The notes below the pieces were generated by a model. That model was given only the letters and a program-made list of their open reading frames with translations, ran no database searches and was not told the origin of the DNA. From NCBI GenBank assembly GCA_963713415.1, contig CAVQLV010000004.1, positions 945,517 through 1,009,516 on the forward strand: 64,000 nt of DNA, read 5' to 3'. Both the position numbers and the translations under genes were made by a program. The DNA is from Bryobacterales bacterium (lineage in GTDB: Bacteria > Acidobacteriota > Terriglobia > Bryobacterales > Bryobacteraceae). This document shows, piece after piece, positions 1 to 64,000 of the stretch; position 1 is the stretch's first letter; each line of letters opens with the position of its first letter.

Positions 1-1129
1 GCGCCTTCTCCCATTTCTCAAAGTCGACGGTGCCCGGAAACGGCGTCAGCATAACGAACTGCGCGAAAGTGAGACGGGCTCTTTGGGCAAGATCATGTGT
101 GGCGTCAAACGTGTCCGGACGATCGCTCGGCAGGCCGAAGATAAACGAACCAAGAACATGAACGCCGTGATCGGAAAACGTCTTGAGCTGTTTTACCAGA
201 TCGTCGCCAGACAAGTTGAAATCCTTGTAGACCGATTTCAAGCCTTCGGGGGTAACGGCTTCCACACCCACCAGGGCGCCCTTGATCCGGGCTTTCTTCA
301 TGGCATCCAGAAACCCGGTGTCTTCCGCGGCCTCCATGGTGATCTGCGTGAAGAAGGTCATGTCTTTCGGCAGTTCCGACAGCCTCTCCATGAGTTCGAA
401 CCGTTCCTTGCGCATAGCCTCAAGCTGAGCGACCCTTGCCTGATTGTTCTGTCGCTTTGCAAGTTCGATGTCTGTCAGGGTGACGGGATAAAAATTGTCG
501 TCCGCCAAAGCGATGAAGCTGAAACCTCGGCGGCGCAGCTCTACAATTTCCTCGACGACGCTGTCGGTCGCCCGCTGCCGGGGGCGTTGTCCATCCGTGC
601 GCCATACCGAACAAAACGAGCAGTGTTTGGCGCATCCGCGCACCGTCTGCACGGATGCCCACATATAGCTGTTCGTGGGCAGCAGATCCCACCGGGCCGG
701 CTTCAGGTCAGCCGGTTCTACTTTTCCGCCGTTGTAAATGCGTTGAGGAACGCCGGCTGCGCAGTCACTGAGAACGCGGTTCCAGATAAGGTCGCCATCG
801 CCCTTCACCACCACATGTGCACCGCCCTGCTCAAATGGCTCCTCTGGATACAGTGTGGAATGGATTCCCCCGAACACAACCCAGGCGCCCCGCTCGCGTG
901 CCGCGCGGCCCACTTCGTATCCTCGTAATGCGTTGCCGGTGTGAATCCCAATGCCCACGACGTCGCCTCGCTGAACGCGCCCCAGATCCAGGTGTACCAG
1001 AGTCTCATCGCAGATTTCGGGATCTCCGAAGGATTGGGTAGTCGCTGCGGCCAGCACATAAAGCCATCGTGGCGTGATCACTGCGGTTCCGAAGGAGGTA
1101 TCGCTTGGATTGACGAGGTGTATGGTCAT
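1..1129 (-). CDS. B12-binding-domain radical SAM protein, C-terminus cut by the window edge
   Basis: Own translation from the ATG at 1129..1127: MTIHLVNPSDTSFGTAVITPRW...VVGIGIHTGNA...VVFGGIHSTLYPEE...VQTVRGCAKHCSFCSVW, which contains the CxxxCxxC radical SAM motif. The frame stays open to position 1, so it is absent from the ORF track. The + ORFs 83..928 and 941..1195 are its antisense shadows. Confidence 0.85.
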   Translation of the reverse strand, partial: MTIHLVNPSDTSFGTAVITPRWLYVLAAATTQSFGDPEICDETLVHLDLGRVQRGDVVGIGIHTGNALRGYEVGRAARERGAWVVFGGIHSTLYPEEPFEQGGAHVVVKGDGDLIWNRVLSDCAAGVPQRIYNGGKVEPADLKPARWDLLPTNSYMWASVQTVRGCAKHCSFCSVWRTDGQRPRQRATDSVVEEIVELRRRGFSFIALADDNFYPVTLTDIELAKRQNNQARVAQLEAMRKERFELMERLSELPKDMTFFTQITMEAAEDTGFLDAMKKARIKGALVGVEAVTPEGLKSVYKDFNLSGDDLVKQLKTFSDHGVHVLGSFIFGLPSDRPDTFDATHDLAQRARLTFAQFVMLTPFPGTVDFEKWEKA

Positions 1130-1271
1130 TGTTCGCTGAAATCAAAATGGGTTACCGGCACTTACGTCCTCAGCTATTCTATAGTCCGTAACTGAAATTT
1201 ACCTGAGGAATCGCGACCGAAGGAACGAGTAGAATAACAGAGAGTAGTTTGACGGGTCACGCCAGCCGTCT

Positions 1272-2609
1272 TTATTTCCCTCTCTTCCTGAACTCGCGCT
1301 TAAGAAATCTTGCGAGCTTGGCTTCGAGCTCCGCCCGCGGCCTCGTCCATCTCTCGGCGCTCGTGCGAATGATATTTCCACGCCGCGCACGATGCTGAGA
1401 AGGCGCAAAGGGCTGGTAGCCGTTCACGAGTTGCGGTGTCGTGGGGGATGCCGAGGTGCCCGTTCTCCGTTCGCGAGGTTTCAGCGTGCGTACATAAAAC
1501 GCGTAATCAGGCAGCGTTTGGAGGCTCGAAGCCGGGATCTCCAGAGCGAACTCGCTTGCAAGGCGGAGTGCATCCGTTCCGCTCACCCGGAAGCTTACGA
1601 GCGTTCCGCAATTTGTAAATACCGCTGCGGCATCGTCCGGGGAAAGGGACTCGATTCCCTGCGTAGCGATCGTGAGGGGCACGAGAAATTTACGGGTCTC
1701 TGAAAAGAACGATTCAAAGTCGCCGATAAAGTTCTGCGCCTCTTCGGCGTAGAGCGGATGCGGTACACGATCTTCCTCCGGCACGTCATAGCGCGAGAGC
1801 GCGGCGATCTTGTGCTGCAAAAGGATGAGCGATCCCAAGAGCCGCGCATTATCGGACCCGATCGCGCCTTTCGAGAGATCACAAAGCAGAATCTTCTTGC
1901 CATCGATAACATCACGAAATCGGAACGTGGACTGGGCCGGACCGATCACGGCCCGGATGCGGGGATCGGTAAGGAACGGTCGCACTTTGTTCAACACCGG
2001 AGAAATCGCTTCTTCCCGGAACTGCGGCGTCCATTTGTTGAACGTGCTTTCAAAGAAGCTCTTCACGGCCGGATTCTTCACCTTGCGCAAGATGACGTCA
2101 CGGTATGACGCGTCGTTGAGAAAGCGGGGCAGATTCCAGAGCGACGTTGGGGAGGGGTGTTCGATAAGGGCGTAGAAACTGTTCCTGAAGATGTCTTCCA
2201 TGCGCGCGCCCACGGTGAATGCCTCCGGCCACAGCTTTTTGAAAATCCCCATCATGTTATCAACCACCAGACCGTCGAACTCCTGGCCCGGCGAATCGAG
2301 CAGGTTCAGCGGGATCGCGCGGGTGGAATCCTTCGGATCAAAATAAATCACGTCGCCGGTCCGTGAGCTCGGAATATGGTTGTCGAGGATGTCGTCCACA
2401 AGTTGGCCGTGCGGGTCGACGACTGAAACACCAGCGCCGGAGTCGATATCCCACGCGATCATGTTGCGCATGAGGGTACTTTTGCCAGCTCCGGTGGCGC
2501 CAAAAATAGCGAGATGCTTCCGGCGCGTCTCGGGTGAGATGGTGAAGATGCCATCTTCTTCTTGAAACCAATTCTCGTCTTTGGTGCCGATAGGGACGTG
2601 GTCGAGCAT
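1272..2609 (-). CDS. Short TraD/VirD4-like (type IV coupling protein / FtsK-HerA superfamily) P-loop ATPase
   Basis: ORF 1272..2966 trimmed to the internal ATG at 2609 (MLDHVPIGTKDENWF), because the upstream 119 codons overlap the divergent antitoxin gene. Walker A FGATGAGKST, Walker-B-like PLYAEEAQNF, and ATQGIESL. Motif order matches the ATPase core of 8112..11231. Confidence 0.7.
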   Translation of the reverse strand: MLDHVPIGTKDENWFQEEDGIFTISPETRRKHLAIFGATGAGKSTLMRNMIAWDIDSGAGVSVVDPHGQLVDDILDNHIPSSRTGDVIYFDPKDSTRAIPLNLLDSPGQEFDGLVVDNMMGIFKKLWPEAFTVGARMEDIFRNSFYALIEHPSPTSLWNLPRFLNDASYRDVILRKVKNPAVKSFFESTFNKWTPQFREEAISPVLNKVRPFLTDPRIRAVIGPAQSTFRFRDVIDGKKILLCDLSKGAIGSDNARLLGSLILLQHKIAALSRYDVPEEDRVPHPLYAEEAQNFIGDFESFFSETRKFLVPLTIATQGIESLSPDDAAAVFTNCGTLVSFRVSGTDALRLASEFALEIPASSLQTLPDYAFYVRTLKPRERRTGTSASPTTPQLVNGYQPFAPSQHRARRGNIIRTSAERWTRPRAELEAKLARFLKREFRKRGK

Positions 2610-2681
2610 GGTGGGTGACCGTTGAATTTTAACTGGAGATGGCGAACTGAAGAATGCACAGGGGCTGACGTAGTGCGTGGG

Positions 2682-2709
2682 TTGACGAATGTTGCCTATT
2701 TGGTATTGT
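2682..2709 (+). promoter_or_regulatory. Candidate sigma70 promoter of the toxin-antitoxin operon
   Basis: TTGACG (2682-2687), a 16-nt spacer, then TATTGT (2704-2709), about 55 nt upstream of the antitoxin ATG. Confidence 0.35.
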
Positions 2710-2763
2710 TCAGATGCGACAAATCTTTCAATTGGAGAAGTCGCGCCAGCTGTACTCACCGAT

Positions 2764-2976
2764 ATGAATCGCACTGCTACTAAACCGAATAATCCGCACG
2801 TCTTTGAAGAGGCGCGGGAGGCCATCATCAAGCTCACGACGTTGAGCCGCGTTTTGACGCGTGCGGAACTCGAAACACTCGAACTGCTGTTCGATAAGCG
2901 GGCGATGACGATCATCGGCAAGAGTCTGGAGGAAGCAGAGCGCGGAACGTATGAGCCGATTACCACAATCCGGTAA
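2764..2976 (+). CDS. Type II antitoxin (Phd/YefM- or RelB-like)
   Basis: ATG at 2764 inside ORF 2689..2976. 70 aa. C-terminal ELETLELLFDKRAMTIIGKSLEEAERG is typical of antitoxin tails. The stop codon abuts the toxin start (TAA then ATG). Confidence 0.65.
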   Translation: MNRTATKPNNPHVFEEAREAIIKLTTLSRVLTRAELETLELLFDKRAMTIIGKSLEEAERGTYEPITTIR

Positions 2977-3270
2977 ATGGACGAACGCTATCGCGTCTAC
3001 ATCACCCCATCGGCCCGCAAAGAAGTGAAGCGCTTTCCGAAGCGTGTGAAAGACGCCATTCTCGACGCAAGCGCCATTCTTGAGCGGGAGCCGTTTGTCG
3101 GCGAGCGCCTCACGGGCTCGCTTCATATGCTCTACTCGTTCCATTTCGCTGCTGGCGAATCACAGTATCGGATCGCTTACAGCCTGGACCATCCGCGGCA
3201 ACTGGTGATCGTGCATCTGATCCACAACCGCGAGAATTTCTATGAGAAGCTCAAGCGGATCTTTCACTGA
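2977..3270 (+). CDS. RelE/ParE-family type II toxin
   Basis: 97 aa. MDERYRVYITPSARKEVKRFPKRVKDAI...YRIAYSLDHPRQLVIVHLIHNRENFY is the classic RelE/ParE pattern, placed directly after a small antitoxin ORF. Confidence 0.8.
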   Translation: MDERYRVYITPSARKEVKRFPKRVKDAILDASAILEREPFVGERLTGSLHMLYSFHFAAGESQYRIAYSLDHPRQLVIVHLIHNRENFYEKLKRIFH

Positions 3271-3389
3271 AGGTTGCAGCTGGCGGGTTGGTACCCACTT
3301 ATGCCGGACGGGCCAAATGTCAGCTCAACCGTTAACTGAGGTCTCACTGCGGCCTTAACAATTAACGCTCCCATCGCGGAGAGCCATCT

Positions 3390-3938
3390 TTACCGTAAAA
3401 CCGCTTGCCCTATTACTCTAGTTGCTTCAACAATAAAATTTAAGAATTCCTGGCGCACGAGGAAAAAGCTTGGCTCCACAAGCCTGCGGAGTTCAGCAGC
3501 TTTGTGTACGTCATCGTGAAAATAGTGGCCGTTGATCCATAGGTCTGCAATCTGCTCCGGCTTTACCTCTTGCCCGTGAAATTTTAGGCTAAGTTGACTT
3601 CGCTGAACGTGCCGCTTCCATCCCTCTTGGTAGGTGACGATATGGCTCTTCAACTCATCGCTTGTGAAGTGCTTATGGCAGAGTCCATGGATGGAGCGGA
3701 TGAAAACTGGCTCGGTTGGACTGACAAACTTACGGAAGCTTATGAGATACGATCGGAGGTCTTCCTCATCTGGTTCAACGGACCGAAACATGGTCGGCTG
3801 ATTGACCCCAAATGACACCTGCCATTCGCTCGATAAGCCAGAAGAACGGAGAATGCGCATGCGGCTAAGTTCGTCCGTCCGCGTTACGAACAGTTCAAGC
3901 GTTTCCCGAGCCGATAAACCTGAGGCATGATGTCGCAT
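3390..3938 (-). CDS. Hypothetical protein (no recognisable motif)
   Basis: 182-aa ORF in a locally AT-richer stretch, with no competing ORF. Function unknown. Confidence 0.45.
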   Translation of the reverse strand: MRHHASGLSARETLELFVTRTDELSRMRILRSSGLSSEWQVSFGVNQPTMFRSVEPDEEDLRSYLISFRKFVSPTEPVFIRSIHGLCHKHFTSDELKSHIVTYQEGWKRHVQRSQLSLKFHGQEVKPEQIADLWINGHYFHDDVHKAAELRRLVEPSFFLVRQEFLNFIVEATRVIGQAVLR

Positions 3939-4052
3939 ACTAAGCCAAATAACCTAGGAACACAACTTTTCCCGTTGTTGAGCTCCTCTATAAACATAAT
4001 ACCAGTGCAATGTTCAATGGATTTGAATGCGAATGCATTGGCGTTGGCGCTC

Positions 4053-4841
4053 CTATCGGAGTAGGGCGTCCAAGGATAGCTCGTCCAACGATAGAAAATG
4101 GTATGCTCGCCGCTGCGCCGTAGACATCGTGGGATAGAGCGATGCCCGAAGTTTGTCGGCCCTCGCCGTGGTTTGGGTGACGATCGCGACTTGAAAATAG
4201 TCGATACCGAACTTCGCGACATGGCGCTGCTGTTGGTGATATGTGGCATAGGCGTTGATCTTCTGGGCGATGCGGGCGTGGGACATCGTGCCCACGTCCG
4301 CCTCTAGGAAGAAATGCAGTCTATTCTTCGCGGTTGGCGGGTTCGCGTACCGGAGAGTGAAATAGGCGTCCGGACGGATCGGGAGCTTTCCGTCCGTCGT
4401 CTCTACGCTGTCCCACAGTTTGGGCTGATCATGCTGCCAGGCTTCGAGCCGGATTTGGCCACTGCGAGGGAGAATCAGGAGTTTCGTATGGATGCTCGCG
4501 ACCAGAAGCGCGTGGGGGATCATGAGGTCCTTCCATTCCGTCTCCCGGCGTCGCCGATCGGTAAGCTCTTGGGGCGCATATCCGCCGTTTATGAGTACGG
4601 GGAAACCCTCGGAGCCAATCACGTACAGTCCCTTATGTGGCCTAGGCTTCAGGCGCGTGAGATACCGCTCCTCCCGGAGCTTCGGCAGGCGACGCTCCAG
4701 TGCTTTCTGCGAACGATTGGTGAGCACAGCCAGGTGGTCGATGGTCGCCACGCGAAGCTGGTAGACGTAATGCACGATCTCCGCGTCCCGCTCATTAAAT
4801 TGGAAACCGGTGCTGCTCATTGGTGGGGGGGATATGCCCAA
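4053..4841 (-). CDS. Replication-relaxation (Replic_Relax-like) family protein
   Basis: N-terminal wHTH-like FNERDAEIVHYVYQLRVATIDHLAVL...RRLPKLREERYLTRL and central LHFFLEADVGTMS match my recollection of PF13814 proteins from plasmids and ICEs. Needs an HMM check. The true start may be the Met at 4820. Confidence 0.6.
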   Translation of the reverse strand: MGISPPPMSSTGFQFNERDAEIVHYVYQLRVATIDHLAVLTNRSQKALERRLPKLREERYLTRLKPRPHKGLYVIGSEGFPVLINGGYAPQELTDRRRRETEWKDLMIPHALLVASIHTKLLILPRSGQIRLEAWQHDQPKLWDSVETTDGKLPIRPDAYFTLRYANPPTAKNRLHFFLEADVGTMSHARIAQKINAYATYHQQQRHVAKFGIDYFQVAIVTQTTARADKLRASLYPTMSTAQRRAYHFLSLDELSLDALLR

Positions 4842-5133
4842 CGGGTTGGTCTCGAAATTCTACCATCCATCGCGAAGTTTGATAATCGACGCCAACTTGA
4901 CCCATGTCCCAATCCGGTGTTCAATACGCGAGCTGCCTGCTCCTCTCTGCCTCCGGACGCGTCGAGTGTCCGCGCAATCGTGCAAGCGCCTTTCGCCAGC
5001 GACGAAATCGCACAACACCCGTTGCTGTAGAGGGCGCTTGCGCCCGCACGACGGCAGAGACAATCGGAACCGCTCTCAACGGCGGTTGGAGCAGACGCTT
5101 GCGTCATTGAGAGATGCTTCGCCTGCTTGGAGC

Positions 5134-5475
5134 GGGCAGCCCCCGTTGGGGGCTGCCCTCCCGTTCATTATTTTGAAAATCGTCGGAATCGGTTTGCCGG
5201 ATCTTTCCGGCAATCTTTTGAATTTTTTCCGGCTCGGCGTTGCCGAGCCGTGCACAACACCATTTGGAGAAGCGGCAATTGCCGCTTTCTCGGCTCACCA
5301 AGTAATTAGTTGTCGCCCACCAGGAGCCCGGAGCGGTTAGCGGAGGCCGCAGCCAGGCGGTTACGCCATGGCAAGGCGGCGATAGCGCCGGCTGATGCCG
5401 ATTTGGTCGATTCCCCACCTATTAGGTGGGCGACCCGAACGAAGTGAGCCGGTAGGAAAGCGGCATCAGCCGGCG
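5134..5475. repeat. Cluster of perfect hairpins and palindromes in a non-coding region
   Basis: GGGCAGCCCCC-GTT-GGGGGCTGCCC (5134-5158). GGCTCGGC-GTT-GCCGAGCC (5231-5249). GAAGCGGCAATTGCCGCTTC (5269-5288). CGCCGGCTGATGCCG (5386-5400) pairs with CGGCATCAGCCGGCG (5461-5475) and encloses CCCACCTA-T-TAGGTGGG (5414-5430). Confidence 0.8.
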
Positions 5476-5561
5476 GTTAAGCCGGCGACTGGTGGGCGTG
5501 CTAGTTACGCGATAGCACACGTTTTGCGGGCCTTTTGGCACGCGCGGTAGTTTACCAGGGT

Positions 5562-5602
5562 GTAGGAATGATTCCTACAGGCATTCCTACATGGATTCCT
5601 AC
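5562..5602. repeat. Iteron-like array of ATTCCTAC boxes
   Basis: GTAGGAAT-G-ATTCCTAC palindrome (5562-5578), followed by ATTCCTAC at 5583-5590 and 5595-5602. The three direct copies are phased at exactly 12 bp. There is an extra GTAGGAA at 5452-5458. Confidence 0.8.
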
Positions 5603-5655
5603 GGCTCCAAACATAGGTTTCACATAAGGATGAATTCTCTCAAGCGTAAGAGCGC

Positions 5656-7059
5656 TTACTTAATTTTCTTTACCAGCTCGACCAAAAGTTCGAGAAGCTG
5701 CTTGCCTTCTTTGCTGTTGGCTAGGGCAAAGAGCGTGGCGGGACTCTTCTCGCCTGCGGCCGCGATAATCTCCTCCTGGCCGAATGACTTCTCGCCTATC
5801 TGGACGCGGAATTTGTTCTGTTCGTCCGTAGGAAGAGGAGCAAGGTACGGGCCGATTGCTTCAAGCTCCAAGGCAAGCCTGCGGTTACGCCTTTCCGAGT
5901 TGAATAACTTGTCTGCCTGGGTTCCCGCATAGGCGGCGATGACCCCGAGCGATGCGAGAAAGACGACTCTTCCGGCAAATCCACCCCAGTTGAAGGCCCC
6001 CTTATCGTCCGAGAGAAGATAGAGCGTTTTGTACGCCATGAAGCTTAAGGAAATCATCGCGGCAACGGTGATGCTCTGCCACATCCACATCGTGCGTCGC
6101 GCATGATTGGCGGCGCGAAGATACCCCGAAGTAACGCCAAGGTTGCCGATAACGCCGACCAGCTTTTCGACGCGGAGTTTGTCGGATTCGATTTCCGAGA
6201 GGAGTTTCTGTGACTTGGCCGCATACTCCTGGTGAAGATCTTCCGTCTTCTGTGCGGAAGCTGAACGCAGTTCCGCTTCATCCTTAGCGAAAACGGCGTC
6301 ACGGTCCGATAGCGTTGAGCGAAAGGTCTCCAGCATCTCCTTGAACGAGTTCTCCTGCTGGCTCGAAACAGCGACGAACTGAGTGCTTCGTTGGTCCTGC
6401 CCTGCCGAAAACTGGGCCTGATGCTCCGATGTCAAACGAGTAAGCTCTTGCTGAGAGCTGGCTAGTGTTGTGGCGAATTCCTGATTTCTCTTCTCCTGTC
6501 CCTCGGAAAACTGACGCTGATGGTCGCTTACTACTTGGGTGAGCTGCTCGCGTTCTCTTTGAAAAGCATTCGACAATTCGCCGAAACTCTCCTTCAATCG
6601 GTTGGCCTCGATTGTGCTTTGCTGGCGGAATTCCTGTGCTTCCTTGAGTTGGCGCTCGAAGTCAGCCCTAGACGCGATCGCGGATCTGGCAAGTGCGCCG
6701 AGCTCCTCAGGTGTTTCAAGGGTCGGAACCTTCATGACTTCGCCGAGCGCCGAGTCTACCGCTGTATTGGCGTTGGCGACTCCGGAAGCATCCCTGCCCC
6801 CGGTGAATGCCTGAATTGCTTCCCGCGCCTGACTAAGTAGCGATGCAATGGCGTCAAAGGGCGCCGGGAACGCAATCAGTGGGTCGGTAGCCGCGAGCCT
6901 CTTACCGATGAAAGCCAAGGCTGCGCGCACACGTTCGAGTCCTGCCAAGCCAACGGCGTCAAGCTGGGAGAGGGGGATAGCTTGGTCAATGGCCGGTCCC
7001 AGCAAACCCATCTGCTGCCAGACGGCATGGTCCCGTATGCGTTCATCCCATTGACTCAT
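5656..7059 (-). CDS. Coiled-coil protein with a C-terminal two-TM hairpin, function unknown
   Basis: 467 aa. Long Q/E/R-rich heptad-like region (EFRQQSTIEANRLKESFGELSNAFQREREQL...). Two hydrophobic helices: TMWMWQSITVAAMISLSFMAY and WGGFAGRVVFLASLGVIAAYAG. Divergent from 7403..11231. Confidence 0.7.
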   Translation of the reverse strand: MSQWDERIRDHAVWQQMGLLGPAIDQAIPLSQLDAVGLAGLERVRAALAFIGKRLAATDPLIAFPAPFDAIASLLSQAREAIQAFTGGRDASGVANANTAVDSALGEVMKVPTLETPEELGALARSAIASRADFERQLKEAQEFRQQSTIEANRLKESFGELSNAFQREREQLTQVVSDHQRQFSEGQEKRNQEFATTLASSQQELTRLTSEHQAQFSAGQDQRSTQFVAVSSQQENSFKEMLETFRSTLSDRDAVFAKDEAELRSASAQKTEDLHQEYAAKSQKLLSEIESDKLRVEKLVGVIGNLGVTSGYLRAANHARRTMWMWQSITVAAMISLSFMAYKTLYLLSDDKGAFNWGGFAGRVVFLASLGVIAAYAGTQADKLFNSERRNRRLALELEAIGPYLAPLPTDEQNKFRVQIGEKSFGQEEIIAAAGEKSPATLFALANSKEGKQLLELLVELVKKIK

Positions 7060-7402
7060 TGAATGCCTCCAATAACTGCCTAAAGTGTTGTTGGAACAAC
7101 ATAAATGATAACCAAATCAGATCGTTTGCTGGGGAATCATCGTGATGTGTATTGGGTCGTCGCGGGGGTCGAAATCTGATCCGCAACAACACCTGAACGC
7201 GAATCTTGTTTTGGAAGTTGGAACGCTTGTTGGCAGGCATGCTGAGTCAGCGAGTATGATTGAAAAGCGAAACGGCCATAAGGCAAGATTACAAGTCTCT
7301 AGTCCGCGTAGTACTTTCCCGCTTGAGATTAGGCTGGTAGGCGTTGTGACTATTTCATAATGGAAGTACAATATTGAGAATTGCTCCACTAAGCGAGGGA
7401 TA

Positions 7403-8101
7403 ATGGCCAAACAAGCGAACGTTATTTCCCATTGGGATCAGCTCATCGAGAATTTCCAAGCGTCATCGCTCGAATTCTACAACTCAGTCGAGAAGGCTCT
7501 TGAAGGACGGGCGGTGCCTGAGATCCACTGGTCGCGAGTTGAACACAAAGAGGGCGGCCTCGCGAGTGCCAAGCGGCAATACTTGCGCACGCACCGAGGC
7601 AAGTACGCATTCGATATCTGCGCCGCACCGTTTGGCACGGGATTCTTCGTTTCCTGGTGGTTTACGGAGCCGCCGCTCCCGTTTGCGTTCCTCTACACGC
7701 TCGCGTTTCTGTTTGCCGTCGTGATCGCGATGAATATTGCCTTCGGCGTTGGCATGGCGATCGGAGCTGCGATGAATGGCTATGCTCTCGGCCTCTTCCT
7801 TGGCGGATGCGTCGCCATCTTTGGTGTGCCGGCATTCTTGTGGCTCATCGGCAATGGTATCCGGCAAGGAACGATACCGGGGGAACGGACAGTGTTCGCG
7901 ATGCCGCTCGTTGGTTGGATCTATGAACGGATCTTTGCACGGTCGACCTTCTATGCCATGGACACGGCGCTCATGTTCCAGAAGGCGGTGCACCAGGCCG
8001 TCCAAGAGGTGATCGAGTGCATGACGGCGAATAAAGGCGTTCGGGCGCTCACCGAAGCCGAGCGCAAACCGATCATGAGGCAATTTGGGGCTTCCGCCTG
8101 A
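7403..8101 (+). CDS. Integral membrane protein, function unknown (first gene of a two-gene operon)
   Basis: 232 aa. Soluble N-terminal region of about 85 aa, a hydrophobic block FFVSWWFTEPPLPFAFLYTLAFLFAVVIAMNIAFGVGMAIGAAMNGYALGLFLGGCVAIFGVPAFLWLIG, and a soluble C-terminal tail. It ends 10 nt before the 8112 ATG. Confidence 0.7.
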   Translation: MAKQANVISHWDQLIENFQASSLEFYNSVEKALEGRAVPEIHWSRVEHKEGGLASAKRQYLRTHRGKYAFDICAAPFGTGFFVSWWFTEPPLPFAFLYTLAFLFAVVIAMNIAFGVGMAIGAAMNGYALGLFLGGCVAIFGVPAFLWLIGNGIRQGTIPGERTVFAMPLVGWIYERIFARSTFYAMDTALMFQKAVHQAVQEVIECMTANKGVRALTEAERKPIMRQFGASA

Positions 8102-8111
8102 GTTCTAGGTC

Positions 8112-11100
8112 ATGGCGTGCAACGGTCCTGCCTGGGAAGCGCTCACGCGCCAATTCTATGACTGGGAAACGCGAGGGAGAGGATGGCAGGTCTTTGACGC
8201 CCCCGTGGCGCTGGAACCGCCATTCCGGCAGTTCTTCGGTCACTTCGTATCGGCTCCGCCGGGAACTCCAGTAGATGATGGCCGCCGACCGACCTTCCTA
8301 AGCTCCGTTATCGACGGCATCTTCAAGCCGCCTGGGCGTCCGGAGATTGCCCCGCACGAGGAGACGGAACAGGAGCCGGTTTACGTAGCGAGCGATACTC
8401 GCCTCATTGAAGTACGCGCCGTCTTGCCACCTGAAACGAAGATCACGAAAGATGCCGCCACTCAATTCCTTATGAGCCTTGGCCATGGGTCTCGGCCGGC
8501 AAGCTTTGAGATTGTGGGAACCGATGAAGCAGTCATCGTGCAACTTGCCGCGGCCGAAAGCGACCGCAGGCAGGTGCGCGAACAGCTCCGAGCATACTTC
8601 CCGGAGGCATTACTCTCGGAATCGCGCGGCTACCTGGAAGCCCTCTGGGACACGACGGGCGCGAAAGCGACAGCGGTCGTCGACTTTGGCCTTTCGAAGG
8701 AATTCATGCGGCCGCTGCGCTCGTTCGAGCGTTTTGATCCCGATCCCTTGGCGGGACTCATTGGTGCCATGTCGGAGCTTGGTGCCGGTGAAGTTGCACT
8801 ATTCCAAGTGCTCTTTGTCCCCGTGCGCCATCCGTGGCCGGAGAGCATCATGCGCGCTGTGACCGACGGTGCGGGGGATTCGTTCTTCGTTGACGATCCC
8901 GTGATCGTGAAACTCGCGGAAGAGAAGATATCCTCGCCGCTCTTTGCGGCGATAATCCGCGTGGCTGCCCAGAGTCCGAAGAGCAAACAGGCTTGGCGGA
9001 TTGCTCAAGCTATAGGAAAATCGCTGCGGCAGTTCACGGAAGCCGGGAGCAACGAACTGATCCCGCTCGCAAATGATGGTTATGACGACGCGCAACATTC
9101 AGATAATGTGATCGCGCGGCGGAGCTGTCGCGCCGGGCTCATTGTGAACCGCGATGAATTGGTGTCGCTCGTTCATCTGCCCTCTGCCTCCGCGCGGTCG
9201 GCGAAGCTGAAGCGCGAAGAGCGCAAGACCAAAGGTGCGCCCTCGCTCGCGTTTGGCCATGCACTGATCCTTGGTGAAAACCATAACGTGGGCAAAACGG
9301 TGCGCGTTTCGATGAGCACCGAACAGCGTGTCCGGCATATGCACCTCATCGGTGCTTCGGGCAGTGGTAAATCCACCTTGCTCTTGAACCTCATCGTTCA
9401 AGACATCGAACAGGGGAGCGGGCTCGCCGTTCTCGATCCGCACGGCGATCTTATCGACCAAGTGATCACCCGTATTCCCGAGGAGCGAATCAAGGATGTG
9501 GTGCTTCTCGATCCGTCTGACGAAGCGTATCCCGTCGGCTTCAACATACTTTCGGCGCATTCCGATCTTGAGCGCAACCTTCTGGCTTCGGATTTAGTTT
9601 CAGTTTTCAAGCGGCTCTCGACGAGTTTCGGCGATCAGATGACGACGGTCCTGGGGAACGCGATTCTCGCGTTTCTTGAGAGCACGGAGGGAGGGACGCT
9701 GTCGGACTTGCGACGATTCTTAGTTGAGCCAGGCTTCCGGCGAGCGGTTTCTTCAACCGTCCAGGATTCCGAAATCGTCTATTACTGGCAGAAGGAATTC
9801 TCGCTCCTTACCGGCAAACCGCAAGGGCCGATCCTCACGCGGCTCGATACCTTCCTTCGGCCGAAGGTGATCCGGTATATGGTTTCGCAAAAAGAGAACC
9901 GGCTGGATTTTGCGGAGATCATGAACGGCCGGAAGATCCTGCTCGCAAAGCTCTCGCAAGGCCTGATCGGAGAGGAGAACTCCTATCTCTTGGGCACGCT
10001 CATCGTATCGAAGCTGAACCAAATCGCGACGAGTCGGCAGAACATGGCGGCGTCACTCCGCCAGCCGTTCTATCTCTACATCGATGAGTTCCATAACTTC
10101 ATGACGCCTTCGCTTGCGGCGATCCTGTCCGGCGCCCGGAAATACAATTTGGGGTTGGTGCTCGCGCATCAAGAATTGCATCAGCTCTCGAACCGCGACG
10201 GAGACATCGCTTCGGCCGTCATTTCAAATCCGTACACCCGCGTTTGCTTTCGCCTCGGGGACTTCGATGCGAAGAAACTCGAAGACGGATTCTCGTTCTT
10301 CAAAGCGAAGGATCTCCAAAACCTGAGTGTGGGCGAAGCGATCGTTCGTATGGAGCGGGCGGAATATGATTTCAATTTGAAAACCGTTCCGATGTCTTTG
10401 GTTGAGCCATCGCTTGCGGCAAGCCGCCGCGAAAGGATCGTTGCCTCTTCACGGGAACGATATGCGAGAAGCCGAGAAGAGGTGGAGACGGTTATCCGGG
10501 CTGGTCGCGAAGCGGCGGAGTCGGAGGTGGTTTCTCATGGGAAGCGGGCCAGATTGCGCGTGGAGATCCCGCTTCCTTCCACAAAGGGAGCGCGGGCGTC
10601 GGAAGCTCCGAACCAAACCGCAGAGCCACAAGCTCCCGGACGGGGAGGGGAACATCATAAGTATCTACAGCAGCTCATCAAACGTTGGGCGGAAGGCAGA
10701 GGATACCAGGTGACGCTCGAAAAGCCGGTACTCGACGGCATGGGTATCATCGATGTCGTTTTGGAGAAGGGCGGGCTCGCTCCCATTGCGTGCGAAATTT
10801 CCATCACAACACCGGTTGAACATGAACTGAAGAATGCAGAGAAGTGCCTGGTTGCCGGATACGAGCATGTCTTTCTCGTTGCCCCGGATAGGGATACACT
10901 CGCCCGCGTGAGGGCTCGCGCTACTTCGGTGTTGACTCCAGCCCAACTGAAGAAAGTTCGGTTCGTGCTACCCGAGGAAGTGTTTGCTTCAGTTTCAGTG
11001 CTCGATGCCGGGGCCACGTCGCGGGAAGGGGACGGGGCGAAGCAAGACTCAAAGGAACTGCTCACCGCCAAAGAGGTAGAAGAGCTCGTCCGGATCGATG

Positions 11101-11231
11101 TGAAGACAATCTATGGCTATGTGCAAAAGGGACTGATACCCTATGTTCGGATTCAGTCGAACCTGCGGTTTTTGAAGTCAGAAGTGCTCGCGTGGGTGGC
11201 GGACCACAGTTCGAAAAGGCGGAGAAGGTGA
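8112..11231 (+). CDS. Multidomain protein: unknown N-domain + TraD/VirD4-like ATPase + restriction-endonuclease-like module + excisionase/MerR-type HTH
   Basis: 1039 aa. Walker A GASGSGKST (aa 414-422). Walker B FYLYIDEFHNF (aa 653-663). LVLAHQELHQL. aa 845-927, HHKYLQQLIKRW...GIIDVVLEKGG...IACEISITT...EKCLVAGYEHVFLV, resembles a PD-(D/E)xK-type fold. aa 982-1030, LLTAKEVEELVRIDVKTIYGYVQKGLIPYVRIQSNLRFLKSEVLAWV, resembles an excisionase-family HTH. Confidence 0.75.
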   Translation: MACNGPAWEALTRQFYDWETRGRGWQVFDAPVALEPPFRQFFGHFVSAPPGTPVDDGRRPTFLSSVIDGIFKPPGRPEIAPHEETEQEPVYVASDTRLIEVRAVLPPETKITKDAATQFLMSLGHGSRPASFEIVGTDEAVIVQLAAAESDRRQVREQLRAYFPEALLSESRGYLEALWDTTGAKATAVVDFGLSKEFMRPLRSFERFDPDPLAGLIGAMSELGAGEVALFQVLFVPVRHPWPESIMRAVTDGAGDSFFVDDPVIVKLAEEKISSPLFAAIIRVAAQSPKSKQAWRIAQAIGKSLRQFTEAGSNELIPLANDGYDDAQHSDNVIARRSCRAGLIVNRDELVSLVHLPSASARSAKLKREERKTKGAPSLAFGHALILGENHNVGKTVRVSMSTEQRVRHMHLIGASGSGKSTLLLNLIVQDIEQGSGLAVLDPHGDLIDQVITRIPEERIKDVVLLDPSDEAYPVGFNILSAHSDLERNLLASDLVSVFKRLSTSFGDQMTTVLGNAILAFLESTEGGTLSDLRRFLVEPGFRRAVSSTVQDSEIVYYWQKEFSLLTGKPQGPILTRLDTFLRPKVIRYMVSQKENRLDFAEIMNGRKILLAKLSQGLIGEENSYLLGTLIVSKLNQIATSRQNMAASLRQPFYLYIDEFHNFMTPSLAAILSGARKYNLGLVLAHQELHQLSNRDGDIASAVISNPYTRVCFRLGDFDAKKLEDGFSFFKAKDLQNLSVGEAIVRMERAEYDFNLKTVPMSLVEPSLAASRRERIVASSRERYARSREEVETVIRAGREAAESEVVSHGKRARLRVEIPLPSTKGARASEAPNQTAEPQAPGRGGEHHKYLQQLIKRWAEGRGYQVTLEKPVLDGMGIIDVVLEKGGLAPIACEISITTPVEHELKNAEKCLVAGYEHVFLVAPDRDTLARVRARATSVLTPAQLKKVRFVLPEEVFASVSVLDAGATSREGDGAKQDSKELLTAKEVEELVRIDVKTIYGYVQKGLIPYVRIQSNLRFLKSEVLAWVADHSSKRRRR

Positions 11232-11390
11232 CACTCTCAGCCATTTTGGTGTCTGTTTGGTGTCTATTTTGAAAGGGCACCGGAGAGTTCTCTGGAGACT
11301 ATAGAGACTGTGCAGACTCGGCGTAAGAGAATGGAATGAACGGGATGCGCACCTGGTGCCGAAAGCTCAATGGTTTGCGTGAGCGCTGAG

Positions 11391-11413
11391 TTCGAATCCC
11401 CCCCTCTCCGCCA
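11391..11413 (+). other. tRNA-Ser-like 3' end (T-loop, T-stem 3' strand, acceptor 3' strand, GCCA), a probable att remnant
   Basis: TTCGAATCCCCCCTCTCCGCCA: T-loop TTCGAAT, CCCCC, CCTCTCC, discriminator G, CCA. The 5' T-stem partner (CTGAG) does not pair, so this is not an intact tRNA. Confidence 0.5.
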
Positions 11414-11477
11414 TTGTTATTTTCAATGGTTTAAAGCCAATCAACTCCCTTCGTGGTGCAATATGGTACGACGAAGC

Positions 11478-11648
11478 ATGGCGCTCAGCCTCTATCGCCG
11501 TCACCGCCGGGAGTGTAAAGCCGGGCATCCTCATAACCATCTCTCGAGCGAATTTGACGAACGGAAGCGCGGCTGGAAACGTTGCGAATGCCCGATCGTA
11601 ATCTCGGGAACGCTCGCCGGAAAGTTCCGCCGCCACAGCACCGGCAAG
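11478..11648 (+). pseudogene. 5' fragment (57 codons) of a tyrosine-type integrase
   Basis: MALSLYRRHRRECKAGHPHNHLSSEFDERKRGWKRCECPIVISGTLAGKFRRHSTGK matches my recollection of the Cys/His-rich N-terminus of acidobacterial site-specific integrases. It lies 65 nt downstream of the tRNA-like end. Similarity stops at 11648, where phoU-derived sequence begins on the other strand. Confidence 0.5.
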
Positions 11649-12174
11649 TTATCAGTTCCCTTGAGACCAGCTCCTTCAGAAAATCCACTTCGTCGTCGGA
11701 AATCAGAACCGTGCGAGCCAACTCTTCGTCACCATGCGCCAGCGCATCCAGGCTCCTGCGAACCATATTTTCGACCAGGCCTGCCATCCGCGGAATATCG
11801 ATCAATGGATTTACCGGCGCATGCCGCATCAGCGAGAGAGCCCGATGCGTGATGTTGACGGCCAGATCGCCCATCCGCTCCAGGTCGCCATTGATCTTGA
11901 TCGCGGCAGTCAGATAACGCATGTCCCCGGCCATAGGCTGATATAGCGCCAGCAGGCGGGTGGCAAACTCATCGATCTCAAGGTCCTTCTGATTGATGAG
12001 GGCCTCTTTCCAAAACACGTCCTTCGCCGCCGCCTCGTCGCGATGAACCAGCGCCACGATGCTTTGATGGATCGCCGATTCCACCAGTCCTGCCATCTCC
12101 AGAAGCCGGTTCTGCAATTCGTCCAGTTGTTCTCGAAAGCGAATCAACGTCTTGCTATGTCGCCCTTCCCGCAT
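11485..12174 (-). pseudogene. phoU: phoU, 3'-truncated (the homologous part is 11647..12174)
   Basis: The first PhoU repeat is intact (IRFREQLDELQNRLLEMAGLVESAI...INGDLERMGDLAVNITHRAL). The second repeat starts (LISDDEVDFLKELVSRELIT), then switches to unrelated CRCCGGGTFRRAF. The second ERxGDxxxNI motif is missing. Confidence 0.65.
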
Positions 12175-12369
12175 AACCAGTACAGCACGAATTACCGCCG
12201 GGTCGGCTTGTTAATCGCAATGCTACACTGGCGAAAGCTGGTATGACGCACAGACTCTGAAATGTTGAAGTGCCCGGCGTGACCGGGTCACGAGCCGAGA
12301 CCATCGACCCGTAGGCGGCTATCTTCGCGCGTACTGCGGGCCAGGATGCCCGGCAGAATGCGAGGAAAG

Positions 12370-13500
12370 ATGACCACCACTGCAGAAACCTACGAATCCA
12401 TGCTTGAGCGGGTGTGCACCGATAGTGTCTGCCCCCACGCTGCTGCTGTCGATCGAGACAGCGCTTTTCCAACGGAGTCGATCCGGGTTCTCGCTGCGGC
12501 CGGACTTCTGGGCGCGCTCAGTTCCACCGGCTCCGGCGGCCTGGACCTCGGACTTCCCGGCGCCGCGCGCATCGTACGACGCATCGCCGAAGAGTGCGGG
12601 TCGACGGCCATGGTTTTGACGATGCACTATTGCGGTGTCGCGGTACTGGAGGCGCACGGGCCAAAGGAGGTTCGCGCTGCTGCAGCGTCGGGAGCACACC
12701 TCAGCACGCTGGCATTTAGCGAATCTGGAACGCGGAGCCATTTCTGGGCACCTGTCGGCACCGCATCCTCGCTCGATGGAAAGGTCCAACTGAACGCCAG
12801 CAAGAGCTGGATCACATCGGCTGCGCACGCTACGGCCTACGTCTGGTCATCGCGTCCGCTCGCGGCAGAGGGCGCGAGCACCATCTGGCTGGTTCCCGCG
12901 TCGTCGCCCGGACTTACCGTGGCAGGCCCGTTCGAAGGCTTGGGGCTTCGCGGCAACGACTCGTCACCGGTCCGAGCGGAGGATGTCCACGTCCCTCCGG
13001 CCGCGATGCTCGGGGGCGACGGCCAAGGATTCGAAATGATGATGAACATCGTGCTGCCGACGTTCGCGGTTTTGACCGCGGCCTGCTCGAACGGTCTGAT
13101 GTCGGGCGCCATCCGCCGGACAGTGGAGCACGTCACCAGCACGCGCCACAGCGATACGGGCGCTGCTTTGTCGGAGCTGCCCACGATCCGAAACTACGTC
13201 GCACGAATGCGCGTGAAGGCAGATCTTTCAGACGCTCTGCTCGGCGACACTATCGCGGCAATCACCGCCAAGCGGGCCGACGCCATGCTGCGCGTACTGG
13301 AGTGCAAGGCGGCGGCCGGAGAATCCGCCAACGAAGTGCTCGATCTGGCGATGAGGGTATGCGGTGGCTCTGCGTTTCGGAAAGAGGTTGGAGTCGAGCG
13401 ATTCTTTCGCGATGCGCGGGCGGCCGGCGTCATGGCGCCCACCACCGACGTCCTCTACGATTTTCTGGGGAAAGCCGTCTGCGGCATGCCGCTGTTCTGA
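12370..13500 (+). CDS. Acyl-CoA dehydrogenase-fold flavoprotein lacking the catalytic Glu (oxygenase/oxidase-type)
   Basis: ATG at 12370 with GAGGAAAG upstream. ACAD-like throughout (GLLGAL..., WITSAAHA, GFEMMMNIVLP, RFFRDARA). The position of the usual YEGT catalytic Glu reads GVMAPTTDVLYDF. Confidence 0.75.
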   Translation: MTTTAETYESMLERVCTDSVCPHAAAVDRDSAFPTESIRVLAAAGLLGALSSTGSGGLDLGLPGAARIVRRIAEECGSTAMVLTMHYCGVAVLEAHGPKEVRAAAASGAHLSTLAFSESGTRSHFWAPVGTASSLDGKVQLNASKSWITSAAHATAYVWSSRPLAAEGASTIWLVPASSPGLTVAGPFEGLGLRGNDSSPVRAEDVHVPPAAMLGGDGQGFEMMMNIVLPTFAVLTAACSNGLMSGAIRRTVEHVTSTRHSDTGAALSELPTIRNYVARMRVKADLSDALLGDTIAAITAKRADAMLRVLECKAAAGESANEVLDLAMRVCGGSAFRKEVGVERFFRDARAAGVMAPTTDVLYDFLGKAVCGMPLF

Positions 13501-13513
13501 ACGGAATCAAGAC

Positions 13514-14371
13514 ATGACCGAGAATCCACTTCTGTTGGGCGCTGTCGCCTATGACCCGAAAGTCGTCACGATCTGGGATGGTTTTCAGAGTTATTTCAAT
13601 TCGCACGGACTTGAATTCGATTACGTGCTCTATACCAACTACGAACGTCAGGTGGAGGCGCTTTTGGCCGGCCACATTGACGTCGCCTGGAATTCGCCGC
13701 TGGCCTGGCTACAGGCCGAACGGATCGCAGGCCAGCTCGGGCAACGTGCCGCGGCCATTTGCATGCGTGACACGGACCGCGACCTTGTTTCCGTGATCGT
13801 GACGCGCGAGGGCGGTCCTGTTCGGAGCGTAAGCGACCTGAAGGGCCGCCGTGTCGCGGTTGGCGCGAAGGATTCACCGCAAGCGACGCTTATTCCGCTT
13901 TATCACATCGCGCAACAAGGTCTTGAGCCGAATCGCGACTTTGAGGTGCTCCCTTTCGACCAGTTGGCCGGCAAGCACGGGGACCACATCGGAGGGGAAC
14001 GCGATGCCGTGCGGGCACTCATTCGCGGAGACTGCGATGCCGCCTGCCTGATCGACGGCAACCTTCTTCTGTTCGCGCAGGAGGGCACTCTTCCGGCGGG
14101 GTCCGTCCGCACGATTGCGGCCACGCCTTTGTACGATCATTGCAACTTCACTGTAATCGATGGCAGAATGTCCAGTTCACTGGAACTTTTCCGGAAACTC
14201 CTGCTCGCCATGTCCTACGAAGATCCCGATGTTCGCCGGCTTCTCGACCTGGAGGGCTTAAAACGCTGGCTGCCCGGCCGAACAGATGGCTACCAGCTCC
14301 TGTCGAATGCAGTCGGTCATTTTGGGTACCTCGACGAGTTCGTCCGGGCCGTGGCCGCGAGATGCGCGTAG
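13514..14371 (+). CDS. PhnD/SsuA-type substrate-binding-fold protein without a signal peptide
   Basis: ATG at 13514. MTENPLLLGAVAYDPKVVTIWDGFQSYF...HIDVAWNSPLAWL...GRRVAVGAKDSPQATLIPL is typical of PhnD-like periplasmic-binding-fold proteins, but there is no hydrophobic leader. Confidence 0.7.
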   Translation: MTENPLLLGAVAYDPKVVTIWDGFQSYFNSHGLEFDYVLYTNYERQVEALLAGHIDVAWNSPLAWLQAERIAGQLGQRAAAICMRDTDRDLVSVIVTREGGPVRSVSDLKGRRVAVGAKDSPQATLIPLYHIAQQGLEPNRDFEVLPFDQLAGKHGDHIGGERDAVRALIRGDCDAACLIDGNLLLFAQEGTLPAGSVRTIAATPLYDHCNFTVIDGRMSSSLELFRKLLLAMSYEDPDVRRLLDLEGLKRWLPGRTDGYQLLSNAVGHFGYLDEFVRAVAARCA

Positions 14372-15558
14372 ATCTTGATGATCTCGGATTCAACAGCGGC
14401 GGCGCGCTGCTAGTGAAGCGCGCATTGCGCCTGGCGGGGCCGGCGGAGTCGGTCACTGTGACGGGTCGTTCTCCCGATTTAGCGGTACACGTACGAGCCT
14501 GGAGCCGTGCTGAGGGACATGATTTCCGATGGGTGGAAGATTCCGCGAACGGTTACGCGCAACTCGTCAAAGGGCCCACGGCGGACCAACGCTGGTCCGG
14601 CGCGGAGCGAGCAGGTGGCGCTGATCCTCGCGAACGTACAGCCGTGCTTGACCGCCCGCCCCACCGCTGGGGCCTGGCAGGCCGAGGAGCTCTGGTCGAG
14701 GCGGGCTCACCAGAGTTTCATTTTTCTCTCGATCGCAAAGCGGAGATCTGGTCTGCCGACGCGATCCGGATGTACGCACAGGCTGCTGCGGCTCAGTGGG
14801 ATCCGGCGAAGGCCGTGCCCTGGGATGTGAAGTTCGATCTGCCGGAAGAGGTAGAAGACGCAATCGTACAAATCATGACGTACCTCGTCGAGAATGAGAC
14901 TGCCGCGCTGGTGGTGCCCAGCCGCTTCGTCGCACAGATCCACCCGCATTTTCGTGAAGTCATGCAGGTGCTTGCCATCCAGGCCGCGGACGAGGCGCGG
15001 CATATCGAGGTATTCACACGGCGCGCTCTGTTAAAACGCAAGGAACTCGGCCTCTCGACAACCGGCGGGCAGGCTTCGCTTCAGACGTTGGTGGAGGAGC
15101 CGAACTTTGCCATCGCGTCGTTCCTGCTGTCCGTGCTGGGTGAGGGGACCTTTCTGAACCTGCTCTGGTTTCTGGAACGTGTCGCGCCCGATCCGATCAC
15201 TTCGGCCGTCTGCCGCCTTGCCGCCCAGGACGAGGCGCGCCACGTGGCATTCGGCATGTCGCATCTGCGTGAACACATTCAACGCGAACCATCGACTCGA
15301 CAGACACTGATGAACGCGGTTCGGCGCAGGCACGAAACGCTCCGTCATACCGCTGGACTGAACGCCGAGGTCTTCGATGCTCTGGTGCTGCTTGCGGCTG
15401 GATCGTGGGAAGGCGCGGATATCGCCATGGGTCACGCTTCCGTTTCGGCTCTCAACCAGGAGATGCATATTGGGCGCAAAAGACGCCTCCTGAAGCTTGG
15501 CTTCGAAGACGCGGATGCGGATGAGATGTCCACTCTCCATACGCGGAATTTCATGTAG
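14362..15558 (+). CDS. Degenerate TusA-like N-domain fused to a ferritin-like diiron (ExxH x2) oxygenase domain
   Basis: ATG at 14362 overlaps the upstream stop by 10 nt. Two DEARH motifs (AADEARHIEVF and AQDEARHVAFG) with upstream Glu residues (YLVENETAA, SVLGEGTF). The N-terminal 70 aa are TusA/SirA-like but lack the Cys-Pro motif. Confidence 0.7.
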   Translation: MRVDLDDLGFNSGGALLVKRALRLAGPAESVTVTGRSPDLAVHVRAWSRAEGHDFRWVEDSANGYAQLVKGPTADQRWSGAERAGGADPRERTAVLDRPPHRWGLAGRGALVEAGSPEFHFSLDRKAEIWSADAIRMYAQAAAAQWDPAKAVPWDVKFDLPEEVEDAIVQIMTYLVENETAALVVPSRFVAQIHPHFREVMQVLAIQAADEARHIEVFTRRALLKRKELGLSTTGGQASLQTLVEEPNFAIASFLLSVLGEGTFLNLLWFLERVAPDPITSAVCRLAAQDEARHVAFGMSHLREHIQREPSTRQTLMNAVRRRHETLRHTAGLNAEVFDALVLLAAGSWEGADIAMGHASVSALNQEMHIGRKRRLLKLGFEDADADEMSTLHTRNFM

Positions 15559-16067
15559 ACAGTCCGTTGTTTAGCGAGCACCTTACGCGTTATTCGGAAA
15601 TAACCCGCCGATGTACAACACCCTGTCGCTTTGGAACCCAGCTCACTGGGACTGTGTAGCGCGAGGTTCACCCCGGATTGCAATCTGGGAGATGAGATTC
15701 GGAGGGCCGTGTGGGCGCGATCCTGCACTCCATTTTCGCTCCATTGAGAACACCTCAAGATAGTCGCGGCGGCAGAATCATTTCGCGTGCCGTCTCCCGA
15801 AGATCGGTCCTGTTGCGGAGAATGGCTTACGAATCCCCATGTCCTGGATCTCCACAACCGGACCCCGAACCGTAAAGGACTTGCGAAGCTGAATGAACGA
15901 ACTGCTTTGCAGTTCTCGCTGGCTCCGCAACTCCTACATCTGTGGGGTGCGGTAGATGTGATAAACGTACCCTCCACCGGTGTGATGTCGCTCGCCAGTG
16001 CTCGGGTCGTGGCGGGGGATAGTGTCTATTTGAAAACAACGCTGTCGAAAGAGAGCGAAAGCAGTTG

Positions 16068-16511
16068 CTACACTAAATTGCCACTTCGGAGCGTCTGGCG
16101 GGGATTGGCTTCATAACTCACCTCGATTCTTCGGACGACGATTTCACCGGATGGACCGCCCGACTGATTCGGAAAAAGGACGAGGTGTTTGAAATAAGTC
16201 GGCGCCTTCGTCTGCCCGCGACCGATCCCGGCACCGAAATCGTTGAAACCAGTGTGGGGGAACCATACCTTTTGCTTCAGTAAATTGTGAGCAAGTTTCC
16301 GATCACTGTACGGATTTTGTACAAAGCGTCTCCCCGCGCAACTATACGATGGGATGTTAGCCATCAGGGCATGGATTCGAAAATCGAATTCGGAGTGCTG
16401 CGAGGCTGCGGTCCTAATGGGAAGCATGGCTTGCACCTCCAACTCTTCATAGTTACGCGACCCATATATGGCGATCGGTAGCGCCCTCAGCTCACGGCAA
16501 CACGGCCACAA
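16068..16511 (-). CDS. Hypothetical protein (weak call)
   Basis: 147-aa ORF with no motif I recognise. It may itself be a fragment of a decayed gene extending toward 15600. Confidence 0.25.
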   Translation of the reverse strand: MWPCCRELRALPIAIYGSRNYEELEVQAMLPIRTAASQHSEFDFRIHALMANIPSYSCAGRRFVQNPYSDRKLAHNLLKQKVWFPHTGFNDFGAGIGRGQTKAPTYFKHLVLFPNQSGGPSGEIVVRRIEVSYEANPRQTLRSGNLV

Positions 16512-16521
16512 TCAAGTATCC

Positions 16522-17544
16522 CTACGTCCCAAAATTCTCGTTGAGTGCGGCGATTGTCCTCCAGAACGCGCGCCAAAGGCTGAAGTGGTCAGCCGGCAAA
16601 CCAAGCGCCGTAATCGTCAAGTTGTAGCAGAGCTTTCGAATAGGCTTTATGAATGCCCACCCGTAAGCGCGGAGCATCAGGACGTTGTCTGTTGTATCGA
16701 TTAAGGACATGCCCGCGGCGAAGAGCGCCGGGAAGACCAGGATTGTCCACAATGGCAGTCCCGTTGACGCTTCCGAGGCGGATAGCCCAAGAGTCCGATC
16801 TCCGTTGCTGTATCGAAGCCGAGGCCAAACAGCAAACCCAGCGGGTACATATGAGAACTCTTGCGAATCAGCGCAAACATCGGACGGAAGAAGCGAAACA
16901 GCAAGCCTCGGCTATTGAGCAGCAAGTCGAAGTCTTCTTCGCGGTATCGCTCACCGCGCCGGACCCGACGGAAAGCGAGATAGGTCCAACAGAGTACAAA
17001 TGCGTTGACGATGGCTATTCCGAAAAGGAACAGAGAAGACACGAGCGTTCCAATGACGCCCCCGATTTGTTTTGCGGATTCGACGTGGTGCTGCAGACAG
17101 AGAGCTGCGCCGGCAATCATGATCGACCCGAGGATCACGATTCGTGGAATGTCCGAGCGAGAACATGAAGCCGGCGGCGACGGGGTGCTTTCCCTCCTGC
17201 ATCAGCTTGCGGGTTACGTTGTCGATGCCTGCAATGTGATCGGCATCCACCGCGTGACGCAGCCCAAAACTGTAGGCAAGAAAAGCGGTTCCCAGGAGAA
17301 CCGGAAAATGGCGAAACGCCACGACGGCCCAAATTCACACTCCACAATTTAGCGCAAGAAGGAATCCGTAGAGTGCAAGACCTTTGGCTCGGACGTTGTC
17401 CGTTGCGTCGTCGAGGACGCTCAGCAATAGCCGATGCATGGAGTTCTTGGTCAGAGCCTCACTGAGAACAGCTTCGATGGGCTGTGCGACGGGATTGTTA
17501 GCTGGTGGTGTCACTCGTCTCGATATGGCCGACAACTGCGACAT
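16522..17544 (-). pseudogene. hoxN: NiCoT (HoxN/NixA) nickel/cobalt permease with at least 3 frameshifts
   Basis: Four consecutive minus-strand ORFs in different frames tile one NiCoT protein: 17335..17544 (RAKGLALYGFLLALN), 16951..17322 (LGTAFLAYSFGLRHAVDADHIAGIDNVTRKLMQEGK...FSLGHST, the HX4DH signature), 16701..17138 (HMYPLGLLFGLGFDTATEIGLLG) and 16522..16752 (FPALFAAGMSLIDTTDNVLMLRAYGWAF). Confidence 0.85.
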
Positions 17545-17547
17545 CCA

Positions 17548-20008
17548 TCAAAAACTCCTTCGTATCCCGAATCGTATCTGAAACGGTTCTACCGGGTGGA
17601 AAACGTCTGTGAATGCCGCATCGGCCGTTGGTGTTATCCGGGCTGTAATAGGCGTAGTCGATCTCGTGATCCTTGCCGTTCCGCAAATTCAAAGCCTCGA
17701 CGACAAAACTCCATTTCCTGGTGATTCGATAACGGACCTCGGCATTGAGCAGTACCGTCGAAGCAGAACGATAAATTCCGTCCGAAGTCAGATCCCGGGG
17801 ACCAAAGGCGCGCAGGCGCAAACTCGCCGAAAAGCGTTTGTAATCATGCATCGTGGCGCCTGCTGACGCCACCAATCCCACCGCTTCGGGTACCCGCTTG
17901 CCACCGGGGCTGTTCGGCGCCGCGTCATCCGCGTCGATATGGGTAAAAAAGGCTCTGGAATCCGCAAAGTCAAAATCAAAAGCCCAATGTTCGAGCGGCG
18001 TGTAGTAGTTCGCCCATTCAATGCCATAACGGTTGCTCGGCGACAACGAAGCGACCGTTCCTCCGGTGTCGCCATCCTGCAGCAGTTCGGATTGACTGTG
18101 GAGGTACCAGAGTGAAAATGTGCTTTGCAGATGTGGAGCGGCGGTAGTGCGCACGCCGACTTCCGACCCCTTCGTTTGGATTAGGGCCGGGATTCTCGAC
18201 GTGGCCGTGGGAAATGGATTGTCCGGCGAAATCGGTTCCTCCTTCTGCGTTGCACCACGCGCGTCGTTGCTGTGGAAACTGAATCCGCCCTGTACATAGA
18301 ACTCAGTCTTGGACCAGGGGCCGAAAATCAAACTCGCTTTGGGTTCGGGCATGAATTGGGTGACCGTGCCCGAATTGGCGGCCGCAAAGTTGACTACCGG
18401 AGCGCCGGGTAATTCGGTGGCGGTGTAACTCGGCGTCAGGCTGGTGACGTTATCGAATACTTCGTCGCCGCGGAAGGCGAGGACTGTGCGGAATCTTTCC
18501 GCCCACTGAAGTTTGTTCTCCACGTAAAAGCCGAACATCGTCTCGGTGAACCGATTCACATCCGTGTCCGCGGGCAAGACGGCTACCAGGTTCGGATCGC
18601 TGTTACATGCGTCGATGGGTTCGTCATTGCACGCGTTGATATCGTTCTTGTCCGTGCGCGCGCGGTTGTCGGTCCGGTAAAGGCCGTTGTGCACCCAATC
18701 GTTGCGGACCTGCAGGCCGAAGGTATTCTCCACCTTGCGGCCGAACCAATTGTTGAAAAGTGTATGGCGTACGTCGACTCCAAGCACAAAGCGGCTGTCC
18801 TGCTGTTCGAACTGATCACCCTTGACGGGGTCATCCAGGTAGTAAGTGAAATCCGAAAACAGATCGAGGTAGTAGTAGAAACCGTAGGCCATGATCTGCG
18901 TTCTGGAATGATCGTTCTGGCGATGCCATTCCGCCTGCAGGCTATGACGCTGCGAATTGCCGCCGTCAGTGGGGTTCAGCGCGCCGAAGAAACCAACCAG
19001 GGGCACCGCGGCGATCGGGATCTGGTCGCTTGAGTACCAGTTTCCGTGATAAGTGTGGGCCGTGATACTGAACCCATTGGCTTCATCGCCCTGGCTGTAG
19101 GTCAGGAGGCCGTTTAACTTGGAATAATTGTCCGAATATGTCCATGGACCGTCGTCGTGATAGAACTCGCCGCCGAAGAGCAAGTTGCCCGAGCCGACCT
19201 TTTCCGATACGCCGAAGACGGCCCGCTCATACCCATACATGCCGCCTTCCACCTGGAAGAAGTTCTCGGGCAGCGTCTTGTAGAATTCCAGATGGGCCGA
19301 CCCGGCTGAGCCATAATCGCCGACATCGGCGTAATAGGGACCTTTCTCGTAATTCACCCGCTGCACAAGCTCCGGGATGACGATGTTCATGTCCGCGTAC
19401 CCCTCGCCGTGCGCATGCGACGGCAGGTTCAGTGGCATATCATCGAGGAAAACGGCAAAATCCGTGCCGTGGTCGAGGTTGAAGCCCCGAAGGAAATATT
19501 GGTTCGCCTTGCCACCGCCGGCGTGTTGCGTGATGATGACGCCGGGTACCGTCTCCAAAACTTCCCCTGAACGAAGAATGGGACGATCCTCAAGTTCCGT
19601 TTGGCCCACCGTTCCCTGGGTGGCGGACTGGGCGATTCCGGTAAGGTCATCCGCGCGACCTTGCACGTTTACGCTGGGTCTCACAGACCCCAGGGCCAAA
19701 GAGATGCGGAATGGGGCGGGCGCCTCGGCGCCTATCGTGACGGGAATTTCTTTGGTTTCAAAATCGGCGTGAGATACCACGAGCCGATAATTACCTGCCG
19801 AGAGTCCGGAGATTGTGAAGGAGCCATTCGTATCCGACTCGGTCGTTTTGAGTACGGTACGGTTCGCGCTTTGAACCTGCACGGCGGCCCCGGCGACCCC
19901 GGCGCCAGAGGAATCGACGACAGTTCCCGATACAACCACGTCCGCGGCCCAGGCACACCACATTGTCGCGAAGAGGATGGAAGTGATGACGACCGGGCGT
20001 CGGGGCAT
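17548..20008 (-). CDS. TonB-dependent receptor with a CarboxypepD_reg N-domain; frameshift about 30 codons from the 3' end
   Basis: Signal peptide, VSGTVVDSSGAGVAGAAV...NGSFTISGLSAGNYRLVV, plug and barrel motifs. The annotated frame ends in unrelated sequence at 17498. The adjacent frame reads ...ADAAFTDVFHPVEPFQIRFGIRRSF*, a canonical TBDR C-terminus, stopping at 17548. The shift lies near the C/G run at about 17640-17650. Confidence 0.85.
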
Positions 20009-20042
20009 AGGCTCCTTTCATCTGCGCTACAGATGTGAGAAA

Positions 20043-20071
20043 CGTGCTACTGGCCTAAAAAGGGTAGCACG
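20043..20071. promoter_or_regulatory. Candidate NikR operator (8-bp inverted repeat, 13-nt spacer)
   Basis: CGTGCTAC-N13-GTAGCACG lies between the divergent TBDR (start 20008) and nikR (start 20141). This geometry resembles known NikR two-half-site operators. Confidence 0.4.
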
Positions 20072-20140
20072 ACGTATCAAACGGTGTTACGCACCAGGCG
20101 GGTGCTTCGGATTTCTGACCCGTCGGACAGGAGCCCGACA

Positions 20141-20280
20141 ATGGGTGGATTGGCGCGCATTGGAATTGCGATTCCCGAAGAGCTATTGGAGGACTTCGAC
20201 CGGCTGATCGAGAAACGCGGCCATGCAACTCGGTCTGAGGCCGTGCGCGACCTTGTGCGCCAGGAGTTCGCAAACGATCA
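20141..20280 (+). pseudogene. nikR: nikR, only the ribbon-helix-helix N-terminal ~45 codons remain
   Basis: [43 protein letters not shown] is a NikR/CopG RHH domain. The reading frame then runs straight into IstB sequence. No metal-binding C-domain was found in the flanking sequence I read. Confidence 0.7.
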
Positions 20281-21035
20281 GCAATGGACCTGGCGCGAGA
20301 ATCAGGCCCTCGCGCGGCGGTTGCACGCCGCCAAACTCAAGGACGGCGCCTGCGTGGAAGAGATCGACTATCGCGCAACTCGTGGCTTGGACAAAAGCGC
20401 CATCCGTGCTTTGGCGCAGAAATTGGTCTGGGCTCAGAATCACGAAAACATTTTCGTGCTCGGGCCCACAGGTGTTGGCAAGAGCTTCGTGGCTTGCGCA
20501 CTGACACAGAAGGCGTGCAGCGATGGATACTCGGCGCTTTACACTAGCGCCGCCGCGCTGTTTCGCGATCTGGCCATCGCGCCGGCCGACGGTAGCCTGC
20601 GCAGTTTGCTGGCCCGCCTGAGCCGCATCGACGTGCTGGTGATCGACGACTGGGCCCTCGCTCCACTCGCCGAACCGAGCGCCGCGACTTCCGGGAGTTC
20701 TGCGAGGATCGCTATCAACCTCGCTCGACCATCCTGACTTCGCAGCTTCCCGTCTCGCGCTGGCACGAGCAAGTCGGCGATCCAACCGCCGCCGACGGCC
20801 TGGTTCACAACGCTCATCGCATCGAAATGCGCGGCGATTCTATGCGCGAGAAACGCAGTCCTGAGCCGTCGGGCTAGCGCTAGCGCTCCGGATCGGTTTC
20901 TCTTGGCGAAGACGAACACTTTTTGCAAAATCGAGTTGCCAGCATCGCGACGCTCCGAGATCTGTTCGCCTTCGGCCCGGAATGCCGTTCGCGCTCCCTT
21001 CGGAATCAGCGTTCGCCTTCGGCGGAATCCTCAAC
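20281..21035 (+). mobile_element. istB: IS21-family remnant: 5'-truncated, frameshifted istB plus terminal repeat array
   Basis: [16 protein letters not shown]...[12 protein letters not shown]...[19 protein letters not shown]...[14 protein letters not shown], then a frameshift near 20680 into [59 protein letters not shown] (stop 20876). Three ~22-bp direct repeats (C)GTTCGCnnTCnnGGAAT lie at 20963-21030, like IS21 multiple terminal repeats. No istA. Confidence 0.75.
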
Positions 21036-21203
21036 CAGCCTCATGACTAGCGGCAGAGCCAGCGACGATGCCAACAGAATGTATCTAAAGATTTGGGTAA
21101 CGCTTTTGGCCCGAGGGGATGGTTGAGATGATGTAAAGAGTTTTCTCCATATCGATATAACCGAGAGCATGATCGGACGATGTAGATAAAATCCTTTCTC
21201 GCG

Positions 21204-22186
21204 CTATCCCCCGTCGTGTGATGAAGATGTTGGGAGCAGCAACACGATCTCTCGTGCGGCATCCTGAATTTCGCGGCTTTGGACGTAAACATGCGCGGAC
21301 TGCTGAGGATCTAATTGTTCGCTGAGGAATTCGTGCAGAAAATGCGGCTGATAGTACGCATAGACCCGCGCGCCGAACCGGAACAGATCGGATGCCAACT
21401 TCCGAAAGCGATCGACGCCGCGTCGTTCCCACTCACGCACGAGCGCCAATCCCTCGTCGGCGAGATCTGTCGCTTCGTGGACGTCCGCCATTACTGTTTC
21501 GCTTTCCGCCTGGACTGACAAACGGCGTGCGGCAACGTGACAGAGCACGTGACGCGCTTTGAGGCCGGCCTCCGCCGCTGCGGCATCCTCATGTTCTTGT
21601 GTCATCACCAAAGCAAGCGCTCGCCGCGCTGCCTCGCGCCCTGCGCGGTCCGACACGTCGTCGCCTCCGACGCCTGAATGTTCGCGAGGTTCATCCACAC
21701 GACTGCGAGTAGATAGTCGCGCTCAGGCATGTCCATCGCCTCGGCGTGGTCGAGGACCGCAATGGCGTCGACCAGGGCGGCGATGGCGTCCGCCGTCGCC
21801 GGCGGGTTCCGCGCGGCAAGGACCAACGCCCGATTCTGATGGGCGATCGCTAAGCGTTTGGAAAAACGCGTGTCGTCGCCGAGCGGTAGGGGACGCAGGA
21901 GTGCCAACGCTTCGTCGTAGGCGCTAAGCGCCAGCGCATGGTGGGCGGGGCCAAGACGCGTGAGCGCCTCAGCGCGATTAAGCCAGCAGGCGGCCAAGCC
22001 GTAGGCGTGAATGGGCACATCCGTCGGCAGCCGGCGTCGCAGTTCGAGCGCACGATCGAAATAGGGAAGCGCGTCCGCGTCGTTGCCGGACTGCATCAGA
22101 CGGATGCCTTTCTTCATGAACACAGACGCGTGCGCGTCGATGGCTTGGATCTCCAGAGGGTCCAGAGTTCTGGCGGATGAGGTCAC
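21204..22186 (-). pseudogene. TPR-like helical-repeat protein with one frameshift (about 21650)
   Basis: ORFs 21605..22186 and 21204..21698 overlap and join as ...VVWMNLANIQASE/DDVSDRAGREAARRALAL.... The GTG start overlaps the piuC stop (GTGA). Confidence 0.55.
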
Positions 22187-22870
22187 AGCTCCGCCCAGTA
22201 ACGGATGATGTTGTGGTAGATGTTCGTGAGTTTGCGGACCTCGGGGTCGTTGCGGCCAAGGCGTGGGACCAGTGCCTGGATCGCATTGTCCATGTCGAAG
22301 GTCATCCGCCGCGCAAGCGGGTCCTTGATCATGCTCTGCAGCCAGAAGAAGGAGCAGATGCGCGCGCCCCTCGTGACCGGAGTCACCAGGTGCAGGCTAG
22401 TCGACGGGTAGAGGACGAGATGGCCCGCCGGCAGCTTGACCCGGTGGGAGCCATAGTAGTCGTCGACCACCAGTTCGCCGCCATCGTACTCCTCAGGCTC
22501 CGACAGGAACAGGGTGACCGAAAGATCGGTGCGGATGCGCAGGCCGGTAAGACGGTCGCCCCGGATGCAGTTATCGACGTGCTCGCCGAAGAACTGCCCC
22601 GGGACGTACTTGTTGAACAGCGGTGGGAAGATGTGCAGCGGCACCGCGGCGGAAACGAACAGGGGGTTGGCGGCGAGCGCACGGAGAATGCGCTCGCCGA
22701 GTTGCCGGGACGTCTTGCCGTCGGGCGGCAGCTGTTCGTTCTTCTTCACCTCCGCCGATTGCGCCCCAGCCGTCGAGCGGCCATCCTCCCAGGCTTCGGC
22801 GTCCATGATGCGGCGGAAATCCGCCACATCATCTTTGCTCAGGACATCGGGGATGAGATCAGCATGCGTG
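22183..22870 (-). CDS. piuC: PiuC/YbiX-type Fe(II)/2-oxoglutarate PKHD hydroxylase; apparent frameshift in the first ~5 codons
   Basis: FFGEHVDN...[69 protein letters not shown] is close to E. coli YbiX. The conserved N-terminus [13 protein letters not shown] is in frame but has no start codon. The ATG CTG ATC at 22866 sits in another frame. Confidence 0.8.
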
Positions 22871-22876
22871 GATCAC

Positions 22877-25536
22877 CTACCGCTTATTAAAGTTAAAGGC
22901 CAGGCTCAGATAGACCGCCCGGCCGGGGGCGACTTTAACGAACGGCTGCGAGCTCTGGTACAGGGAGTCGTAGTAGGTCTTGTTAGTCAGGTTCTGCCCA
23001 TAGAGCTTTCAGGCTCGCGAGCGCGTTGATCTTGGACTCGGCGAAGGCGTCGAACCGCCAATATGAGGGTAGGAAGGTCGGGTTCGGCGCGCCGGGGTAG
23101 GCGATACCGCCGTTCGCAGCGAGCAGCGAGCCGCCTTCGATCTTCGAGGCGTAGACGCTCTGCCCGCCGAGTCTCCAGCCGTCTCGTAAGCTGGTATTTG
23201 GTCAGGAGGTTGAACGATTGGGGTGCGATGTTGGCCAATTGCAGGCCCACGTTGGTCGGCACGATCGACTTGGTGACCTTGGGGTCCATCAGCACGAGGC
23301 CGCCCATCACGCTCCACTTGTTGGTGATCTTGCCGGCCAGTCTCGAAGTCGCACCCCGTTGACGCGATAGGCTGCGCCGGCGACGATCTGGCCGCTGGTG
23401 TAGCCGGGCAGGCCGGCCGGCGCCGTTTCCCGTGCGTTGGTCACGTCGGTCTTGAATGCGGCGGCGGTCGCCAGCAAGTGTCGTTGGAACAGCTCCCACT
23501 TGGTGCCGGCCTCATAGGACCTGCTCTTCTGAGGTCCGAAGATTTGCGTTGCGTTCTGGGTCGCCGCCAGGCCGCCGTAGCTGCTCGACGTCGCGTCCAG
23601 TTCGTCGCCGACCGGATCGGCCGCGGTGGCGTAGGCGAAGTAGAGGCTGCCAATCTTCACCGGCTTGACCACCAGGTTGCCGTTCTAGCTGGTGATGCCG
23701 TCGTTCGCCGACTGTGAGCTCGTATTGTTCGCGGCGCTGATGTGGTAGTCGTCGTACCGGATTCCGGCGTTCAGGATGATGAAGTCGTGGTAGTTCGCCG
23801 TGTCCATCAGGTAGCCGGCGTTGGTGTCCACGTTATATTTCAGGGGATTTCCGGCCAGAGTGAATGGGGCCCGACCCGTATAATCATTGTGGCGGATTGT
23901 AGACGCTGACGATCGGCGCCCCGGTCGACGTGAAGGCGACAGGTCCCGTCGTCAGTTCGGACGTCAGGCCGCTATAGCCCTGGATGCTGATCCGCTCGTT
24001 GGAGAACTCTCCGCCGACGATCGCCGTGTGACGGATTTCGCCCGTGTCGAATTTGAATACGCATCTCGGGCTGATCGTTGATGACACTCACCGGCTCGTA
24101 ACGGCTTTGCGCATTGAGCTGGACGTAGCCCGAGAAGAACGTCAGCGTCGAGGAATAGGGCGCGGTCGCGCCGCTGGCGCTCGGGTTCTCGGGGATCGTG
24201 CCGATGTAGTTCAGGAGGGAATGGCTTGCCCGGAACTTGTTCTCGAGCGTGATATGGTCGTTGAGCTTCCACTCGGCGTCGAGCGTGCCGATATCCTGCG
24301 TCGACTTGAGTGAAGTCCCGATTGACGGCGCCGTAGTAGGTGTCGCGCGGCACGCCGCTCTCGGTGACCGGCTCGCGTGTCACCTGGTCGGTCGGAACGC
24401 CAAAATCCGGAATGCCCCAAAGATAGGTATGAGAGTAGTTCGCCGTCAGCTTGAAGTTCGTCCGTCGGGTGGTAGAGCACGTTGCCGGCGAGGCCCCAGC
24501 GATTGTCGGTCGTGATCTGCGGCCGGCGACGTCGGCGTACTGGACCATGCCGTTGAAACGCACGTCCAGCACCGGGCTGATCTCCTTATTGATGTCGACG
24601 GTGCCACGCCTGGTAGAGTCGCCGAAGCCCGCCCTCCACGCCGAAGTGATAGAAGTCGGTGTTCTGGGCTTCCTTGGTGACGACGTTCAGCGCGCCGCCC
24701 GTCGTGCCCCGCCCGGCGAACGAGGAGGCCGGCCCGCGCAGGATCTCGACCTGCTCGTCGTCGAAGTTCTCGCGGATGCTGACGCCGGGGTCCCGAACGC
24801 CGTCGACGAAGACGTCGTTGCGCGCATCAAAGCCGCGGATGAAGAAGCGGTCACCGAAGGCGTTGCCGCCTTCGCCCGATCCCAAGGTGATACCGGCCGT
24901 CGACCGCAACACTTCACGGAGGGTCGTCGCGTTCTTATCTTCGAGCGCCTCCTGAGTAAGAATCGTCTCGGTCCTTGCCGTGTTAAGGACCGGCTCGGTG
25001 AATTTGTCCGAAGATAGGCGATCAGCCTTGTAGGGCGCGTCCGGGTCTGCATAGGGGTCTGCGCCGGGAGCAAGTCCCGTCACATTGACGGACTCGTGTT
25101 GGGAACGAAGTTCGAAGGTCACAGCGGCCGGCGCCGTGAAGCGGAACGTCACGCTGGTCCCTTTGAGCAGATGCTGGAGCGCGTCGTGAATCGTAAATGT
25201 CCCAGAAACCCCCGGCGATGCGACGGTGCCGATTGAATCGGGGGACAGCGTAAATGTAATACCCGCGATACGCGCCAACTGCGTAAGCACCTCCGAAAGC
25301 GGTCCGGGCGCGACGTCAAACTGCTGAGCCTGCGAGGACGGGCCGCCCTGCGTTTTTGATATCGAACCGCCGGCCTGCGGCAAGCTTTGTGCTCGAGCCA
25401 CATTCATCGTCTTACTGCCTACTGCGGAACATGCAACGACAGCTCCGATCGCCGTCCATCGATACGTGACCGGCCAACTATTCTGGCTATTCGCAGTCTC
25501 TTTCCTTTTGCCAGCCATCTTGGATTCGAACTTCAT
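22877..25536 (-). pseudogene. TonB-dependent siderophore receptor with an STN signalling domain, at least 5 frameshifts
   Basis: 24586..25536 encodes signal peptide + STN (FDVAPGPLSEVLTQLARIAGITFTL...) + plug (FIRGFDARNDVFVDGVRD...EILRGPASSFAGRGTTGGALNVVTK). The barrel is scattered over ORFs 23964..24572, 24211..24480, 23884..24087, 23307..23672 and 22987..23499. The C-terminus YGQNLTNKTYYDSLYQSSQPFVKVAPGRAVYLSLAFNFNKR* stops at 22877. Confidence 0.8.
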
Positions 25537-27049
25537 TCCATTCTTCTCCCTATATAAATTTCGTGCGAGGCGCGTATTTGTATTTCGCTTCCTAAAGGCA
25601 AATAAATCTCACTATGGAGCGGATAAGATCACAGCTTGGTTCAGGAGACGAGTGCTGCCTGCGCCTCCTTGATGACAACCCGACACTGACAGTAAGAAGA
25701 TCATCGAGAAACGGACAATGTGCGTTTGCGACTGTGCCGCACATTCGCAAGAGGTTTTCGAACCAGCCGCCGTGCGATGGTCGTAGGTAGTAAGCCAAGC
25801 CATATCGGACCTCTTTGGTCCATATTAGGCAACTGCACTTCTCCTGTCAAGAAATTTCCGCAACTGATTTGCACAGGGGGATAGCCGTAAGAAAAACTGG
25901 ATGTAGAGCAGGATCACTTTTCCAGGGCAGTTGGCCTGCTATCACGGAGGATCTAAGACCTACGGTGTGCGCACGGGTCCAACGCCATCGTGAGCCAATG
26001 CGGACGTCTGCTCGCAACCAGGTTGCAAATACCATGGCAAGTGATATAGGATCGAAATGGTCTGGTTTCTCGTCATGAGACCCATAACAACATGAAGCCG
26101 GCCCGAGAACGAAAGAGCTCTTGGCCCCAGCCTTCGGGTGCCTATAAGTGAGAAAACTGAAAAGTGATTACGCAACAAGAAACATCGGTGATTATGGTGC
26201 GAACGATCTGCTGCGAGTCCTACAAGGTCTGTGGCCGACGGTGTTCTTTGTGTCCTGGGCGCGTCGAAAACCAAGCCGCGATCCTTCGGTACAAAGAAGC
26301 CATCGCGGCCGGAGAGCTGAGAAGGCGCCCAAATCGGGAGGGTTCAACGCATGATCCGACACTCCCCGGCTGCTTAGGATAATTTTCGTGATCTTTCTGA
26401 ACCAAGGTTGCGACCATTGTCATGGTCTCGCGCCTGAATTACCAGAGTTAGCTCCTCGCCGTCTCTAGAGCTGTTTGGATAGCCAAATGCGATTCGGGTC
26501 CAAAACAATGCGCATGATGGGGCATACGGGTGGCCAGTTGGGAGTTGGACTGCGGCATTACGCTATGAGGCCCTCAACCGTCCGATCAGAGCATCAGAGG
26601 TGGCTACCAAGTTGGACACGGCCACCTGGTCGGAAGCTATACCAATACGCTGACCGAAAATCGCTCGCTGACTTCCAAGAGAGCAGCGTTTAGCCCGACG
26701 CGCCAGCATAATCCCGGGTCGCTTCCCAGTTGATCTGACCCATGCAGAGGTCGCTGGGTGGCCCCGACGCACTGCTCAGCAGCCCCTGGCGGCGGATTCG
26801 GCTGCGATTTCCGACCGACCGATCTCTTAGTTCACCGCGGAAGCGGAGCGCGCCCCTCCGGAAGCCTCGTCGAGCATATCGCGGAAGCTCCGTTCGATTC
26901 AGACGTTCAGGAATCGGCGTTTCGTGTTAGTGATCCTGCCCCTCCTTCTAATACCGGTCGCGAATTATTCGATGCGCCACCGTCGCGCCGATTTGAAGAG
27001 AATGCCAAAGTACGAGGGATAACTTTTTTGAGCCGGGCACGAGCGAGTT

Positions 27050-27375
27050 CGCATCGAGATGCCAGTGTGCTAATACCCTTCGACCAGACCCACAACCCTG
27101 GACACGGGGGCAGCAGTTCAAATCCCTTGCGAATTCCCGACGGAACCAAGGCGAAAAGGCCCGCACCAAGCTCAATATTACGCGCCCAAGAGAACTGGCG
27201 TATGGTGCGAGCCCAAATCCGTAACGACAGTGGACTCGGCTTATGCCACGATCGAGGCCAACCGCACCCCTTTGCGCCCCTATAGGACGCAAGTGTCTGG
27301 AACCGGCTGCGCGGGTTCGCGAGACGTTCACCTTCGCGTACCAGCACGGCGGGGCCCTCGCTGTTCGATGTATGG
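27050..27375 (+). pseudogene. 3' relic of a second czcC-like outer-membrane factor gene
   Basis: The nucleotide stretch ccgacggaaccaaggcgaaaaggcccgcaccaagct parallels czcC ccggaaccaaggcgaaaaagcccgcacgaaact. The peptide EPAARVRETFTFAYQHGGALAV parallels czcC EQAVRVRESVTLAYQHGGASLL. Frames are broken. Confidence 0.6.
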
Positions 27376-27407
27376 CACGCATTAATAGGCAAAATGGGGG
27401 CGATAAA

Positions 27408-28667
27408 ATGCGGTGTTGGTGGCGCCTGTCGAGGGCAATTTGGATTGCGGCGTGGACGGTCGGTAGCATTTGGGCCCAGCAGAAGAACTTGACCTGGGAG
27501 GCAGCTAAAACGGAATTCCTGGCCATCAACCCCACCATGCAAGCCGGCCAGTTGGGCGTCCAGGAATCCCGCGCTGACGAGATCACAGCATTCCTCCGCC
27601 CCAATCCGGACCTCACGGTTGCCGTCGACCAAATCAATCTCTTCACCGGCAACCCGTATCGGCCGTTTGGGCAAGCTCTGACCTTCGTCGCCAGCAGCTA
27701 CCTGATCGAGAGGCGTCATAAGCGCGAGTTGAGACTGGAAAGCGCTAAGGAAGGCACTGCGATCGCAGTATCGCAACTTGCAGATCAGGAACGGAACTTG
27801 CTTTTCAACGTGCGCACCGCGTTCGTGCAGGTGCTGCAGCAAAAAGCAGTGCTGGCGGTGGCGCGGGAGAACCTCAGCTTCTATGACCGCGTGCTGGACG
27901 TCAGCCGCGATCGCTTCAAAGTGGGTGACATCGCCCAGATGGATCTCGACCGTCTGGAATTGCAGCGGGCGCAGTTCGAATCGGACGTGGAAACCGCTGC
28001 AGTAAACCTGCGCACCGGGAAGATTCAACTCCGGGCGTTGCTCAACGATCACACGCCGGTAGATCAACTGGACGTGGCCGGCGCGTTCGAATATGAGGAA
28101 GTTCGCACACAGCTGGAGGAATTCCGCCAGATGGCGTTCGATAACCGGCCCGACTTGCTGGCGGCAGTGCAGTCAGTCACCCAGGCGAATACGAATTACG
28201 CCCTGGCCGTGGCGAACGGCTCTACCGATCCTACCGTCGGTTGGGACTACGGCCGCGAGGCGCCGGACATCCCGTCCTTCGTGGGCATTAGTATGAATAT
28301 CCCACTGCGCATCTTTGACCGGAACCAAGGCGAAAAAGCCCGCACGAAACTTGACATCACCCGCAACGAGCGTCTGGTGGACGCAGCCAAGTTGCAGGTC
28401 GTGAACGATGTCGACTCCGCTTACGCCACTCTTCAGAGTGCTTTGATATTGCTGCGGCCCTACAAAAGCAAGTATCTGGAGCAAGCGGTCCGCGTGCGGG
28501 AGTCGGTTACGCTCGCTTACCAACACGGCGGCGCATCCCTGCTGGATTTTCTACAAGCCCAGCAAGATTACCGCGGCATTCAACTCAGCTACCTGAATCT
28601 GGTGGGTTCTTTTCTGAGCGCCGCCGCTCAGCTTAATCTTGCCCTGGGCAAGGAGGTCATCCAATGA
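27408..28667 (+). CDS. czcC: TolC-family outer membrane factor of a heavy-metal RND pump
   Basis: ATG at 27408 (MRCWWRLSRAIWIAAWTVGSIWAQQ is a signal peptide). It has OMF repeats and overlaps the next gene (ATGA). Confidence 0.85.
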   Translation: MRCWWRLSRAIWIAAWTVGSIWAQQKNLTWEAAKTEFLAINPTMQAGQLGVQESRADEITAFLRPNPDLTVAVDQINLFTGNPYRPFGQALTFVASSYLIERRHKRELRLESAKEGTAIAVSQLADQERNLLFNVRTAFVQVLQQKAVLAVARENLSFYDRVLDVSRDRFKVGDIAQMDLDRLELQRAQFESDVETAAVNLRTGKIQLRALLNDHTPVDQLDVAGAFEYEEVRTQLEEFRQMAFDNRPDLLAAVQSVTQANTNYALAVANGSTDPTVGWDYGREAPDIPSFVGISMNIPLRIFDRNQGEKARTKLDITRNERLVDAAKLQVVNDVDSAYATLQSALILLRPYKSKYLEQAVRVRESVTLAYQHGGASLLDFLQAQQDYRGIQLSYLNLVGSFLSAAAQLNLALGKEVIQ

Positions 28668-29959
28668 ACCGGGTTACGATTCTGGCTGGCGCGCAAAATG
28701 CGCGCGGGAGCTCTCGTCATGAGGGAGTAACCTGCCCGCGTAATCCATTTTGCGGCCTTTGGCTTTGGTGCGCTGTCGGCATCGTCCTCAACGTCCTGTT
28801 GCTGACCGCCTGCGCCTCGAGCGCGAAAAGCGATCTCGGGCCAGAAGGGCCGCCGCAGGCGCAAATTGAGCACGCCCCGGGTGCCGACTGGCTAAAGGTT
28901 GACCATCTGGGGGACTTCCCGCTCGCCGTCGCCACGGTGCATACCATCACGCCGGAGTTGAGCGTGACCGGTGTCGTCAGCCCCGATGTCTCCCGCCAGG
29001 TTCCGGTGCCTTCCCTGGCCTCGGGGCGAATTACCGAAATCGATGCCCGGCTTGGCGCGGAAGTGAAGAAGGGCCAGCTCTTGTTCAAGGTCAGGAGCTC
29101 GGATATCGCCGACGCGTATTCCGATTATCAGAAAGCTGTCAAGAACGAGAAGCTTGCTGTCGACAACGAACGCCTAACGAAGATCCAGCACGAGCGCGCC
29201 CATTACCTGTACGATCATGGGGCTATTCCCAAGAGCAACCTCGAAATCGCGGACAACGCCGAGGTCGGGGCTCAGACCGCGCTGGAAGACGCCAAAGTCG
29301 ATACGTCGACCGCTGCTGAGCATCTGCGTCTGCTTGGAACGGACTTGGACCACCCTTCTGGGATTGTCGAAGTTACCGCTCCAGTTTCCGGTGTGATCAC
29401 GGATCAGCAGATTAGCGAAGGAAGCGGCGTGGAGGCGCTGACGGCACCGAATCCTTTCACTATCTCCGATATGTCCCACGTCTGGATCATTTGCGACGTT
29501 TACGAGAACGACCTCTCAAGGGTCCGTCTTAACGAGGCCGCCGATATCCGGCTCAACGCATATCCAGGAAGGGTTTTTCGGGGACGAATCAGCAATATCG
29601 GTGCGATCCTCGACCCAAGTGTCCGCACGGCCAAGGCTCGCATCGACGTGGAAAACCCCGGGGTGATACGGCTTGGCATGTTTGCAACAGCCACGTTGCA
29701 TGATCCGCAGAAGCAGGAAAGTGTCCTCGTACCGGCCTCAGCGATTCTGCACCTCCACGACCGGGATTGGGTTTTTGTCCCGCATCATAGCGATGCGATG
29801 TTCCACCGTGTCGAAGTGCAAGCCGGAGGGATGGTTTCTGGACAGCAGGTGGTCCTGTCAGGAATCCAACCCGGCGACCAAGTGGTCAAGGACGCTCTCA
29901 TGCTGCAAAACACCGGGAACAATAGCCCGGGGGAGCCAGCATCCCCCAAGGAGCAGTAA
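28664..29959 (+). CDS. czcB: RND periplasmic adaptor (membrane fusion protein)
   Basis: HlyD/CzcB-like: SGRITEIDARLGAEVKKGQLLFKVRSSDI, a coiled-coil segment, VTAPVSGVITDQQISEGSGV, and a beta-barrel tail. Start and stop are coupled to both neighbours. Confidence 0.85.
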   Translation: MNRVTILAGAQNARGSSRHEGVTCPRNPFCGLWLWCAVGIVLNVLLLTACASSAKSDLGPEGPPQAQIEHAPGADWLKVDHLGDFPLAVATVHTITPELSVTGVVSPDVSRQVPVPSLASGRITEIDARLGAEVKKGQLLFKVRSSDIADAYSDYQKAVKNEKLAVDNERLTKIQHERAHYLYDHGAIPKSNLEIADNAEVGAQTALEDAKVDTSTAAEHLRLLGTDLDHPSGIVEVTAPVSGVITDQQISEGSGVEALTAPNPFTISDMSHVWIICDVYENDLSRVRLNEAADIRLNAYPGRVFRGRISNIGAILDPSVRTAKARIDVENPGVIRLGMFATATLHDPQKQESVLVPASAILHLHDRDWVFVPHHSDAMFHRVEVQAGGMVSGQQVVLSGIQPGDQVVKDALMLQNTGNNSPGEPASPKEQ

Positions 29960-32900
29960 TGATCCGCGCGCTCGTCAATTTCGCACTCAATAACCGCCTG
30001 CTGATCCTGGCGGCGGCTGCTGCGCTAATGGTCTGGGGCATTGTCTCTTTTCACAACTTGCCTGTCCAGGCCTACCCCGACATCGCCAACAATTATGTCG
30101 AGATCATTACGCAGTGGCCCGGACGGGCGGCCGAAGAAGTGGAGCAGCAGGTCACCATTCCCATCGAAATCGCGGTCAACGGAATCCCCCACCTTCAGCA
30201 CCTGCGCTCCTTCTCGCTCTTCGGCCTTTCCAATCTAGTTCTTATCTTCGACGACGACTCCGTTAACGACTGGAACCGGCAGAAGGTGGTTGAGCGGCTT
30301 ACACAAGCCGAGCTCCCTGACGGCCTGGCGCCGGAGATCGGAACGGACTACTCGCCAATCGGCGAGATCTACAATTACACGATCGAGAGCACAAATCCGC
30401 AATACGACCTGATGGAGGCGAAATCGCTCAACGATTGGGTGCTCCCGAAGTATTTCTTGTCGGTGCCGAACGTGGTCGACGTATCGGGCTTCGGTGGGCT
30501 CACAAAGGAATATCAGGTGCGCGTCGACCCGGATAAGCTTATCTCCTACGGCTTGAGCTTGAGCCAGGTGGAACAGCAGTTAGCCGGAAACAACGACAAC
30601 AACGGCGGGAGCTTCGTGGAAGCCGGCCTTCAGCAGGTCAACGTGCGCATGGTCGGTCTGGTCCGCACTGTGGACGACATCCGCAGAACCGTGATCAAAA
30701 CACAAAATGGGACGCCGCTCCGGATCGAGGACATTGCCACCGTTGAGCAAGGTGAAAAGATCCGGCTTGGCCGGATTGGAAAAGCAATTCACCGGGCAGA
30801 CGGCAAGATCATCGACGACGACGACGTGGTGGAAGGCACCGTGTTTCTGCGTAAGGGCGCCAACGCAGAAGCAACACTTCAAGGGATACACAAGAAGGTC
30901 GCGGAACTCAACGATCACATTTTGCCGCCGGGCGTGAAGATTGTGCCGTGGCTGGACCGAAGCGATCTGTCCCGCTACACCACCAATACCGTGCTGGGCA
31001 ACCTGACCAAGGGCTTTGTGTTGGTGGCCATTGTGCTGCTTATCTTCTTGGGAAGCGCGCGTAGCGCGCTCATCGTCGCTCTAACCATTCCGTTTGCATT
31101 GCTGTTCGCGTGCATCTTCCTGAATCTTAGAAATATTCCCGCCAATCTCCTGTCCCTGGGTGCTCTGGACTTCGGAATGGTGGTGGACGGCGCGGTGGTT
31201 ATGGTCGAAAATATCGTTCGCCACTTGGGCCGGGACGAATCGGGGGTGCCAATTCCCGATCGAATTCGCACAGCCGCGCACGAAGTACAACGGCCGGTGT
31301 TTTATGCCATCGCGATCATCATTACGGCCTACCTGCCCATTTTCACCCTGCGACAGGTGGAGGGCCGACTCTTCCGGCCGATGGCCTGGACGGTGGGCTT
31401 CGCACTACTGGGCGCCCTGGTCTTTTCCATCCTCATTGCGCCAGCCCTGTCCAGCCTTCTGTTCCGGAAAGAGATTGACGCGTGGGAAAACCCGGTGCTT
31501 CGTCTTCTCACCCGAGAGTATCGGCGGGCACTGATCTGGACGGTTCGGCATCGTTGGGTGATGGTCGGAGTCGCTCTCATCGCCGTGTGTTCCAGCTTTT
31601 ATCTGTTGTCTGGCGATCGAATTGGCCGGGAGTTCCTGCCGCACCTGAACGAGGGCGCAATCTATGTGCGTGGCACTGCGGCTCCCAGCATCGGGCCGAG
31701 CGAAGGAACCGAGGTGATGAACCAGGCGCGGCTTATGTTCGCCGCCTTCCCCGAGGTCACCCAAGTGGTTTCCCAAGTGGGTCGTCCCGACGACGGCACG
31801 GATACCACCCTGTTTAACAACACCGAATACTTTGTCGGTATTAAGCCCAAAGAGCAATGGCGCCCAGTGTTCCGCCAAGACAAGGAAAGACTGATCGCCG
31901 CCATGAACCGCGAGCTGGAAAAAATCCACGGGGTTCTCTGGAGTTTCACACAGCCGATTGCGGACGATGTGGATGAGGCGGTGAGCGGGGTGAAAGGGCA
32001 ACTGGCCGTCAAGATCTACGGCGATGATCTGAAAACTCTCGAACAGAAGGGCGACGAGGTGATCGAAGCAATGCGCACCGTGCCGGGCATTGCGGACCTG
32101 GGAATGTTCCGTGCCCTGGGGCAGCCGAACCTGAACATAACCGTGGACCGCGATGCCGCAGGTCGCTTTCAGATTAATGTCGCAGATGTGGAGGACGCGG
32201 TCCTGACGGCTGTGGGAGGGAATGCCGTCGGAGAGGTGCTACAGGGTGAGCAGCGGTTCGACTTGGTAGTGCGCTATCCCGCCCGGTACCGCGGAACGAA
32301 AGAGGCCATCGGTGCTATCCGCCTCCTGTCCCCCTCCGGCGAGCGTGTATCGCTGGCGCAGCTCTGCAACATCAAAGTGGTGGATGGCGCCTCTGAGCTC
32401 TACCGCGAGGCCAACTCGCGTTACGTCGCCATCATCTACAGAGTGCGCGGGCGCAACCTGGGCGGCACCGTGGAGGAGGCAATCAGCAAGGTCGCCAAAC
32501 AGGTAAAGCTGCCCCCGCGTTACCACATCGAATGGGCAGGCGAGTACGAGAGTGAAAAACGCGCGGAGAGGCGGCTGCTCCTCATCGTACCTTCTACGAT
32601 TTTTCTGATTTTCTTGATCATCTATGCTGCTTTCGGCTCCGCCAAATGGGCGTGCCTGCATCTGGTGAATGTGGCCGTGGCGCGCGTAGGCGGCCTGCTG
32701 GCCCTGTACATTACCGGGACGTATTTCAGCATATCTTCGGGCGTGGGCTTCCTGGCTTTGTTCGGCGCTTCGGTTCAGACCGGTGTAATTATGGTCGACT
32801 TTATCAACCAGCTTCGCGCGCGAGGTCTCTCCGTGGAAGAAGCCGCTATTGAAGGCGCCGTACGCAGGCTGCGGCCGATCATGATGACTATGCTGGTGGC

Positions 32901-33078
32901 GACTCTCGGCCTACTCCCCGCGGCCATGTCCCATGCCATCGGATCGGATTCGCAACGACCGTTTGCCATTGTGATCGTGGGCGGATTGCTGGTGGACTTG
33001 ATCATGAGCATTTTCCTTTTACCCACGTTCTACGTTTGGTGGGCACGGCCTACCGATCGTCTGCCGTCACCGGCCTAA
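29959..33078 (+). CDS. czcA: CzcA-type heavy-metal efflux RND permease
   Basis: 1039 aa, 12-TM RND architecture. TM4 reads LDFGMVVDGAVVMVEN, i.e. the DFG-X3-DGA-X3-VEN signature that I recall as diagnostic of divalent-cation (Co/Zn/Cd/Ni) HME pumps rather than Cus-type. Confidence 0.9.
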   Translation: MIRALVNFALNNRLLILAAAAALMVWGIVSFHNLPVQAYPDIANNYVEIITQWPGRAAEEVEQQVTIPIEIAVNGIPHLQHLRSFSLFGLSNLVLIFDDDSVNDWNRQKVVERLTQAELPDGLAPEIGTDYSPIGEIYNYTIESTNPQYDLMEAKSLNDWVLPKYFLSVPNVVDVSGFGGLTKEYQVRVDPDKLISYGLSLSQVEQQLAGNNDNNGGSFVEAGLQQVNVRMVGLVRTVDDIRRTVIKTQNGTPLRIEDIATVEQGEKIRLGRIGKAIHRADGKIIDDDDVVEGTVFLRKGANAEATLQGIHKKVAELNDHILPPGVKIVPWLDRSDLSRYTTNTVLGNLTKGFVLVAIVLLIFLGSARSALIVALTIPFALLFACIFLNLRNIPANLLSLGALDFGMVVDGAVVMVENIVRHLGRDESGVPIPDRIRTAAHEVQRPVFYAIAIIITAYLPIFTLRQVEGRLFRPMAWTVGFALLGALVFSILIAPALSSLLFRKEIDAWENPVLRLLTREYRRALIWTVRHRWVMVGVALIAVCSSFYLLSGDRIGREFLPHLNEGAIYVRGTAAPSIGPSEGTEVMNQARLMFAAFPEVTQVVSQVGRPDDGTDTTLFNNTEYFVGIKPKEQWRPVFRQDKERLIAAMNRELEKIHGVLWSFTQPIADDVDEAVSGVKGQLAVKIYGDDLKTLEQKGDEVIEAMRTVPGIADLGMFRALGQPNLNITVDRDAAGRFQINVADVEDAVLTAVGGNAVGEVLQGEQRFDLVVRYPARYRGTKEAIGAIRLLSPSGERVSLAQLCNIKVVDGASELYREANSRYVAIIYRVRGRNLGGTVEEAISKVAKQVKLPPRYHIEWAGEYESEKRAERRLLLIVPSTIFLIFLIIYAAFGSAKWACLHLVNVAVARVGGLLALYITGTYFSISSGVGFLALFGASVQTGVIMVDFINQLRARGLSVEEAAIEGAVRRLRPIMMTMLVATLGLLPAAMSHAIGSDSQRPFAIVIVGGLLVDLIMSIFLLPTFYVWWARPTDRLPSPA

Positions 33079-34622
33079 GGTTCCTAAGAGGATTTGCGCT
33101 AGTCCCTAGGCTGAGAAAAGCGTTTAAGACAATAGTAGCCGTTCCGCTGAAAAAACATCGACCGGCACATTGACCGTGCGCATACTGGCGCTCGTCTACA
33201 AACGTGAAGGCGGCGCTCGATTTGCGATCAGCCGTCAATGACTCCGCTTGGGAAGAAGTTCTGGTCTATCTCCTTGTTGAGTGAAGGCGTTCTCGACTGT
33301 ATCGGACGCCCGGCGGGTCGCATGGCTTGGACCGTGTTCACAGCATGTTTGTCATAAGAAGATGGCCAGATGGGGTCTACCAGGCCTGTAACGGACCGTG
33401 TTTTGCATCGCCCGCTCTTCCGTTTTCTACTTGCGCGTTCCGATTCACTTTCGCTTGCGCTGGAACAGCGCCTTTATGCGGAGGAAAACAAGGTTGTAAC
33501 GCAACGTTATCGAAACTTTTAAAATAGGAGCCGCCGTCCAGAAGGAACAGGGCGAAAGCTGGTGCTTTTCAATCTTTCGCGTCTCTCGATCTTTCCATCG
33601 ATCGAGAGGCCCAGGCGTAGCCACCAATCCGGCCAAGCTGCCGCCCACGGACATGTTCTCTTTTTCGTCAGATGGAATCGAACGCAAGCGATGTTGCACC
33701 TCTTAGCTCAAGGCAATCCTAGTGACGTGGGGCTGGTGCAGGAAGCAATCCTAACGTTGTTTGACCATATTCAAGCGCAGCGGTTTCGTGATGGTCGTGC
33801 ATCGCTTTTAACACCTCTATCTAGCGGCATGGCAACATTGATGGCAATGGGCGGCGGCGAAAAAGTCTCGGATTCGGAGCTTCGGCGCCCTTTCGAACTG
33901 ATATTTGGCAAATTCTAGAATCTCGCCAGACCCGGCATTCTGTATCTCCAATGGGATCTTGAACGTTCCAACAATACAAGGCAAAGCGAACCGTGTTCTT
34001 CTTCGTGGGTTCGCCGTTCCGGAACAGCGACCTTGCTGTCATTAATCCGGGAGAATGGCGGCCATGGCACGGCGACGAATGTCAGCGCCATATCCGCAGC
34101 CAGCCCTGAGTTCTCGTCGCGTCTTAGCTGAATCCGGTAAGGTCTCAATTATGCGTTGCTGAAAATCTTCATCTGGCGTGATGATTCTTCCCGTTTCGTC
34201 GCCCCAAACAAAAACGGCCTTGCTCCCCAGAGGCCTCCGTGGTGGTCTTTTGAATCAACGTTTCCTTGAGTTCAGCTTTTTATAAGTCAGGCGCTCCGCC
34301 TCTGACTTAACGCTCAAACAATACTGTGGAAGGTCTCGGGAAAGGCTCCTATGCGGCCTCCGTTTTTGTGTGGAACTACGTCTTGGCGAGCAGAACCACC
34401 GTTCACTGCCACGCATATTGGCTGCTCCGACGCGTGATCGCACAATCGCCCGATGAGCGGGAAGCTACCACACGTAATTCACAACACCCGAAGCAGCGAT
34501 TTCACCCCAAAAAATTAAGTCGTTCGGGGTCGAGATTCAATCAACACGACGGTTGTGTCTGTGAAATCAACGGTTGGGACAGAGCTGGCTGTGCACCCCC
34601 CTTATCTAAAGGACATTTGCGA

Positions 34623-34766
34623 ATGAAGAGAACCATCGCCCTCATTGTAGGGGTCCATTTGTTGGCGTTAGTGGCTGGTGCGGCGGATGTACCGCGGCTT
34701 GAAAACTTCCTGGACTACACCTATATGCGTACTGACCTCGGACGGAAATGCCCGGATCTCCGTTGA
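34623..34766 (+). pseudogene. 5' fragment of an outer-membrane beta-barrel protein gene, cut by IS256
   Basis: MKRTIALIVGVHLLALVAGAADVPRLENFLDYTYMRTD is a signal peptide plus a typical first strand (xYSYxRxD type). The frame ends at the IS256 left end. Confidence 0.4.
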
Positions 34767-36170
34767 AACTAGCGGCTCCCGTGCAACCCACTCTACGACG
34801 CCTTTCTTTTTTTGACAACCTCCGATTTCGACGGTGCCAGCGCTTCTAATTCTCTGATGAGCGCCGGAATCTGTTTGTGTCCGGTGACCTTGCGGAACTG
34901 TTTTTGTGCAACCAGGAGTCCCGACCCGACCCAGCGCTCTCGCTGGTCGCCGCCATGCCAGCGTTTCACATTTTTGCAAACCTGCTCCACGATCGAGAAC
35001 GCCGATTCGATCACGTTGGTGCTGGCCAACGTTTTTCGCAGTTGCATGGGGACGTGAAGCCGGTGCACGGTCAGGGTCTCCTCCATTCCTTCGCCCAAGC
35101 TCCGCGCCGCACTGGGATTGAGGTCCATCAGTTCGCGATGGAGTGCGTTCAACGCCTGCTTGGCAGCAGCGTGGTCCTCCAGGGCATAAGCCGCATGGAG
35201 CCTTTTAGCCACCGCCGGTTTGTGTTCGTCGGTCAGATGATCGAGCACATTCCGGCGCTTATGGACCTGGCAGCGCTGGATCGCCGCCGAGTCGCCGGCG
35301 TGCTTTTTTACTGCGGCAGTGAGTGCCTTGCCGCCATCCAGAATATAGAGTCTCGGCTCGGTAAAATCGAGCCCGCGACTGACCAAGTCGCCGAGCAACT
35401 CTCCGACTACGGTGGCGTTTTCGGTGGCGCCTTGCCGAATGCCTAAGATCATTTTCCGCCCGTCCTGGGCGATTCCCAATGCGACCACCATCTGCTGCCC
35501 TTGGAATGGCGTTGCATCAATCAGCAATGCACACAGCCGCGTCTTGTCCAGCCGCCGCTCCATCATATCCTTCAACTTTTCCCGGCTCGCTTCGATAAAG
35601 TGCTCGCTGACGGCGCTCTTCTCCAAGCCGTAGGCTTCCGTGAACTCGCGCACCGCTTGGCCGTATTTCCTCGTGCTCAGGCCGAGCATCAACTTCTCCC
35701 AAACCGTTTCCGTCAGCGGCTCGCCTCGATGGAACAGCTCGTAGCTACCCAGGCGCACTTCCTGGTCATCGGTGCTGCGAACGCGCGGCCGCTTCACTGG
35801 AACCTTCTGCCCCATCACTACGCAATAGCCCCGCTCGCTGCCCCACCGATTGGCCGTCCTTTCCGCTATCCGGTGGCTGCGCTCGCCGACCAGTTCCCGG
35901 ACTTCTTCTTGCATCAGCAGATCCATCAACCGCAACCCGGCTTGACGAATTAATTCGCCCACGCCTTGCCGCAACCAGCCCACCATCTCCGCCATCGGCA
36001 GTACCATCTGCACCGCCGGATTTCCGTCCGCGGCCATTGCCTCGAGCTCCTTCACAGCTCGCTGCGTTTCAATTTGATATGGTTTCTTCATAGCGACTCT
36101 CCTTTTTCTCGCGAAAGAAAATTTGCTCTCAGCCTATCAAGGCTGCGAGCGGGAGTCGCTAATTTCTACG
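34761..36170 (-). mobile_element. IS256-family insertion sequence
   Basis: Imperfect terminal inverted repeats: CGTTGAAACTAGCGGCTCCCG (34761-) pairs with the reverse complement of CGGGAGTCGCTAATTTCTACG (-36170). They enclose a single transposase gene. I could not find a clean 8-9 bp target duplication. Confidence 0.8.
34793..36091 (-). CDS. IS256-family (mutator-type) transposase
   Basis: 432 aa. ...LLIDATPFQGQQMVVALGIAQDGRKMILGIRQGATENATVVGELL..LYILDGGKALTAAV...IQRCQVHKRRNVLDHL...TNVIESAF is the typical DDE mutator-family layout. Confidence 0.9.
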   Translation of the reverse strand: MKKPYQIETQRAVKELEAMAADGNPAVQMVLPMAEMVGWLRQGVGELIRQAGLRLMDLLMQEEVRELVGERSHRIAERTANRWGSERGYCVVMGQKVPVKRPRVRSTDDQEVRLGSYELFHRGEPLTETVWEKLMLGLSTRKYGQAVREFTEAYGLEKSAVSEHFIEASREKLKDMMERRLDKTRLCALLIDATPFQGQQMVVALGIAQDGRKMILGIRQGATENATVVGELLGDLVSRGLDFTEPRLYILDGGKALTAAVKKHAGDSAAIQRCQVHKRRNVLDHLTDEHKPAVAKRLHAAYALEDHAAAKQALNALHRELMDLNPSAARSLGEGMEETLTVHRLHVPMQLRKTLASTNVIESAFSIVEQVCKNVKRWHGGDQRERWVGSGLLVAQKQFRKVTGHKQIPALIRELEALAPSKSEVVKKRKAS

Positions 36171-36212
36171 ATCTACCGGGCATTCCCCCTCGGACCCAAT
36201 CCTACCGCGATC

Positions 36213-37097
36213 ATGCGTACGAATGAACAAGCGCCTAGCGCATCGATATACGTCGTGCCGACGTCAGGATCGATCACGTCTCTTGGCTTACTTGCGCAAA
36301 GCGGATGGACTTTGGACGCGGTCTCCACGGGCGCCACCACTCGGGACCTGCCTCAGCACCCGGATCGCGTGCAAGAAAAGAGCCGCATCCACTGGGATCC
36401 CTTGATCGGCGAGGAATTGCTATACATAGGCGCGAAGAATGCATTCCGCCTCGACCAGAACAAAACGCGCAGCGATCTTGGGGGACCTTTCTTCAACGAT
36501 TGGGGATACATTCTCCAACACATTGACATCGACCAATGGAGCGACGGAGGAAAATGGTTCACAAACAATGTCGGCCACCCATTGGATGGCTCAATTGCCG
36601 CATTCATTTATCGCCGTAATGACGACAATACCCGGAACCTAAGATTGGACCTCCACAATCGCGAGTATCGCAAAGGCATTCTCAAAGCCTTTCTGATAGC
36701 TGCCCTAGTCAGCACTGAGTCTGAGATAGGGCCACTCAGCGAAGCCACTATCGGACACGTAGGCTTAAAGGCAGAGTGGTGGTTGCGCTTGCCAGACGGC
36801 CACTTAGAAGGTCCGGTTCCACAAGACCTCATCGGACTTAATGAGCTGACAAAGAGCCCGTGGTGGGTACGCGGCAACAACGGCACTGGCATGACCGACT
36901 TTATTATGACGCCGTTTGGCGGAGCGGCTGTAATGGTGGGTGAGGATGCGGTGGACAAGTATGTGATCGAAAGACTTGAGCGACACGTTCACAATCGATA
37001 TTTGGTCGCGACGATGCGTTGCTTCATGAATCCAACACGTTCTGCGGGTAACTTCTTCTCCTTCACCACTCCGTGGCACCGTGATAATCGCCCATAA
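36213..37097 (+). CDS. Hypothetical protein, possibly N-terminally truncated by the IS
   Basis: ORF 36123..37097 trimmed to the first ATG outside the IS (36213). No signal peptide. Contains FTNNVGHPLDGS and W-rich motifs. Family not recognised with confidence. Confidence 0.45.
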   Translation: MRTNEQAPSASIYVVPTSGSITSLGLLAQSGWTLDAVSTGATTRDLPQHPDRVQEKSRIHWDPLIGEELLYIGAKNAFRLDQNKTRSDLGGPFFNDWGYILQHIDIDQWSDGGKWFTNNVGHPLDGSIAAFIYRRNDDNTRNLRLDLHNREYRKGILKAFLIAALVSTESEIGPLSEATIGHVGLKAEWWLRLPDGHLEGPVPQDLIGLNELTKSPWWVRGNNGTGMTDFIMTPFGGAAVMVGEDAVDKYVIERLERHVHNRYLVATMRCFMNPTRSAGNFFSFTTPWHRDNRP

Positions 37098-37099
37098 CC

Positions 37100-37578
37100 T
37101 CAGGCTGCGAAATCGTATTTCAGTCCGAACTGCATAGACGATCACCTCGACTCTGACCATTCCGACTCTTGTGAACCGGGACGGCACGTCGCTCAGAGCG
37201 CCGATCAGCGAGGATCTTCACGCGGCCGTGGCAGTGCGCTGGATAGGCAGGAATGGCGACACGGTTCGTAAGGATTGCCTCCGGATGCCCGCAGACTGCG
37301 CTAGTGGTAAGAACGGCGGGAAGCATGCTGGTCGAAAGGCTTTCAGAGCAGGGGAGGAACTACGCGTCCCAATCAACGGTTGGTCCGAAAACTCCCTGCG
37401 AATCGGTCGAGGGACCCTCTCCATCGGGGCCCACTTGGGATGAATTGATGCCGCCGGACGGCCCCGGCTCGAACGCGATTTCCAGCCCGTAAATAAATCG
37501 GCTAATCCCGAGGTGGATTACTGCAGTGTCACCGACAGTAGCTTCTTCGAAAATATATTGAACAAAGGGGAACTGCAA
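37100..37578 (-). pseudogene. Frameshifted 3' part of an outer-membrane beta-barrel protein gene
   Basis: The minus-strand frame ends ...MQFGLKYDFAA* (stop at 37100-37102), a typical barrel C-terminus. Upstream ORF 37360..37578 (..AVIHLGISRFIYGLEIAFEPG..) is strand-like but sits in a different frame and has no signal peptide. Confidence 0.35.
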
Positions 37579-37622
37579 GGACTATATACATAGGAAACGC
37601 AGTAAACTGCCTCAATGTTAGA

Positions 37623-38180
37623 TTGCCCGCCGGAATCGTCGTGACCCCCATGGAGGAGGTCAGAAGCACTCCACAGTCGGTGGTCGAAGCTGAGATCATC
37701 CGGTTGTTCGATGAGGTGCGGGTTCCTTTGATGCGCTATTTGTCGGCGTTCCCACTCAGTGTTTCCGACTCGGAAGACGTGATCCAGGAGGCATTTCTAT
37801 CGCTTTTCATGAACTTGCAGAAGGGAAACAAGCATGAAAATCTTCGAGGCTGGCTGTTTCGGGCGGCCCATCATCTGGCGTTGAAGAAGCGGCTGCGCTC
37901 GCGAAGCGATCCTGAGAACGGAGCATCTCTCGCCACAGTGGAGGCATTCGTGGCCGACCCCGGAATGAACCCCGAGGATCAGATGGCCTTCCGTCAGACC
38001 CAGCGGCGTCTGTTGTCGGTCGTGCGGGCTCTGCCAGAGCAGCATCGTTGGTGTCTTTACCTGAGGGCAGAAGGGCTGCGCTACCGTGAAATAGCCGAGA
38101 TTGTGGGTATCTCTCTCGGATCCGTTTCGATGTCGTTGGAGAGATCCCTGGCGCTGATCGCGCGGGCCGCGCAACGGTGA
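37623..38180 (+). CDS. ECF-type RNA polymerase sigma-70 factor
   Basis: Region 2 EDVIQEAFLSLF...LRGWLFRAAHHLALKKR and region 4 LPEQHRWCLYLRAEGLRYREIAEIVGISLGSVSMSLERS. Confidence 0.85.
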   Translation: MPAGIVVTPMEEVRSTPQSVVEAEIIRLFDEVRVPLMRYLSAFPLSVSDSEDVIQEAFLSLFMNLQKGNKHENLRGWLFRAAHHLALKKRLRSRSDPENGASLATVEAFVADPGMNPEDQMAFRQTQRRLLSVVRALPEQHRWCLYLRAEGLRYREIAEIVGISLGSVSMSLERSLALIARAAQR

Positions 38181-38986
38181 TTGTTATGTCGCATGAATTT
38201 CATTTGTCGGATCGAGAATTGCTAATGGCGGTAGATGGCGAACTCCCGGCGCGTGACGCCGAGCAGGTGGAATCCCATCTAGAGGCGTGCTGGGCGTGCC
38301 GGGCGCGTAAACAGGAGATGGAGGGCGCGATCGGGGAGTTTATCCGCTTCCAGCGGGGCAGCTTTGACAGCCTGGTTCCTCCCTCGGATGGCCCGCGAGC
38401 GCTGCTGAAGGCGCAGTTAGAGCGCTTGGCTGAAACCGAGGGTGAGGTGCGTCCGCGCTGGCTACGATCGCTTACGCGCCGCTTGAGCTGGGCGGCTGTC
38501 GCGGCGTTGTTGCTGGCGGGGAGCTCCGCCCTGGTTTTCCGCGCGTTGTCACCTCGGTTCGCCCCGCACGCGATGGCGGTGACGGTGCCCGATCCGGGTT
38601 TCACGCCGGGCGCCACGGTTCTTGAGGACCAGCGCGAGGTCTGCCGGGAGACGAGCGTCAATAACAAGCCCGTGCCGGTGGCGCTTCAGAGAAGAGTCTT
38701 CGCCGAATATGGAATCGGGTCGGTGCTCCCCGGCGCATACGAAGTGGATTACCTAATCACGCCGGGGCTCGGAGGCGCGGACGACATTCACAACCTCTGG
38801 CCCCAGTCCAGCCGGTCGACAGTCTGGAATGCTCAGGTGAAGGACGCTCTCGAGGATCATCTTCGCCATTTAGTTTGTGACGGACAACTGGACTTGGTCA
38901 CCGCGCAGCGCGACATTGCTGGCAACTGGATCGAGGCCTACAAGAAGTACTTTCACACGGACCGGCCGTTAGCCATCTCGCGTTAA
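38177..38986 (+). CDS. Anti-sigma factor (zf-HC2) with one TM helix and a periplasmic domain
   Basis: HLEACWACRARKQE (H-x3-C-x2-C). TM helix LSWAAVAALLLAGSSALVF. The GTG start overlaps the sigma gene stop (GTGA). Confidence 0.8.
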   Translation: MIVMSHEFHLSDRELLMAVDGELPARDAEQVESHLEACWACRARKQEMEGAIGEFIRFQRGSFDSLVPPSDGPRALLKAQLERLAETEGEVRPRWLRSLTRRLSWAAVAALLLAGSSALVFRALSPRFAPHAMAVTVPDPGFTPGATVLEDQREVCRETSVNNKPVPVALQRRVFAEYGIGSVLPGAYEVDYLITPGLGGADDIHNLWPQSSRSTVWNAQVKDALEDHLRHLVCDGQLDLVTAQRDIAGNWIEAYKKYFHTDRPLAISR

Positions 38987-39063
38987 TTGCGAGCCGGTGG
39001 GCTGCGGCCATATCTTCGCCGAAAAAACCTTGAACAAAATCGCCGCTGAGCGACCGTTCACAT

Positions 39064-41857
39064 ATGCAGACTTCGAAACCTCGCCGCTGGCGATCAACGG
39101 CTCAACGTGTCTGGCTGGGTGTCTGTTCCCTATTGTTCCTCGCTGTCGTCCACGCTCAACCGCCGCGCGGAGAAATCCGTCTCCAGGTCAACGATCCCTC
39201 CGGTGCTCCCATGACAGCTTCGGGAAGACTGGAAAATCTCGCTGCAGGCGTGGCGAGAGATTTTCAAACTGACGCGCAAGGGATGGCCAATCTGCCGGAT
39301 CTGCCATTCGGCCGCTACCGGCTCCTGGTTTCGAAATCCGGATTCACGACGCAATCCGTCTCCATTGACGTTCGGTCTACCACGGCAATCAAAAGCGTGA
39401 TTTCGATGGAAATCGGCGCGCAGACGGCTGCCGTGAGTGTGGTTTCGGAGACTCCCTTGGCGGGAACAGACTTGCAGATCGACCAAATTGCCGCACCCGT
39501 GCAGACCGCAACGGCCGCCGATATCGAGAATAGCGGCGCGCTCGATCTGAGCGATTTCCTGAATCGGGGGCTGAATGGCGTCTACATCAACGAAATGCAG
39601 GAAAACCCCTTTCAGCCGGACGTCAACTTTCGCGGGTATACGGCTTCGCCGCTTCTTGGCACGCCGGAAGGGATTTCGGTGTACGTGGATGGCGTACGGC
39701 AGAATCAGCCGTTTGGCGACGTCGTAAGCTGGGATCTGATCCCGAAAGATGCGATCTCGGAAATGGCGCTGATACCGGGATCGGATCCGCTGTACGGACT
39801 GAACACGCTGGGCGGAGCGATCTCGGTTACCACCAAGAGCGGACTCACCAATCCCGGATGGGCCGGTCATGTCCTGTATGGATCGAGCGGCCGCAAGGAA
39901 GTGGAAGGCGAGTGGGGCGGCGGCAAAGCCACTGGCTTCAACTGGTTTCTCTCGGGGCTCGGATTTCACGAATCGGGCTGGCGCTATGCCTCCCCGTCCG
40001 ATGTCCGCCAGGGATTCGCGCGGCTAGGCTGGCGCACCAACAAGACGGATCTCGCGCTGACCATGTCGTACGCCTACAACACGCTGCTCGGTAACGGCGT
40101 CCAGGATTACCGGCTGCTCGCCGCAAACTACACCAGCGGCTATTCGGTGTCCGATAGCACAGCCAATCGTTCCCCATCATTTAATTTCGTCGCGCGCCAT
40201 TCCTTTAGCGACAATCTCACCTTCACCGGCAACGCCTGGTATCGCAACATTCGAACGGAAACCATCAATCCTAACTTTAACGGCGACGTGGTAGGAAATG
40301 ACATCTATCAGCCCACGCCGGATGAACAGGCGGTTCTCGCCGCAGCCGGATATACGGGCTTTCCGACCAGCGGGGCTGACATCAACAACACCCCCTTTCC
40401 CTACTGGCCCTGCATTGCCGAAGCACTGACACCGGGAGGCAGTCCGGACAGCACGTGCGATGGCGTGAACGTCTATTCGAAAGAAGTGCAGAACGAATAC
40501 GGGTTTTCGGGGCAGTTCACCTGGATCACCAATCGCGGCATTGGGCGCAACCAATTCGCCGCCGGAGCGTCCCTTGACCGCAACAACATCACGTATTCGC
40601 AGACCACCGATTTTTCCTATGTTCTTCCGAACTACTCCTTCATCAGCGTTCCAGCCTGGCAGGACGGATCCACCGTGGATGGCGATGGCAATCCGATCGA
40701 TACTCAGGTAGGGTTCAAAGGTCACGCCCCGAACTGGAGCCTTTACTTCGCTGACACGCTCACGCTTTGGAAGAAGGTAAACGTGACTGTCTCCAGCCGG
40801 TACAACTACGACCGTGTCAATAATCTTGACCTGCTCAACCCAATCGCGGGCCCGGGCTCTCTCACCGGCGATTATACGTTCCAGCGCTTCAATCCCTCTG
40901 TCGGAATCACCTGGAGTCCGATCGCGAGCGTGAACGCCTACGCGAGATTCGCGCAAGGCAGCCGCGCGCCAACATCTATCGAGCTTGGCTGCGCCGATCC
41001 CGACGCTCCTTGCAGCTCTGCCGAACTCGCTGTCATCCGATCCCCCGCTCCAGCAGGTGGTCACCGATACCTGGGAGGTGGGGCTGCGCGGCAAGCCGGA
41101 GATTCCGGGACTTCACAATCTGAGCTGGAACGCCGGCGCATTCCGGGACGAGAATCACAACGACATTCTGTTCATCGCTGCGCCGGAAATCGGCACCGGT
41201 TATTTCCAGAATTTCGCGAAGACCTTGCGCGAAGGGGTTGACGCGGATCTGGACGGGCGCACAGGGCCCGTCACTTGGGGCTTCGATTGGACTTTTCTTT
41301 CGGCTACCTATCAAAGTGTCGAAACGCTGGATGGCTCCGCGAACAATACAAACAATGTTGCATTGCAGGGATATTCGGGACTCGACGGCAACATCACGGT
41401 GCATCCGGGAAATCGAATCCCCCTCATTCCGAAGCACACCGGGAAAGCGTATGCGATTTGGCAGGCAACTCACAGATTGATGTTCGAAATGAACGAAGTG
41501 ATTGCGTCGAGCTCGTACGCCAGAGGCAACGAAAACAATGCCTATACCGCGGACGGTGTTTATTACGTTGGGCCCGGCGTCTCGCCCGGCTACGCCGTCA
41601 CGAATTTCCGCGCCCACTATGACCTGACGCGCCACCTTCAAGTAGCGCTCCAGATCGACAATCTTTTCAACCACGAATACTACACCGCGGCGTGGCTCTC
41701 GGGTACCGTGTTGACGGCGCAAGGCGCGTTTCAATCCCTGCCGTTCCAGGCCTACACCGATGGACCATATGCGGGGAATGTTCCCTCCCAAAGCGTGACG
41801 TTTTTCGCGCCGGGTCCCCCCCGGCGGGCATGGGTGGAACTGAGAGTGAGATTCTAA
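39064..41857 (+). CDS. TonB-dependent receptor with a CarboxypepD_reg N-domain; one frameshift near 41010
   Basis: ORFs 39064..41241 and 40985..41857 join as ...SIELGCADPDAPCS / LPNSLSSDPPLQQVVTDTWEVGLRGK.... A single extra nucleotide between AGC and CTG explains the shift. The C-terminus is ...RRAWVELRVRF*. Confidence 0.85.
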
Positions 41858-41873
41858 TAGCTGTGGTTCACTT

Positions 41874-42872
41874 ATGCTTCGCGGTGTCCTGCTGATCGGT
41901 CTTGCATCGGCGGCTTGGTGGCCGGCCGTTGCCTGCCAGTGCGAAGCATCGTTCGGCGCGTGCAAAGAGGTTCGAGTGAGCGATCTGGTCTTTATCGGCG
42001 TGGTGCAGTCGATTCAGCCTCTCTTTCTGAGTCGCTGGTACGGCACGAACCAATCCGCCATGACTTCTCTTAACGACGCCTTCCTTCAGGCCCAGGAGCA
42101 TCCGTCGGCCGATTCGCTGCGCCAAGTCAAGGATGCATATCTCGCGACGTTTCCGCAATTGGATGAGCGGCAGAAAACATTGGTGGAAACCGCGGACAGC
42201 CTCCAGCAGATGACTTCTTTTTTCGATTCCTCGCTCGATCGCGGCATGCAGGTTCATTTCCAGGTCAAATCGCTCTACAAGCGCGAAGACGATGATGACG
42301 ACGCGGCAAACAAGACCGGCGGCAAAGACAAGAAGGACGACAACGATGACGACAAGAATAGTCCGCGGTTTCTTGATGTTTGGACCGCGGCTGGCGATTG
42401 CGGCTACGACTTCCAGCTCGGCGAAACCTATCTGGTGTATGCCAACAACGAAGAGGGCGCCGACTACTACTTCACCAGTAGTTGCATGAGGACCAAGCGT
42501 CTATCGGAAGCGGGCGAGGATTTGGGGTATCTCTATTTCTACAAAAACCAGCTGGACGCGTCGTCTAGGATCGAAGGATTTGCCACCAGCGACTTGAGAA
42601 ACCAAGCCATCGATCCGCTGCACGAACCTTCCGCGATCGGCTCACCAGTCAAGGATATCGTCGTTCAGTTGCAGTCGGATCGATTTACGCGATACGCCGA
42701 AACCGACACCACTGGCAGGTTCGTGTTCGACGGCTTGCCCAACGGGAGCTATCAGTTCTCTGCGTTCGCCCCCGGATACCCGAAGACGGACCGGTTGCTG
42801 GCTGGTCCGCGGCATCTAACCATGAAAGACAAAAGCTGCGTCCGGCAAGTTTTCGTATTGCCGAAACCATAA
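41874..42872 (+). CDS. Secreted TIMP/NTR-module-like protein with an acidic insert and a C-terminal CarboxypepD_reg-like domain
   Basis: Signal peptide ...WWPAVA, then CQCEASFGACKEVRVSDLVFIGVV (Cys-x-Cys at the predicted mature N-terminus). Later AAGDCGYDFQLGETYLVYANNEEGADYYFTSSCMRTKRL, which follows the TIMP N-domain layout. Insert KREDDDDDAANKTGGKDKKDDNDDDK. Tail TDTTGRFVFDGLPNGSYQFSAFAPGY. Confidence 0.6.
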   Translation: MLRGVLLIGLASAAWWPAVACQCEASFGACKEVRVSDLVFIGVVQSIQPLFLSRWYGTNQSAMTSLNDAFLQAQEHPSADSLRQVKDAYLATFPQLDERQKTLVETADSLQQMTSFFDSSLDRGMQVHFQVKSLYKREDDDDDAANKTGGKDKKDDNDDDKNSPRFLDVWTAAGDCGYDFQLGETYLVYANNEEGADYYFTSSCMRTKRLSEAGEDLGYLYFYKNQLDASSRIEGFATSDLRNQAIDPLHEPSAIGSPVKDIVVQLQSDRFTRYAETDTTGRFVFDGLPNGSYQFSAFAPGYPKTDRLLAGPRHLTMKDKSCVRQVFVLPKP

Positions 42873-42891
42873 TGGCAGAAGGAGAATTCGC

Positions 42892-44685
42892 GTGCCGAGA
42901 CCGAATCGTCTGAATTTGTGGCTCACAATTGCAATCGCGGTTGCCGCCTATGGCCAGACCCCGAAACGGATCGATGACAAGGCGCTGCGTAACGCATCCG
43001 AGAGCAAGGAGTGGTTGACGTACGGCGGCGATTACGCGGAAACCCACTATAGTCCGTTGAAGCAGATCGACGCCTCGAATGTCTCCCGGCTGGGGTTGGC
43101 ATGGTCTTGGGAGACCGAGTCACCCATGGGCGGCCGGGTGGAAGGAACGCCCTTGGAGTCGAACGGCGTGCTTTATGGGAGCCTGGCGTGGGATGTTATG
43201 TTCGCCGTGGATGCCCGCACGGGAAAAATGAAATGGCGCTGGGACCCGGAGATTGAGCGTAAACATATCTCGGAGATTTGTTGCGGTCCGGTGAATCGCG
43301 GAGTTGCCATTTATGACGGGAAGGTCTACGCCGGCTTACTGGACGGAAGGCTGGTGGCGCTGAATCAGGAAACCGGCAAACCGGTGTGGCAGGTTCAGAC
43401 CACCGATAATCCAGGGACGATTCTCACCTCAGCGGTGCGAGTCGTAAAGGGAAAAGTCATCGTGGGAACGAGCGGCGCTGAGCAGGCCGTGAGGGGCTAC
43501 TTCTCCGCGTACGACGCCGAAACCGGGGAAATGGCATGGCGATTCTATACTGTGCCGGGCGATCCTTCGAAACCCTTCGAACATCCTGAGCTTGCCATGG
43601 CGGCCAAGACCTGGACAGGCGAATGGTGGAAGATGGGCGGCGGGGGGACGGTGTGGGATTCGATGGCTTACGATCCCGATGCCGATATTCTCTACATCGG
43701 CACAGGCAATGGCGGACCGTGGGATCGCAATGTTCGGAGCCCGCTAGGCGGCGACAATTTGTTTCTGGGATCGGTAGTCGCGGTGAAGCCGGATACCGGC
43801 CGGATGGTCTGGTATTTCCAGGAAACACCGGGCGACACGTGGGATTACACGTCCACGCAGCCCATGATCCTGGCCGATCTTGCGATCAATGGCAAGCTGC
43901 GCAAGGTTTTGCTGCACGCGCCCAAGAATGGCTTCTTCTATGTCCTGGACCGGATCACCGGTGCGTTCATCTCCGGCGACAAGTACGTCAAGCGCGTCAC
44001 CTGGGCCACAGGCCTGGACAAGAACGGTCGGCCTATCGAAGCCGATGGAGCGCGCTGGGGCACCGATCCGGTGCTACTCTCGCCCGGTCCTGGGGGCGCT
44101 CACAATTGGCAGCCGATGTCGTTCAATCCGCTCACTGGATTGGTTTATATTCCAGGGCAGGAGAGCAGCGGAACCTATACGCCCGATCCGAATTTCGTCT
44201 TCCGTTACGGCTACCCCAACCTGGCTATGGCGATGGGATTGAATGGGCCGCGCACTCCCGACGGCCGGCTCACCCCCGGCGCTGCACCGCCAACACCGCG
44301 GAAACCGGCCAAGGAACCCGCTGGCGCCGAGAATCAGCCGAAAGCCACGGGCGGTTTCTTGCTGGCGTGGGACCCGGTGATTCGGAAAGAGCGCTGGCGC
44401 ATCCCAGGAGCCGGAGGCTTTGGCGGTGGCGGGACGCTGGCAAGCGCCGGCAATCTGGTGTTTCACGGAGCTACCGCGTACAACGCCGAGACCGGTGAGA
44501 AACTCTGGGATGGCAATATCGGCGGGCTTCCGGTGACACCAATTGCCTACATGCTGGACGGCAAGCAGTATGTGACGCTGATCGGCCGCGCATATCCGGG
44601 CAATCGGCTATTTGCTTTTGTGTTGGACGGCAACGCGCCCATGCCGCCGTTACCTTCCACAGATTCCTCTTCGGCGCAGAAGTGA
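42892..44685 (+). CDS. PQQ-dependent alcohol (methanol/ethanol family) dehydrogenase, Ca-type
   Basis: WLTYGGDYAETHYSPL, the vicinal disulfide ICCGPVNRG, W-repeat propeller motifs and GDTWDYTST. The residue two positions after the catalytic Asp is Thr, not the Asp I recall for lanthanide-dependent enzymes. Confidence 0.9.
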   Translation: MPRPNRLNLWLTIAIAVAAYGQTPKRIDDKALRNASESKEWLTYGGDYAETHYSPLKQIDASNVSRLGLAWSWETESPMGGRVEGTPLESNGVLYGSLAWDVMFAVDARTGKMKWRWDPEIERKHISEICCGPVNRGVAIYDGKVYAGLLDGRLVALNQETGKPVWQVQTTDNPGTILTSAVRVVKGKVIVGTSGAEQAVRGYFSAYDAETGEMAWRFYTVPGDPSKPFEHPELAMAAKTWTGEWWKMGGGGTVWDSMAYDPDADILYIGTGNGGPWDRNVRSPLGGDNLFLGSVVAVKPDTGRMVWYFQETPGDTWDYTSTQPMILADLAINGKLRKVLLHAPKNGFFYVLDRITGAFISGDKYVKRVTWATGLDKNGRPIEADGARWGTDPVLLSPGPGGAHNWQPMSFNPLTGLVYIPGQESSGTYTPDPNFVFRYGYPNLAMAMGLNGPRTPDGRLTPGAAPPTPRKPAKEPAGAENQPKATGGFLLAWDPVIRKERWRIPGAGGFGGGGTLASAGNLVFHGATAYNAETGEKLWDGNIGGLPVTPIAYMLDGKQYVTLIGRAYPGNRLFAFVLDGNAPMPPLPSTDSSSAQK

Positions 44686-45009
44686 GCTTGGCAAACTTCG
44701 GTTAAAGTAACAACGGATGCGTTTTGCCGCCGCGATACCAGCTTGCCTCACCTTGCTGCAGGCATTCTTTGTAGCGCCGTTTTAGCACGTGCATCCCGGC
44801 TCAGACCACGATCAGGGCGCGACGATCCACGCGCATTTCTACCACCTTGCGGCGCCGGGTAAGCAGCACACGGGCCCCGGGCTGGAAAATGCCGACGAGG
44901 ACAATCACGATGCGGTGTGGTCAGTCGATTTTTTACGCTTGTCCAGGCTGCCCCACTGACGCTTTCTGCTCCCGCCCACGCCCGCCTGCCTGCGCAGGCC
45001 TGCCGCGAT

Positions 45010-45719
45010 GTCAAAGGCGGATCGTCGTCATGTCGAACGTTCGGGGCCGCGACTTGGGAAGCTTCGTCGCTGAGGTCCGCTCGAAGATCGATCGCGACCT
45101 CGCACTGCCCACCGGCTACTTCATTGAATATGGCGAACAGTTCGAGAACCAGGAGCGCGCCACGCGGCGCTTGCTTTCGATCGTGCCGCTGGCAATCGCC
45201 CTGATCTTCGTACTCCTTTACCTGACGTTTGCCTCAGCCAGGCTTGCGTTGCTGGTGATAGCGAATTTGCCCTTTGCCTTGGTGGGCGGAATCGCGGCGC
45301 TTTCGATACGGGGGATGAACCTCAACCTTTCGGCATCCGTCGGGTTCAGCGCTCTCTTCGGAGTCGCGATGCTGAATGGCGTGCTGCTGGTGAGCTCCAT
45401 ACGTCAGCTCCATCAAACCGGCTCATCGTTCCACGACGCAGTGATTATGGGCGCCCAGCGGCGATTGCGTCCGGTTTTGATGACCGCCTGTGTCGCCAGC
45501 TTCGGATTCATTCCCATGGCACTGGCTACATCGACGGGAGCTGAAGTTCAGCGGCCCTTGGCGAGCGTGGTCATCGGCGGACTGGCGAGTTCCACGATGC
45601 TGACTCTGTTCCTGTTGCCGGTGCCGTTGACTGGCTTGGTTCGGGAAAATCTGCTCGGTCGCCTGTTGAGGGAGGGCTCGTCAATCCGGTTGTTACCGCT
45701 CATTAAGACCCGTCAGTAA
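45010..45719 (+). pseudogene. 3' fragment (last ~230 codons) of a second CzcA-family RND permease
   Basis: RRIVVMSNVRGRDLGSFVAEVRSKI...LSIVPLAIALIFVLLYLTF...MLNGVLLVSSIRQL...RLRPVLMTACVASFGFIPMALATSTGAEVQRPLASVVIGGL aligns to the C-terminal fifth of czcA (29959..33078). Nothing RND-like lies upstream of about 45010. Confidence 0.75.
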
Positions 45720-45768
45720 TCTGACTACACAGGTCACCGCTAGGTGTGGCCAATGGCACTCTCTGGCC

Positions 45769-46950
45769 TTACTCGATGCCTTTCTGAGAATTAATGATTT
45801 CCCTGTGAAAAGGGATCGAAATGTCAATCGGCATGCTGTCCATGGAGCGAACCCGCAACACCGCTTGATAGAAACGCGGAACATGGCCGTCGGGCGCCTT
45901 GAGTTTCGCAACCAACTGACGTGCCAGCATTGGATCGGTCAATGCCTTCACAGCAGCCAGCGTGCTGGAGATCTCGGTGCCAGCGAGATACAACACATCA
46001 CCTTTCTGATATATACCTGGCAGGTGACTGATGAGCGCCAAACTCTGGTATGTTTCGGAGCCTCCCTCCGGAGGCGGATGCGGAATGAACTGGGGTTCGC
46101 CTGCTTTCGGATGCGGGATTCGGATGCCGTCGCGTTCCCAGATGTATTGGCCGCTGGACCACACCGCCTGAATCGCTTTATTGTCGGAGCTTGAGCCCAG
46201 CACTACGACATTGTCCATCAGAAGTTCCGGCATCGAAAGCCATTCGCTCCGCGTCAGCAGCACGTTATCTTTCCGATTTGAAAGAAACTGTCCCAGCAAG
46301 AAGGATGCCGTGGCCGTCCCGGTCTGGGCGGCTCCCTCGGAGGACGTGAGACAAACCATCAGTGGACGATTCGTTTCGAGGATTGGCCCCCAGAGTTGCT
46401 GCAACTCGATCGGGAGATCGCTTATGCCAACGGGCGCGGCCGGTTGCACACGGCTTGACGCGGCCCCTCTGGATCGCCATAAGATCAGGCTCAAACTGAC
46501 CGTACACATAACGGTTACGATAAGAAGCGCCTTTAGTACTTTCTCGGGGCGCCAGGACTTCCGGACGACAGGATTTTCCGCGATTACCGCAACGACAGGC
46601 TCAAATGGGATGTTCCGGGGCTCAAACGTGACACGAAAGCCGCCTTTCGGGACATCGACGAAAATCGGATCTTCCTTCCCCTCCAACCTATAGTATTCGG
46701 CTAGTTTCTGACGCAACCGAGCAACATGCATTCGAACGACTGACTCTTGGCGGGGATCATAGGACTCGGGTTTTGCGAAGACGTCCAGGCCGATCGTGTA
46801 TTCCTTTAAACTATCCGCGTCACCCGCGAGCGATTTGCCGGCAAGGTATTGCAGAAGGTTACGATGAACTTCCGAAGTCCGAAACGACTTGCTTTGAAGG
46901 ATTCGATCAATCTGGGTCTGGCTCGCTTCCTGCGCTGATACCATCGACAA
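45769..46950 (-). CDS. CadC/OmpR-type winged-helix regulator with a single TM anchor and an extracytoplasmic domain
   Basis: SFRTSEVHRNLLQYLAGKS...LKEYTIGLDVFAKPESYDPRQESVVRMHVARLRQKLAEYY...DPIFVDVPKGGFRVTFE, followed by TM helix ALLIVTVMCTVSLSLILW. Confidence 0.7.
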   Translation of the reverse strand: MSMVSAQEASQTQIDRILQSKSFRTSEVHRNLLQYLAGKSLAGDADSLKEYTIGLDVFAKPESYDPRQESVVRMHVARLRQKLAEYYRLEGKEDPIFVDVPKGGFRVTFEPRNIPFEPVVAVIAENPVVRKSWRPEKVLKALLIVTVMCTVSLSLILWRSRGAASSRVQPAAPVGISDLPIELQQLWGPILETNRPLMVCLTSSEGAAQTGTATASFLLGQFLSNRKDNVLLTRSEWLSMPELLMDNVVVLGSSSDNKAIQAVWSSGQYIWERDGIRIPHPKAGEPQFIPHPPPEGGSETYQSLALISHLPGIYQKGDVLYLAGTEISSTLAAVKALTDPMLARQLVAKLKAPDGHVPRFYQAVLRVRSMDSMPIDISIPFHREIINSQKGIE

Positions 46951-46964
46951 CCATCATACGGCAA

Positions 46965-47807
46965 TCAGCCGAGTCCTGGTCCGAGGCGGCGCGGTCTGAT
47001 CTTGGGCCTGCGGGCCCTCTGCCGGTTCATTCGGACGAAGGCTATTTCCGATTCGGCGATCATTGCATCTGCCAGCATTTCCCGCCGGCGAGGGCGGCGC
47101 CGCAGGGTTGGTAGGATCGATCCGTTCCACCACATCAGCACCCCAGTGACGTAGAGAGTCGCCGGCGCTAGACCAGCGAGAATCCAAAGGACGCGGGTGA
47201 AGTTGCCTTCAAAGGTGCCGAAATGAAGCGGGTAGAGATCACGCGTGAAACGAATGGGCCACGAAAGGTCACGGTGGTAGTTGATGCGGGTCACTTGCCC
47301 GGTGTACTGGTCGATGTACACCAAATTATCTCCCGCCCTTCTCCAGTCTCCGGGCAGCATCCGTCGAAGTGAATAGGGCGCATCCTTCTGTTGGGGGAAA
47401 GTGAATAGTGTGGTTTCTCCAACTGGCAACGCGTGCACGGCAGTCGCATAGATCGCGTCCAGATTGATTCGGCGGCTTGCGCCGACTCGCGTCCGCGGCG
47501 CCAGGAGCACGGACGGTTTCCGCGCCGCCCAGCCGGCGATGGCCTCATAAGTCTTCGGGAAAGCAAAGTAGGCTCCGGTCACTGCGACGAACATCAGCAG
47601 CAGGCTCGCGAAGAACCCCGTAAGCCGGTGCAGGTCGTAATTCTTGCGCCGCCACCGCGCCCGCGACTCAAAGCGAAGGGCGGACCTCCAGTGCTTTACG
47701 CCGGGCCACCATACCACCAGCCCGGTGGATGCCAGAACCACCAGCAGAAGGGCGCCAATTCCATTTACAGTCTCGCCCCTTGGACGCAGTGGATCTACGA
47801 TCTTCAT
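46965..47807 (-). CDS. PepSY-associated TM-helix protein, probably 5'-truncated
   Basis: GALLLVVLASTGLVVWWPG...RKNYDLHRLTGFFASLLLMFVAVTGAYFAF...YPLHFGTFEGNFTRVLWILAGLAPATLYVTGVLMWW. The N-terminal TM1 + PepSY part expected for this family is absent. Only 63 nt separate it from the divergent oxidase gene. Confidence 0.65.
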   Translation of the reverse strand: MKIVDPLRPRGETVNGIGALLLVVLASTGLVVWWPGVKHWRSALRFESRARWRRKNYDLHRLTGFFASLLLMFVAVTGAYFAFPKTYEAIAGWAARKPSVLLAPRTRVGASRRINLDAIYATAVHALPVGETTLFTFPQQKDAPYSLRRMLPGDWRRAGDNLVYIDQYTGQVTRINYHRDLSWPIRFTRDLYPLHFGTFEGNFTRVLWILAGLAPATLYVTGVLMWWNGSILPTLRRRPRRREMLADAMIAESEIAFVRMNRQRARRPKIRPRRLGPGLG

Positions 47808-47870
47808 GTGCGTTTGCTATCGGGACCAAGCCGCGAACGAAGTTTCGAACATCCGATACGATGGGATCGA

Positions 47871-49161
47871 ATGCACCGCAGGCGTTTCCTGGCTTCGCTC
47901 GGCGTCGCCGCAGCTCAAAAAGCTATCTTCAGCTCGGAAAAGCCCGACTACACTCTGCGCATAGCGCCTCCTAGCATTGAGATCGCCCCTGGCACGGTGG
48001 TCAAAACGATCGCATACAACGGCTCGGCGCCGGGGCCACTCTTACGGATGGCGGAAGGCAAACCCGTCACCACTCAAGTGTTCAACGACACGCATGAGGC
48101 CGAGTTGGTTCACTGGCACGGATTGCACATCCCGTCGGCAGTCGATGGGTCCAAGGAGGAGGGGACGCCCATGCTTCCTCCGCACGGCTCGGCGGTCTAC
48201 ACATTCACGCCGAAATCGAGCGGCACGCGCTGGTATCACTCGCATGTCCGCGCCGGACAAATCTCAAACGCGCCACTTACACCGGACCGTTCGGGTTTAT
48301 TTTTATAAAGCCTGTGAGCGAGCCTGGTGAGTACGATCAGGAGGTCTTTATCGCGCTTAAAGAGTAGGAGCCTTACCTGTCGAGTGCGGGCGGGGTGAGG
48401 AACTCGCTGGAAGTGGCCTACAACTTTTCGATCAACGGCCAGGCCCTGGGCCACGGAGATCCAATCCGTGTCAAAGCGGGGCAGCGCGTACTTTTCCGCA
48501 TCCTCAATGCCAGCGCAGCCGTGACCCGGCGCATCGCTGCCGCAGCCGTTCCGCAGCAAGTGGGAGCGCTGGGACTCGGGCCGGCCGAGCGTATCGATGC
48601 CATCGTTGAAATGAATCAGCCGGGTGTCTGGATTCTAGGTGCCACTGATGACCACGACCGGGAACATGGGATGGGCACCGTCATCGAGTACTCCGGGCGA
48701 GGTGGCCAACCGCGCTGGACACCTCCGAGCACGGAGCGCTGGGATTACAGAATCTTCGGAAATCCGGGCCACGAAGAGCGGTCATCGTCACCTTTTGAGC
48801 GCATCCTCCGGTCTTCGAGAAGAAGTTTGCCGGCCATCATTGGGTGGATAAGTGGACCATCAACGGCAAAGAATTCCCGAAGACTGATCCAATTCGAGTT
48901 CGGGCCAACCAGGGATATCGCCTGGTATTCGATAATCGCAGTAACGAGGCGCATCCACTGCACCTGCACCGGCACACTTTCGAGCTGACGAAGGTCTAAG
49001 GGAGCGACACTGCCGGAGTATTCAAGGACGTGGTGGTTATTCAGCCCAATTCCAAGCTGGAAGTGAGCTTGACCGCAAATAATCCCGGACTTACCCTGTT
49101 CCACTATCAGCAAATGCATATGGATTACGACTTCACGGCGCTGATGAAATACGCGGGTTAG
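47871..49161 (+). pseudogene. Multicopper oxidase with frameshifts, two nonsense codons and loss of the type-1 Cu cysteine
   Basis: Tat leader MHRRRFLASLG. HWHGLH and WYHSH are present. There is a frameshift near 48255. KE-TAG-EPY at 48365-48367 sits where KEWEPY is expected (a TGG to TAG change). HPLHLHRHTFELTKV is followed by TAA at 48997-48999. The final motif reads LFHYQQMHMDYDF instead of FHCHxxxHMDxGM. Confidence 0.85.
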
Positions 49162-49986
49162 CGGCAAAGCTGGTTCGATCGCTTTGCTCCGCCAAACCGG
49201 CGGCCAAGGATCATTTTGATCAGCAAATGATCGGTCCCGCGAGTGACGCCGACTCCAACGCCAAAGTTGAACTCCCATTTTGGCGATAGGTTCAAATCTA
49301 TTGCCGGCACGATTTGCTGCTCCTGCTGGTACAGGGGATCAAAGTTTCCCACCGGGCCCAAACTGCCGTAGTACTCCAACCCGGCATTGATCTTCGGCGT
49401 GAAATCGTAACCAGTCTTGAAGTCCGGCGCGAATACCACGCCTTGACTCACGCCCGGCCCGTGGAAGCTCCGATCGAAAACGGGATTGAAAGCCAGATAC
49501 CAGCGCCCGACCTGCTTGTCGATGATTGGCCGGACCTCCAGCGTCCAGGTATCGGGAGAACGACGTAACGTTGATAGCCAAACTCGAGAGAAAGGCTCAC
49601 TCCCACCGGCCATTGCCAGGATTCGGGTATGCGCGCCCTCGCCTGATATGATCTCCCACCCACTGCCAGCCGCCTTGATTGGGATTGACACCGGTGAAGA
49701 TGTAAAGTCCGGTCTCAAACCAACCGGTGATGCCCCTGGTGATTTCGACCGTCTCATGCAACTGGTGCTCGGTCCCGTAGACGCCATCCACTACGCCCTT
49801 GCTGCCCTCAACGGCGAAGTTGCTATGCAACTCGATCATGGTTGTGCCTGGGTCTTGAGTTGCCGAAGGATAGACCTGGAGTTCGTAATTTCCCCGGCCG
49901 AGCGCGCACGCCGCGGAGGCGAGAAAAAGAAGTGCGCCAAGCGCCGCATTGTCGCTGAATCTACCGGGCCACAACGTTTTGACCAT
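49158..49986 (-). pseudogene. Outer-membrane beta-barrel protein (paralog of 53600..54422), 2 frameshifts
   Basis: ORFs 49597..50040, 49448..49663 and 49158..49787 tile one protein: signal peptide, NYELQVYPSAT..., ...RIPESWQWPVGVSLSLEFGYQR..., ...LEYYGSLGPVGNFDPLYQQEQQIVPAIDLNLSPKWEFNFGVGVGVTRGTDHLLIKMILGRRF. Confidence 0.65.
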
Positions 49987-50368
49987 CGACGACACCGGAG
50001 AGAAGAATCTTGCCGTCCGTGGATAAAATGCTGGTTGCATTTCCGTGAGTTAAGCCATCCTTCGCACGGCAGCCTTTGACGATGATCTGCTCGCCGATCT
50101 TGAGCGTTGTCCGGGTCCATCCGGATTTCATCAACGTGTTCGGGCTGCCTGCTTCGAAATCCCAGTTCTCTACCTTGCCGGAGTCTTCCTTCACATCAAT
50201 GTAGAAATGGACATGCGGGTTCATCCAGTCGACGCGGGTGACGGTACCGTGTAGCAAGACGGGCCTTGAAGCGTCGTAGTCTGCTGCGAACGAATGATGC
50301 GCTCGTACAGGAGAGGCAACGATACAAAGTACGCAGGAAAGGATCAGTAAGTAGGGAAGGTTTTCCAA
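49961..50368 (-). CDS. Small periplasmic protein (DUF6152-like), predicted mature N-terminus His-His
   Basis: Signal peptide ...IVASPVRA, then HHSFAADYDASRPVLLHGTVTRVDWMNPHVHFYIDVKEDSGKVENWDFEAGSPNTLMKSGW. Paralog at 58377..58781. Confidence 0.8.
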   Translation of the reverse strand: MENLPYLLILSCVLCIVASPVRAHHSFAADYDASRPVLLHGTVTRVDWMNPHVHFYIDVKEDSGKVENWDFEAGSPNTLMKSGWTRTTLKIGEQIIVKGCRAKDGLTHGNATSILSTDGKILLSGVVDGQNVVAR

Positions 50369-50384
50369 GGTCTGGTCAGCTTCC

Positions 50385-50915
50385 TCAGCGCTTCGTGACG
50401 GTTTGAGGGGCCTTCCCCTCGTGCGGCTCGTAGTATCCGATCAGCCGGCCGCAAATCGGTATACTCACCCACAGTATCAGCGAAAGGACGGCGGCAGCTT
50501 TCGCACGTGTGGGTATCGCTGGGGCCTTGTCCAACTCCTCGGGGTGATCGTACACGATGGGTTTAAAAATTAGCGCATGAACTCCAACTAGCAGCAGCAG
50601 CGTCATCTTTGTCCAGAAATAAGGATTGGGATAGTACGTCGGAGCCTCCGAGCCGGCCATGAGAAGCCCGCAAGTGACTATAATCACAAAGCCAATGCGC
50701 TTATAGGGCCGCAGACCTCCTACAACTTCCGCTATGCTCTGATCGCGCAAGGCTAAGCCGAGCAGGCGCAGATCGGTCATCAAGATCATGCCGCCGAACA
50801 CGGCAATGCAACTCACATGCGTGGCCATGATGATGGGATAGACCCACGGAGTCTGCTCAATGCCGGTCATCAAGCTGGTGCTCTGGATCGATTGAAAGAT
50901 GGAATAAAGCGACAT
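50385..50915 (-). CDS. Polytopic membrane protein, type B (B1) of a repeated A/B pair
   Basis: YPIIMATHVSCIAVFGGMILMTDLRLLGLAL...YYPNPYFWTKM...LVGVHALIF...RAKAAAVLSLILW...GRLIGYYEP. Paralogs at 59600..60133 and 60558..61187. Confidence 0.8.
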   Translation of the reverse strand: MSLYSIFQSIQSTSLMTGIEQTPWVYPIIMATHVSCIAVFGGMILMTDLRLLGLALRDQSIAEVVGGLRPYKRIGFVIIVTCGLLMAGSEAPTYYPNPYFWTKMTLLLLVGVHALIFKPIVYDHPEELDKAPAIPTRAKAAAVLSLILWVSIPICGRLIGYYEPHEGKAPQTVTKR

Positions 50916-50921
50916 TGGATA

Positions 50922-51398
50922 TTACGCCAGAAGTCCGGTGAAGAGCCCACCCGTCACCACTGAGACCCACAGCAATACCGAGATGGCTCCCACCACGACG
51001 CCCACTCCAGGGGGCGGGGACGACGAAGCCACCTTGTAGTGGACGGTGTAGTTATAGAGGATCGCGAGGAGCAGCGCCGCTGCCTTGAACCGGAACCAGG
51101 GGCTGAAGTAATACATGCGCGGATCCGTCAAAAACAGCCCCATCCCTGCAAGCACCGTGACCGACAACCCGATCAACGTGTACGCCCAAGTTTCGTGCAG
51201 CAGTTTGGCGGGAGTTGTTCTTGGAAACGCCAAGCCAAGAAGACGCAGGTCTACGATCATAATCGTCCCTATAGCCACGGCGAAAAAGACGATGTGAAAA
51301 CACTCCGCCACCGCGAAGCCCCATTCGGTGTTGTTCAGCAGGTCGGCTATTGCATTCGATTGGAGAAAAGCCGGGGAAGCTACAAATAGATGCATCAC
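50922..51398 (-). CDS. Polytopic membrane protein, type A (A1) of a repeated A/B pair
   Basis: NNTEWGFAVAECFHIVFFAVAIGTIMIVDLRLLGLAF...FLTDPRMYY...YNYTVHYKV...LLWVSVVTGGLF. Paralogs at 60149..60601 and 61208..61663. The ATGA overlaps the upstream gene. Confidence 0.8.
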   Translation of the reverse strand: MMHLFVASPAFLQSNAIADLLNNTEWGFAVAECFHIVFFAVAIGTIMIVDLRLLGLAFPRTTPAKLLHETWAYTLIGLSVTVLAGMGLFLTDPRMYYFSPWFRFKAAALLLAILYNYTVHYKVASSSPPPGVGVVVGAISVLLWVSVVTGGLFTGLLA

Positions 51399-52033
51399 TT
51401 CGCGTCTTGGATCTCCAGATCCGTCTTCTCGTCGCCCGCCATCATCTTCGCGTTGTCGTAGAATCCCGCGGTCACCAGATGAATCTCGACCTCCTTCTTA
51501 CCTTTGTTTTCCCAGAACCAGCCGTGGATGCCAGTGGAAGGCGCGGTGAATGAGCCGCCGGAATGATCTGAGCCGCCCTGATCATTAAGTTCGTAGCTCT
51601 CGAAATAGTCCTTGTTCGGCTTGTTGTCCGGCTCACCGTGGAATTCGAACGCTACTGGCCCCGTGGCTTTCCAGGAGTAAAGCATGCCGGCGGCTTTCTG
51701 CATATGATACTTGACTTCGACGCCTTCGCCGGGCATCAGTGAAAGATCCTCGCTGTCGGTTTTGAAAATTCCGGGCTGCGCGGTGTAAATGCCCGCCGGC
51801 GCGGCGACGGGCCGTGCGCCAACGGGCTTCGATTCCGCCGTCGATTCGGTGGCTTTCGCAAGATCGGTCAAATGCAGTAGCTTGCCTGTCTTCAGCGGAT
51901 CGATCCCATATTCGGCGGGCAGCACGGCCGTCAATAGAATCACGAGCGCGACTGCTAGCGCGATCCCGGTGGCTTTCGCGATTGCTTGCTTCGACGGTGC
52001 CTCCGCCCGCTGAATGTTTTCCTGTTTAACCAT
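51395..52033 (-). CDS. Membrane-anchored periplasmic protein, function unknown
   Basis: ATG at 52033 with AAGGA 6 nt upstream. TM anchor GIALAVALVILLTAVL. Beta-rich domain with FEFHGEPDN and GIHGWFWEN. Confidence 0.7.
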   Translation of the reverse strand: MVKQENIQRAEAPSKQAIAKATGIALAVALVILLTAVLPAEYGIDPLKTGKLLHLTDLAKATESTAESKPVGARPVAAPAGIYTAQPGIFKTDSEDLSLMPGEGVEVKYHMQKAAGMLYSWKATGPVAFEFHGEPDNKPNKDYFESYELNDQGGSDHSGGSFTAPSTGIHGWFWENKGKKEVEIHLVTAGFYDNAKMMAGDEKTDLEIQDAK

Positions 52034-52040
52034 ATAATCC

Positions 52041-52748
52041 TTACGCGGCGGCAAAATAGCCAGTGATCTGATAACCCACCAGTATGAATCCTACGGTCAT
52101 CAGCACCGCGTTCGTCGCAAACGCGTCCCGCAAGAAACTGCCGCGTGTGCGCCAGACGCTCAACACGATCAATATGGCGGTCAACGCCAGCACCTGGCCC
52201 ACTTCCACGCCGACATTAAAGCTTACGATGTTCGTAATCAAGCCGTTCTTTGAGAGAGCCAACTCCTGCAGTTTGGTGGCGAGTCCAAATCCATGAAACA
52301 GGCCGAAAATGAGCACCGCCACTTTCGCATTCGGCTCGAACCCCAGAAACCGCCGAAAGCCATCCATGTTGTCGAACGCTTTGTAGACCACCGAAAAGCC
52401 GATGATCGCATCAATGACGTAGGGGTTGGCATGAGCTCCTCCGAGGACTCCACCCAGCAGCGTGATGCTGTGACCCAGCGTGAACAGACTGACATACTGA
52501 ACGATCTCTTTGAGCCGGTATAAGAAAAAGATGACTCCCACCAGGAAGGCGATGTGGTCATACCCGGTCACCATGTGCTTCGCGCCCAAGTAGACGAAAG
52601 CAGGGATTGCGGCCCCCTGATTCGATTCGACAAAAGACGCATCGCGTTTCGAGACGTTGTGCGCCATGGCGGCGCCGGGAAACACGAGCATCGCGAGGAT
52701 GAAGAGAATCGCCGCAGCCGCGGCCAAGCGGCGAGATAGGGCGGTCAT
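52041..52748 (-). CDS. hupE: HupE/UreJ-family membrane protein
   Basis: Signal peptide ...GAAMA, then HNVS..., GYDHIAFLVGVIFFL, FTLGHSITLL, FGLFHGFGLA, NVGVEVGQ. The start at 52748 overlaps the upstream stop (ATGA). Confidence 0.8.
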   Translation of the reverse strand: MTALSRRLAAAAAILFILAMLVFPGAAMAHNVSKRDASFVESNQGAAIPAFVYLGAKHMVTGYDHIAFLVGVIFFLYRLKEIVQYVSLFTLGHSITLLGGVLGGAHANPYVIDAIIGFSVVYKAFDNMDGFRRFLGFEPNAKVAVLIFGLFHGFGLATKLQELALSKNGLITNIVSFNVGVEVGQVLALTAILIVLSVWRTRGSFLRDAFATNAVLMTVGFILVGYQITGYFAAA

Positions 52749-53296
52749 TTGCACCGATCCGCCAGGTCCGGCTTTTCGCGCCATTTATCGTGGCAGTTGG
52801 AGCAAGCCGTGCTCAAGTCTCCCGCCGCCGTTACGATGTCGTCCTTCTTGGACTGTGCGGCCTTGTAGCTCTCAAGGCTCGCGGCCCGCAGACCCTGGAC
52901 GAATTTAGGCCAATCCGGGTTGTTGATCGGAACTGGAAGCCCGTTACCGCATTTGCGCCCGGGAAGAATCAGAAGATTGGCGGCTTCCGAAAGAGCTCTT
53001 GCACTGTTCTCCACAGCCGTCCAGCCGCCGTAGGTACTGGCAAGAGGATTCGGCGACAGCGAGGGGTCCTTCGCCGGCGGCACCTTGGCGGGATCGTCTT
53101 CTTGAGCGAAAAAGATCACATTAGAGTTGGGGAAGAGGATACCGCGCATGAGCTGGCGCAAGTCTGCAACGACCTCCGGTTTCATGGCCGCCGATTTGGG
53201 AGCCTTGGCCGCGTTGGAGCGGGCTGGCCCCGGCGATTGCGCCTGGCAGACTCCCAAGATGGTTAGAGAGAAGAAAGCTGTTACTATGCGAGACAT
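52745..53296 (-). CDS. Class II (cytochrome c'-like) c-type cytochrome
   Basis: Signal peptide. Single CSNCHDKWR heme motif about 15 residues from the C-terminus, preceded by long helical segments. This is the class II cytochrome c layout. Confidence 0.65.
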   Translation of the reverse strand: MSRIVTAFFSLTILGVCQAQSPGPARSNAAKAPKSAAMKPEVVADLRQLMRGILFPNSNVIFFAQEDDPAKVPPAKDPSLSPNPLASTYGGWTAVENSARALSEAANLLILPGRKCGNGLPVPINNPDWPKFVQGLRAASLESYKAAQSKKDDIVTAAGDLSTACSNCHDKWREKPDLADRCK

Positions 53297-53583
53297 TCCT
53301 GGTGACCTTTCATACCAGCAGACTTACTCTGGCGGTTCGCCTTTCCACGACTTCATGGCCTGCCACATCGGTGGGCTGGGGCGCCTAAAAAAATCCCTCA
53401 TCCATTTGCTTTTCCCACCCGCGTTCGAGGCTCTGCGAGTGCGCCTCGTCCCCTTCACCGAAACCTTTGAGCGGCGTCGCACGCTGTGCCCCTCCCCGAG
53501 AGTTGATTTGTTCATGGACAGACAGACCTGGAAAGGGTATCACTGAGTTACCCGAAATCCATGGCTCTCATAGTCATCGAGCG

Positions 53584-53603
53584 GTCAGTGACCGGTCACT
53601 CAC
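53584..53603. promoter_or_regulatory. 20-bp palindrome, copy 1 (GTCAGTGACCGGTCACTCAC)
   Basis: Near-perfect inverted repeat, about 290 bp upstream of the cytochrome c' operon start. Related copies at 61782-61801 and 62704-62723. Confidence 0.55.
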
Positions 53604-54422
53604 CATTGCGATTCATGGGTTTGCCGCCTATCGTGCTTCCGGCCGAACTCATATTCCAATCGCGACTTGAGCACCAGCTCATGACTCCCGTCCGTAGTGC
53701 CGAACCCCGCTCCGAAGCTCCAGGCGAACCGTGCTCCGATCTTCCAATCTGCTCCGGGAAACACCAGGTGGGTCTGATTTGCCAGTGGCGAGAAATTTCC
53801 GAGCGGTCCCAGCGCTGAGTAGTACTCGACGCTCGGCGTCAGGGTTCGCCATTGTTGCCATCCCAGCCTGGCCGATGGCTCCACGCCCCAGCCGAGCGAG
53901 GTCCCCGTGCCGTGCAGCGCCCGGGCGAAGACGATATTTCCGTCCATTTGCAACCGTCCGATGTGCTTCTCAACGATCCCGCGCAGCTCCACCTGCCGCG
54001 TGTCCTGATCGAAGACCGGACGTTCGAACGAAAACTCGGCCACGAACCCCAAGTTCAACGGCAAGCCCCAGGACTTCGGCGCGTAGAAATGCGGAAGCAC
54101 CCGAAAGCCGGCATACTGCCAGCCGAGGCCGGGAACCCACGCGGTCAGAACAACGGCGCCAAAGCGTACTTCGTCGGTCAGGCCGGCTGTCCATTCCGAG
54201 CTCGCATGCAACTGATTCTGCTCCGGTGCCACAGGCCCATCGAATTTCGCCGTCCCATCGGCCACATAATGTAACATGCGACTCATAGGTAAGTGAGCCG
54301 AGCGGCAGAGGCTCATATTCAAATACTTGAATCTCAAATGGATCTTGTGCATAAGCAGCAAGACCGATCGACAGCAATAGCCATCGACAGCAATACATAG
54401 ATCCTCCTAATCGCGAACTCAA
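53600..54422 (-). pseudogene. Outer-membrane beta-barrel protein (paralog of 49158..49986), 1 frameshift
   Basis: ORF 53970..54422 (signal peptide, DPFEIQVFEYEPLPLGSLTYESH) joins ORF 53600..54361 (LHYVADGTAKFDG...VEYYSALGPLGNFSPLANQTHLVFPGADWKIGARFAWSFGAGFGTTDGSHELVLKSRLEYEF) near 54270. Confidence 0.65.
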
Positions 54423-54437
54423 GAATCGAGCGGGCGA

Positions 54438-54731
54438 TTAGGAGCGGGGAGGATGATCGAGACGCGGCGCAGGCTTTTCGGTCAGCTGGGGGACAGGGGC
54501 CGGGGTGACGCGCTCGATGAGAGACGCGACAAAGCTATGCGTGCGCGCCGGAAACCCGGTATGGAGCGAGCAATAGGCGCAATCGTGGCAGGAACAATCG
54601 GAACCGCTTGGCGTCGTAGACCCAGCGTAGTGGTCGTGATAGTCCTCGGCCATGCACACGGCCATCTGGGTGCAGATGGCCATGAGCACAAGTAGCGCCA
54701 GCCAGCGAATGAGGCTCCTCCTCCGAGGCAT
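54438..54731 (-). CDS. Small membrane-anchored Cys/His-rich protein
   Basis: 97 aa. TM helix IRWLALLVLMAICTQMAV, then EDYHDHYAGSTTPSGSDCSCHDCAYCSLH. It lies directly downstream of the TBDR. Confidence 0.6.
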   Translation of the reverse strand: MPRRRSLIRWLALLVLMAICTQMAVCMAEDYHDHYAGSTTPSGSDCSCHDCAYCSLHTGFPARTHSFVASLIERVTPAPVPQLTEKPAPRLDHPPRS

Positions 54732-54757
54732 TCTTGAAAACCCGTTCTGCGAGCCGC

Positions 54758-57700
54758 TCAGAAGCGCAGCTTCACGGCAGCCTGCATTAAACGAGGCGCG
54801 GCCGCGCTGACCACGTGTCCGAAATCGGGATCGGAGTCCACGCCCTCCACGGATTGCGGTCCATAAAACTGCGCATGGTTGAAGACATTGAAGGCTTCCA
54901 TCCGGATATCCAGGGTCATCGATTCTCTAAGCCGGATGATCTTGCTGAGCTGCACATCGAAGTTTTCGATGCCGGGCCCTTGGAAGCTGCGCCGGCTGGA
55001 ATTGCCCAATACTCCCAAGGGCTCCACCTCGAAAGCGCTGGTATTGAATACCGGCTTGCCGTTGCGGGGATTCTCGTTTAGGTTGAGCGGGCCGCCCAAG
55101 TACTCGGGCGTGTCTAACAAATAGTTATTCACGCCGTTGCCGAGGGTTCCCAAGAGTGAGTTGTCGGAGTTGTCAATGAGCGTCACGGGCAGCCCAGAGG
55201 AAAAACGGCTGGTGCCGGACAAGCTCCATCCATCGGTCAGGCGATTCCGCCCAAAGAAGCGCTCGAATGGCAGATTGTACGTGTACGTGATGACGACATT
55301 CTGAGGGATGTTCCAGGCCGAAATCGCGCGAGTCAATCCCAGGTTGAAGGGGTTAGTGTCCTCGCCGAGGTACGATGCATCATCGATGGACTTGGACCAG
55401 GTATAGCCTACCAGGAGCGTGGAGCGTGAGCCGATGGTCGCGCGAAGGGTAATTTCCAGCGAGTTATAGTTGGAATTTCCGATGGTCTTTTGCAGCGTGA
55501 CCGATCCGTAATCCGGTCCAAGGCCGACACGCGTGCCCTGGTACGTCTGTCCGGATGCGGATGTATAGCTGGCGTCCTCACCGTAGGGACCGCAAGTCAG
55601 TGTGCCCGGAGCTACCTGGCTCGGTTGGCTCAGGCTCAGGCATAGTGCCGCGTTTCCGTTATTGGCTGGCTGTAACACCAGGATGTGATGGCCCTGGTTC
55701 CCTGCATAGCTAACCGTGAGCAAAGTGTTCTGGCCGAACTGCCGTTGAACGGAAAACATGTAATTTTCCGTGTAGGGCACGGTGTCTTTGGAATAGAATT
55801 CGGGCGCCGCGCTGATCGGCGTAACCGCGGCCCAATCAAATCCGGTATAGGGGTCCTTTTGAGAGACGTTGTTGGGAGGAAAATGAAATGGATAGGGATC
55901 GGTTTGCACCACTCCGTCGCCCGAATCGATGAAGGGCTGGGCGAACTCGGGAGGAGCGGGGCTCAAGTAGTTGTATCCCCACGGTGGCACGCCGTACATG
56001 ATGCCGGCGTCGATGCCCTGGAAGGCGGTGTAGAAGATTCCGTAGCTGGCCCGGATGCTGCTCTTGCCCGATTCGCCAAAAATCGCCTTCAAAAATCTAT
56101 TTCCAAAATTTGGAGAATAGGCTAGTCCGATCCTGGGCGCGAAGGCGTGATTGTCTGGAGGCGAGAGAGTGGGAGGAATGCCAGGGTCGCCGGGCACCAG
56201 AAGGTCAGGCAATGCGTTGGGGAAAAGAACCGACTGCCGGCCGGGAACGATGGTCTGAAGGTTGTTGTATTTGTCCGACCAGGGCTCGATCCGCTCCCAC
56301 CGCAACCCGTAATTCACCGTCAGGTTCGGCCGCGCTTTCCAGCTATCCTCAACGAACGCGGCGTAATAGCGATTTCGCAGATAGAAATGCTGGCCGGTGG
56401 TCTGGGTGAAATTGCTCGGCAAGCCCAGCAGATAATCGGCGAACGGCGATCCGGTCTCGGACCCAAGGAAGCTGAACGTTCCGTTAAAGGTGCCGTTCGG
56501 ACTTTCATTGACCTGGTTGTTATGAAATTGAGCGCCAAACTTAATCGTGTGCGCGCCCCACACCTTTGAGATGGCATCGCTCAGATAAAGCGTATTGTTC
56601 CATTGATCCGCGTTGGTAATAGGAACGCCCATGACGAAGTCTGGGAAGACCAGGTTCTCCACGCCTTCAAACTGCGGCGCTTGCACCACGAGGCCCCCGT
56701 TTTGAGGTCCTTGGACGAATCCCTGCGAGGCTATGGATACTCCGGTTCCTCCGTGAGGTTGTCCAATGAAATTCACGTTCCGCAGGAAGCCGGCATGAGC
56801 TTCGTTGACCATGGTCGGGCTTAGGATCTTGGTGTCGCCAATGCTGATCTCCTGCGCCTGTCCGGGGGTCAGGGCGTCAAAGCCAGGAACGCTTGCACCG
56901 CCCTGTCCGCCCGGATATGGATTGTCCACTATGTAGTTGTCGACGAAATAGTAGCCGAAGATATTGCCGGCGCGCGTGTTGGCGTCGATGCGGGCGCCAG
57001 CCTTGTCGTCCCGGTCTGTTTCAGGGAAGGCCGACGTAGAAAAAAGGTTGGAACCGATGTTCGCAGTGGGAATGTATTTCAGCAGGTTATGCGCGACCGG
57101 CGACCAAACCGATTGGGGAATGATTGCTCCGGGGAATACGCATTGAGAGCTGGACCCGCAGCCCGGTGTATAAAAGGGTTCGCCCACGTTCACGTTATAG
57201 CCGAGCTTGGATGCCAATTGGCCCGCCTGGTAGGCCGCAGGCACGGTCCCGGTCAACAGGCTGGCCGAATCGCTAAAGTTGCCGGCGCGCTCCTGATTCG
57301 ACATAACCGTGGTTACCGGCGATGTGATGCCTTGCGTGGTCTTGGTGTGCTGATAGTCCAGGAAAAAGAAAAGCTTGTTTTTTAGGATCGGCCCGCCGAT
57401 GGTACCGCCGGGCTGATTCTGCTGGTAGAGCCCTCGCTTCGCGTCAAAGAAGTTCTTGGCATCCAGGTCGGTGTTCCTAAGGAACTCGAAAGCGCTGCCA
57501 TGGAATTGGTTGCTCCCGGACCGGGTAATGACGTTGACCATTCCGCCGTTGTAATTGCCGTACTCCGTGTCGAAGTTGTTAGTTAGGACCCGGAACTCCT
57601 CGATCGAATCCAGGTTCGGAATCACGGACGTTCCGCCGTTCATCCCTTCCTGGACGTCGATCGCATTCACCATGAAGCCATTGGCAGATTCGCGTTGTCC

Positions 57701-58291
57701 ATCGATGGAAATGTTACCGGGATTCAAGGCGCCGGATGGATTGATGGTGCCAGTGACGCCCGCCATGATGATGGACGTTGGGGTCGAGGTTGTGACAGGG
57801 GTGACGCCTGGTTGGATAGCAAGAAGGTCGGTATAACTACGACCGTTCAGAGGAATCGCCTGAATCTGCTGCTCTGATACCACCTCGCCGAGGTGGGTCG
57901 CCACCGTATCAGGCTGGGTTTGCAAGTTCTCTTCCGAGGCGGACACCGTGACCGTCTCGGTTTGCTCACCGACCGATAATTCTGCGTCTAGCGTTACGGC
58001 GGCGTCTGTGTCGATGGCAATATTGGTCTTCTTCTGTGGCTTGAAGCCGGTGGCGTCGATGGTCAGGTCGTACTTGCCGACCGGAAGTGCGGGAAAAGAA
58101 TAGGATCCGCGGGCGTCTGAGATGGTCGTAAACTGTGCCTTGGTGTCCACGTTCACTAAGGTGAGCTTGCCGCCGGAGATCACGGCGCCAGTGGGGTCTT
58201 TCAGCACGCCGGAGAGGCTGCCAGCGGCGAACCCCCACAATACGGAGGCACAAAAGAGTGACAACGCGATCTGCACCAGACGTTCGATCAT
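54758..58291 (-). CDS. Large TonB-dependent receptor with a CarboxypepD_reg N-domain (1177 aa), intact
   Basis: Start trimmed to the ATG at 58291 (MIERLVQIALSLFCASVLWGFAAGSLSGVLKDPTGAVISGGKLTLVN...). Plug and barrel motifs. C-terminus ...LMQAAVKLRF*. Confidence 0.9.
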   Translation of the reverse strand: MIERLVQIALSLFCASVLWGFAAGSLSGVLKDPTGAVISGGKLTLVNVDTKAQFTTISDARGSYSFPALPVGKYDLTIDATGFKPQKKTNIAIDTDAAVTLDAELSVGEQTETVTVSASEENLQTQPDTVATHLGEVVSEQQIQAIPLNGRSYTDLLAIQPGVTPVTTSTPTSIIMAGVTGTINPSGALNPGNISIDGQRESANGFMVNAIDVQEGMNGGTSVIPNLDSIEEFRVLTNNFDTEYGNYNGGMVNVITRSGSNQFHGSAFEFLRNTDLDAKNFFDAKRGLYQQNQPGGTIGGPILKNKLFFFLDYQHTKTTQGITSPVTTVMSNQERAGNFSDSASLLTGTVPAAYQAGQLASKLGYNVNVGEPFYTPGCGSSSQCVFPGAIIPQSVWSPVAHNLLKYIPTANIGSNLFSTSAFPETDRDDKAGARIDANTRAGNIFGYYFVDNYIVDNPYPGGQGGASVPGFDALTPGQAQEISIGDTKILSPTMVNEAHAGFLRNVNFIGQPHGGTGVSIASQGFVQGPQNGGLVVQAPQFEGVENLVFPDFVMGVPITNADQWNNTLYLSDAISKVWGAHTIKFGAQFHNNQVNESPNGTFNGTFSFLGSETGSPFADYLLGLPSNFTQTTGQHFYLRNRYYAAFVEDSWKARPNLTVNYGLRWERIEPWSDKYNNLQTIVPGRQSVLFPNALPDLLVPGDPGIPPTLSPPDNHAFAPRIGLAYSPNFGNRFLKAIFGESGKSSIRASYGIFYTAFQGIDAGIMYGVPPWGYNYLSPAPPEFAQPFIDSGDGVVQTDPYPFHFPPNNVSQKDPYTGFDWAAVTPISAAPEFYSKDTVPYTENYMFSVQRQFGQNTLLTVSYAGNQGHHILVLQPANNGNAALCLSLSQPSQVAPGTLTCGPYGEDASYTSASGQTYQGTRVGLGPDYGSVTLQKTIGNSNYNSLEITLRATIGSRSTLLVGYTWSKSIDDASYLGEDTNPFNLGLTRAISAWNIPQNVVITYTYNLPFERFFGRNRLTDGWSLSGTSRFSSGLPVTLIDNSDNSLLGTLGNGVNNYLLDTPEYLGGPLNLNENPRNGKPVFNTSAFEVEPLGVLGNSSRRSFQGPGIENFDVQLSKIIRLRESMTLDIRMEAFNVFNHAQFYGPQSVEGVDSDPDFGHVVSAAAPRLMQAAVKLRF

Positions 58292-58376
58292 TCTAGTACG
58301 CTCATCATTTGTAAAATCCTTTGGCGTTTTGCGCCAATTTCTAAGCAAGACCGCGAGCCCACTGCGATTGTGTGAC

Positions 58377-58781
58377 TTAGTGCCCAGGGGTTGACTCAGG
58401 GGCGATGCCATCCAATACCTTGTGCCCGTTCGCCAGAATTACTTTCCTGGCGGTTGCAACGTTCGCCCCATCGCGCGCCGGGAAGGCTACGACCGTGACC
58501 CGGTCGCCGACCTTCAGCGTGTCGCGCAGCCAGCCCATCCGGGCCAAGGTATTCGGGCCCGCTCCCTCAAAGGCCCAATTTGTAACTTTCTGACGGGCGT
58601 CCTTCACGTCCACATAAAAGTAGATATGCGGGTTGCTCCAATCCACCCGCGTAATTACACCGGAGTAGGTAATCTGCCGATTCACATCGAACTCAGCCGA
58701 AACGGAATGGTGAGCAAAGATGGGGGCCGCTGCTACCAGCAACAGCCCCGAGGGGAAGAGAATCGCTAACTTATGTTTCAT
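58377..58781 (-). CDS. Small periplasmic protein (DUF6152-like), predicted mature N-terminus His-His
   Basis: ATG at 58781. Signal peptide ...AAAPIFA, then HHSVSAEFDVNRQITYSGVITRVDWSNPHIYFYVDVKDARQKVTNWAFEGAGPNTLARMGW. Confidence 0.8.
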   Translation of the reverse strand: MKHKLAILFPSGLLLVAAAPIFAHHSVSAEFDVNRQITYSGVITRVDWSNPHIYFYVDVKDARQKVTNWAFEGAGPNTLARMGWLRDTLKVGDRVTVVAFPARDGANVATARKVILANGHKVLDGIAPESTPGH

Positions 58782-58883
58782 CTGGCACAAACCTCGTGAA
58801 GTCTGCAGAGCGAGGCTACCACGCGGGCGGCGCAAATTAGACGAATCGAAGGTCAACTTTTGGTCATTGACGCTCGAAACGTG

Positions 58884-58910
58884 GTCACTGACCCGTGCAA
58901 ATCATTTGCA
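58884..58910. promoter_or_regulatory. Operator candidates upstream of the DUF6152-TBDR operon: palindrome half-site + 7-1-7 Fur-family-like box
   Basis: GTCACTGACC (58884-58893) equals the left half of the 20-bp palindrome. TGCAAAT-C-ATTTGCA (58896-58910) is a perfect 7-1-7 inverted repeat, 115 bp upstream of the ATG at 58781. Confidence 0.45.
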
Positions 58911-59599
58911 TCAAGGGAGATAGCGCAGCGAGTCCACGGGGGCGTGCGGCAAGGGATGAACGATCCAAGTTTCGGTTTTAGCTTGCGTTCACGTCGTCAC
59001 CTCGGCCGCAGGAATGATGGGTGCGAAACCTGCGCTTGCTTCTAACCCTTCGTCACTGAACGGCAAACGACCCGTTGAAGAGTAAGGTCTTAAGGTTGCC
59101 CGCGCTCCTGGTGCGAGTGAACGACACCTCCGATTCAGCCCTGTACATCGACCTGAAAACCGTGCGCCTGGTGGAAGCGTACGGACGGCGGTCTCGCATC
59201 AACCGGTTCCCGCTGGGGCGTAGGCACTTGTCTAAGCATCAATTCAGTGATTCTTGGCTTCGAGCTACAAAGGGCGGTCAAGTGGCTGTGACGTGCTTCA
59301 TGGGTACCCAAAGCAATCCGCGCCAACAGATCGCGCTTTCGCACGGCGGCGGGACCAGGTTTACCAAGCCGATAGTGTTGAACACCGGCCAAGCGTTCGG
59401 CTATACCTCGATGGCGCTGAAGCAGGATGGCGCGAAGGCCCAGGTACGACAAGTGAGCTCCCAGGGAGTCGCTGGGACGGTTGCAGAAGTTGCCAAAGGA
59501 GGCTTTTGGCAGCCCGGCGACTCTTTGATCGCTTCCGGCAGCGCCAAGCACATCGAGACAGCCAGTCTCGGCGTCAAGCAGCGAGCGCTGTTGCGGTCG

Positions 59600-60133
59600 C
59601 TATTTGGTTTGCGCGGTCGAAACCACGTGGCCTTTTTGCTGAGGCGGTTCGTAGTAGCCGATGAGGCGGCCATTACAAAGGACAGCGGTCCAGATGATTA
59701 GCGAAAGCGCCCCCGCAACCTTGGCGCGCGTGGGAATCACCGGAGACGCATCCAGCTCCTCGGGATGATTGTAGACCAGGGGCCGGAAGATAATCGCGTG
59801 GATCAAAACCAGCACCAGACACGACATCTTAACCCAGAAGTAGGGATTCGGATAGTAATCAGCGGCCTTTGAGCCGAAGAGCGTGAATCCCATGGCGAAC
59901 ATAATGATGAAGCCGGTGCGTTTCCACCAGCGCAATCCGTTTACGACGTCGGCGATGGTTTTATCCTGGAACCCCCACCCGAGCAGCCGCAGATCGGTGA
60001 TCACGATCAGGCCGCCGAAGATCGCGATACACGTCAGATGCGTGCTCATGACGATTGGATATTCCAAACCGGACTCGCGGATAAAGGTCATGAAGCTCAG
60101 GCTTTGAAGCCATTGAAAAAGTTCGAGAATCAC
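59600..60133 (-). CDS. Polytopic membrane protein, type B (B2)
   Basis: YPIVMSTHLTCIAIFGGLIVITDLRLLGWGF...YYPNPYFWVKM...LIHAIIF...RAKVAGALSLIIW...GRLIGYYEP. Confidence 0.8.
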   Translation of the reverse strand: MILELFQWLQSLSFMTFIRESGLEYPIVMSTHLTCIAIFGGLIVITDLRLLGWGFQDKTIADVVNGLRWWKRTGFIIMFAMGFTLFGSKAADYYPNPYFWVKMSCLVLVLIHAIIFRPLVYNHPEELDASPVIPTRAKVAGALSLIIWTAVLCNGRLIGYYEPPQQKGHVVSTAQTK

Positions 60134-60148
60134 ATTTGCCTCCAGGCG

Positions 60149-60601
60149 TTACGCGAACGCGATGAATAGACCACCGAATACGACGCTGATCCATAGCGCC
60201 AAAGAGATGATGGCGGTTGCGACCCGCACCGGCTTGGTCGCGGTGTCCGACTTGGCGATCTTCCAATGAATCGTGAAATTAAAGATGAGCGCGATTGCGA
60301 GCGCGTACATCTTGAAGACGAAAGACGGATTGTTAAGGTACATCCGCACATCCGACAGAAAGAGAATGGGGCCAGACAGGAGCACGACCGCGAGCCCAAT
60401 AATGGTCCAGGGCGCCGTGTCGCGCAAAACCTCCGAGGGTTTGGAATGCTGAATACCGAAGCCCAGCAGCTTGTAATCAACTGCGGCGATCATCCCGATC
60501 GACCAGGCGAAAGCCGCTATGTGAAAGCATTCAGCGATTGGAAAAACCCATTCTGAACTATTCAGCGCGTCCGCTACGGATTGTATTTGCAGAAGCAACA
60601 T
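60149..60601 (-). CDS. Polytopic membrane protein, type A (A2)
   Basis: NSSEWVFPIAECFHIAAFAWSIGMIAAVDYKLLGFGI...FLSDVRMYL...FNFTIHWKI...LALWISVVFGGLF. Confidence 0.8.
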   Translation of the reverse strand: MLLLQIQSVADALNSSEWVFPIAECFHIAAFAWSIGMIAAVDYKLLGFGIQHSKPSEVLRDTAPWTIIGLAVVLLSGPILFLSDVRMYLNNPSFVFKMYALAIALIFNFTIHWKIAKSDTATKPVRVATAIISLALWISVVFGGLFIAFA

Positions 60602-61187
60602 CTTGGTGGTCCTGTCCTTTCACTGTGTGTCTGTTCACCGAGCGCGCCAGCATCGCCCAGCTGGCTCCATGGACTTCCGCATGGATCTTGTCGAGCGGTG
60701 GCTCGATATAGCCGATTCCCCGCCCACAGCAGGCCACCGCAGTCCAAAGGAGGAGGGACAGAGTGGCCGCTACCTTGGCACGCGATGGCGCGGTTGAAAG
60801 ACGGTCGAGCTTGGCGGGATCGGCATAAACGCTCCGGTAGAAAACTACAGCATGCACGATCAGCAAGCCAAAGAGAATCAGCTTGGTTCGAAAAAACGCG
60901 TTGTAGTAGTACTCTTCGGCTTTCGAGCCGAACAGTAGAAATCCGCAGGTAGCGGTGAGCAGCAATCCCCAGCGCTTCGGTACGCGGAACTGGTTGACGA
61001 CGTCGGCGATAGATCTTTTCCGCATAGCCCAGCCGAGAAGCCGCATATCCGTCATCAGGATCATCCCGCCAAAAAAGGCTATCCCCACCATGTGCAGCGA
61101 CATGACGATCGGATAGACGTCGGCTGAGCCGCGGAGCGCAGTAAAAAAGCTGGTGAACTGAAGCCATTGAACCAATGAGAGCAGCAT
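60558..61187 (-). CDS. Polytopic membrane protein, type B (B3) with an extended C-tail
   Basis: YPIVMSLHMVGIAFFGGMILMTDMRLLGWAM...IVHAVVF...RAKVAATLSLLLW...GRGIGYIEP. The 3' end overlaps A2 by 44 nt. Confidence 0.75.
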   Translation of the reverse strand: MLLSLVQWLQFTSFFTALRGSADVYPIVMSLHMVGIAFFGGMILMTDMRLLGWAMRKRSIADVVNQFRVPKRWGLLLTATCGFLLFGSKAEEYYYNAFFRTKLILFGLLIVHAVVFYRSVYADPAKLDRLSTAPSRAKVAATLSLLLWTAVACCGRGIGYIEPPLDKIHAEVHGASWAMLARSVNRHTVKGQDHQDVASANTIRSGRAE

Positions 61188-61207
61188 GGGACATTCAAAT
61201 CTCGTGT

Positions 61208-61663
61208 TCAGATTCCGACACTCAAGCCCGGATAGATGAAGCCGATGAAAATACCGCCAAAAATGACGCCCGCCCAGAGAATAAGAGAGATGCAGGCAAC
61301 CGCCTTCCCGTTATGAGGCGGCGACTCCGATACCAAAGCTCGCCGATGAATGGTGTAATGAAAAACCACGGCCGACACAAAGACAGCCATCTTGATAAGG
61401 AAAGCCCAGTTGAGATAATAGCTGTCCGGGTCCGAGGAGAATAGCAAGAGACCGGAGAACAGCATCAGCACCAAGCCGCTGAGCGTCCACAGCCAGGTAT
61501 CCTTGGCGAGCTCGGCAGGCGATTCGCGCGTCCCGGCAACGCCGAGGAGTGAAAAATCCACGATGGCGATGGTCCCGATCGAAATCGCGAATCCGACGAT
61601 ATGGAAGCACTCCAGGATTGGGAAGACCAGTTCGGATGAGTTTAGCGGATTAGTAATGAACAC
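61208..61663 (-). CDS. Polytopic membrane protein, type A (A3)
   Basis: NSSELVFPILECFHIVGFAISIGTIAIVDFSLLGVAG...FSSDPDSYY...FHYTIHRRA...LILWAGVIFGGIF. Confidence 0.8.
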   Translation of the reverse strand: MFITNPLNSSELVFPILECFHIVGFAISIGTIAIVDFSLLGVAGTRESPAELAKDTWLWTLSGLVLMLFSGLLLFSSDPDSYYLNWAFLIKMAVFVSAVVFHYTIHRRALVSESPPHNGKAVACISLILWAGVIFGGIFIGFIYPGLSVGI

Positions 61664-61781
61664 TTGAGTCGGCGAATAGAACGATCGGCACCACCGCCCG
61701 GTGGTGATATGTCACGCTTTTCACGCGTTTAACTATAGCAAAGCTACCGCCTTTGCTAACGCCTCGTGGGGTCACCTTTCG

Positions 61782-61801
61782 GTCAGTGACCGGTCTGTGA
61801 C
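61782..61801. promoter_or_regulatory. 20-bp palindrome-related motif, copy 2 (GTCAGTGACCGGTCTGTGAC)
   Basis: About 120 bp upstream of A3 (start 61663). 19/20 identical to copy 3. Further inverted repeats flank it: CACCACCG-CC-CGGTGGTG (61689-61706) and TAGCAAAG-N7-CTTTGCTA (about 61735-61757). Confidence 0.55.
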
Positions 61802-62261
61802 CGCATATCCTAAACGGCTTCCGTACCACTGGCCACAAAGCTCTTCAAGCCATTCAATCTCTCGTGCTCCGACCACGCCGCGTTCGCTGCTTGGCAAGTA
61901 CCAGGTTCACAGGAACGCGCTCGACGGCCTGAAACTAGGTACCGAGCTTGCCTTTCTCGGACAGATCAAGCAAGCCCTCGGATTGTGTGCGTCAGTTATC
62001 CGGATGTGATCGAGGAGCGACGAATGTCGTGGTGGTGTAAGGGCGCGGTCCAGGAATCTGTTTGACGGCCCTCTATTTTGATAAAGCCTCCGGACTCCTC
62101 GTTCGGGAAATCCGCTTAGGCCGTGCGCTGATCGCCACAGTGTCGATGGCTTCAATGATGGGTGTTATCCTCCAGCGTGGTGAATGAGAGCCATGCGGTG
62201 ATCGCATTCCAGCCGGCCTGGGGTAAAAGGCGGCAATGCGCACTGCGGAGCCGCAACGCCA

Positions 62262-62640
62262 ACCATACGCCAGTCTCATTGGTTGTTCCAGGCTTTCGAT
62301 GCAATCCCCACAATCGGTATTGTTTGCGTGGGGGGGACCATCGTAGATCTCCGGCTTCTAGTTTCACCTTACGGAGACTTCGGGTGTCGGAAGTCAGGTC
62401 GCGATTGCGCCACTGATTCGGTGGAGCTTTTAACTGGATTGCTCCTGTTCTCGTCCGAGGCCATGCAGATGTATGACAATCCGGCATTGCAATTGTGTTT
62501 CACGGGATCATCTAGCAGGATGTCTCCAACTGGGACGAGGATCCCACGGCTCCTCCTGATGCCGGACTCGCGGATTTGCTATCGCTTGTATTTGGATCGC
62601 AATCATTGGGGCGGGACGTGCAATTGCCTGCCAGGCCATT
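62262..62640 (+). pseudogene. Decayed fourth copy of the type-A membrane protein, on the opposite strand
   Basis: Fragments in three frames: SLVVPGFRC, then FQAFDAIPTIGIVCVGGTIVDLRLLV...LLTGLLLFSSEAMQMYDNPA, then IAIVFHGII...ADLLSLVFGS. These parallel ELVFPILECFH / IGTIAIVDFSLLG / LFSSDPDSYY / FHYTIH / ISLILW of A3. Confidence 0.55.
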
Positions 62641-62703
62641 CCTATGGCGACTCGGAAGATCCGGTCACGATTAGCCGTGCGGTATAAAGTTTCCATACCA
62701 GGA

Positions 62704-62723
62704 GTCACTGACCGGTCTGTGAC
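62704..62723. promoter_or_regulatory. 20-bp palindrome-related motif, copy 3 (GTCACTGACCGGTCTGTGAC)
   Basis: 71 bp upstream of the coxB GTG at 62794. Confidence 0.55.
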
Positions 62724-62793
62724 GTGTCCTGTCAGTTCTCTCCTTGACCCCCGCCGGGTGTGCTGTTTAAACTTATGATCGCCCAGGAAGACG

Positions 62794-63738
62794 GTGCACG
62801 CTCTCTTCAGTTCTCATTCCGCCCAGACCCAATCAATTAACTCGGTTTTCTCGCTCGTTCTCATCATCGCAGCGGTGATTTTTCTGATCGTCGCCGTGGG
62901 CGTCTGCTACAGCATCGTGCGGTTCCGTTCCCGCCGTCCATTCTCCGACGATGCCGCCGCAACCCCTGAGCCACGCCAGATCTTCGGCTCGCCTAAGCTC
63001 GAAGTTCTCTGGACCGTCGTCCCGATCGCCATCGTCACCGGGCTGTTCGTCGTCACCGTCCGCGCCATGGTGTTCATCGACGCGCCGCAGGATTCGCCGC
63101 GTTCGCCCGATATCGTCATCACCGGCCATCAATGGTGGTGGGAAGCCCGCTATCCCAACAGCGTCGTGACCACCTGGGATATCCACATCCCTGACTCGCA
63201 CCGTCCGCGCGCCCGAATCGAGTCGGGCGACGTGATTCACGACTTCTGGGTGCCCGAGCTCGCGCGAAAAATGGACGCCGTCCCCGGACGCTGGGGTTAC
63301 ATCTGGCTGGAAGCCGATTCGCCCGGCGTCTACGCCGGCACATGCTCGGAATTCTGCGGCGCCGAGCACGCCTGGATGCGCTTCCGCGTCATCGCCGACA
63401 GCCAGCCGGACTTCGACGCCTGGATGATGCGCCAGGCCCAGTCTTCGCCCGCGCCTGCCGGAATCGCCGCCGAAGGCGCGCGCCTGTTCCAAACCAAGAA
63501 ATGCGCCGATTGCCACACGGTCGCCGCTACCGCTCCCAGCTCCAGTAAAGGATCCAGCCTCGCGCACCTGGCCACGCACGAGACGCTTGGCGGCGGCATT
63601 TCGCCCAACACGCCCGCGAACGTAACCCTATGGCTCACCGATCCCGAGGCCGCCAAGCCTGGCAATCGGATGCCTTCGACGCCACTCTCAACGGATGAGC
63701 GGTCCGATTTGCTTGCCTGCCTGGAGTCGTTACGATGA
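62794..63738 (+). CDS. coxB: Cytochrome c oxidase subunit II with a fused C-terminal cytochrome c domain
   Basis: Two TM helices. HDFWVPELARKMDAVPG. CuA site CSEFCGAEHAWM. Heme c site CADCH. The stop overlaps the next start (ATGA). Confidence 0.9.
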   Translation: MHALFSSHSAQTQSINSVFSLVLIIAAVIFLIVAVGVCYSIVRFRSRRPFSDDAAATPEPRQIFGSPKLEVLWTVVPIAIVTGLFVVTVRAMVFIDAPQDSPRSPDIVITGHQWWWEARYPNSVVTTWDIHIPDSHRPRARIESGDVIHDFWVPELARKMDAVPGRWGYIWLEADSPGVYAGTCSEFCGAEHAWMRFRVIADSQPDFDAWMMRQAQSSPAPAGIAAEGARLFQTKKCADCHTVAATAPSSSKGSSLAHLATHETLGGGISPNTPANVTLWLTDPEAAKPGNRMPSTPLSTDERSDLLACLESLR

Positions 63739-64000
63739 CCGCCTGGCTCGGCGCCATCGATCACAAACGCGTCGGCATCCTCTACATGCTTTCCGCGCTC
63801 CTATTCTTTCTGGCCGGTGGCATGGAAGCCATGGTGATGCGAGCACAACTCGCCGCCCCGCGTCTCCAGCTCATCACCCCCGAACTCTACGACCAGATGT
63901 TCACCATGCACGGCACCACCATGATTTTCCTGGTCACCGGCACCATCTTCTGGTGGCCCATCTTCGGCCCTCTTCGGGATTGCCATCTCTCCCCGCTCGC
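63735..64000 (+). CDS. ctaD: Cytochrome c oxidase subunit I, N-terminal part (runs off the window)
   Basis: Own translation: MTAWLGAIDHKRVGILYMLSALLFFLAGGMEAMVMRAQLAAPRLQLITPELYDQMFTMHGTTMIFLV.... Not in the ORF track because there is no stop inside the window. Confidence 0.85.
   Translation, partial: MTAWLGAIDHKRVGILYMLSALLFFLAGGMEAMVMRAQLAAPRLQLITPELYDQMFTMHGTTMIFLVTGTIFWWPIFGPLRDCHLSPL

Follow-up and report, generated by a model that had tools for sequence, protein, structure and literature searches.

MOBC is the least understood of the canonical relaxase families. Its members resemble restriction enzymes, no stable covalent DNA intermediate has been observed for them, only those of pAD1 and CloDF13 have been studied, and how the transferred strand is recruited, terminated and recircularised is an open question (PMC12857230, PMC6736028). 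In Pfam the MOBC superfamily corresponds to PF13814, which is found together with VirD4-type coupling proteins (PMC5357655). TraX of pAD1 has an N-terminal winged helix-turn-helix (wHTH) domain and binds five direct repeats located 70-120 bp from nic (PMC12857230). The chemistry of CloDF13 MobC is atypical in that a stable covalent 5' intermediate has not been reported (PMC6736028), and for this reason termination might need an elaborate DNA structure. Also relevant are sso elements, sso1 of ICEBs1 and the ssi sites of conjugative plasmids, which lie beside the nick site and relaxase gene and prime the complementary strand after transfer (PMC4595007).

The window (the whole 64-kb stretch of DNA that was analysed) contains an island integrated into the chromosome of an acidobacterial host at a tRNA-Ser site. 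The original prediction had described the gap next to its Replic_Relax gene as a hairpin field with 12-bp-phased repeats, a candidate "oriT or origin". We suggest, by analogy and with a probability of about 0.6, that 5180-5605 is a MOBC-type oriT, similar to oriT2 of pAD1, of a small integrated mobilizable element, and that its fold acts as single-stranded DNA in an sso-like or terminating role. Judging from its genes, this element would encode a MOBC-type (Replic_Relax) relaxase and coupling-protein-like ATPases. The prediction has held up in part: the region is a functional module that acts in cis and is linked to the relaxase; an origin of vegetative replication has little support. The features of the region are as follows.

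4053-4841, minus strand: Replic_Relax (MOBC-type) relaxase gene; likely true start ATG at 4820.
4857-4885, minus strand: putative relaxase promoter, TTATCA-17-TAGAAT with extended -10 TG (consensus scan), in which GGGATTCTACCAT is nearly invariant among aligned relatives.
4896-4928, plus strand: putative divergent promoter P1, CTTGACC, 17-18 nt, (TG)TTCAATA (alignment of 26 relatives).
4933-5175, plus strand: module A, a structured element of ~210 nt followed by hairpin 5134-5158 and a T-run (RNAalifold).
5194-5213, no strand assigned: hairpin TTGCCGGA-N4-TCCGGCAA, kept in relatives with a variable loop.
5230-5250, no strand assigned: hairpin CGGCTCGGC-GTT-GCCGAGCCG (alignment of relatives).
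5270-5287, no strand assigned: perfect 18-bp palindrome that covaries in relatives (e.g., GAGCGAGCGGTAGCCGCTCGCT).
5312-5500, plus strand: multibranch fold of ~190 nt (thermodynamics, covariation and covariance model R1, which matches 5312-5500).
5502-5511, plus strand: motif (Y)AGTTAMGCG directly 3' of the closing helix, kept even in the most distant copies.
5526-5543, no strand assigned: small hairpin GCGGGCC-TTTT-GGCACGC, which covaries in relatives.
5544-5553, plus strand: motif GCGGTAGTTT, invariant across repeat types I-IV.
5562-5602, no strand assigned: repeat array in 12-bp phase, one inverted GTAGGAAT (5562-5569) and three direct ATTCCTAC (5571, 5583, 5595).

By analogy, this anatomy matches that of pAD1, the only well-studied MOBC oriT. 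The Enterococcus faecalis relaxase TraX belongs to the same Pfam and MOB family and has a winged helix at its N terminus and a core that resembles restriction endonucleases. In oriT2, too, short direct repeats recur about once per helical turn, and in pAD1 they are a binding site away from nic. As Francia and Clewell reportedly described in 2002, oriT2 lies between the relaxase gene and a gene for a TraG-like coupling protein, and a large inverted repeat is said to adjoin its repeats. The two systems have no detectable sequence similarity. Whereas pAD1 is a Firmicute plasmid with five short repeats at ~11 bp, the acidobacterial chromosome-integrated island has 8-bp repeats in 12-bp phase, three direct and one inverted, and in place of the large inverted repeat its candidate counterpart is the 190-nt multibranch fold, which covaries and is strand-biased. 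CloDF13 MobC is a member of the same relaxase superfamily, but its plasmid is small and enterobacterial, has a MobB partner and is not known to us to carry a similar fold or an array of repeats at 12 bp. The region had no DNA match in a plasmid database searched in distant mode, and the relaxase had no tblastn match among 72,556 plasmids.

All of the predicted symmetry was found in the DNA, with small shifts at the edges. The hairpin at 5134-5158 has a GTT loop and an 11-bp stem, that placed at 5231-5249 extends over 5230-5250 (9-bp stem), the palindrome placed at 5269-5288 is a perfect 18 bp at 5270-5287, and that at 5414-5430 is of the form 8+1+8. The 15-bp inverted repeat (5386-5400 with 5461-5475) is perfect, and GTAGGAAT-G-ATTCCTAC at 5562-5578 is followed by ATTCCTAC at 5583 and 5595 in a phase of exactly 12 bp. 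One further hairpin, 5194-5213 (8-bp stem), had been overlooked. The claim that this exceeds chance was borne out: 5134-5602 holds 7 perfect hairpins (stem ≥8, loop ≤12) against 0.11 +/- 0.33 expected, a count that none of 1000 dinucleotide shuffles reached, and the entire 64-kb window holds 23, these 7 included.

The gap lies, as described, upstream of the start of 4053-4841 (minus strand). It contains mechanical ORFs and no credible one; it is non-coding, because indels in alignments with relatives are not multiples of three. Membership of a dispersed REP/MITE family had been set beforehand as grounds for refutation. BLAST and a covariance model, both run over the 8.7-Mb genome, found one copy of the region, which is therefore not a REP/MITE repeat, and a search of the same 8.7 Mb for further repeat arrays found no second one. 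A repeat-like match with 2 mismatches (G000:C6:476234) is in coding sequence, 6 kb away from the second Replic_Relax gene of this genome, and was discarded as a chance match.

The hairpins of the field are thus real, but the field is better described as three parts: module A; the ~190-nt multibranch fold; and the small hairpin with its motif and the 8-mer array. The inverted repeat 5386-5475 and the palindrome 5414-5430 are parts of the one fold, and hairpin 5134-5158 is part of a distinct accessory module that has a promoter of its own.

In the fold, a closing helix of 10-15 bp pairs 5314-5328 with 5484-5498; the other elements are two small hairpins and an irregular, long arm, which holds the 15-bp inverted repeat and has at its tip hairpin 5414-5430 and a C-GA(U)A-G mini-hairpin. 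Its MFE is -122.5 kcal/mol (z -9.1), and with DNA parameters it is also stable (z -8.1). The consensus has 55 pairs (96.6% paired), with compensatory changes at 15 pairs compared with 6.2 in shuffles; among 33 copies, such changes occur at 36/54 pairs compared with 19.3. The fold is more stable on the plus strand in 25/25 copies, and GU outnumbers AC by 72:15 when every pair predicted on at least one of the strands is counted. The G+C content of the fold is 64-70%, that of the surrounding 1 kb 57%.

The fold resembles rolling-circle sso elements, sso1 of ICEBs1 and ssi sites, which have ~150-200 nt, several stem-loops and a function set by structure more than by sequence; the known ones are orientation-specific and act only when single-stranded. 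The orientation specificity expected of them is seen here in the plus-strand preference and the GU:AC ratio. Unlike the usual sso, the fold is far more deeply conserved in sequence and is physically coupled to a repeat array.

The array begins 62 bp from the large symmetric element (5312-5500). ATTCCTAC occurs 4 times in the window, all within the array, where 0.99 are expected. Among ~18 relatives the 8-mers are kept and the 4-nt spacers vary freely, the phase is fixed and the repeat sequence is lineage-specific, a pattern that agrees with the protein-binding look noted originally; the sites remain putative. Diverged copies share one layout, in which the fold is followed by a spacer of ~53 nt, CGGTAGTT, and four repeats in 12-bp phase, the inverted one and three direct ones. 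Their repeat words differ (CCCTAKACCC, GCTAGACC, CATTTCC, GTAGCAA; 8-10-mers in other clades). The GCGGTAGTTT motif ends 52-55 nt past the fold in the five copies measured (the window, G465, G461, G469 and G031b), and we infer that it is the best candidate for nic or for a recognition site.

Short direct repeats spaced by roughly one helical turn are the anatomy expected of a MOBC oriT, where the relaxase would be predicted to bind them. The 262-aa product of 4053-4841 matches PF13814 with 82.8 bits (cut-off 25.3, E 4.2e-23, profile positions 4-181 of 191), and a family search of the whole genome recovers the same gene. The AF2 model (pLDDT 85) predicts an N-terminal wHTH at residues 17-75 (helices 17-29, 34-41 and 45-57, beta wing 61-75), for which the top Foldseek matches are MarR/ArsR/IclR wHTH domains at a probability of ~1.0 and an E-value of only ~0.01. 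The core is probably PD-(D/E)XK-like; the PDB has no solved MOBC structure. P157-D158 and E180-A-D182 are invariant among 19 homologues, in a comparison that gives no residue-level alignment to the acidic, metal-binding 'DEE' motif of TraX.

Sequence comparison shows that repeat type tracks helix 3 and the wing of the relaxase wHTH. The L043 relaxase shares the type-I helix despite an overall identity of only 54%, and that of G461 (46% identity) has a different helix and different repeats. This correlation supports binding of the repeats by the relaxase. The HTH tail of the 8112-11231 protein appears dispensable for repeat retention, because the related element in genome G031 lacks the gene for this protein and keeps the repeats.

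The block is conserved in ~30 related elements, and in parts its conservation exceeds that of the neighbouring gene. With 68-89% identity, it adjoins the relaxase gene in 3 genomes of the same genus and ~28 metagenome contigs. The relaxases of L043/L044 have only 53-54% protein identity, yet 5193-5605 retains 81% DNA identity there. In all relatives homology ends on the right at the last repeat (5590-5606), past which the genes are different. The repeats as boundary of the element would suit G031, which has a tRNA 3' fragment 250 bp beyond, but this fails for G026 and for the window, where synteny resumes at 7403. Among 54 genomes of the genus, the fold is present in 9, PF13814 in 10 and both in 8; in the sole fold-only genome that place lies on a contig of just 5.7 kb. 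A distant clade, one member of which is from another family, has relaxases 32-41% identical and the fold 25-30 nt from the relaxase start codon, in divergent orientation.

Adjacency of relaxase and fold is not universal, since in types II-IV the gene lies 8-21 kb from the fold. The genes at the usual relaxase position in G003 (259 aa and 281 aa) and a 297-aa gene of G031b are unrelated to the relaxase by hhalign; the real PF13814 genes of both lie 8-21 kb away. This, together with more distant Replic_Relax genes that have no detectable fold, counts against an oriT. Model R1 finds no fold in 8 genomes of the phylum with Replic_Relax genes (29-35% identical) or in the same-genus Replic_Relax carrier G462, which may reflect a limit of the model.

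An oriT is expected to share its element with a relaxase and a coupling protein. Here T4CP-like ATPases are encoded at 1272-2966 and 8112-11231, PF13814 and the fold co-occur, and every context examined has a homologue of the short ATPase. The island contains no T4SS channel genes and may be decayed, and the site is therefore possibly inactive here.

For the proposed oriT we infer binding, nick position, transferred strand and the role of the fold as follows. To dock, the relaxase would use its N-terminal winged helix, which would contact the three direct copies and the inverted copy of the 12-bp-phased repeat along one helix face, as modelled on pAD1 TraX. It would nick the plus strand nearby, either at CGGTAGTT just 3' of the small hairpin or at the (Y)AGTT motifs flanking the fold. 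The plus strand would exit 5' to 3' rightwards, and relaxase gene and fold would therefore be last to enter the recipient. Once single-stranded, the 190-nt fold would form at the 3' end of the transferred strand and might serve either as a recognition structure for termination and rejoining or as an sso/ssi-like origin priming the complementary strand.

Some features of the region look different from a textbook oriT. Conserved unpaired nucleotides, G-U positions and a GNRA-like mini-hairpin resemble a functional RNA more than the inverted repeats of such origins, and in the window's clade a well-conserved plus-strand promoter, P1, points into the region. P1 is not called by a simple consensus scan and its assignment is our own reading of an alignment of 26 relatives, in which both boxes are kept and the spacer sequence is free. 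With P1, module A (~4896-5175) appears from its sequence to be an accessory unit of promoter and structured element. The 5' end of module A pairs with 5128-5140, RNAalifold gives -80.9 on the plus strand vs -58.6 on the minus strand, and the plus-strand fold is better in 19/24. A consensus scan finds terminator-like sites within it. The motif GCACAA(C/G)ACC, which follows hairpin 5230-5250 at 5252-5262, has a second copy at 5010-5020.

The main alternative to an oriT, which we regard as doubtful, is that the fold alone, or with module A as a P1 transcript of up to ~650 nt, is a non-coding RNA of a new structured kind that these mobile elements carry. Such an RNA could act as a regulator, prime replication or serve the relaxosome as a cofactor, with the adjacent repeats still protein-binding DNA sites. 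It would fit the strong covariation, including positions that are mostly G-U (U:G in 15-17/20 copies), and the G-U over A-C bias suits RNA at least as well as single-stranded DNA. Single-stranded motifs are kept (GCGGUNAGCG, GAUAGCG and UUUGG), a C-GAUA-G tetraloop hairpin changes its closing pair from A:U to G:C in 10/20 copies, P1 is conserved without a protein-coding target, and module A is sRNA-like in its promoter, closed fold, and hairpin with T-run.

However, L043, L044 and L068 keep the fold and lack P1 and module A, terminator-like hairpins lie between P1 and the fold, and no terminator follows it. Directly before the fold, no conserved promoter was found in L043/L044, in types II-IV (none consistently sigma-70-like) or in the distant clade. 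In that clade the fold adjoins coding sequence, only ~25-30 nt from the relaxase start codon, and a promoter there would have to be antisense within coding sequence. A second promoter, P2 (TTGCCG at 5194, -10 near 5217), was rejected, as its spacer is 16-20 nt and its -10 poorly conserved in many copies. The hairpin at P2 was scanned as terminator-like in the window only.

Known RNA families offer no match either. A cmscan of 4000-7000 on both strands against Rfam 15 gave nothing at E ≤ 1, and ARAGORN found no tRNA or tmRNA in the region; with both empty, a tmRNA/tRNA-like reading of 'GGTCGATTCC...' was rejected. ROOL, GOLLD, HEARO/omega RNA, IS110 bridge RNA and retron msr-msd are likewise conserved, covarying multibranch folds in the non-coding DNA of mobile elements. 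Unlike these, the present fold has no Rfam match and no conserved promoter, and its partner is a PD-(D/E)XK relaxase with a DNA repeat array. The outline of closing helix, small hairpins and long arm resembles a retron or bridge RNA and had prompted a retron, bridge-RNA or omega-RNA reading, which was dropped, as the scanned neighbouring ORFs include no gene for a reverse transcriptase, an IS110 recombinase, IscB or TnpB.

A related possibility, to be held only tentatively, is that the fold is a new structured nucleic acid that works as a partner of PD-(D/E)XK (MOBC) relaxases, either as an RNA cofactor or guide of the relaxosome or as a dedicated single-stranded DNA structure. In the DNA version, the fold could replace the missing covalent relaxase-DNA link in termination and priming.

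It is improbable that the region serves transcriptional control only, with repeats and palindromes as operators of the divergent relaxase and P1 promoters and no DNA processing. The two promoters do stand back to back at 4857-4928, the -10 box GATTCTACC of the relaxase promoter is similar to the repeat GATTCCTAC, and the palindromes of 5194-5287 are strand-symmetric (GU 8 vs AC 18). But in the window ~700 bp separate the repeats from the promoters, the module persists 8-21 kb from the relaxase gene, and a strand-specific covarying fold would go unexplained. Least probable of all is an iteron-type oriV that maintains the excised element, with an initiator on the repeats and the fold as an ssi priming site: phased, lineage-specific repeats are typical of iteron origins, the Pfam family name links replication and relaxation, and some related elements have a CHC2 zinc-finger, primase-like gene ~2.5 kb from the fold, but this gene is absent from the window's island, no Rep-type initiator Pfam domain occurs among the 10 island ORFs scanned, the repeats are just 8 bp in just 4 copies, no AT-rich unwinding region exists at the G+C contents given above, and the conserved partner is a relaxase.

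For the MOBC family, the locus provides a natural series of ~30 sets in which relaxase, repeat array and folded element are matched and which span at least 5 repeat specificities, with strong support for the secondary structure of the fold. If the fold is an RNA, it would represent a new class of structured RNA linked to conjugation. If it is the working partner of the relaxase, in either form, it would account for the completion of transfer by relaxases that have no stable 5' adduct. Acidobacteriota are an abundant but genetically intractable soil phylum, and the region is the first candidate oriT described for their mobile elements; it might therefore be a seed for mobilisable vectors.

The gap at 4841-5656 is flanked by the gene (4053-4841, minus strand) of a Replic_Relax protein (PF13814, E 4e-23), here called the relaxase, and is resolved by multiple alignment into two modules, A and B. 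A repeat finder applied to 4841-5656, together with a reading of 4700-5800, recovered all of the hairpins and repeats listed in the original prediction, with 1-nt differences at two boundaries only, and an additional 8-bp hairpin.

From ~4896, plus strand: conserved promoter-like boxes of module A (4896-5175), CTTGACC-N17/18-TGTTCAATA (second box (TG)TTCAATA)
5134-5158, 5230-5250 and 5414-5430: hairpins
5180-5605: module B, from left to right two conserved hairpins, a palindrome flanked by GCACAA(C/G)ACC copies, a large fold, (Y)AGTTAMGCG, a small covarying hairpin, GCGGTAGTTT and the repeat array
5194-5213: the additional 8-bp hairpin
5270-5287: palindrome
5386-5400/5461-5475: perfect 15-bp inverted repeat
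5562-5602: array, GTAGGAAT-G-ATTCCTAC, then two further ATTCCTAC at exact 12-bp spacing

The symmetry is beyond chance, as had been supposed. There are 7 perfect hairpins (stem of at least 8, loop of at most 12) in 5134-5602, against a mean of 0.11 and a maximum of 3 in 1000 dinucleotide-preserving shuffles, and these are 7 of the 23 in the whole 64-kb window. All four copies of ATTCCTAC in the window (0.99 expected) lie inside the array. A dispersed repeat family can be set aside, because the 814-bp gap has no match other than itself in the 8.7-Mb assembly, which also holds no second ATTCCTAC array; one array-like match with 2 mismatches was rejected as coding sequence.

The 15-bp inverted repeat and the hairpin at 5414-5430 both belong to one single fold of ~190 nt (5312-5500, plus strand), in which a closing helix (5314-5328/5484-5498) encloses two small hairpins and a long irregular arm ending in a three-way junction. 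The folding energy of 5300-5510 is -122.5 kcal/mol (z = -9.1) for the plus strand versus -104.2 (z = -6.1) for the minus strand, or -67.6 (z = -8.1) versus -60.0 (z = -6.8) with DNA parameters. All 20 close and all 5 distant copies fold more stably as the plus strand than as the minus strand, and in the union of pairs predicted independently per strand there are 72 G-U versus 15 A-C cells; no such bias is seen in the hairpins to the left of the fold (8 G-U, 18 A-C). RNAalifold on 20 homologues gave 55 pairs with 96.6% of cells paired, and in 15 of these pairs both partners have changed, compared with 6.2 +/- 1.6 in shuffled alignments (none of 500 reached 15) and 3-8 with the partners slid. 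A covariance model, R1, built on 16 fold copies and yielding rough E-values, retrieved diverged copies from the genus (G461, G469, G003, G035 and a second copy in G031, termed G031b) and copies from a distant clade (G271, of another family, L052, L054 and L057). When 33 copies were aligned to R1, 95.3% of cells paired and 36 of 54 pairs had compensatory changes, against 19.3 +/- 2.3 shuffled (0 of 500) and 10-12 slid, although fitting the alignment to R1 somewhat favours structure.

Module A has a promoter spacer of 17-18 nt that varies in sequence, not in length, and its boxes and the relaxase promoter (TTATCA-17-TAGAAT with TG) are arranged back to back. A closed ~210-nt fold follows (RNAalifold -80.9 for the plus strand versus -58.6 for the minus strand), and then the hairpin 5134-5158 with a T-run. 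The 5' end of this fold (4933-4945) pairs with 5128-5140 in competition with the terminator-like hairpin and T-run, which would allow a choice between terminator and antiterminator. Three related loci (L043, L044, L068) lack module A, which is therefore an accessory unit. It has no Rfam match and, in contrast to the fold of module B, looks like an independent small-RNA gene. The relaxase -10 region (4857-4867, minus strand; GGGATTCTACCAT) hardly varies among relatives and is one base off the repeat GATTCCTAC, so that a putative repeat-binding protein may autoregulate the relaxase gene.

That the large fold itself functions as an RNA is the main rival reading, though a less likely one. Its G-U positions and unpaired motifs are conserved, a GNRA-like mini-hairpin has a closing pair that covaries in 10 of 20 copies, and an orphan promoter (P1, 4896-4928) is available; however, there is no Rfam match and no terminator after the fold, module A is dispensable, P1 included, other clades have no consistent promoter upstream of the fold, and in the distant clade coding sequence adjoins it. 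The original prediction had left the choice between an oriT and an origin; analogy favours the oriT, and an oriV or a purely regulatory region share the small remaining probability.

In the clade of the window (repeat type I) the 8-mers of the array are nearly invariant and the 4-nt spacers variable, and the third direct repeat has decayed in ~7 relatives. After the fold come 52-55 nt ending in CGGTAGTT (five copies measured: the window, G465, G461, G469 and G031b); past CGGTAGTT, the diverged copies have 6-9 nt and then the repeats, one inverted and three direct, spaced at 12 bp. The repeat word is CCCTAKACCC in G461, G469 and G031b, GCTAGACC in G035, CATTTCC in G003 and GTAGCAA in the distant clade. 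Retained geometry with clade-specific words is the pattern that would be expected of sites co-evolving with a cognate DNA-binding protein. A structure model of the relaxase (pLDDT 85, pTM 0.84) shows a winged helix at the N-terminus, and the structures that match the model best are MarR/ArsR/IclR wHTH domains, with no solved full-length relative among the matches.

Helix 3 and wing of the relaxase by repeat type
Type I (window; L043 at 54% overall identity): helix 3 NRSxKxLERRxPKLR, wing LKPRPHKGLY
Type II (G461, 46% overall identity): helix 3 GRSVRALWARLLKLK, wing VARFMQKHVY
Type III (G035): helix 3 and wing distinct again
Type IV (G003): helix 3 and wing distinct again

Repeat type thus appears to correlate with helix 3 and wing, which, with four or five types only, is suggestive and not proof. 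The HTH protein encoded at 8112-11231, a coupling-protein-like ATPase with an HTH_17 tail (its shorter paralogue is at 1272-2966), had also been named for binding tests. This tail is not an obligatory repeat binder, since the G031 element lacks the gene for the long coupling protein and yet keeps type I repeats.

Other short motifs recur in this region. The GCACAA(C/G)ACC 10-mer has three direct copies (5010-5020, 5252-5262 and, in relatives, ~5291), two of them directly 3' to a hairpin, an arrangement reminiscent of the classical "inverted repeat + nic" layout. Two CCGATAGG copies, 14-25 bp apart, directly follow the array in many relatives (e.g., L037, L053, L065, L071, L074, L075) and may be a second class of putative binding site; in the window, 5604-5630 holds degenerate versions only (CATAGG, CATAAGG).

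The relaxase gene and gap are found at 70-79% identity in three genomes of the same genus, and a metagenome scan with the relaxase alignment gave 39 loci, ~28 of which hold the non-coding block at 68-89% identity. In L043 and L044 the relaxase protein is 53-54% identical versus 81% for the DNA of 5193-5605; judged by this comparison, the block evolves more slowly than the gene. In every relative, homology stops precisely at the last repeat (5590-5606) and unrelated genes follow; in G026 synteny picks up again at 7403. In L012 (G031:C11) a tRNA 3'-end-like fragment (GTTCGAATCCCACCCTCACCGCCA, 10650-10680) lies ~250 bp past the array, which places the module at the element's edge in that genome, and the next 90 bp match window 21073-21162, outside the window's island. 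The same locus has two fold copies 8 kb apart (2169-2361 and 10124-10313) with different repeat words (CCCTAKACCC and ATTCCTAC), suggesting two related elements in tandem at one site. In L045 (~2440-2510, window orientation) homology breaks immediately after the closing helix, and the small hairpin and repeats are replaced by sequence with an inverted repeat (GTCCGAAAAGTG.../...TTGGACAGA) that looks like an insertion. In L010 (G001:C138) the interval 2.3-4.8 kb right of the fold holds a second relaxase paralogue together with a second coupling-protein-like ATPase, and ~6 kb past the repeats there is a complete tRNA-Ser(GGA).

Because relatives were first gathered via the relaxase, adjacency counts are biased, and the unbiased sample is the genus-wide R1 search. 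Among the 54 genomes of the genus, R1 matches 9 and PF13814 matches 10, with both in 8; the single fold-only genome has its fold on a 5.7-kb contig, and two have the gene without a detected fold. Since these genomes are kin and the features share mobile elements, this amounts to linkage, not to independent association. In both the window's clade and the distant one, the fold is immediately upstream of the divergently oriented relaxase gene; in the distant clade only 25-30 nt separate it from the start codon. In types II-IV the gene is 8-21 kb away, as might be the case if integration had used another point of a circular map. The short coupling-protein-like ATPase has a homologue (52-62% identity) in every context, and a primase-like CHC2 zinc-finger gene occurs in three. 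No R1-detectable fold accompanies more distant Replic_Relax genes (29-35% identity) or the second such gene of the window's own genome (G000:C6:482416-482874, minus strand, 316-aa open frame, on another contig). Folds and repeats are intact where the relaxase homologue is broken, in L050 (646-1407, 1 internal stop), L057 (1841-2500, 5 internal stops) and L086 (G003:C2:70569-71120, similarity lost beyond ~residue 150).

On plasmid pAD1, Francia and Clewell are said to have described in 2002 a ~140-bp large inverted repeat adjoining short repeats of 11-bp periodicity, reportedly sited between a TraG-like gene and the relaxase gene. The module in the window follows the same logic as pAD1 and its relaxase, compared by their described layout, and its role is thus read as that of an oriT belonging to an integrative mobilisable element of the MOBC type. 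We give a DNA-level oriT, including a single-stranded role for the fold, a probability of about 0.6. PF13814 is the MOBC relaxase superfamily and occurs with VirD4-type coupling proteins (PMC5357655). Its experimentally studied prototype, TraX of pAD1, is restriction-endonuclease-like with an N-terminal winged helix; its binding site in oriT is a set of five direct repeats located 70-120 bp from nic, and no covalent intermediate was detected (PMC12857230; PMC6736028); inverted repeats are also present in the pAD1 oriT (PMC5587640).

From the observed anatomy we infer that the repeats would be the landing pad of the relaxase, and the plus-strand bias suggests that the fold acts as a single strand. 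The relaxase gene is usually last to enter the recipient; if so here, the plus strand would be the transferred strand, with the fold at its 3' end as a termination structure or as a priming site for the complementary strand. Such a position is comparable to that of the sso elements of rolling-circle plasmids, upstream of the nick, and of sso1 of ICEBs1 (PMC4595007). The invariant CGGTAGTT after the small hairpin (5526-5543) would be a candidate nick or recognition site. Even if the family is active, its site in the window's genome may be a relic.

Follow-up and report, generated by a model that had tools for sequence, protein, structure and literature searches.

A T4CP-type ATPase fused to a PD-(D/E)xK-fold domain and a DNA-binding tail: a candidate DNA-transfer motor at the end of an integrative island in a Bryobacterales bacterium

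Two adjacent genes in a 64,000-nt window (the whole stretch of DNA that was analysed) from a Bryobacterales bacterium encode a 232-aa membrane protein and a 1039-aa multidomain protein, and on balance we think that they probably constitute the DNA-transfer (mobilisation or conjugation) motor of an integrative mobile element. A reading as an unusual kind of DNA-transfer machinery suits the pair better than one as a new defence system, and it draws on the domain identities, folds, residue conservation, gene linkage, island-end position, and phylum spread observed for these genes and their relatives. The two open reading frames and the 10-nt spacing between them are as given in the original prediction, and its division of the larger protein into four parts is upheld by Pfam, AF2 models, and Foldseek (Table 1).

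Table 1. Features of the island end and of the two-gene module (window coordinates)
Feature	Position (nt)	Strand	Residues (aa)	Basis or remark
Small TraD/HerA-like ATPase, 445 aa	1272-2609	-		Without TM segment; backbone gene
Toxin-antitoxin cargo	2689-3270	+		Antitoxin 2689-2976, RelE/ParE-like toxin 2977-3270; L005 homologs annotated ParE-like_toxin
Replic_Relax (PF13814), wHTH + PD-(D/E)xK	4053-4841	-		MOBC relaxase/nicking-initiator class; element backbone gene
Coiled-coil protein, 467 aa	5656-7059	-		Hydrophobic C-terminal segment; variable cargo between Replic_Relax and the pair
Membrane protein, 232 aa	7403-8101	+		ORF call; proposed membrane partner/anchor of the large ATPase
Multidomain protein, 1039 aa	8112-11231	+		DUF8128 N-domain, T4CP-type ATPase, variable linker, PD-(D/E)xK fold, HTH_17 tail
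N-domain	8112-9311	+	1-400	Alpha/beta multi-sandwich; DUF8128 (PF26449) in homologs
TrwB/VirD4/TraD-type P-loop ATPase core	9312-10436	+	401-775	Pfam, PDB profile search
Walker A, GASGSGKST	9351-9377	+	414-422	K420
Walker B, YIDEFH	10071-10094	+	654-661	D658/E659
Pro/Ala/Glu-rich linker	10437-10637	+	776-842	Low conservation, varying length (alignment A1)
PD-(D/E)xK-fold (restriction-endonuclease-like) domain	10638-11036	+	843-975	AF2, Foldseek, conservation
HTH_17 (excisionase/MerR-type) DNA-binding domain, C-terminal	11055-11207	+	982-1032	Pfam, Foldseek
Island right end	11232-11413	+		Short repeats, then tRNA-3'-half remnant resembling an att repeat

The ATPase core places the 1039-aa protein in the T4CP (TrwB/VirD4/TraD) lineage. 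It matched Pfam TrwB_AAD_bind, TraG-D_C, and T4SS-DNA_transf (PF10412, PF12696, and PF02534) above their cut-offs, and TrwB (3.3e-8) and DotL (1.4e-7) were its nearest solved proteins in a PDB profile search, with HerA at 3.3e-5; the predicted Walker motifs, with K420 and D658/E659, are present. Counting against a transfer motor, the curated TraD/VirD4 equivalog models reached 43.6 bits against a cut-off of 366. A Kyte-Doolittle scan found no transmembrane segment in the 1039-aa protein, which belongs to this lineage without a transmembrane domain of its own. In the 232-aa protein, the same type of scan indicated ~2-3 TM helices within a conserved hydrophobic core (aa 90-153), flanked by soluble N-terminal (~85 aa) and C-terminal (~75 aa) parts; the protein had no match in Pfam, NCBIfam, PADLOC, or PHROGs, and 715 homologs were found.

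The N-domain had no direct Pfam match; its homologs carry the precomputed family assignment PF26449 (DUF8128), which occurs in 1261 clusters at 50% identity and lies mostly N-terminally within ~1000-aa proteins. In a Foldseek search of the PDB, the closest fold to its confident AF2 model (pLDDT 90.3, pTM 0.86) was the VirB4 N-terminal domain (TrwK; E 1.5e-4, prob 1.0). VirB3-VirB4 likewise has a small membrane-protein gene directly before a large ATPase made of a ~400-aa N-domain and a P-loop C-domain, but the TM-score of the N-domain match is only 0.37, no Pfam VirB4 family matched, and no sequence-profile relation of the 1039-aa protein to a VirB4-like AAA_10 protein was found; by sequence its ATPase core is nearer TrwB and DotL, and the 232-aa protein matches neither VirB3 nor PrgI.

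The suspected PD-(D/E)xK-like nuclease was borne out by an AF2 model with an alpha-beta-beta-beta-alpha-beta core (pLDDT 81), for which the best PDB matches in Foldseek were all PD-(D/E)xK nucleases (AF1548, NucS/EndoMS, Bax1, SfsA, the R2 restriction-like endonuclease, and PaqCI). Among 81 sequences from many phyla, D881 and E895 are 99-100% conserved, as are H849, E870, E905, N908, and K911; since position 897 is a serine, the motif reads 'ExS', and the invariant lysine K911 is located on the next helix. The domain is present in 87 of the 88 related loci. We know of no tested precedent for a T4CP-nuclease fusion, which counts against the transfer-motor reading.

The C-terminal HTH had been recognised correctly: it is an HTH_17 domain (Pfam 39.8 bits against a cut-off of 27, 5.3e-10) with structural matches to BldC, MerR, and RdfS in Foldseek. 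It is lineage-specific, being found in only six of 40 diverse family members, and other lineages have an 'RGYKVKV + basic helix' tail instead. Streptomyces TraB, a conjugative FtsK-like translocase of dsDNA, recognises 8-bp clt repeats through a C-terminal wHTH, and its logic is the one proposed here: a membrane-associated ring ATPase with a C-terminal reader of the element's own repeats and no T4SS channel. TraB contains a TM domain and its motor is of the FtsK type, however, whereas the 1039-aa protein scored 14.8 bits for FtsK_SpoIIIE against a cut-off of 24; its motor is T4CP-type, a nuclease is fused to it, and the hosts are mostly diderm.

Combinations of an ATPase, a nuclease, and a membrane protein are frequent among defence systems, of which HerA/FtsK-type ATPases with nucleases are typical. 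Alone or together with the small ATPase, the pair would in this case be an anti-phage/anti-plasmid defence or exclusion system borne by the mobile element, its membrane-tethered FtsK/HerA-type motor loading on foreign DNA and its fused PD-(D/E)xK nuclease degrading that DNA, a reading that we consider distinctly unlikely. Among PADLOC models, MADS Mad8 matched the ATPase core best (mad8, 9.5e-19, 66 bits), accompanied by mad1 (2.9e-5), weak DndH and HerA matches, an NCBIfam MADS1 HTH match (1.4e-8), and DptH among the PDB sequence matches, but all of the defence-model matches are domain-level and below curated cut-offs (34.8 vs 80 bits for MADS1 and 15.6 vs 800 for HerA), and there are no mad2-mad7 homologs nearby. 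MADS and HerA systems share with the pair the P-loop ATPase superfamily, the PD-(D/E)xK nuclease, and an HTH_17 similar to Mad1, while their other defining genes are absent here. The invariance of the active-site-like residues and the defence-like cargo in neighbouring slots (nSTAND1, AbiEii, and methyltransferases) would suit such a system; against it, the pair occupies a fixed spot at the element end or before the recombinase, homology reaches T4CP-like genes of conjugation clusters, and the pair is the most conserved gene set of an element whose cargo varies, which is the behaviour of a backbone and not of cargo. The pair is a backbone set placed at the att end or immediately ahead of the recombinase gene, and it does not resemble a stand-alone defence cassette; a likeness to defence systems had been raised for it.

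The gene pair marks the right-hand margin of an integrative island. Downstream of the large gene are tandem TTTGGTGTC repeats at 11245 and 11256, a sequence found only twice in the whole 64 kb, then GAGACT/CAGACT repeats at 11295-11318, and finally a tRNA-3'-half remnant at 11383-11413 (...GTTCGAATCCCCCCCTCTCCGCCA) that terminates the island and looks like an att repeat. Four elements share conserved repeats in the interval from the large-gene stop codon to att, which supports the transfer-motor reading; homology to loci L009, L012, and L018 ends exactly at 11413, and the T-arm is intact in L012. No intact tRNA was found anywhere in the window, and the next gene after the island is the housekeeping gene PhoU (11485-12174, minus strand). 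The window copy is without the primase, RepA-like, and integrase genes seen in complete relatives and may be a decayed element, which counts against the transfer-motor reading.

On the other side of the pair, the absence of a MOB relaxase, as originally reported, proved wrong: a Replic_Relax gene lies 2.5 kb upstream (Pfam 4.2e-23; PHROG 'replication initiation by nicking'), and PF13814 has been assigned to the MOBC class (PMC5357655) and its fold has been described (PMC3424549). The gene in the window and the Replic_Relax genes found within ≤10 kb in 19 of the 88 related loci support the transfer-motor reading, but a share of only about a fifth also counts against it; in L005 and L015 Replic_Relax adjoins the 232-aa gene in divergent orientation. 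The small ATPase, for which the listed ORF (1272-2966) overshoots the N-terminus of its 430-450-aa homologs, is a paralog of the 1039-aa ATPase core (L089 ortholog vs window 9312-10487, 32% identity, E 1e-55), and in L007, L021, L023, L035, and others the two genes of the pair follow it directly in one operon. The neighbourhood proposed for conservation analysis held in part. In 82 of 88 loci, drawn from at least 12 phyla and among them the candidate phyla radiation (CPR), a same-strand homolog of the 232-aa gene immediately precedes the large-ATPase gene, whereas the 467-aa protein, with weak coiled-coil database matches only, had no homolog in any of the 88; its slot holds different genes in other elements, such as nSTAND1, and toxin-antitoxin and defence cargo occupy the variable slots. 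The statement that VirB-type channel and pilus genes are missing stands, as Pfam found none in the window genes at 1-17 kb nor in related elements.

Linkage to recombinases is recurrent. A large serine recombinase gene directly follows the pair in at least 22 loci, and a tyrosine integrase is at the far end of L089 and L090. An alternative that we regard as possible yet rather improbable is that the module serves the element's life cycle inside the cell, not cell-to-cell transfer: the tail would behave like a recombination directionality factor or bind att/arm sites, motor and nuclease would act on the excised circle in its resolution, processing, replication, or segregation, and the membrane protein would only localise the complex. 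The large gene is always last before the att site or recombinase gene, and the tail type tracks the recombinase arrangement, HTH_17 being excisionase-type (PHROG_66 'excisionase and transcriptional regulator' matches aa 971-1038): a serine recombinase starts directly downstream in none of 18 HTH_17 loci and within ≤3 kb in 26 of the 62 loci in which the large protein has no HTH_17, and two independent HTH_17 fusions (L037 and L066) are followed directly by a tyrosine integrase. These counts ignore phylogeny, however, and the HTH_17-type loci L008 and L017 have serine recombinases upstream. Replication genes on the elements (a Toprim primase and a weak RepA-like protein), the annotation of Replic_Relax also as a nicking replication initiator, a ParA gene after the large gene in L038, and the absence of mating-channel genes would fit an intracellular role as well, but a purely cytoplasmic role in recombination or replication would hardly call for a dedicated membrane partner that is so strictly co-conserved, and the ATPase core belongs to the conjugative T4CP lineage, with distant homologs inside conjugation clusters.

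Those distant homologs are T4CP-like genes beside Replic_Relax in Gram-positive conjugation clusters, aligning over two-thirds of the N-domain plus the ATPase (aa ~130-780, hhalign prob 99.5-100). In the Tcp/Prg-type clusters of B. licheniformis (NZ_CP035190), B. subtilis (NZ_OX419581), and Embleya (NZ_CP108778), Replic_Relax directly follows the homologous ATPase gene, and genes for TcpC, TcpD, TcpE, PrgI, TrbL_4, and AAA_10 (VirB4) flank it. The proteins, annotated as 'DUF87 domain' or 'T4SS conjugative DNA transfer family', have 812-913 aa, only 21-28% identity to the 1039-aa protein, and neither nuclease nor HTH, and that of Embleya has its own N-terminal TM helix, unlike the 1039-aa protein. 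Routine coupling proteins within complete T4SS modules are found among nuclease-less distant relatives but not among full four-domain homologs; on no examined element with the full four-domain protein were VirB6, VirB8, VirB9, VirB10, pilin, or hydrolase genes detected.

The combination of an upstream membrane partner with a TM-less large protein matches the 'T4CP lacking TMD + small membrane protein' and 'TraG-TraJ pair' classes, represented by TraJ/TraI of pIP501 and by IncH plasmids, in which a coupling-type ATPase likewise stands beside a ~200-aa membrane protein supplying the anchor (PMC7434980). The 1039-aa protein differs in its added 400-aa DUF8128 N-domain, PD-(D/E)xK domain, and DNA-binding tail, and here the membrane protein is of no known family, no T4SS channel genes are linked, and the partnership is proposed. 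In the MOBC1 prototype CloDF13, the relaxase MobC (restriction-endonuclease type; class from PMC5357655 and PMC3424549) is accompanied by the element's own coupling protein MobB (PMC7434980), again a channel-less mobile element with a MOBC-class (PF13814) protein and a T4CP-like ATPase; the island described here is integrative (tRNA-derived att; tyrosine or serine recombinase) and not a small plasmid, has a second ATPase, and fuses nuclease and HTH to the T4CP, and Replic_Relax accompanies only the minority of loci noted above. Since both arrangements, the TMD-less coupling protein with a membrane partner and the MOBC element with its own T4CP, are already in the literature (PMC7434980), the earlier view that this was not a described system was too strong.

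For the preferred reading, a DNA-transfer motor, we propose that the co-translated 232-aa protein would anchor the 1039-aa protein at the inner membrane, where the ATPase would form a ring, presumably a hexamer, and pump element DNA. The HTH_17 tail would read the short repeats found just past its own coding sequence, ahead of the island's att end. The PD-(D/E)xK domain may nick or cut at these repeats, alone or with the separate MOBC-type Replic_Relax protein, and the small paralogous ATPase could be a second motor subunit. Since the elements have no recognisable mating-channel genes, transfer would most likely proceed via a helper T4SS, as for CloDF13-type MOBC elements; less likely, the module itself would be a minimal translocon. 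The missing mating-pair-formation genes count against this reading, because they leave self-transfer unexplained in the mostly diderm hosts of the full four-domain family.

The new aspects are the absence of mating-channel genes on the examined elements, the fused nuclease with its invariant H/E/D/E/E/N/K set, the swappable DNA-binding tail, and the DUF8128 N-domain with its weak, fold-level likeness to the VirB4 N-terminal domain. The 1039-aa protein has more than 3700 metagenome homologs and 506 relatives in GTDB species genomes. Its family is nearly absent from viral contigs (three loci in 2.9 million), which also favours the transfer-motor reading. Members occur in many little-studied phyla, and their identity stays at ~50% between Acidobacteriota, PVC phyla, Nitrospirota, Chloroflexota, Bacteroidota, and CPR lineages, a sign of horizontal transfer that likewise speaks for this reading.

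The two genes named in the original prediction, which encode a 232-aa membrane protein and a 1039-aa large protein, were confirmed as open reading frames with the predicted boundaries and a spacing of 10 nt. The large protein contains the TrwB-type P-loop nucleotide-binding domain of a type IV coupling protein (T4CP): its ATPase scored above the cut-offs of PF10412 (TrwB_AAD_bind, 39.5 bits, cut-off 20.5), PF02534 (T4SS-DNA_transf, 25.9 bits, cut-off 20.1), and PF12696 (TraG-D_C, 26.9 bits, cut-off 22), the top PDB sequence match of the ATPase core was TrwB (3.3e-8), and the core was closest by sequence to TrwB, DotL, HerA, and DptH. Both Walker motifs, GASGSGKST with K420 and YIDEFH with D658/E659, were invariant in an alignment of 22 homologs, these three residues included. 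The curated T4CP equivalog level of NCBIfam was not reached (SXT_TraD, 43.6 bits against a cut-off of 366), and the scores for conju_CD1115 (NCBIfam, 40.9 bits, cut-off 250) and DUF87 (21.2 bits, cut-off 23.2) were also below threshold. Membership in the FtsK/SpoIIIE/TraB family (PF01580, 14.8 bits against a cut-off of 24, P-loop region only) and in the HerA family (15.6 bits against a cut-off of 800) was rejected. Kyte-Doolittle scans detected a conserved hydrophobic core in the 232-aa protein (aa 90-153) and no hydrophobic segment in the 1039-aa protein, which thus does not have the N-terminal transmembrane domain of T4CPs. Some known T4CPs lack a transmembrane domain and work through a small membrane protein, as in pIP501, a membrane partner of ~200 aa is encoded beside the T4CP in TraG-TraJ pairs, and T4CPs with acquired C-terminal domains are known (PMC7434980). 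The reading that we favor, and hold to be somewhat more probable than its negation, is that the pair serves as the DNA-transfer motor of an integrative element, in which the 232-aa protein would be the membrane anchor of a T4CP-type ring ATPase lacking a transmembrane domain of its own.

The block that had been likened to a restriction endonuclease was modeled together with the C-terminal tail using AlphaFold2 (aa 835-1039, 12 homologs, pLDDT 81). The modeled region runs through a helix, three strands, a helix, and a strand before the helix-turn-helix (HTH), and aa 843-975 contain the alpha-beta-beta-beta-alpha-beta core of the PD-(D/E)xK superfamily. Every one of the best PDB matches returned by Foldseek for this block was a PD-(D/E)xK enzyme (AF1548, NucS/EndoMS, Bax1, and SfsA, with R2 restriction-like endonuclease, PaqCI, and Can2 also among the top matches), and the guess of a nuclease fold is supported by the model. 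Eight residues (H849, E870, D881, E895, E905, N908, K911, and C912) were 98-100% conserved across 81 sequences from many phyla; D881 on strand 2 and E895 on strand 3 occupy canonical positions and are each 99-100% conserved, the canonical lysine position of the (D/E)xK motif is taken by S897, and the invariant K911 sits one helix further on. A candidate active site is plausible in the modeled domain. This domain, alone or with a separately encoded Replic_Relax protein, would process DNA. Comparisons with hhalign did not support kinship of the fused nuclease with Replic_Relax (prob 8%) or with the PDDEXK_1 proteins found in the neighborhood of some relatives (prob 0.2%).

The tail was likewise of the predicted excisionase/MerR type: HTH_17 matched aa 983-1032 at 39.8 bits against a Pfam gathering cut-off of 27, the domain boundaries were assessed as aa 982-1032, and Foldseek returned BldC, MerR, and the RdfS excisionase. 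HTH_17 is lineage-specific, being present in 6 of 40 diverse members, and most members that lack it end in an RGYKVKV motif plus a basic helix. A serine recombinase was encoded within 3 kb downstream of the large gene in 26 of the 62 loci without HTH_17 versus none of the 18 HTH_17 loci, and two independent HTH_17 fusions (loci L037 and L066) are each followed directly by a tyrosine integrase, such that tail type tracks recombinase arrangement in these raw locus counts, which ignore kinship. The RGYKVKV tail pairs with a serine recombinase directly downstream, where HTH_17 tails never have one. An intracellular role of the pair in excision, replication, or segregation would draw on this correlation and on the placement of the large gene before an att site or a recombinase, and we regard such a role as unlikely. 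Under the favored role in DNA transfer, the tail would read repeats at the element end.

No match to aa 1-400 was found in the Pfam copy searched; in homologs, precomputed annotation covers the N-terminal part with PF26449 (DUF8128), a domain for which our literature search found no paper. The AlphaFold2 model of this N-domain was confident (pLDDT 90, pTM 0.86), and a Foldseek search of the PDB placed TrwK/VirB4 chains of the R388 type IV secretion system (T4SS) on top (E 1.5e-4, prob 1.0) but at a TM of 0.37, with BBE-like oxidases ranking after them. Homology with VirB4 was unsupported by sequence in both a PDB profile search and hhalign (prob 0.7% against a Gram-positive AAA_10 VirB4-like protein), and Pfam CagE_TrbE_VirB had no match on the large protein; the weak fold match remains, and the likeness of the modeled N-domain to the N-terminal domain of VirB4 is a lead only.

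A connection to conjugation came from distant homologs in PLSDB (tblastn, 21-28% identity). Profile alignments with a B. licheniformis protein (probability 99.5%) and an Embleya protein (100%) covered aa ~130-780, a span that takes in the full ATPase and two-thirds of the N-domain. These homologs carry the annotation 'DUF87 domain-containing' or 'T4SS conjugative DNA transfer family', have a Replic_Relax gene immediately after them, and sit among genes for TcpC, TcpD, TcpE, PrgI, TrbL_4, NlpC/P60, and VirB4-like AAA_10 proteins, with relaxase-class and T4SS channel genes both present around them. The conjugation-cluster homologs have neither nuclease nor HTH, whereas the large protein carries both, and no T4SS channel genes were found on the examined elements with the four-domain protein. 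The MOB-suite typing given in PLSDB was 'non-mobilizable' even for the Gram-positive plasmids with distant homologs. Haloferax pHV1, Sulfolobus plasmids, and Bacillus jumbo phages carry relatives as well; the distant phage homologs of the N-domain and ATPase core, among them EF583821 (0305phi8-36 ORF201) and JN638751 (phage G gp156), make up phrog_5156, a family of unassigned function that matched aa 270-803 of the large protein at 5.6e-59.

The pair could also be a defense or exclusion system, given its domain-level resemblance to MADS, DndH, and HerA, but this is quite improbable, as partner genes are missing, the scores are sub-threshold, and the pair behaves like element backbone. The MADS matches were domain-level matches to mad8 and mad1, both inside the one large protein, the NCBIfam MADS1 score was 34.8 bits (below the cut-off of 80), and MADS membership was rejected, with mad2-mad7 not among the neighboring genes beyond weak P-loop matches.

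Homologs of the large protein are widespread. More than 3700 were found in metagenomes, the best 120 of which were nearly all ~1040 aa in length, and the N-domain alone formed 1261 clusters at 50% identity, in which it lies mainly at the N-terminus of ~1000-aa proteins; viral contigs yielded 3 loci in 2.9 million. A GTDB scan recovered at least 506 relatives in species genomes, and the best 80 of these were distributed among Acidobacteriota, Planctomycetota, Verrucomicrobiota, Nitrospirota, Thermodesulfobacteriota, Binatia, Bacteroidota, Chloroflexota, Hydrogenedentota, Sumerlaeota, and several CPR lineages at ~47-55% identity, a level of similarity across phyla that is best explained by horizontal spread.

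Gene linkage was assessed by our own ORF and HMMER analysis of 88 loci. The 232-aa homolog lay directly upstream on the same strand in 82 of the 88, the remainder being mostly contig ends, and the nuclease block was present in 87. A separate small TraD/HerA-like ATPase was encoded within 10 kb at ~35 of the 88 loci, often as gene 1 of a three-gene operon (L007), Replic_Relax was detected at 19, and a Toprim protein was present at 13. At ~10 of the 88 loci, a PDDEXK_1 protein was paired with a SWIM-like protein, which may constitute an alternative DNA-processing module. This pair (~266 aa and a ~300-aa SWIM-like zinc-finger protein) is encoded 2-5 kb upstream of the large gene where Replic_Relax was undetected (L007, 6100-7894; L021, L025, L030, L036, L043, L045, L046, and L065). 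Full-length large serine recombinases were found at 40 of 82 non-redundant loci, and at no fewer than 22 loci the recombinase gene begins 25-700 bp past the large gene in the same orientation. In nine loci of the Acidobacteriaceae type, the recombinase is followed by a truncated comM, an indication of insertion into this gene, and comM appears to be a recurrent insertion site. Truncated comM (Mg-chelatase/YifB) flanks serine-recombinase-type elements at L022-L028, L044, L045, and L077, where the fragments lie ~+1.6 kb from the large gene, with distances of up to +9.5 kb, and was further seen at L035, L036, L043, L048, L052, L080, L086, and L038 (106-657). In L038, from Binatia, a ParA-type ATPase gene (13259-14026) follows the large gene at the position where others have the recombinase, and the upstream genes had no Pfam matches that clarify transfer.

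In the window, non-coding homology with L009, L012, and L018 downstream of the large gene ends exactly at 11413, and the final 30 nt before this att-like end, GCGCTGAGTTCGAATCCCCCCCTCTCCGCCA, were read as the remnant of a tRNA 3' half by comparison with L012, which retains an intact T-arm (GTGGG-TTCGAAT-CCCAC) and acceptor/CCA end; the T-stem in the window is degenerate, and ARAGORN and Rfam returned nothing there. The remnant marks the right end of the island, and its acceptor sequence suggests a tRNA-Ser-like target. The window contains no second copy of the att repeat and no intact tRNA, so an intact copy should lie beyond its left edge. Between the stop codon of the large gene and the att-like end, TTTGGTGTC occurs twice in tandem, these being the sole two copies in 64 kb, along with three GAGACT/CAGACT repeats, and the repeats are conserved. 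Sister-lineage loci L001, L007, L015, and L021 have an intact tRNA-Gly(CCC) ~240-600 bp downstream of the large gene, which in L005, L014, and L020 lies farther upstream of it, and analogous repeats stand before the tRNA in L001. Locus L002 is the same as L001, L003, and L004 as far as the anticodon loop of tRNA-Gly(CCC) at 13719 and then enters another flank, an alternative junction that may represent another insertion, islands in tandem, or an excised form; when the junction was considered as a circular form, the flank beyond it proved not to encode the L089-type integrase. Complete relatives (loci L089 and L090 and the homolog-bearing contig P0398) are ~17-20 kb in size and share an order of att, large protein, 232-aa protein, divergent Replic_Relax, toxin-antitoxin, small ATPase, Toprim primase, and a ~640-aa protein with a weak RepA-like match, reaching a far end with DUF932 (in P0398) and a tyrosine integrase. 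No mating-channel genes were found in these relatives, and by homology and gene order the pair forms the end of a mobile island.

Coordinates of the features discussed, in window positions
Feature	Position	Strand	Basis
Possible degraded gene	29-1054	-	blastx
Small ATPase, TraD/HerA-like, 445 aa, no transmembrane segments	1272-2609	-	Profile and homolog comparison
RelE/ParE-type toxin-antitoxin pair	2689-3270	+	Homolog annotation
182-aa protein	3390-3938	-	
Replic_Relax	4053-4841	-	PF13814, 82.8 bits, 4e-23
ORF at the 306-aa protein slot	4810-5340		
Match to 306-aa L089 protein	4916-5590	+	tblastn
467-aa coiled-coil gene	5656-7059	-	
232-aa membrane protein gene	7403-8101	+	
1039-aa large protein gene	8112-11231	+	
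Span of TTTGGTGTC and GAGACT repeats	11245-11318		
tRNA-3'-half remnant	11383-11413		Comparison with L012
TonB-dependent receptor gene	17498-20008		
IS gene, IstB-like ATPase with RHH domain	20084-20737		
TonB-dependent receptor gene	24586-25536		
Three-gene RND efflux operon	27243-33078		
IS gene, Mutator-family transposase	34793-36091		

The expected lack of VirB-type channel and pilus genes was borne out among the window genes scanned to ~36 kb, but the accompanying claim that no MOB relaxase gene is nearby was overturned by the Replic_Relax gene. In CONJscan terms, PF13814 is the MOBC relaxase class (PMC5357655), its family consists of PD-(D/E)xK proteins with an HTH (PMC3424549), and PHROGs labels the relatives of the window protein 'replication initiation by nicking'. 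MOBC1 mobilizable plasmids with their own T4CP are known, as in CloDF13 (PMC7434980), and the window, with a protein of the PF13814 relaxase class, its own T4CP-type ATPase, and no channel genes found there or in its complete relatives, matches by gene content a putative MOBC1-type module of this sort. The small ATPase is a paralog of the ATPase core of the large protein, to which its L089 ortholog aligns at 32% identity. No integrase or replication gene turned up when the window was searched by tblastn with serine recombinase, tyrosine integrase, Toprim, and L089 backbone proteins as queries, and the primase, RepA-like, and integrase genes of the window copy lie beyond the left edge or have been lost. 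At the left edge, a region with a weak blastx match to a ~512-aa ORF of L052 (21% identity over 378 aa, E 7e-8) holds no long ORF and may be a degraded gene at the slot where related elements have the Toprim primase. A 306-aa L089 protein, the gene of which adjoins Replic_Relax divergently, also had a weak match in the window by tblastn (32% identity, E 2e-7); the window ORF is shorter than this counterpart and may be frameshifted. The genes downstream of the pair begin with PhoU and continue with metabolic genes, and the RND efflux operon (outer-membrane factor, HlyD-type adaptor, and a 1039-aa AcrB-type pump) and the TonB-dependent receptor genes belong to the ordinary chromosomal complement of a diderm host.

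Homology, fold, conservation, linkage, and position are established for the pair, and from these we infer each functional step of its proposed role as a DNA-transfer motor, in which the small ATPase would be a second motor subunit and transfer would probably need a helper channel. A bolder version, which we find doubtful, holds that the 232-aa protein, the 1039-aa protein, and the small ATPase make up a self-sufficient minimal DNA translocon and thus an undescribed mode of conjugation. Its core would be VirB3/VirB4/VirD4-like or TraB-like and have no outer channel, one polypeptide would recognize the element through a swappable tail, nick or cut it, and pump it, the fused PD-(D/E)xK domain would act as a built-in relaxase-equivalent, and the users would be small integrative elements of Acidobacteriota, PVC phyla, Nitrospirota, Chloroflexota, and CPR bacteria. 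Rather than a system of a new kind, the pair is a variation on coupling proteins that is unusual in four respects: the DUF8128 N-domain, the strictly conserved fused nuclease, the exchangeable DNA-binding tail, and a home on small integrative elements without recognizable mating channels.

The large-protein family is the signature of small integrative elements that are widespread as a class and have, as their sole transfer-type genes, those for a membrane protein and for one or two ATPases resembling coupling proteins. The phyla that host these elements are ones in which conjugation has barely been studied, and for Acidobacteriota, Verrucomicrobiota, Planctomycetota, Nitrospirota, and CPR bacteria, horizontal gene transfer is mostly uncharted territory. 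If the fused nuclease and tail serve in place of a relaxase and an oriT reader, they would represent a new DNA-processing solution for conjugation, the large protein would provide a marker gene for finding such elements, and the DUF8128 domain would acquire a functional context. Should the pair instead act within the cell, the family would be a motor-nuclease tied to site-specific recombination and would likewise be new.

Follow-up and report, generated by a model that had tools for sequence, protein, structure and literature searches.

Three separately conserved gene modules beside caa3-type oxidase genes in a Bryobacterales bacterium, with a suggested role in copper handling

Gene arrangement of the locus

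The locus lies in a 64,000-nt stretch of DNA (the window) from a Bryobacterales bacterium, a soil acidobacterium of Bryobacteraceae-like affiliation (GCA_963713415.1, contig CAVQLV010000004.1, positions 945,517 to 1,009,516). All ORFs listed in a preliminary description of this region were present on the minus strand at the coordinates claimed. Two family labels that had been suggested there were right: according to Pfam, the membrane proteins A and B belong to DUF6644 (six copies) and the HH proteins to DUF6152 (two copies).

Table 1 Features of the locus in window coordinates.
Feature	Position	Strand	Description
PepSY_TM protein	46965..47807	-	Pfam 4.9e-35, profile positions 134-294 of 295 only
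Multicopper oxidase (MCO) pseudogene	47871..49158	+	Convergent with barrel 1; full-length match to the 446-aa MCO of L005
Barrel 1	49158..49986	-	Paralogue of barrel 2; broken by two single-base deletions
HH1	49961..50368	-	DUF6152, Pfam 2.9e-31, 108 bits vs 27; exported, predicted OB fold
B1	50385..50915	-	DUF6644 membrane protein, Pfam 1e-16; also DUF2214 1.4e-05
A1	50922..51398	-	DUF6644 membrane protein, Pfam 1.9e-07
Membrane-anchored periplasmic protein	51395..52054	-	HupE_UreJ_2 partner
HupE_UreJ_2 membrane protein	52041..52784	-	Putative metal permease; Pfam 4.1e-53
Class II (c'-like) c-type cytochrome	52745..53296	-	C-terminal CSNCH; Pfam Cytochrom_C_2 0.0027, below cut-off
Barrel 2	53600..54398	-	Putative 12-strand outer-membrane barrel; broken by +1 insertion
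RNA helix	54403..54445	-	Pairing between the final leader codons plus stop (GCUCCUAAUCGC) and the barrel Shine-Dalgarno (GCGAUUAGGAGG)
DUF2946 (CruR/CutF-like) leader peptide	54438..54731	-	Pfam 24.8 bits vs 23.7; export signal, CSCHDCAYC, C-terminus PRLDHPPRS
TonB-dependent receptor (TBDR)	54758..58291	-	CarboxypepD_reg N-domain, plug-like region, OMP_b-brl_4 barrel; Pfam 4.3e-181, 604 bits
HH2	58377..58781	-	DUF6152, Pfam 3.4e-30, 104.5 bits vs 27; exported, predicted OB fold
BNR_2-like gene remnant	59264..59494	+	tblastn with the 390-aa protein of L086: 1e-10, residues 263-352
B2	59600..60133	-	DUF6644 membrane protein, Pfam 5.7e-15; closes quartet; 57% identity with B1
A2	60149..60601	-	DUF6644 membrane protein, Pfam 2.3e-09
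B3	60558..61187	-	DUF6644 membrane protein, Pfam 1.9e-11; 51% identity with B1
A3	61208..61663	-	DUF6644 membrane protein, Pfam 7.2e-09; opens oxidase-linked A-B-A-B quartet
COX2 (with cytochrome c domain) and start of COX1	62794..64000	+	Divergent from quartet; Pfam COX2, COX2_TM, Cytochrom_C

All six A and B proteins score above the DUF6644 gathering score of 27 (31.8–61.9 bits), with identities of 51–57% among the B proteins, 44–48% among the A proteins and 28–34% between A and B. A histidine in TM1 (His33 in B1) is invariant in every A and B, Y94, K103 and W149 are further invariant residues of the family alignment, and B has a second histidine in TM3. The AF2 model of B1 (pLDDT 88) consists of four long helices forming a 4-TM bundle. 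It gave no significant fold match in the PDB: all structural matches lay above E=0.3 with an rmsd of 7–13 Å, the best being CcmC (E=0.3, probability 0.89), SpNOX and bd oxidase. No tie to CopD was found for DUF6644 (hhalign probability 0.56%; hmmsearch 1.6 bits against E. coli YebZ).

The two HH proteins share ~40% identity. Invariant in the alignment are A|HHS at the predicted signal-peptide cleavage site, D32, W48, N50-P51-H52 (W-x-NPH) and E72; cleavage at the predicted site would leave His-His as the mature N-terminus. His-His at this position is usually associated with Cu(II) sites and not with heme coordination. Foldseek matched the AF2 model of HH1 (pLDDT 83) to OB folds, ranking generic ones (SSB, PriB, LysRS) ahead of CcmE at rank 16. 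Unlike CusF, the HH proteins do not have a Met-rich Cu(I) motif.

The earlier call of a cytochrome c' is weakly supported (19.1 bits vs 26.5; PDB cytochrome c' at E=0.018); the protein has a C-terminal CSNCH. For the anchored periplasmic protein no match was found in Pfam, NCBIfam or PDB; its family has 1473 representatives, and in P0410 its domain is naturally fused to HupE_UreJ_2. From the cytochrome gene onwards the junctions overlap or measure ≤16 nt, as had been described, and apart from the barrels every operon gene is intact and either tightly joined to its neighbours or overlapping them. DUF6152, DUF6644 and HupE_UreJ_2 were not mentioned in the literature searched, in line with their description as uncharacterised.

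Both barrel genes are frameshifted, as had been noted. We located deletions at ~49641 (49636–49647) and ~49558 (49554–49567) in barrel 1 and an insertion at ~54270 in barrel 2; with these three corrections the genes read through to 276 and 265 aa, respectively, and the products share ~31% identity. Barrel 1 is 84–86% identical, spread over three frames, to an intact protein that follows B1 in L094/L096, and barrel 2 is 65% identical over 255 aa, split over two frames, to an intact 256-aa protein of L001. That these are outer-membrane barrels is suggested by a signal peptide, by a beta-amphipathic moment exceeding that of shuffled sequences by ~4 sd and by the lack of any TM helix, but neither has a Pfam or PDB relative, and the 503 matches in the family are named only “hypothetical”.

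The MCO pseudogene has accumulated 2 frameshifts, 2 in-frame stops and a 14-aa deletion and has lost the Cys of HCHQQMH; in L005 the MCO gene directly follows HH1 and is co-operonic with it. Since the two barrel genes and the MCO gene are disrupted here, the TBDR, HH, HupE and A/B parts are likely the only ones still active in this genome. The PepSY_TM gene is possibly 5′-truncated; a PepSY_TM gene also follows A-B-B in L168, and the family occurs alongside DUF2946 and a TBDT in a Bordetella copper operon (PMC9426467). The TBDR ORF comprises 1217 aa, and the previously given 1177 aa apply if the start is M41; its plug region has NCBIfam matches. Acidobacteria very commonly carry TBDRs of this kind, four of them in the window, and chance alone should therefore place some genes beside one. 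On the other side of the quartet, tblastn supported COX2 (8e-134) and COX1 (2e-29). A CusCBA-like RND system at 27–33 kb of the window, a PQQ dehydrogenase with an ECF-sigma/TBDR set 5–12 kb away, an ACR_tran fragment and mobile-element genes were also observed.

Three modules among related loci

We compared the window with ~170 related loci, including 80 DUF6152 loci drawn from different species and 37 DUF6644 metagenome loci of at least 5 kb. The preliminary description had proposed two paralogous operons as versions of one dedicated module, with A/B, HH and barrel genes as the shared core. The paralogy is real, given the identities among A, B, HH and barrel proteins, but a conserved quartet of these genes is unsupported. 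DUF6644 lay within 10 kb of 7 of the 80 DUF6152 genes and a barrel fragment near one; conversely, HH was found in 8/37 and a barrel in 1/37 DUF6644 loci. Barrel 1 is missing after HH1 in L001, L005, L086 and L091, and barrel 2 is either absent or survives only as fragments in L086, L091, L113, L094 and L083. The partner of most DUF6152 genes is a different, unrelated protein of 250–290 aa that is absent from the window, so the general role of the family may not involve A/B at all; 73 of the 80 loci have no DUF6644 nearby. By a rough estimate, seven in 80 is about ninefold the number expected if a family has a few loci per genome.

The supposed second operon consists of two units. The gap of 0.8 kb between B2 and HH2 (815 nt) exists but is not empty, containing the remnant of a convergent gene; in relatives, an intact convergent gene divides the two units. 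At the corresponding site L172 has an intact BNR_2 gene (387 aa), and a convergent BNR_2-like gene follows A-B-A-B in 12/37 DUF6644 loci. The remnant marks the former limit of the quartet towards the HH2-TBDR unit.

Three modules recur independently among the related loci. The first is the A-B-A-B quartet, which in relatives forms the tail of COX2-COX1-x-CtaG-CtaA; the complete order is found in L089 and at least 15 metagenome contigs. A adjoins B in 19/19 loci with flanks, and A/B lie within 2.5 kb of cox/cta genes in 19/37 loci. This adjacency is kept in co-directional, convergent (L138, L156, L158) and divergent (window) layouts, and in L083 CtaA is inserted between two A-B pairs. The paralogue types are distinguished by their surroundings: A2B2 and A3B3 go with CtaA/CtaG/COX1, which A3/B3-type copies adjoin in relatives, and A1/B1 goes with the c'-like cytochrome, HupE, anchored protein and HH.

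The second module is HH-TBDR, with leader and barrel as optional members (HH then TBDR in L091, L093, L094, L101, L113, L135, L138, L168 and L172). The third is c'-like cytochrome-HupE-anchored protein-A-B-HH, with an HH1-type gene after B1 in L001, L088, L091, L093, L095, L097, L105 and L137; the cytochrome recurs beside HH or TBDR in L008, L045, L088, L123 and L170. The full array HH-TBDR-(barrel)-cytochrome-HupE-anchored protein-A-B-HH occurs in L001, L086/87, L091/92, L094, L113 and L172. As these relatives are almost all Bryobacteraceae-like, full-array synteny is non-independent evidence. HH-A-B, B-A-HH and HH-TBDR also recur at loci with other layouts, some of them in MAGs that bear the labels Rhodospirillaceae and Gammaproteobacteria (L033, L026).

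A leader peptide and RNA helix upstream of barrel 2

From its sequence, the small DUF2946 protein is newly recognised here as the copper-sensing leader of the barrel, of the CruR/CutF type. Members of this family have been studied experimentally as copper-sensing leader peptides (PMC9426467, PMC9973294), and a fitness link to a copper TBDR has been reported (10.1101/072470). In all five loci examined (window, L001, L005, L172 and the distant L170) the leader gene immediately precedes the barrel gene, and its Cys cluster and DHPPRS end are conserved throughout. The helix in the window has an MFE of -24.4 kcal/mol (z = -3.96); an equivalent closing helix exists in L001, L172, L170 and L005, the last with a 211-nt spacer (z -3.0 to -4.3), and its arms co-vary across loci. 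An exported leader of this type would sense periplasmic copper while its last codons sequester the ribosome-binding site of the barrel. Ribosome pausing on ...DHPPRS would then open the helix, and barrel translation would be set by copper.

Copper handling and alternative readings

Copper handling is the best-supported function of the cluster, on circumstantial evidence. It had been guessed in the preliminary description and gains independent support from the DUF2946 leader, the MCO after HH1 and the linkage of DUF6644 to COX/Cta genes. The leader-barrel helix, the PepSY_TM genes, the CusCBA-like RND system and the His-His and OB fold of HH also speak for it. Against it count the failure to connect DUF6644 with CopD, the lack of a CusF-like Met-rich motif in HH, the other partner of most DUF6152 genes, the classical Ni/Co role of HupE-type proteins and the chance level of TBDR adjacency. 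The whole reading, a composite copper-handling neighbourhood of three independently conserved modules beside caa3-type oxidase genes with the copper flow proposed below, has in our estimate a probability of about one half.

We consider it unlikely that the locus is a heme or redox module, in which A/B would be heme-binding four-helix-bundle membrane proteins acting as electron conduit or as heme a/heme factor with CtaA, and the c'-type cytochrome and CcmE-like HH would receive electrons or heme. The invariant TM1 histidine, the TM3 histidine of B, the c-type cytochrome within the same operon and CtaA as the tightest A/B neighbour, even between A-B pairs, are consistent with it. The heme-handling or heme-binding membrane proteins among the B1 matches point the same way but are non-significant, CcmE, which as an HH match also favours this reading, is outranked by generic OB folds, and the N-terminal His-His fits Cu(II). 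This reading also leaves the leader, MCO, PepSY_TM, HupE and TBDR unexplained. Uptake of another metal or chelate (Ni/Co, Zn, Fe, lanthanide) in a general metal island, with coincidental copper-related neighbours, appears quite improbable. HupE/UreJ-type proteins are, by family description, classically Ni/Co permeases, and a PQQ dehydrogenase lies near DUF6152 in L003, as one does, together with the ECF-sigma/TBDR set, near the module here. TonB-dependent zinc acquisition, which also counts for this reading, has reportedly been described in Caulobacter, in a paper that surfaced with the DUF2946 literature. However, copper is the metal to which the two DUF2946 members with experimental data respond (PMC9426467, PMC9973294), the recurrently linked enzymes are the cuproenzymes COX1/COX2, CtaG and MCO, PQQ-dehydrogenase linkage is rare (4/80 loci), and genes for hydrogenase, urease or Ni/Co enzymes did not turn up beside the module in any locus examined.

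The genes might also share no function, their synteny reflecting common ancestry of a rearranged, partly decaying region in one acidobacterial lineage. Pseudogenes and fragments abound (MCO, both barrels, ACR_tran, PepSY_TM), mobile-element genes are present, and the taxonomic range of full-array relatives is narrow. We regard this as still less likely, however, given the persistence of the cox/cta adjacency through three orientations and a CtaA insertion, the recurrence of HH-A-B, B-A-HH and HH-TBDR in other arrangements, the enrichment of DUF6644 at DUF6152 loci, the fusion in P0410 and the intact, tightly joined non-barrel genes.

Under the copper reading, the TBDR, the barrel or both would admit the metal across the outer membrane, and in the periplasm the OB-fold protein HH would bind it via its free N-terminal His-His and NPH loop. 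From HH it would pass to the A/B heterodimers of the inner membrane and to the pair of HupE and anchored protein, with a possible role of the c-type cytochrome in setting the Cu(II)/Cu(I) state. The oxidase-linked quartet may serve oxidase maturation, by copper supply or as a membrane-level handler of copper and heme a, with the cuproenzymes (oxidase, MCO) as presumed sinks. CopA, CopB, CopC and CopD would have functional parallels in MCO, barrel, HH and A/B, respectively, but with other folds. The components together plausibly span the cell envelope, and the three separately conserved modules, made up mostly of uncharacterised families, most likely carry copper across it.

Gene families and modular organization of the array

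All open reading frames (ORFs) claimed for the minus strand from 61663 to 49158 were found, and the two labels suggested in the preliminary description, DUF6152 and DUF6644, were both confirmed by Pfam gathering scores. The proteins HH1 and HH2 belong to DUF6152 (PF19649; 107.9 and 104.5 bits, cut-off 27) and all six A and B membrane proteins to DUF6644 (PF20349; 31.8–61.9 bits, cut-off 27), five of the six with additional sub-threshold matches to DUF2214 (best 1.4e-05). The HupE protein is a member of HupE_UreJ_2 (PF13795; 179.7 bits against a cut-off of 24.5, 4e-53), and its membrane-anchored periplasmic partner belongs to a large family that has no name and comprises 1473 representatives. 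The 1177/1217-aa protein is a TonB-dependent receptor (TBDR) with CarboxypepD_reg and OMP_b-brl_4 (604.7 bits) matches, a TonB_dep_Rec_b-barrel match of 7.9e-05 and a plug region (residues 149–306) matching NCBIfam ligand-gated channel models, while the Pfam Plug model gave no match. The small Cys/His protein narrowly passes as DUF2946 (24.8 bits, cut-off 23.7). For the gene described as cytochrome c′, the alignment to the class II family (PF01322) is limited to 35 residues at the C-terminus, CSNCH among them, and the score of 19.1 bits lies below the cut-off of 26.5; the comparison with cytochrome c′ in the PDB gave E=0.018. The assignment is putative.

Apart from the weak TBDR matches, no component is named in NCBIfam, and PDB sequence searches with HH, DUF6644, the anchored protein, the barrel and the usual DUF6152 partner (see below) returned nothing significant. 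In the literature searched, DUF6152, DUF6644 and HupE_UreJ_2/PF13795 were not mentioned; DUF2214 was named in two papers, whose titles and abstracts concern other matters than its function. Promoter and terminator scans gave counts not above those of shuffled sequences, and Rfam had no match within 47–64 kb of the window.

The array had been read as two paralogous operons sharing a core of A/B pair, HH protein and outer-membrane barrel. Paralogy of the components is real but old, judging by pairwise identities of 51–57% among B proteins, 44–48% among A proteins, about 30% between A and B, about 40% between HH1 and HH2 and about 31% between the two barrels; the junctions of operon 1 are tight, spanning 16 nt or less or overlapping. 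The shared core itself was not supported by censuses from both directions, which rule out the A/B/HH/barrel quartet as a universal core. Among 80 DUF6152 loci from different species genomes, searched at ORF level by HMM on partly short contigs, a DUF6644 gene was present within 10 kb in only 7 (phmmer and profile HMM) and a barrel fragment in only one. The reverse census used 80 DUF6644 metagenome loci, with the same kind of search and contigs. Here, A adjoins B in all 19 loci with flanks, and the 37 loci of at least 5 kb that served for neighbor counts contain cox/cta genes within 2.5 kb in 19 cases, a TBDR in 10, HH in eight, the HupE block in six and a barrel in one. Relatives possessing the full array, labeled Bryobacteraceae/Bryobacterales, Acidobacteriota, come mostly from one family, and their synteny is not independent evidence.

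Directly downstream of DUF6152 lies, in most loci, an unrelated exported protein of 250–290 aa without a Pfam family, recognizable by the motifs DGHPD.SG.W and GHWEGDT.V.DT. It was matched in 73 loci, counting the query locus L003/L004, and is absent from the window. This partner is sometimes fused to DUF6152 and also follows the A-B-A-B quartet in the related loci L089 and L143.

Three modules recur independently. The first, COX2-COX1-x-CtaG-CtaA-A-B-A-B, was found in L089 and at least 15 metagenome contigs; a convergent BNR_2-like gene usually comes next. A remnant of this gene lies within the 815 nt between B2 and HH2 in the window, and an intact copy occupies the same place in L172. Because of this convergent gene, operon 2, described as a single unit from 61663 down to 53600, is to be divided into two units. 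The adjacency of A/B and cox genes is kept in co-directional, convergent (L138, L156, L158) and divergent (window) orientation; CtaA can also lie between two DUF6644 pairs (L083) or follow a B gene (L128, L141, L160). The second module consists of HH and TBDR, with leader and barrel as optional members, the third of cytc′-HupE-anchored protein-A-B-HH. Both are joined in one co-directional array in L001, L086/87, L091/92, L094, L113 and L172. DUF6644 copies nearest to A1/B1 accompany the HupE block and HH, those nearest to A2/B2/A3/B3 accompany cox/cta. The gene following HH1 varies and can be barrel 1 (window), DinB (L001), an intact multicopper oxidase (MCO; L005) or a BNR_2-like gene (L086).

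Locus L088 holds two more, divergent DUF6644-like genes before an A-B-HH unit. One of them encodes a protein of 315 aa with an extra N-terminal multi-TM domain and an HxxxNHFP motif. Behind the A-B-HH unit lies the gene for a 583-aa protein that is similar to the usual DUF6152 partner in its C-terminal half; a cyt c′-like gene comes next.

Features of the window and of related loci (bare coordinates refer to the window)
Feature	Position	Strand	Remarks
Mobile-element genes	4053-11231, 20084-20737, 34793-36091		Replic_Relax, TrwB/TraG-type coupling protein with HTH, IstB-like fragment, Mutator-family transposase
RND efflux system	27243-33078	+	Intact, three genes: OEP, CusB-type HlyD_D23, ACR_tran; composition resembles CusCBA
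ECF sigma factor, zf-HC2 anti-sigma factor, TBDR, two small/unknown ORFs, 597-aa PQQ dehydrogenase	37623-44685	+	Co-directional
RND (ACR_tran) C-terminal fragment	44847-45719	+	Profile positions 811-1015; isolated remnant in decayed stretch
393-aa ORF	45769-46950	-	No Pfam/NCBIfam match; between RND fragment and PepSY_TM
PepSY_TM gene	46965-47807	-	Profile match in C-terminal half of family only; abuts MCO pseudogene
MCO pseudogene	47871-49158	+	Convergent; two frameshifts, two in-frame stops, 14-aa deletion, type-1 copper Cys of HCHQQMH lost
Barrel 1	49158-49986	-	Putative
Anchored protein	51395-52054	-	Partner of HupE_UreJ_2
Barrel 2	53600-54398	-	Putative
Leader	54438-54731	-	DUF2946
BNR_2-like remnant	59264-59494	+	Intact copy in L172
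A-B-CtaA-A-B	L083:2302-5277	-	
Two divergent DUF6644-like genes	L088:7880-9461		Before A-B-HH unit
COX2-COX1-129 aa-CtaG-52 aa-CtaA plus quartet	L089:3701-8395		
250–290 aa DUF6152 partner	L003:10442-11242, L012:11322-12098, L089:10673-11512		About 70 other loci
Partner fused to DUF6152	L012:8736-9872		

The leader–barrel unit and decayed genes

The DUF2946 gene follows that of the TBDR and ends 39 nt before barrel 2; it encodes the peptide …GSDCSCHDCAYCSLH…PRLDHPPRS* (asterisk, stop), with a hydrophobic N-terminus (LALLVLMAICTQMAV) and the Cys motif CSCHDCAYC. The leader is found directly upstream of a barrel gene also in L001, L005, L172 and L170. Its N-terminus, Cys motif and C-terminus are conserved in the first three, whereas in the L170 leader, which lies in a different context, just the Cys cluster and the terminal DHPPRS remain; the L170 barrel shares 55% identity with barrel 2 of L001. 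The distance from leader to barrel start is 39–44 nt, and 210 nt in L005.

In all five loci, the last leader codons and the stop (GCUCCUAA…) pair with the Shine-Dalgarno (SD) sequence of the barrel gene (…UUAGGAG). Minimum free energy folds are closed by this leader–SD helix, with z-scores of -3.0 to -4.3, even over the 211-nt spacer of L005. The arms vary by locus outside the CUCC/GGAG core and, according to arm duplex energies, each pairs best with its own partner, with the exception of the L172 5′ arm, for which the L005 3′ arm is a slightly better match. The helix is based on these per-sequence folds and duplex energies; when a MAFFT alignment of the leader–barrel spacer was folded by RNAalifold, no structure was found because the 3′ arms were misaligned.

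The peptides CruR of Bordetella and CutF of Rhodobacter are exported nascent peptides that control a downstream gene, copper being sensed by the Cys motif and the Pro-containing C-terminus; the associated RNA element is an SD-covering stem-loop for CutF and Rho-dependent termination for CruR (PMC9426467, PMC9973294). The window leader combines the Pfam match with an export signal, a Cys motif, a Pro C-terminus and a position upstream of a gene whose SD is covered by an RNA element. As in CruR and in CutF-CutO-CutG, a small exported peptide with Cys cluster and Pro end lies just upstream of a copper-related envelope gene. A stem-loop likewise lies over the downstream SD in CutF-CutO of R. capsulatus (PMC9973294), and the CruR (Bp2923)-BfrG-PepSY_TM locus of Bordetella pertussis has a TBDR and a PepSY_TM gene nearby, as does the window (PMC9426467). 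There are, however, differences. The window leader comes after the TBDR gene, and the gene it would control encodes a small barrel whose family has no name, instead of a TonB-dependent transporter (TBDT) or MCO. The motifs are CxCxxCxxC and DHPPRS compared to CXXC/CxxxC and RAPP, with a Cys-to-Pro spacing of 37–40 instead of about 45 residues, and the host belongs to the Acidobacteriota, whereas the described DUF2946 leaders are mostly proteobacterial. By analogy, we assign the leader–barrel unit to the CutF design, in which a ribosome stalled on the leader would open an SD-shielding stem-loop. Because of this design, the barrel is very probably a copper-regulated envelope protein.

Both barrel genes are interrupted in the window. 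Barrel 1 reads through after two single-base insertions, one near 49641 within a G-run and one near 49558 within a T-run, and barrel 2 when one base near 54270 is removed; corrected in these three places, both genes reach full length and show no further lesion. Intact orthologs exist for barrel 2 in L001, L005 and L172 and for barrel 1 in L094 and L096. Exact-sequence look-ups of protein P0006 and of B1 of the window yielded no second contig, and the three barrel indels, seen in one assembly, may be sequencing errors. Long-read errors as the source of all frameshifts are ruled out for the MCO pseudogene only, by its nonsense codons, deletion and lost Cys; the MCO ortholog of L005 is intact and co-operonic with HH1. 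Since the 3.6-kb TBDR gene and all other array genes are intact, the damage is concentrated and not evenly spread. The PepSY_TM gene next to the MCO pseudogene may be truncated as well, although a 282-aa ORF scoring as its homolog comes after A-B-B in L168.

Judging by the mobile-element genes, the window has been rearranged into a mosaic. The co-directional genes from the ECF sigma factor to the PQQ dehydrogenase look like a separate surface-signaling/uptake unit.

Predicted folds and comparison with known copper systems

The HH1 model is confident (pLDDT 83) and consists of a signal peptide and an OB-fold barrel, for which Foldseek found only generic OB folds (PriB, SSB, LysRS), with CcmE at rank 16. 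In 31 diverse DUF6152 members, a His-His pair directly after the predicted cleavage site (A|HHSFAA) is invariant, and D32, W48, N50-P51-H52, K60, W69 and E72 are shared as well. The free N-terminal His, the second His and the loop His would be expected to form a Cu(II) site. Pfam gave no match of HH to the CopC, PCuAC or CusF families, and the family fold and ligand motif of these chaperones were not found: the model is an OB fold, and its conserved candidate ligands, His-His, Asp, Asn-Pro-His and Glu, do not form a Met-rich set. Like CusF, a periplasmic OB-fold Cu(I)/Ag(I) chaperone, HH is a small exported five-strand OB-type barrel and a candidate metal carrier, but the His-Met-Met set of CusF is absent from the conserved columns of the DUF6152 alignment, which hold the N-terminal His-His, Asp, Trp, Asn-Pro-His and Glu instead.

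The B1 model (pLDDT 88) shows four long TM helices and had no significant structural relative, with no Foldseek match below E=0.3. According to the positive-inside rule, the invariant H33, Y94, N97-P98, W101 and K103 probably cluster toward the periplasmic face. Homology of DUF6644 to CopD is not supported: PF05425 gave no Pfam match at E≤10, and a comparison with YebZ gave an hhalign probability of 0.56% over 14 columns and 1.6 bits in hmmsearch, leaving a His-TM motif as the only likeness, although the two families might be remotely related. A relationship to cytochrome c oxidase subunit III (COX3) is weak by profile and fold and not significant (E=0.21 for the DUF6644 profile against Paracoccus COX3; Foldseek probability 0.18–0.51 with E>1 for COX3 chains; no Pfam COX3). 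A subunit III gene was not recognizable in the operons of L089 and similar contigs in which the quartet follows CtaA. The barrel is a putative beta-barrel, given its signal peptide, strong beta-amphipathic moment and lack of TM helices; it had no Pfam or PDB relative, PcoB included.

Looking at described copper systems, CopABCD/PcoABCD of Pseudomonas syringae and E. coli plasmids and the chromosomal CopC-CopD pair YobA-YebZ show a comparable envelope cast in clustered genes: a periplasmic MCO, a small outer-membrane barrel, a small exported protein of metal-binding type and a helical inner-membrane protein bearing His, with the MCO directly after HH1 in L005. MCO, barrel, HH and A/B thus mirror CopA, CopB, CopC and CopD in logic, not in fold. 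HH has an OB fold and CopC is an Ig-like sandwich, DUF6644 forms two 4-TM chains without a significant YebZ match, and the MCO, a pseudogene in the window, is the sole true homolog, the other components showing no detectable homology.

The pcu operon, which supplies copper to the aa3 oxidase when Cu is limiting, comprises TBDR-like, periplasmic chaperone, CopD-like and PepSY-like parts. PcuABCDE resembles the array in that several genes form an envelope system connected with the biogenesis of cytochrome oxidase, and its deletion in Bradyrhizobium diazoefficiens abolished aa3 oxidase activity (PMC6669012). The window differs in having neither a PCuAC-type chaperone nor a recognizable CopD, and in being linked to the structural cox genes themselves as well as to CtaA/CtaG.

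Proposed function and significance

The best reading of the array is copper handling tied to the supply of cuproenzymes, to which we assign a probability of roughly 0.5. It is suggested by genomic context, namely the leader family, the in-operon MCO of L005, PepSY_TM, the linkage to cox, CtaG and CtaA and the CusCBA-like pump at 27–33 kb. Copper would enter through the outer membrane via the TBDR and/or the copper-regulated barrel and be carried through the periplasm by HH. The inner-membrane steps would fall to A/B heterodimers and to HupE_UreJ_2 with the anchored protein, two proteins that, to judge from their natural fusion in P0410 (497 aa), work together. The c-type cytochrome might set the redox state of copper, and oxidase and MCO would be the sinks.

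Some of this evidence can be read differently. The TM histidines of DUF6644, its linkage to CtaA and weak CcmC/CcmE-type matches would also suit a heme or redox role of this family, which we regard as unlikely. That the array serves a metal other than copper seems quite unlikely, and synteny without any common function very unlikely. Returning to copper, we tentatively offer a joint reading that is possible but doubtful in its entirety: Acidobacteria and some other soil bacteria may have an unrecognized copper supply chain made of folds that known systems do not use, with DUF6152 as an OB-fold metallochaperone binding Cu by a free N-terminal His-His, DUF6644 A/B heterodimers as a new class of inner-membrane proteins that deliver copper, or copper and heme a, specifically for caa3 oxidase maturation, and the barrel as a copper channel translated under the control of a CutF-like leader whose stop region acts as anti-SD. 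It would be a non-homologous analog of CopABCD/Pcu.

The cluster varies a known kind, the envelope cluster for metal trafficking, and does not demonstrate a new mechanism; the catalogues list its component families as DUFs at best. New features are the modular architecture, the linkage of DUF6644 to the oxidase, the OB fold with N-terminal His-His and the probable leader/anti-SD control of the barrel.

In soil, Acidobacteria rank among the most abundant bacteria; to our knowledge, their metal economy is essentially unstudied, and the copper route to cytochrome oxidase and other cuproenzymes has been detailed only for a few proteobacteria and Bacillus. The array offers testable roles for five functionless families: DUF6152, DUF6644, HupE_UreJ_2, its anchored partner with about 1500 cluster representatives and the barrel with about 500 hits. 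It ties DUF6644 firmly to the oxidase/heme A operon and would extend the recently discovered CruR/CutF-type leader to a new phylum and a new target gene, with a very compact RNA design that would use the stop region of the leader as the anti-SD.
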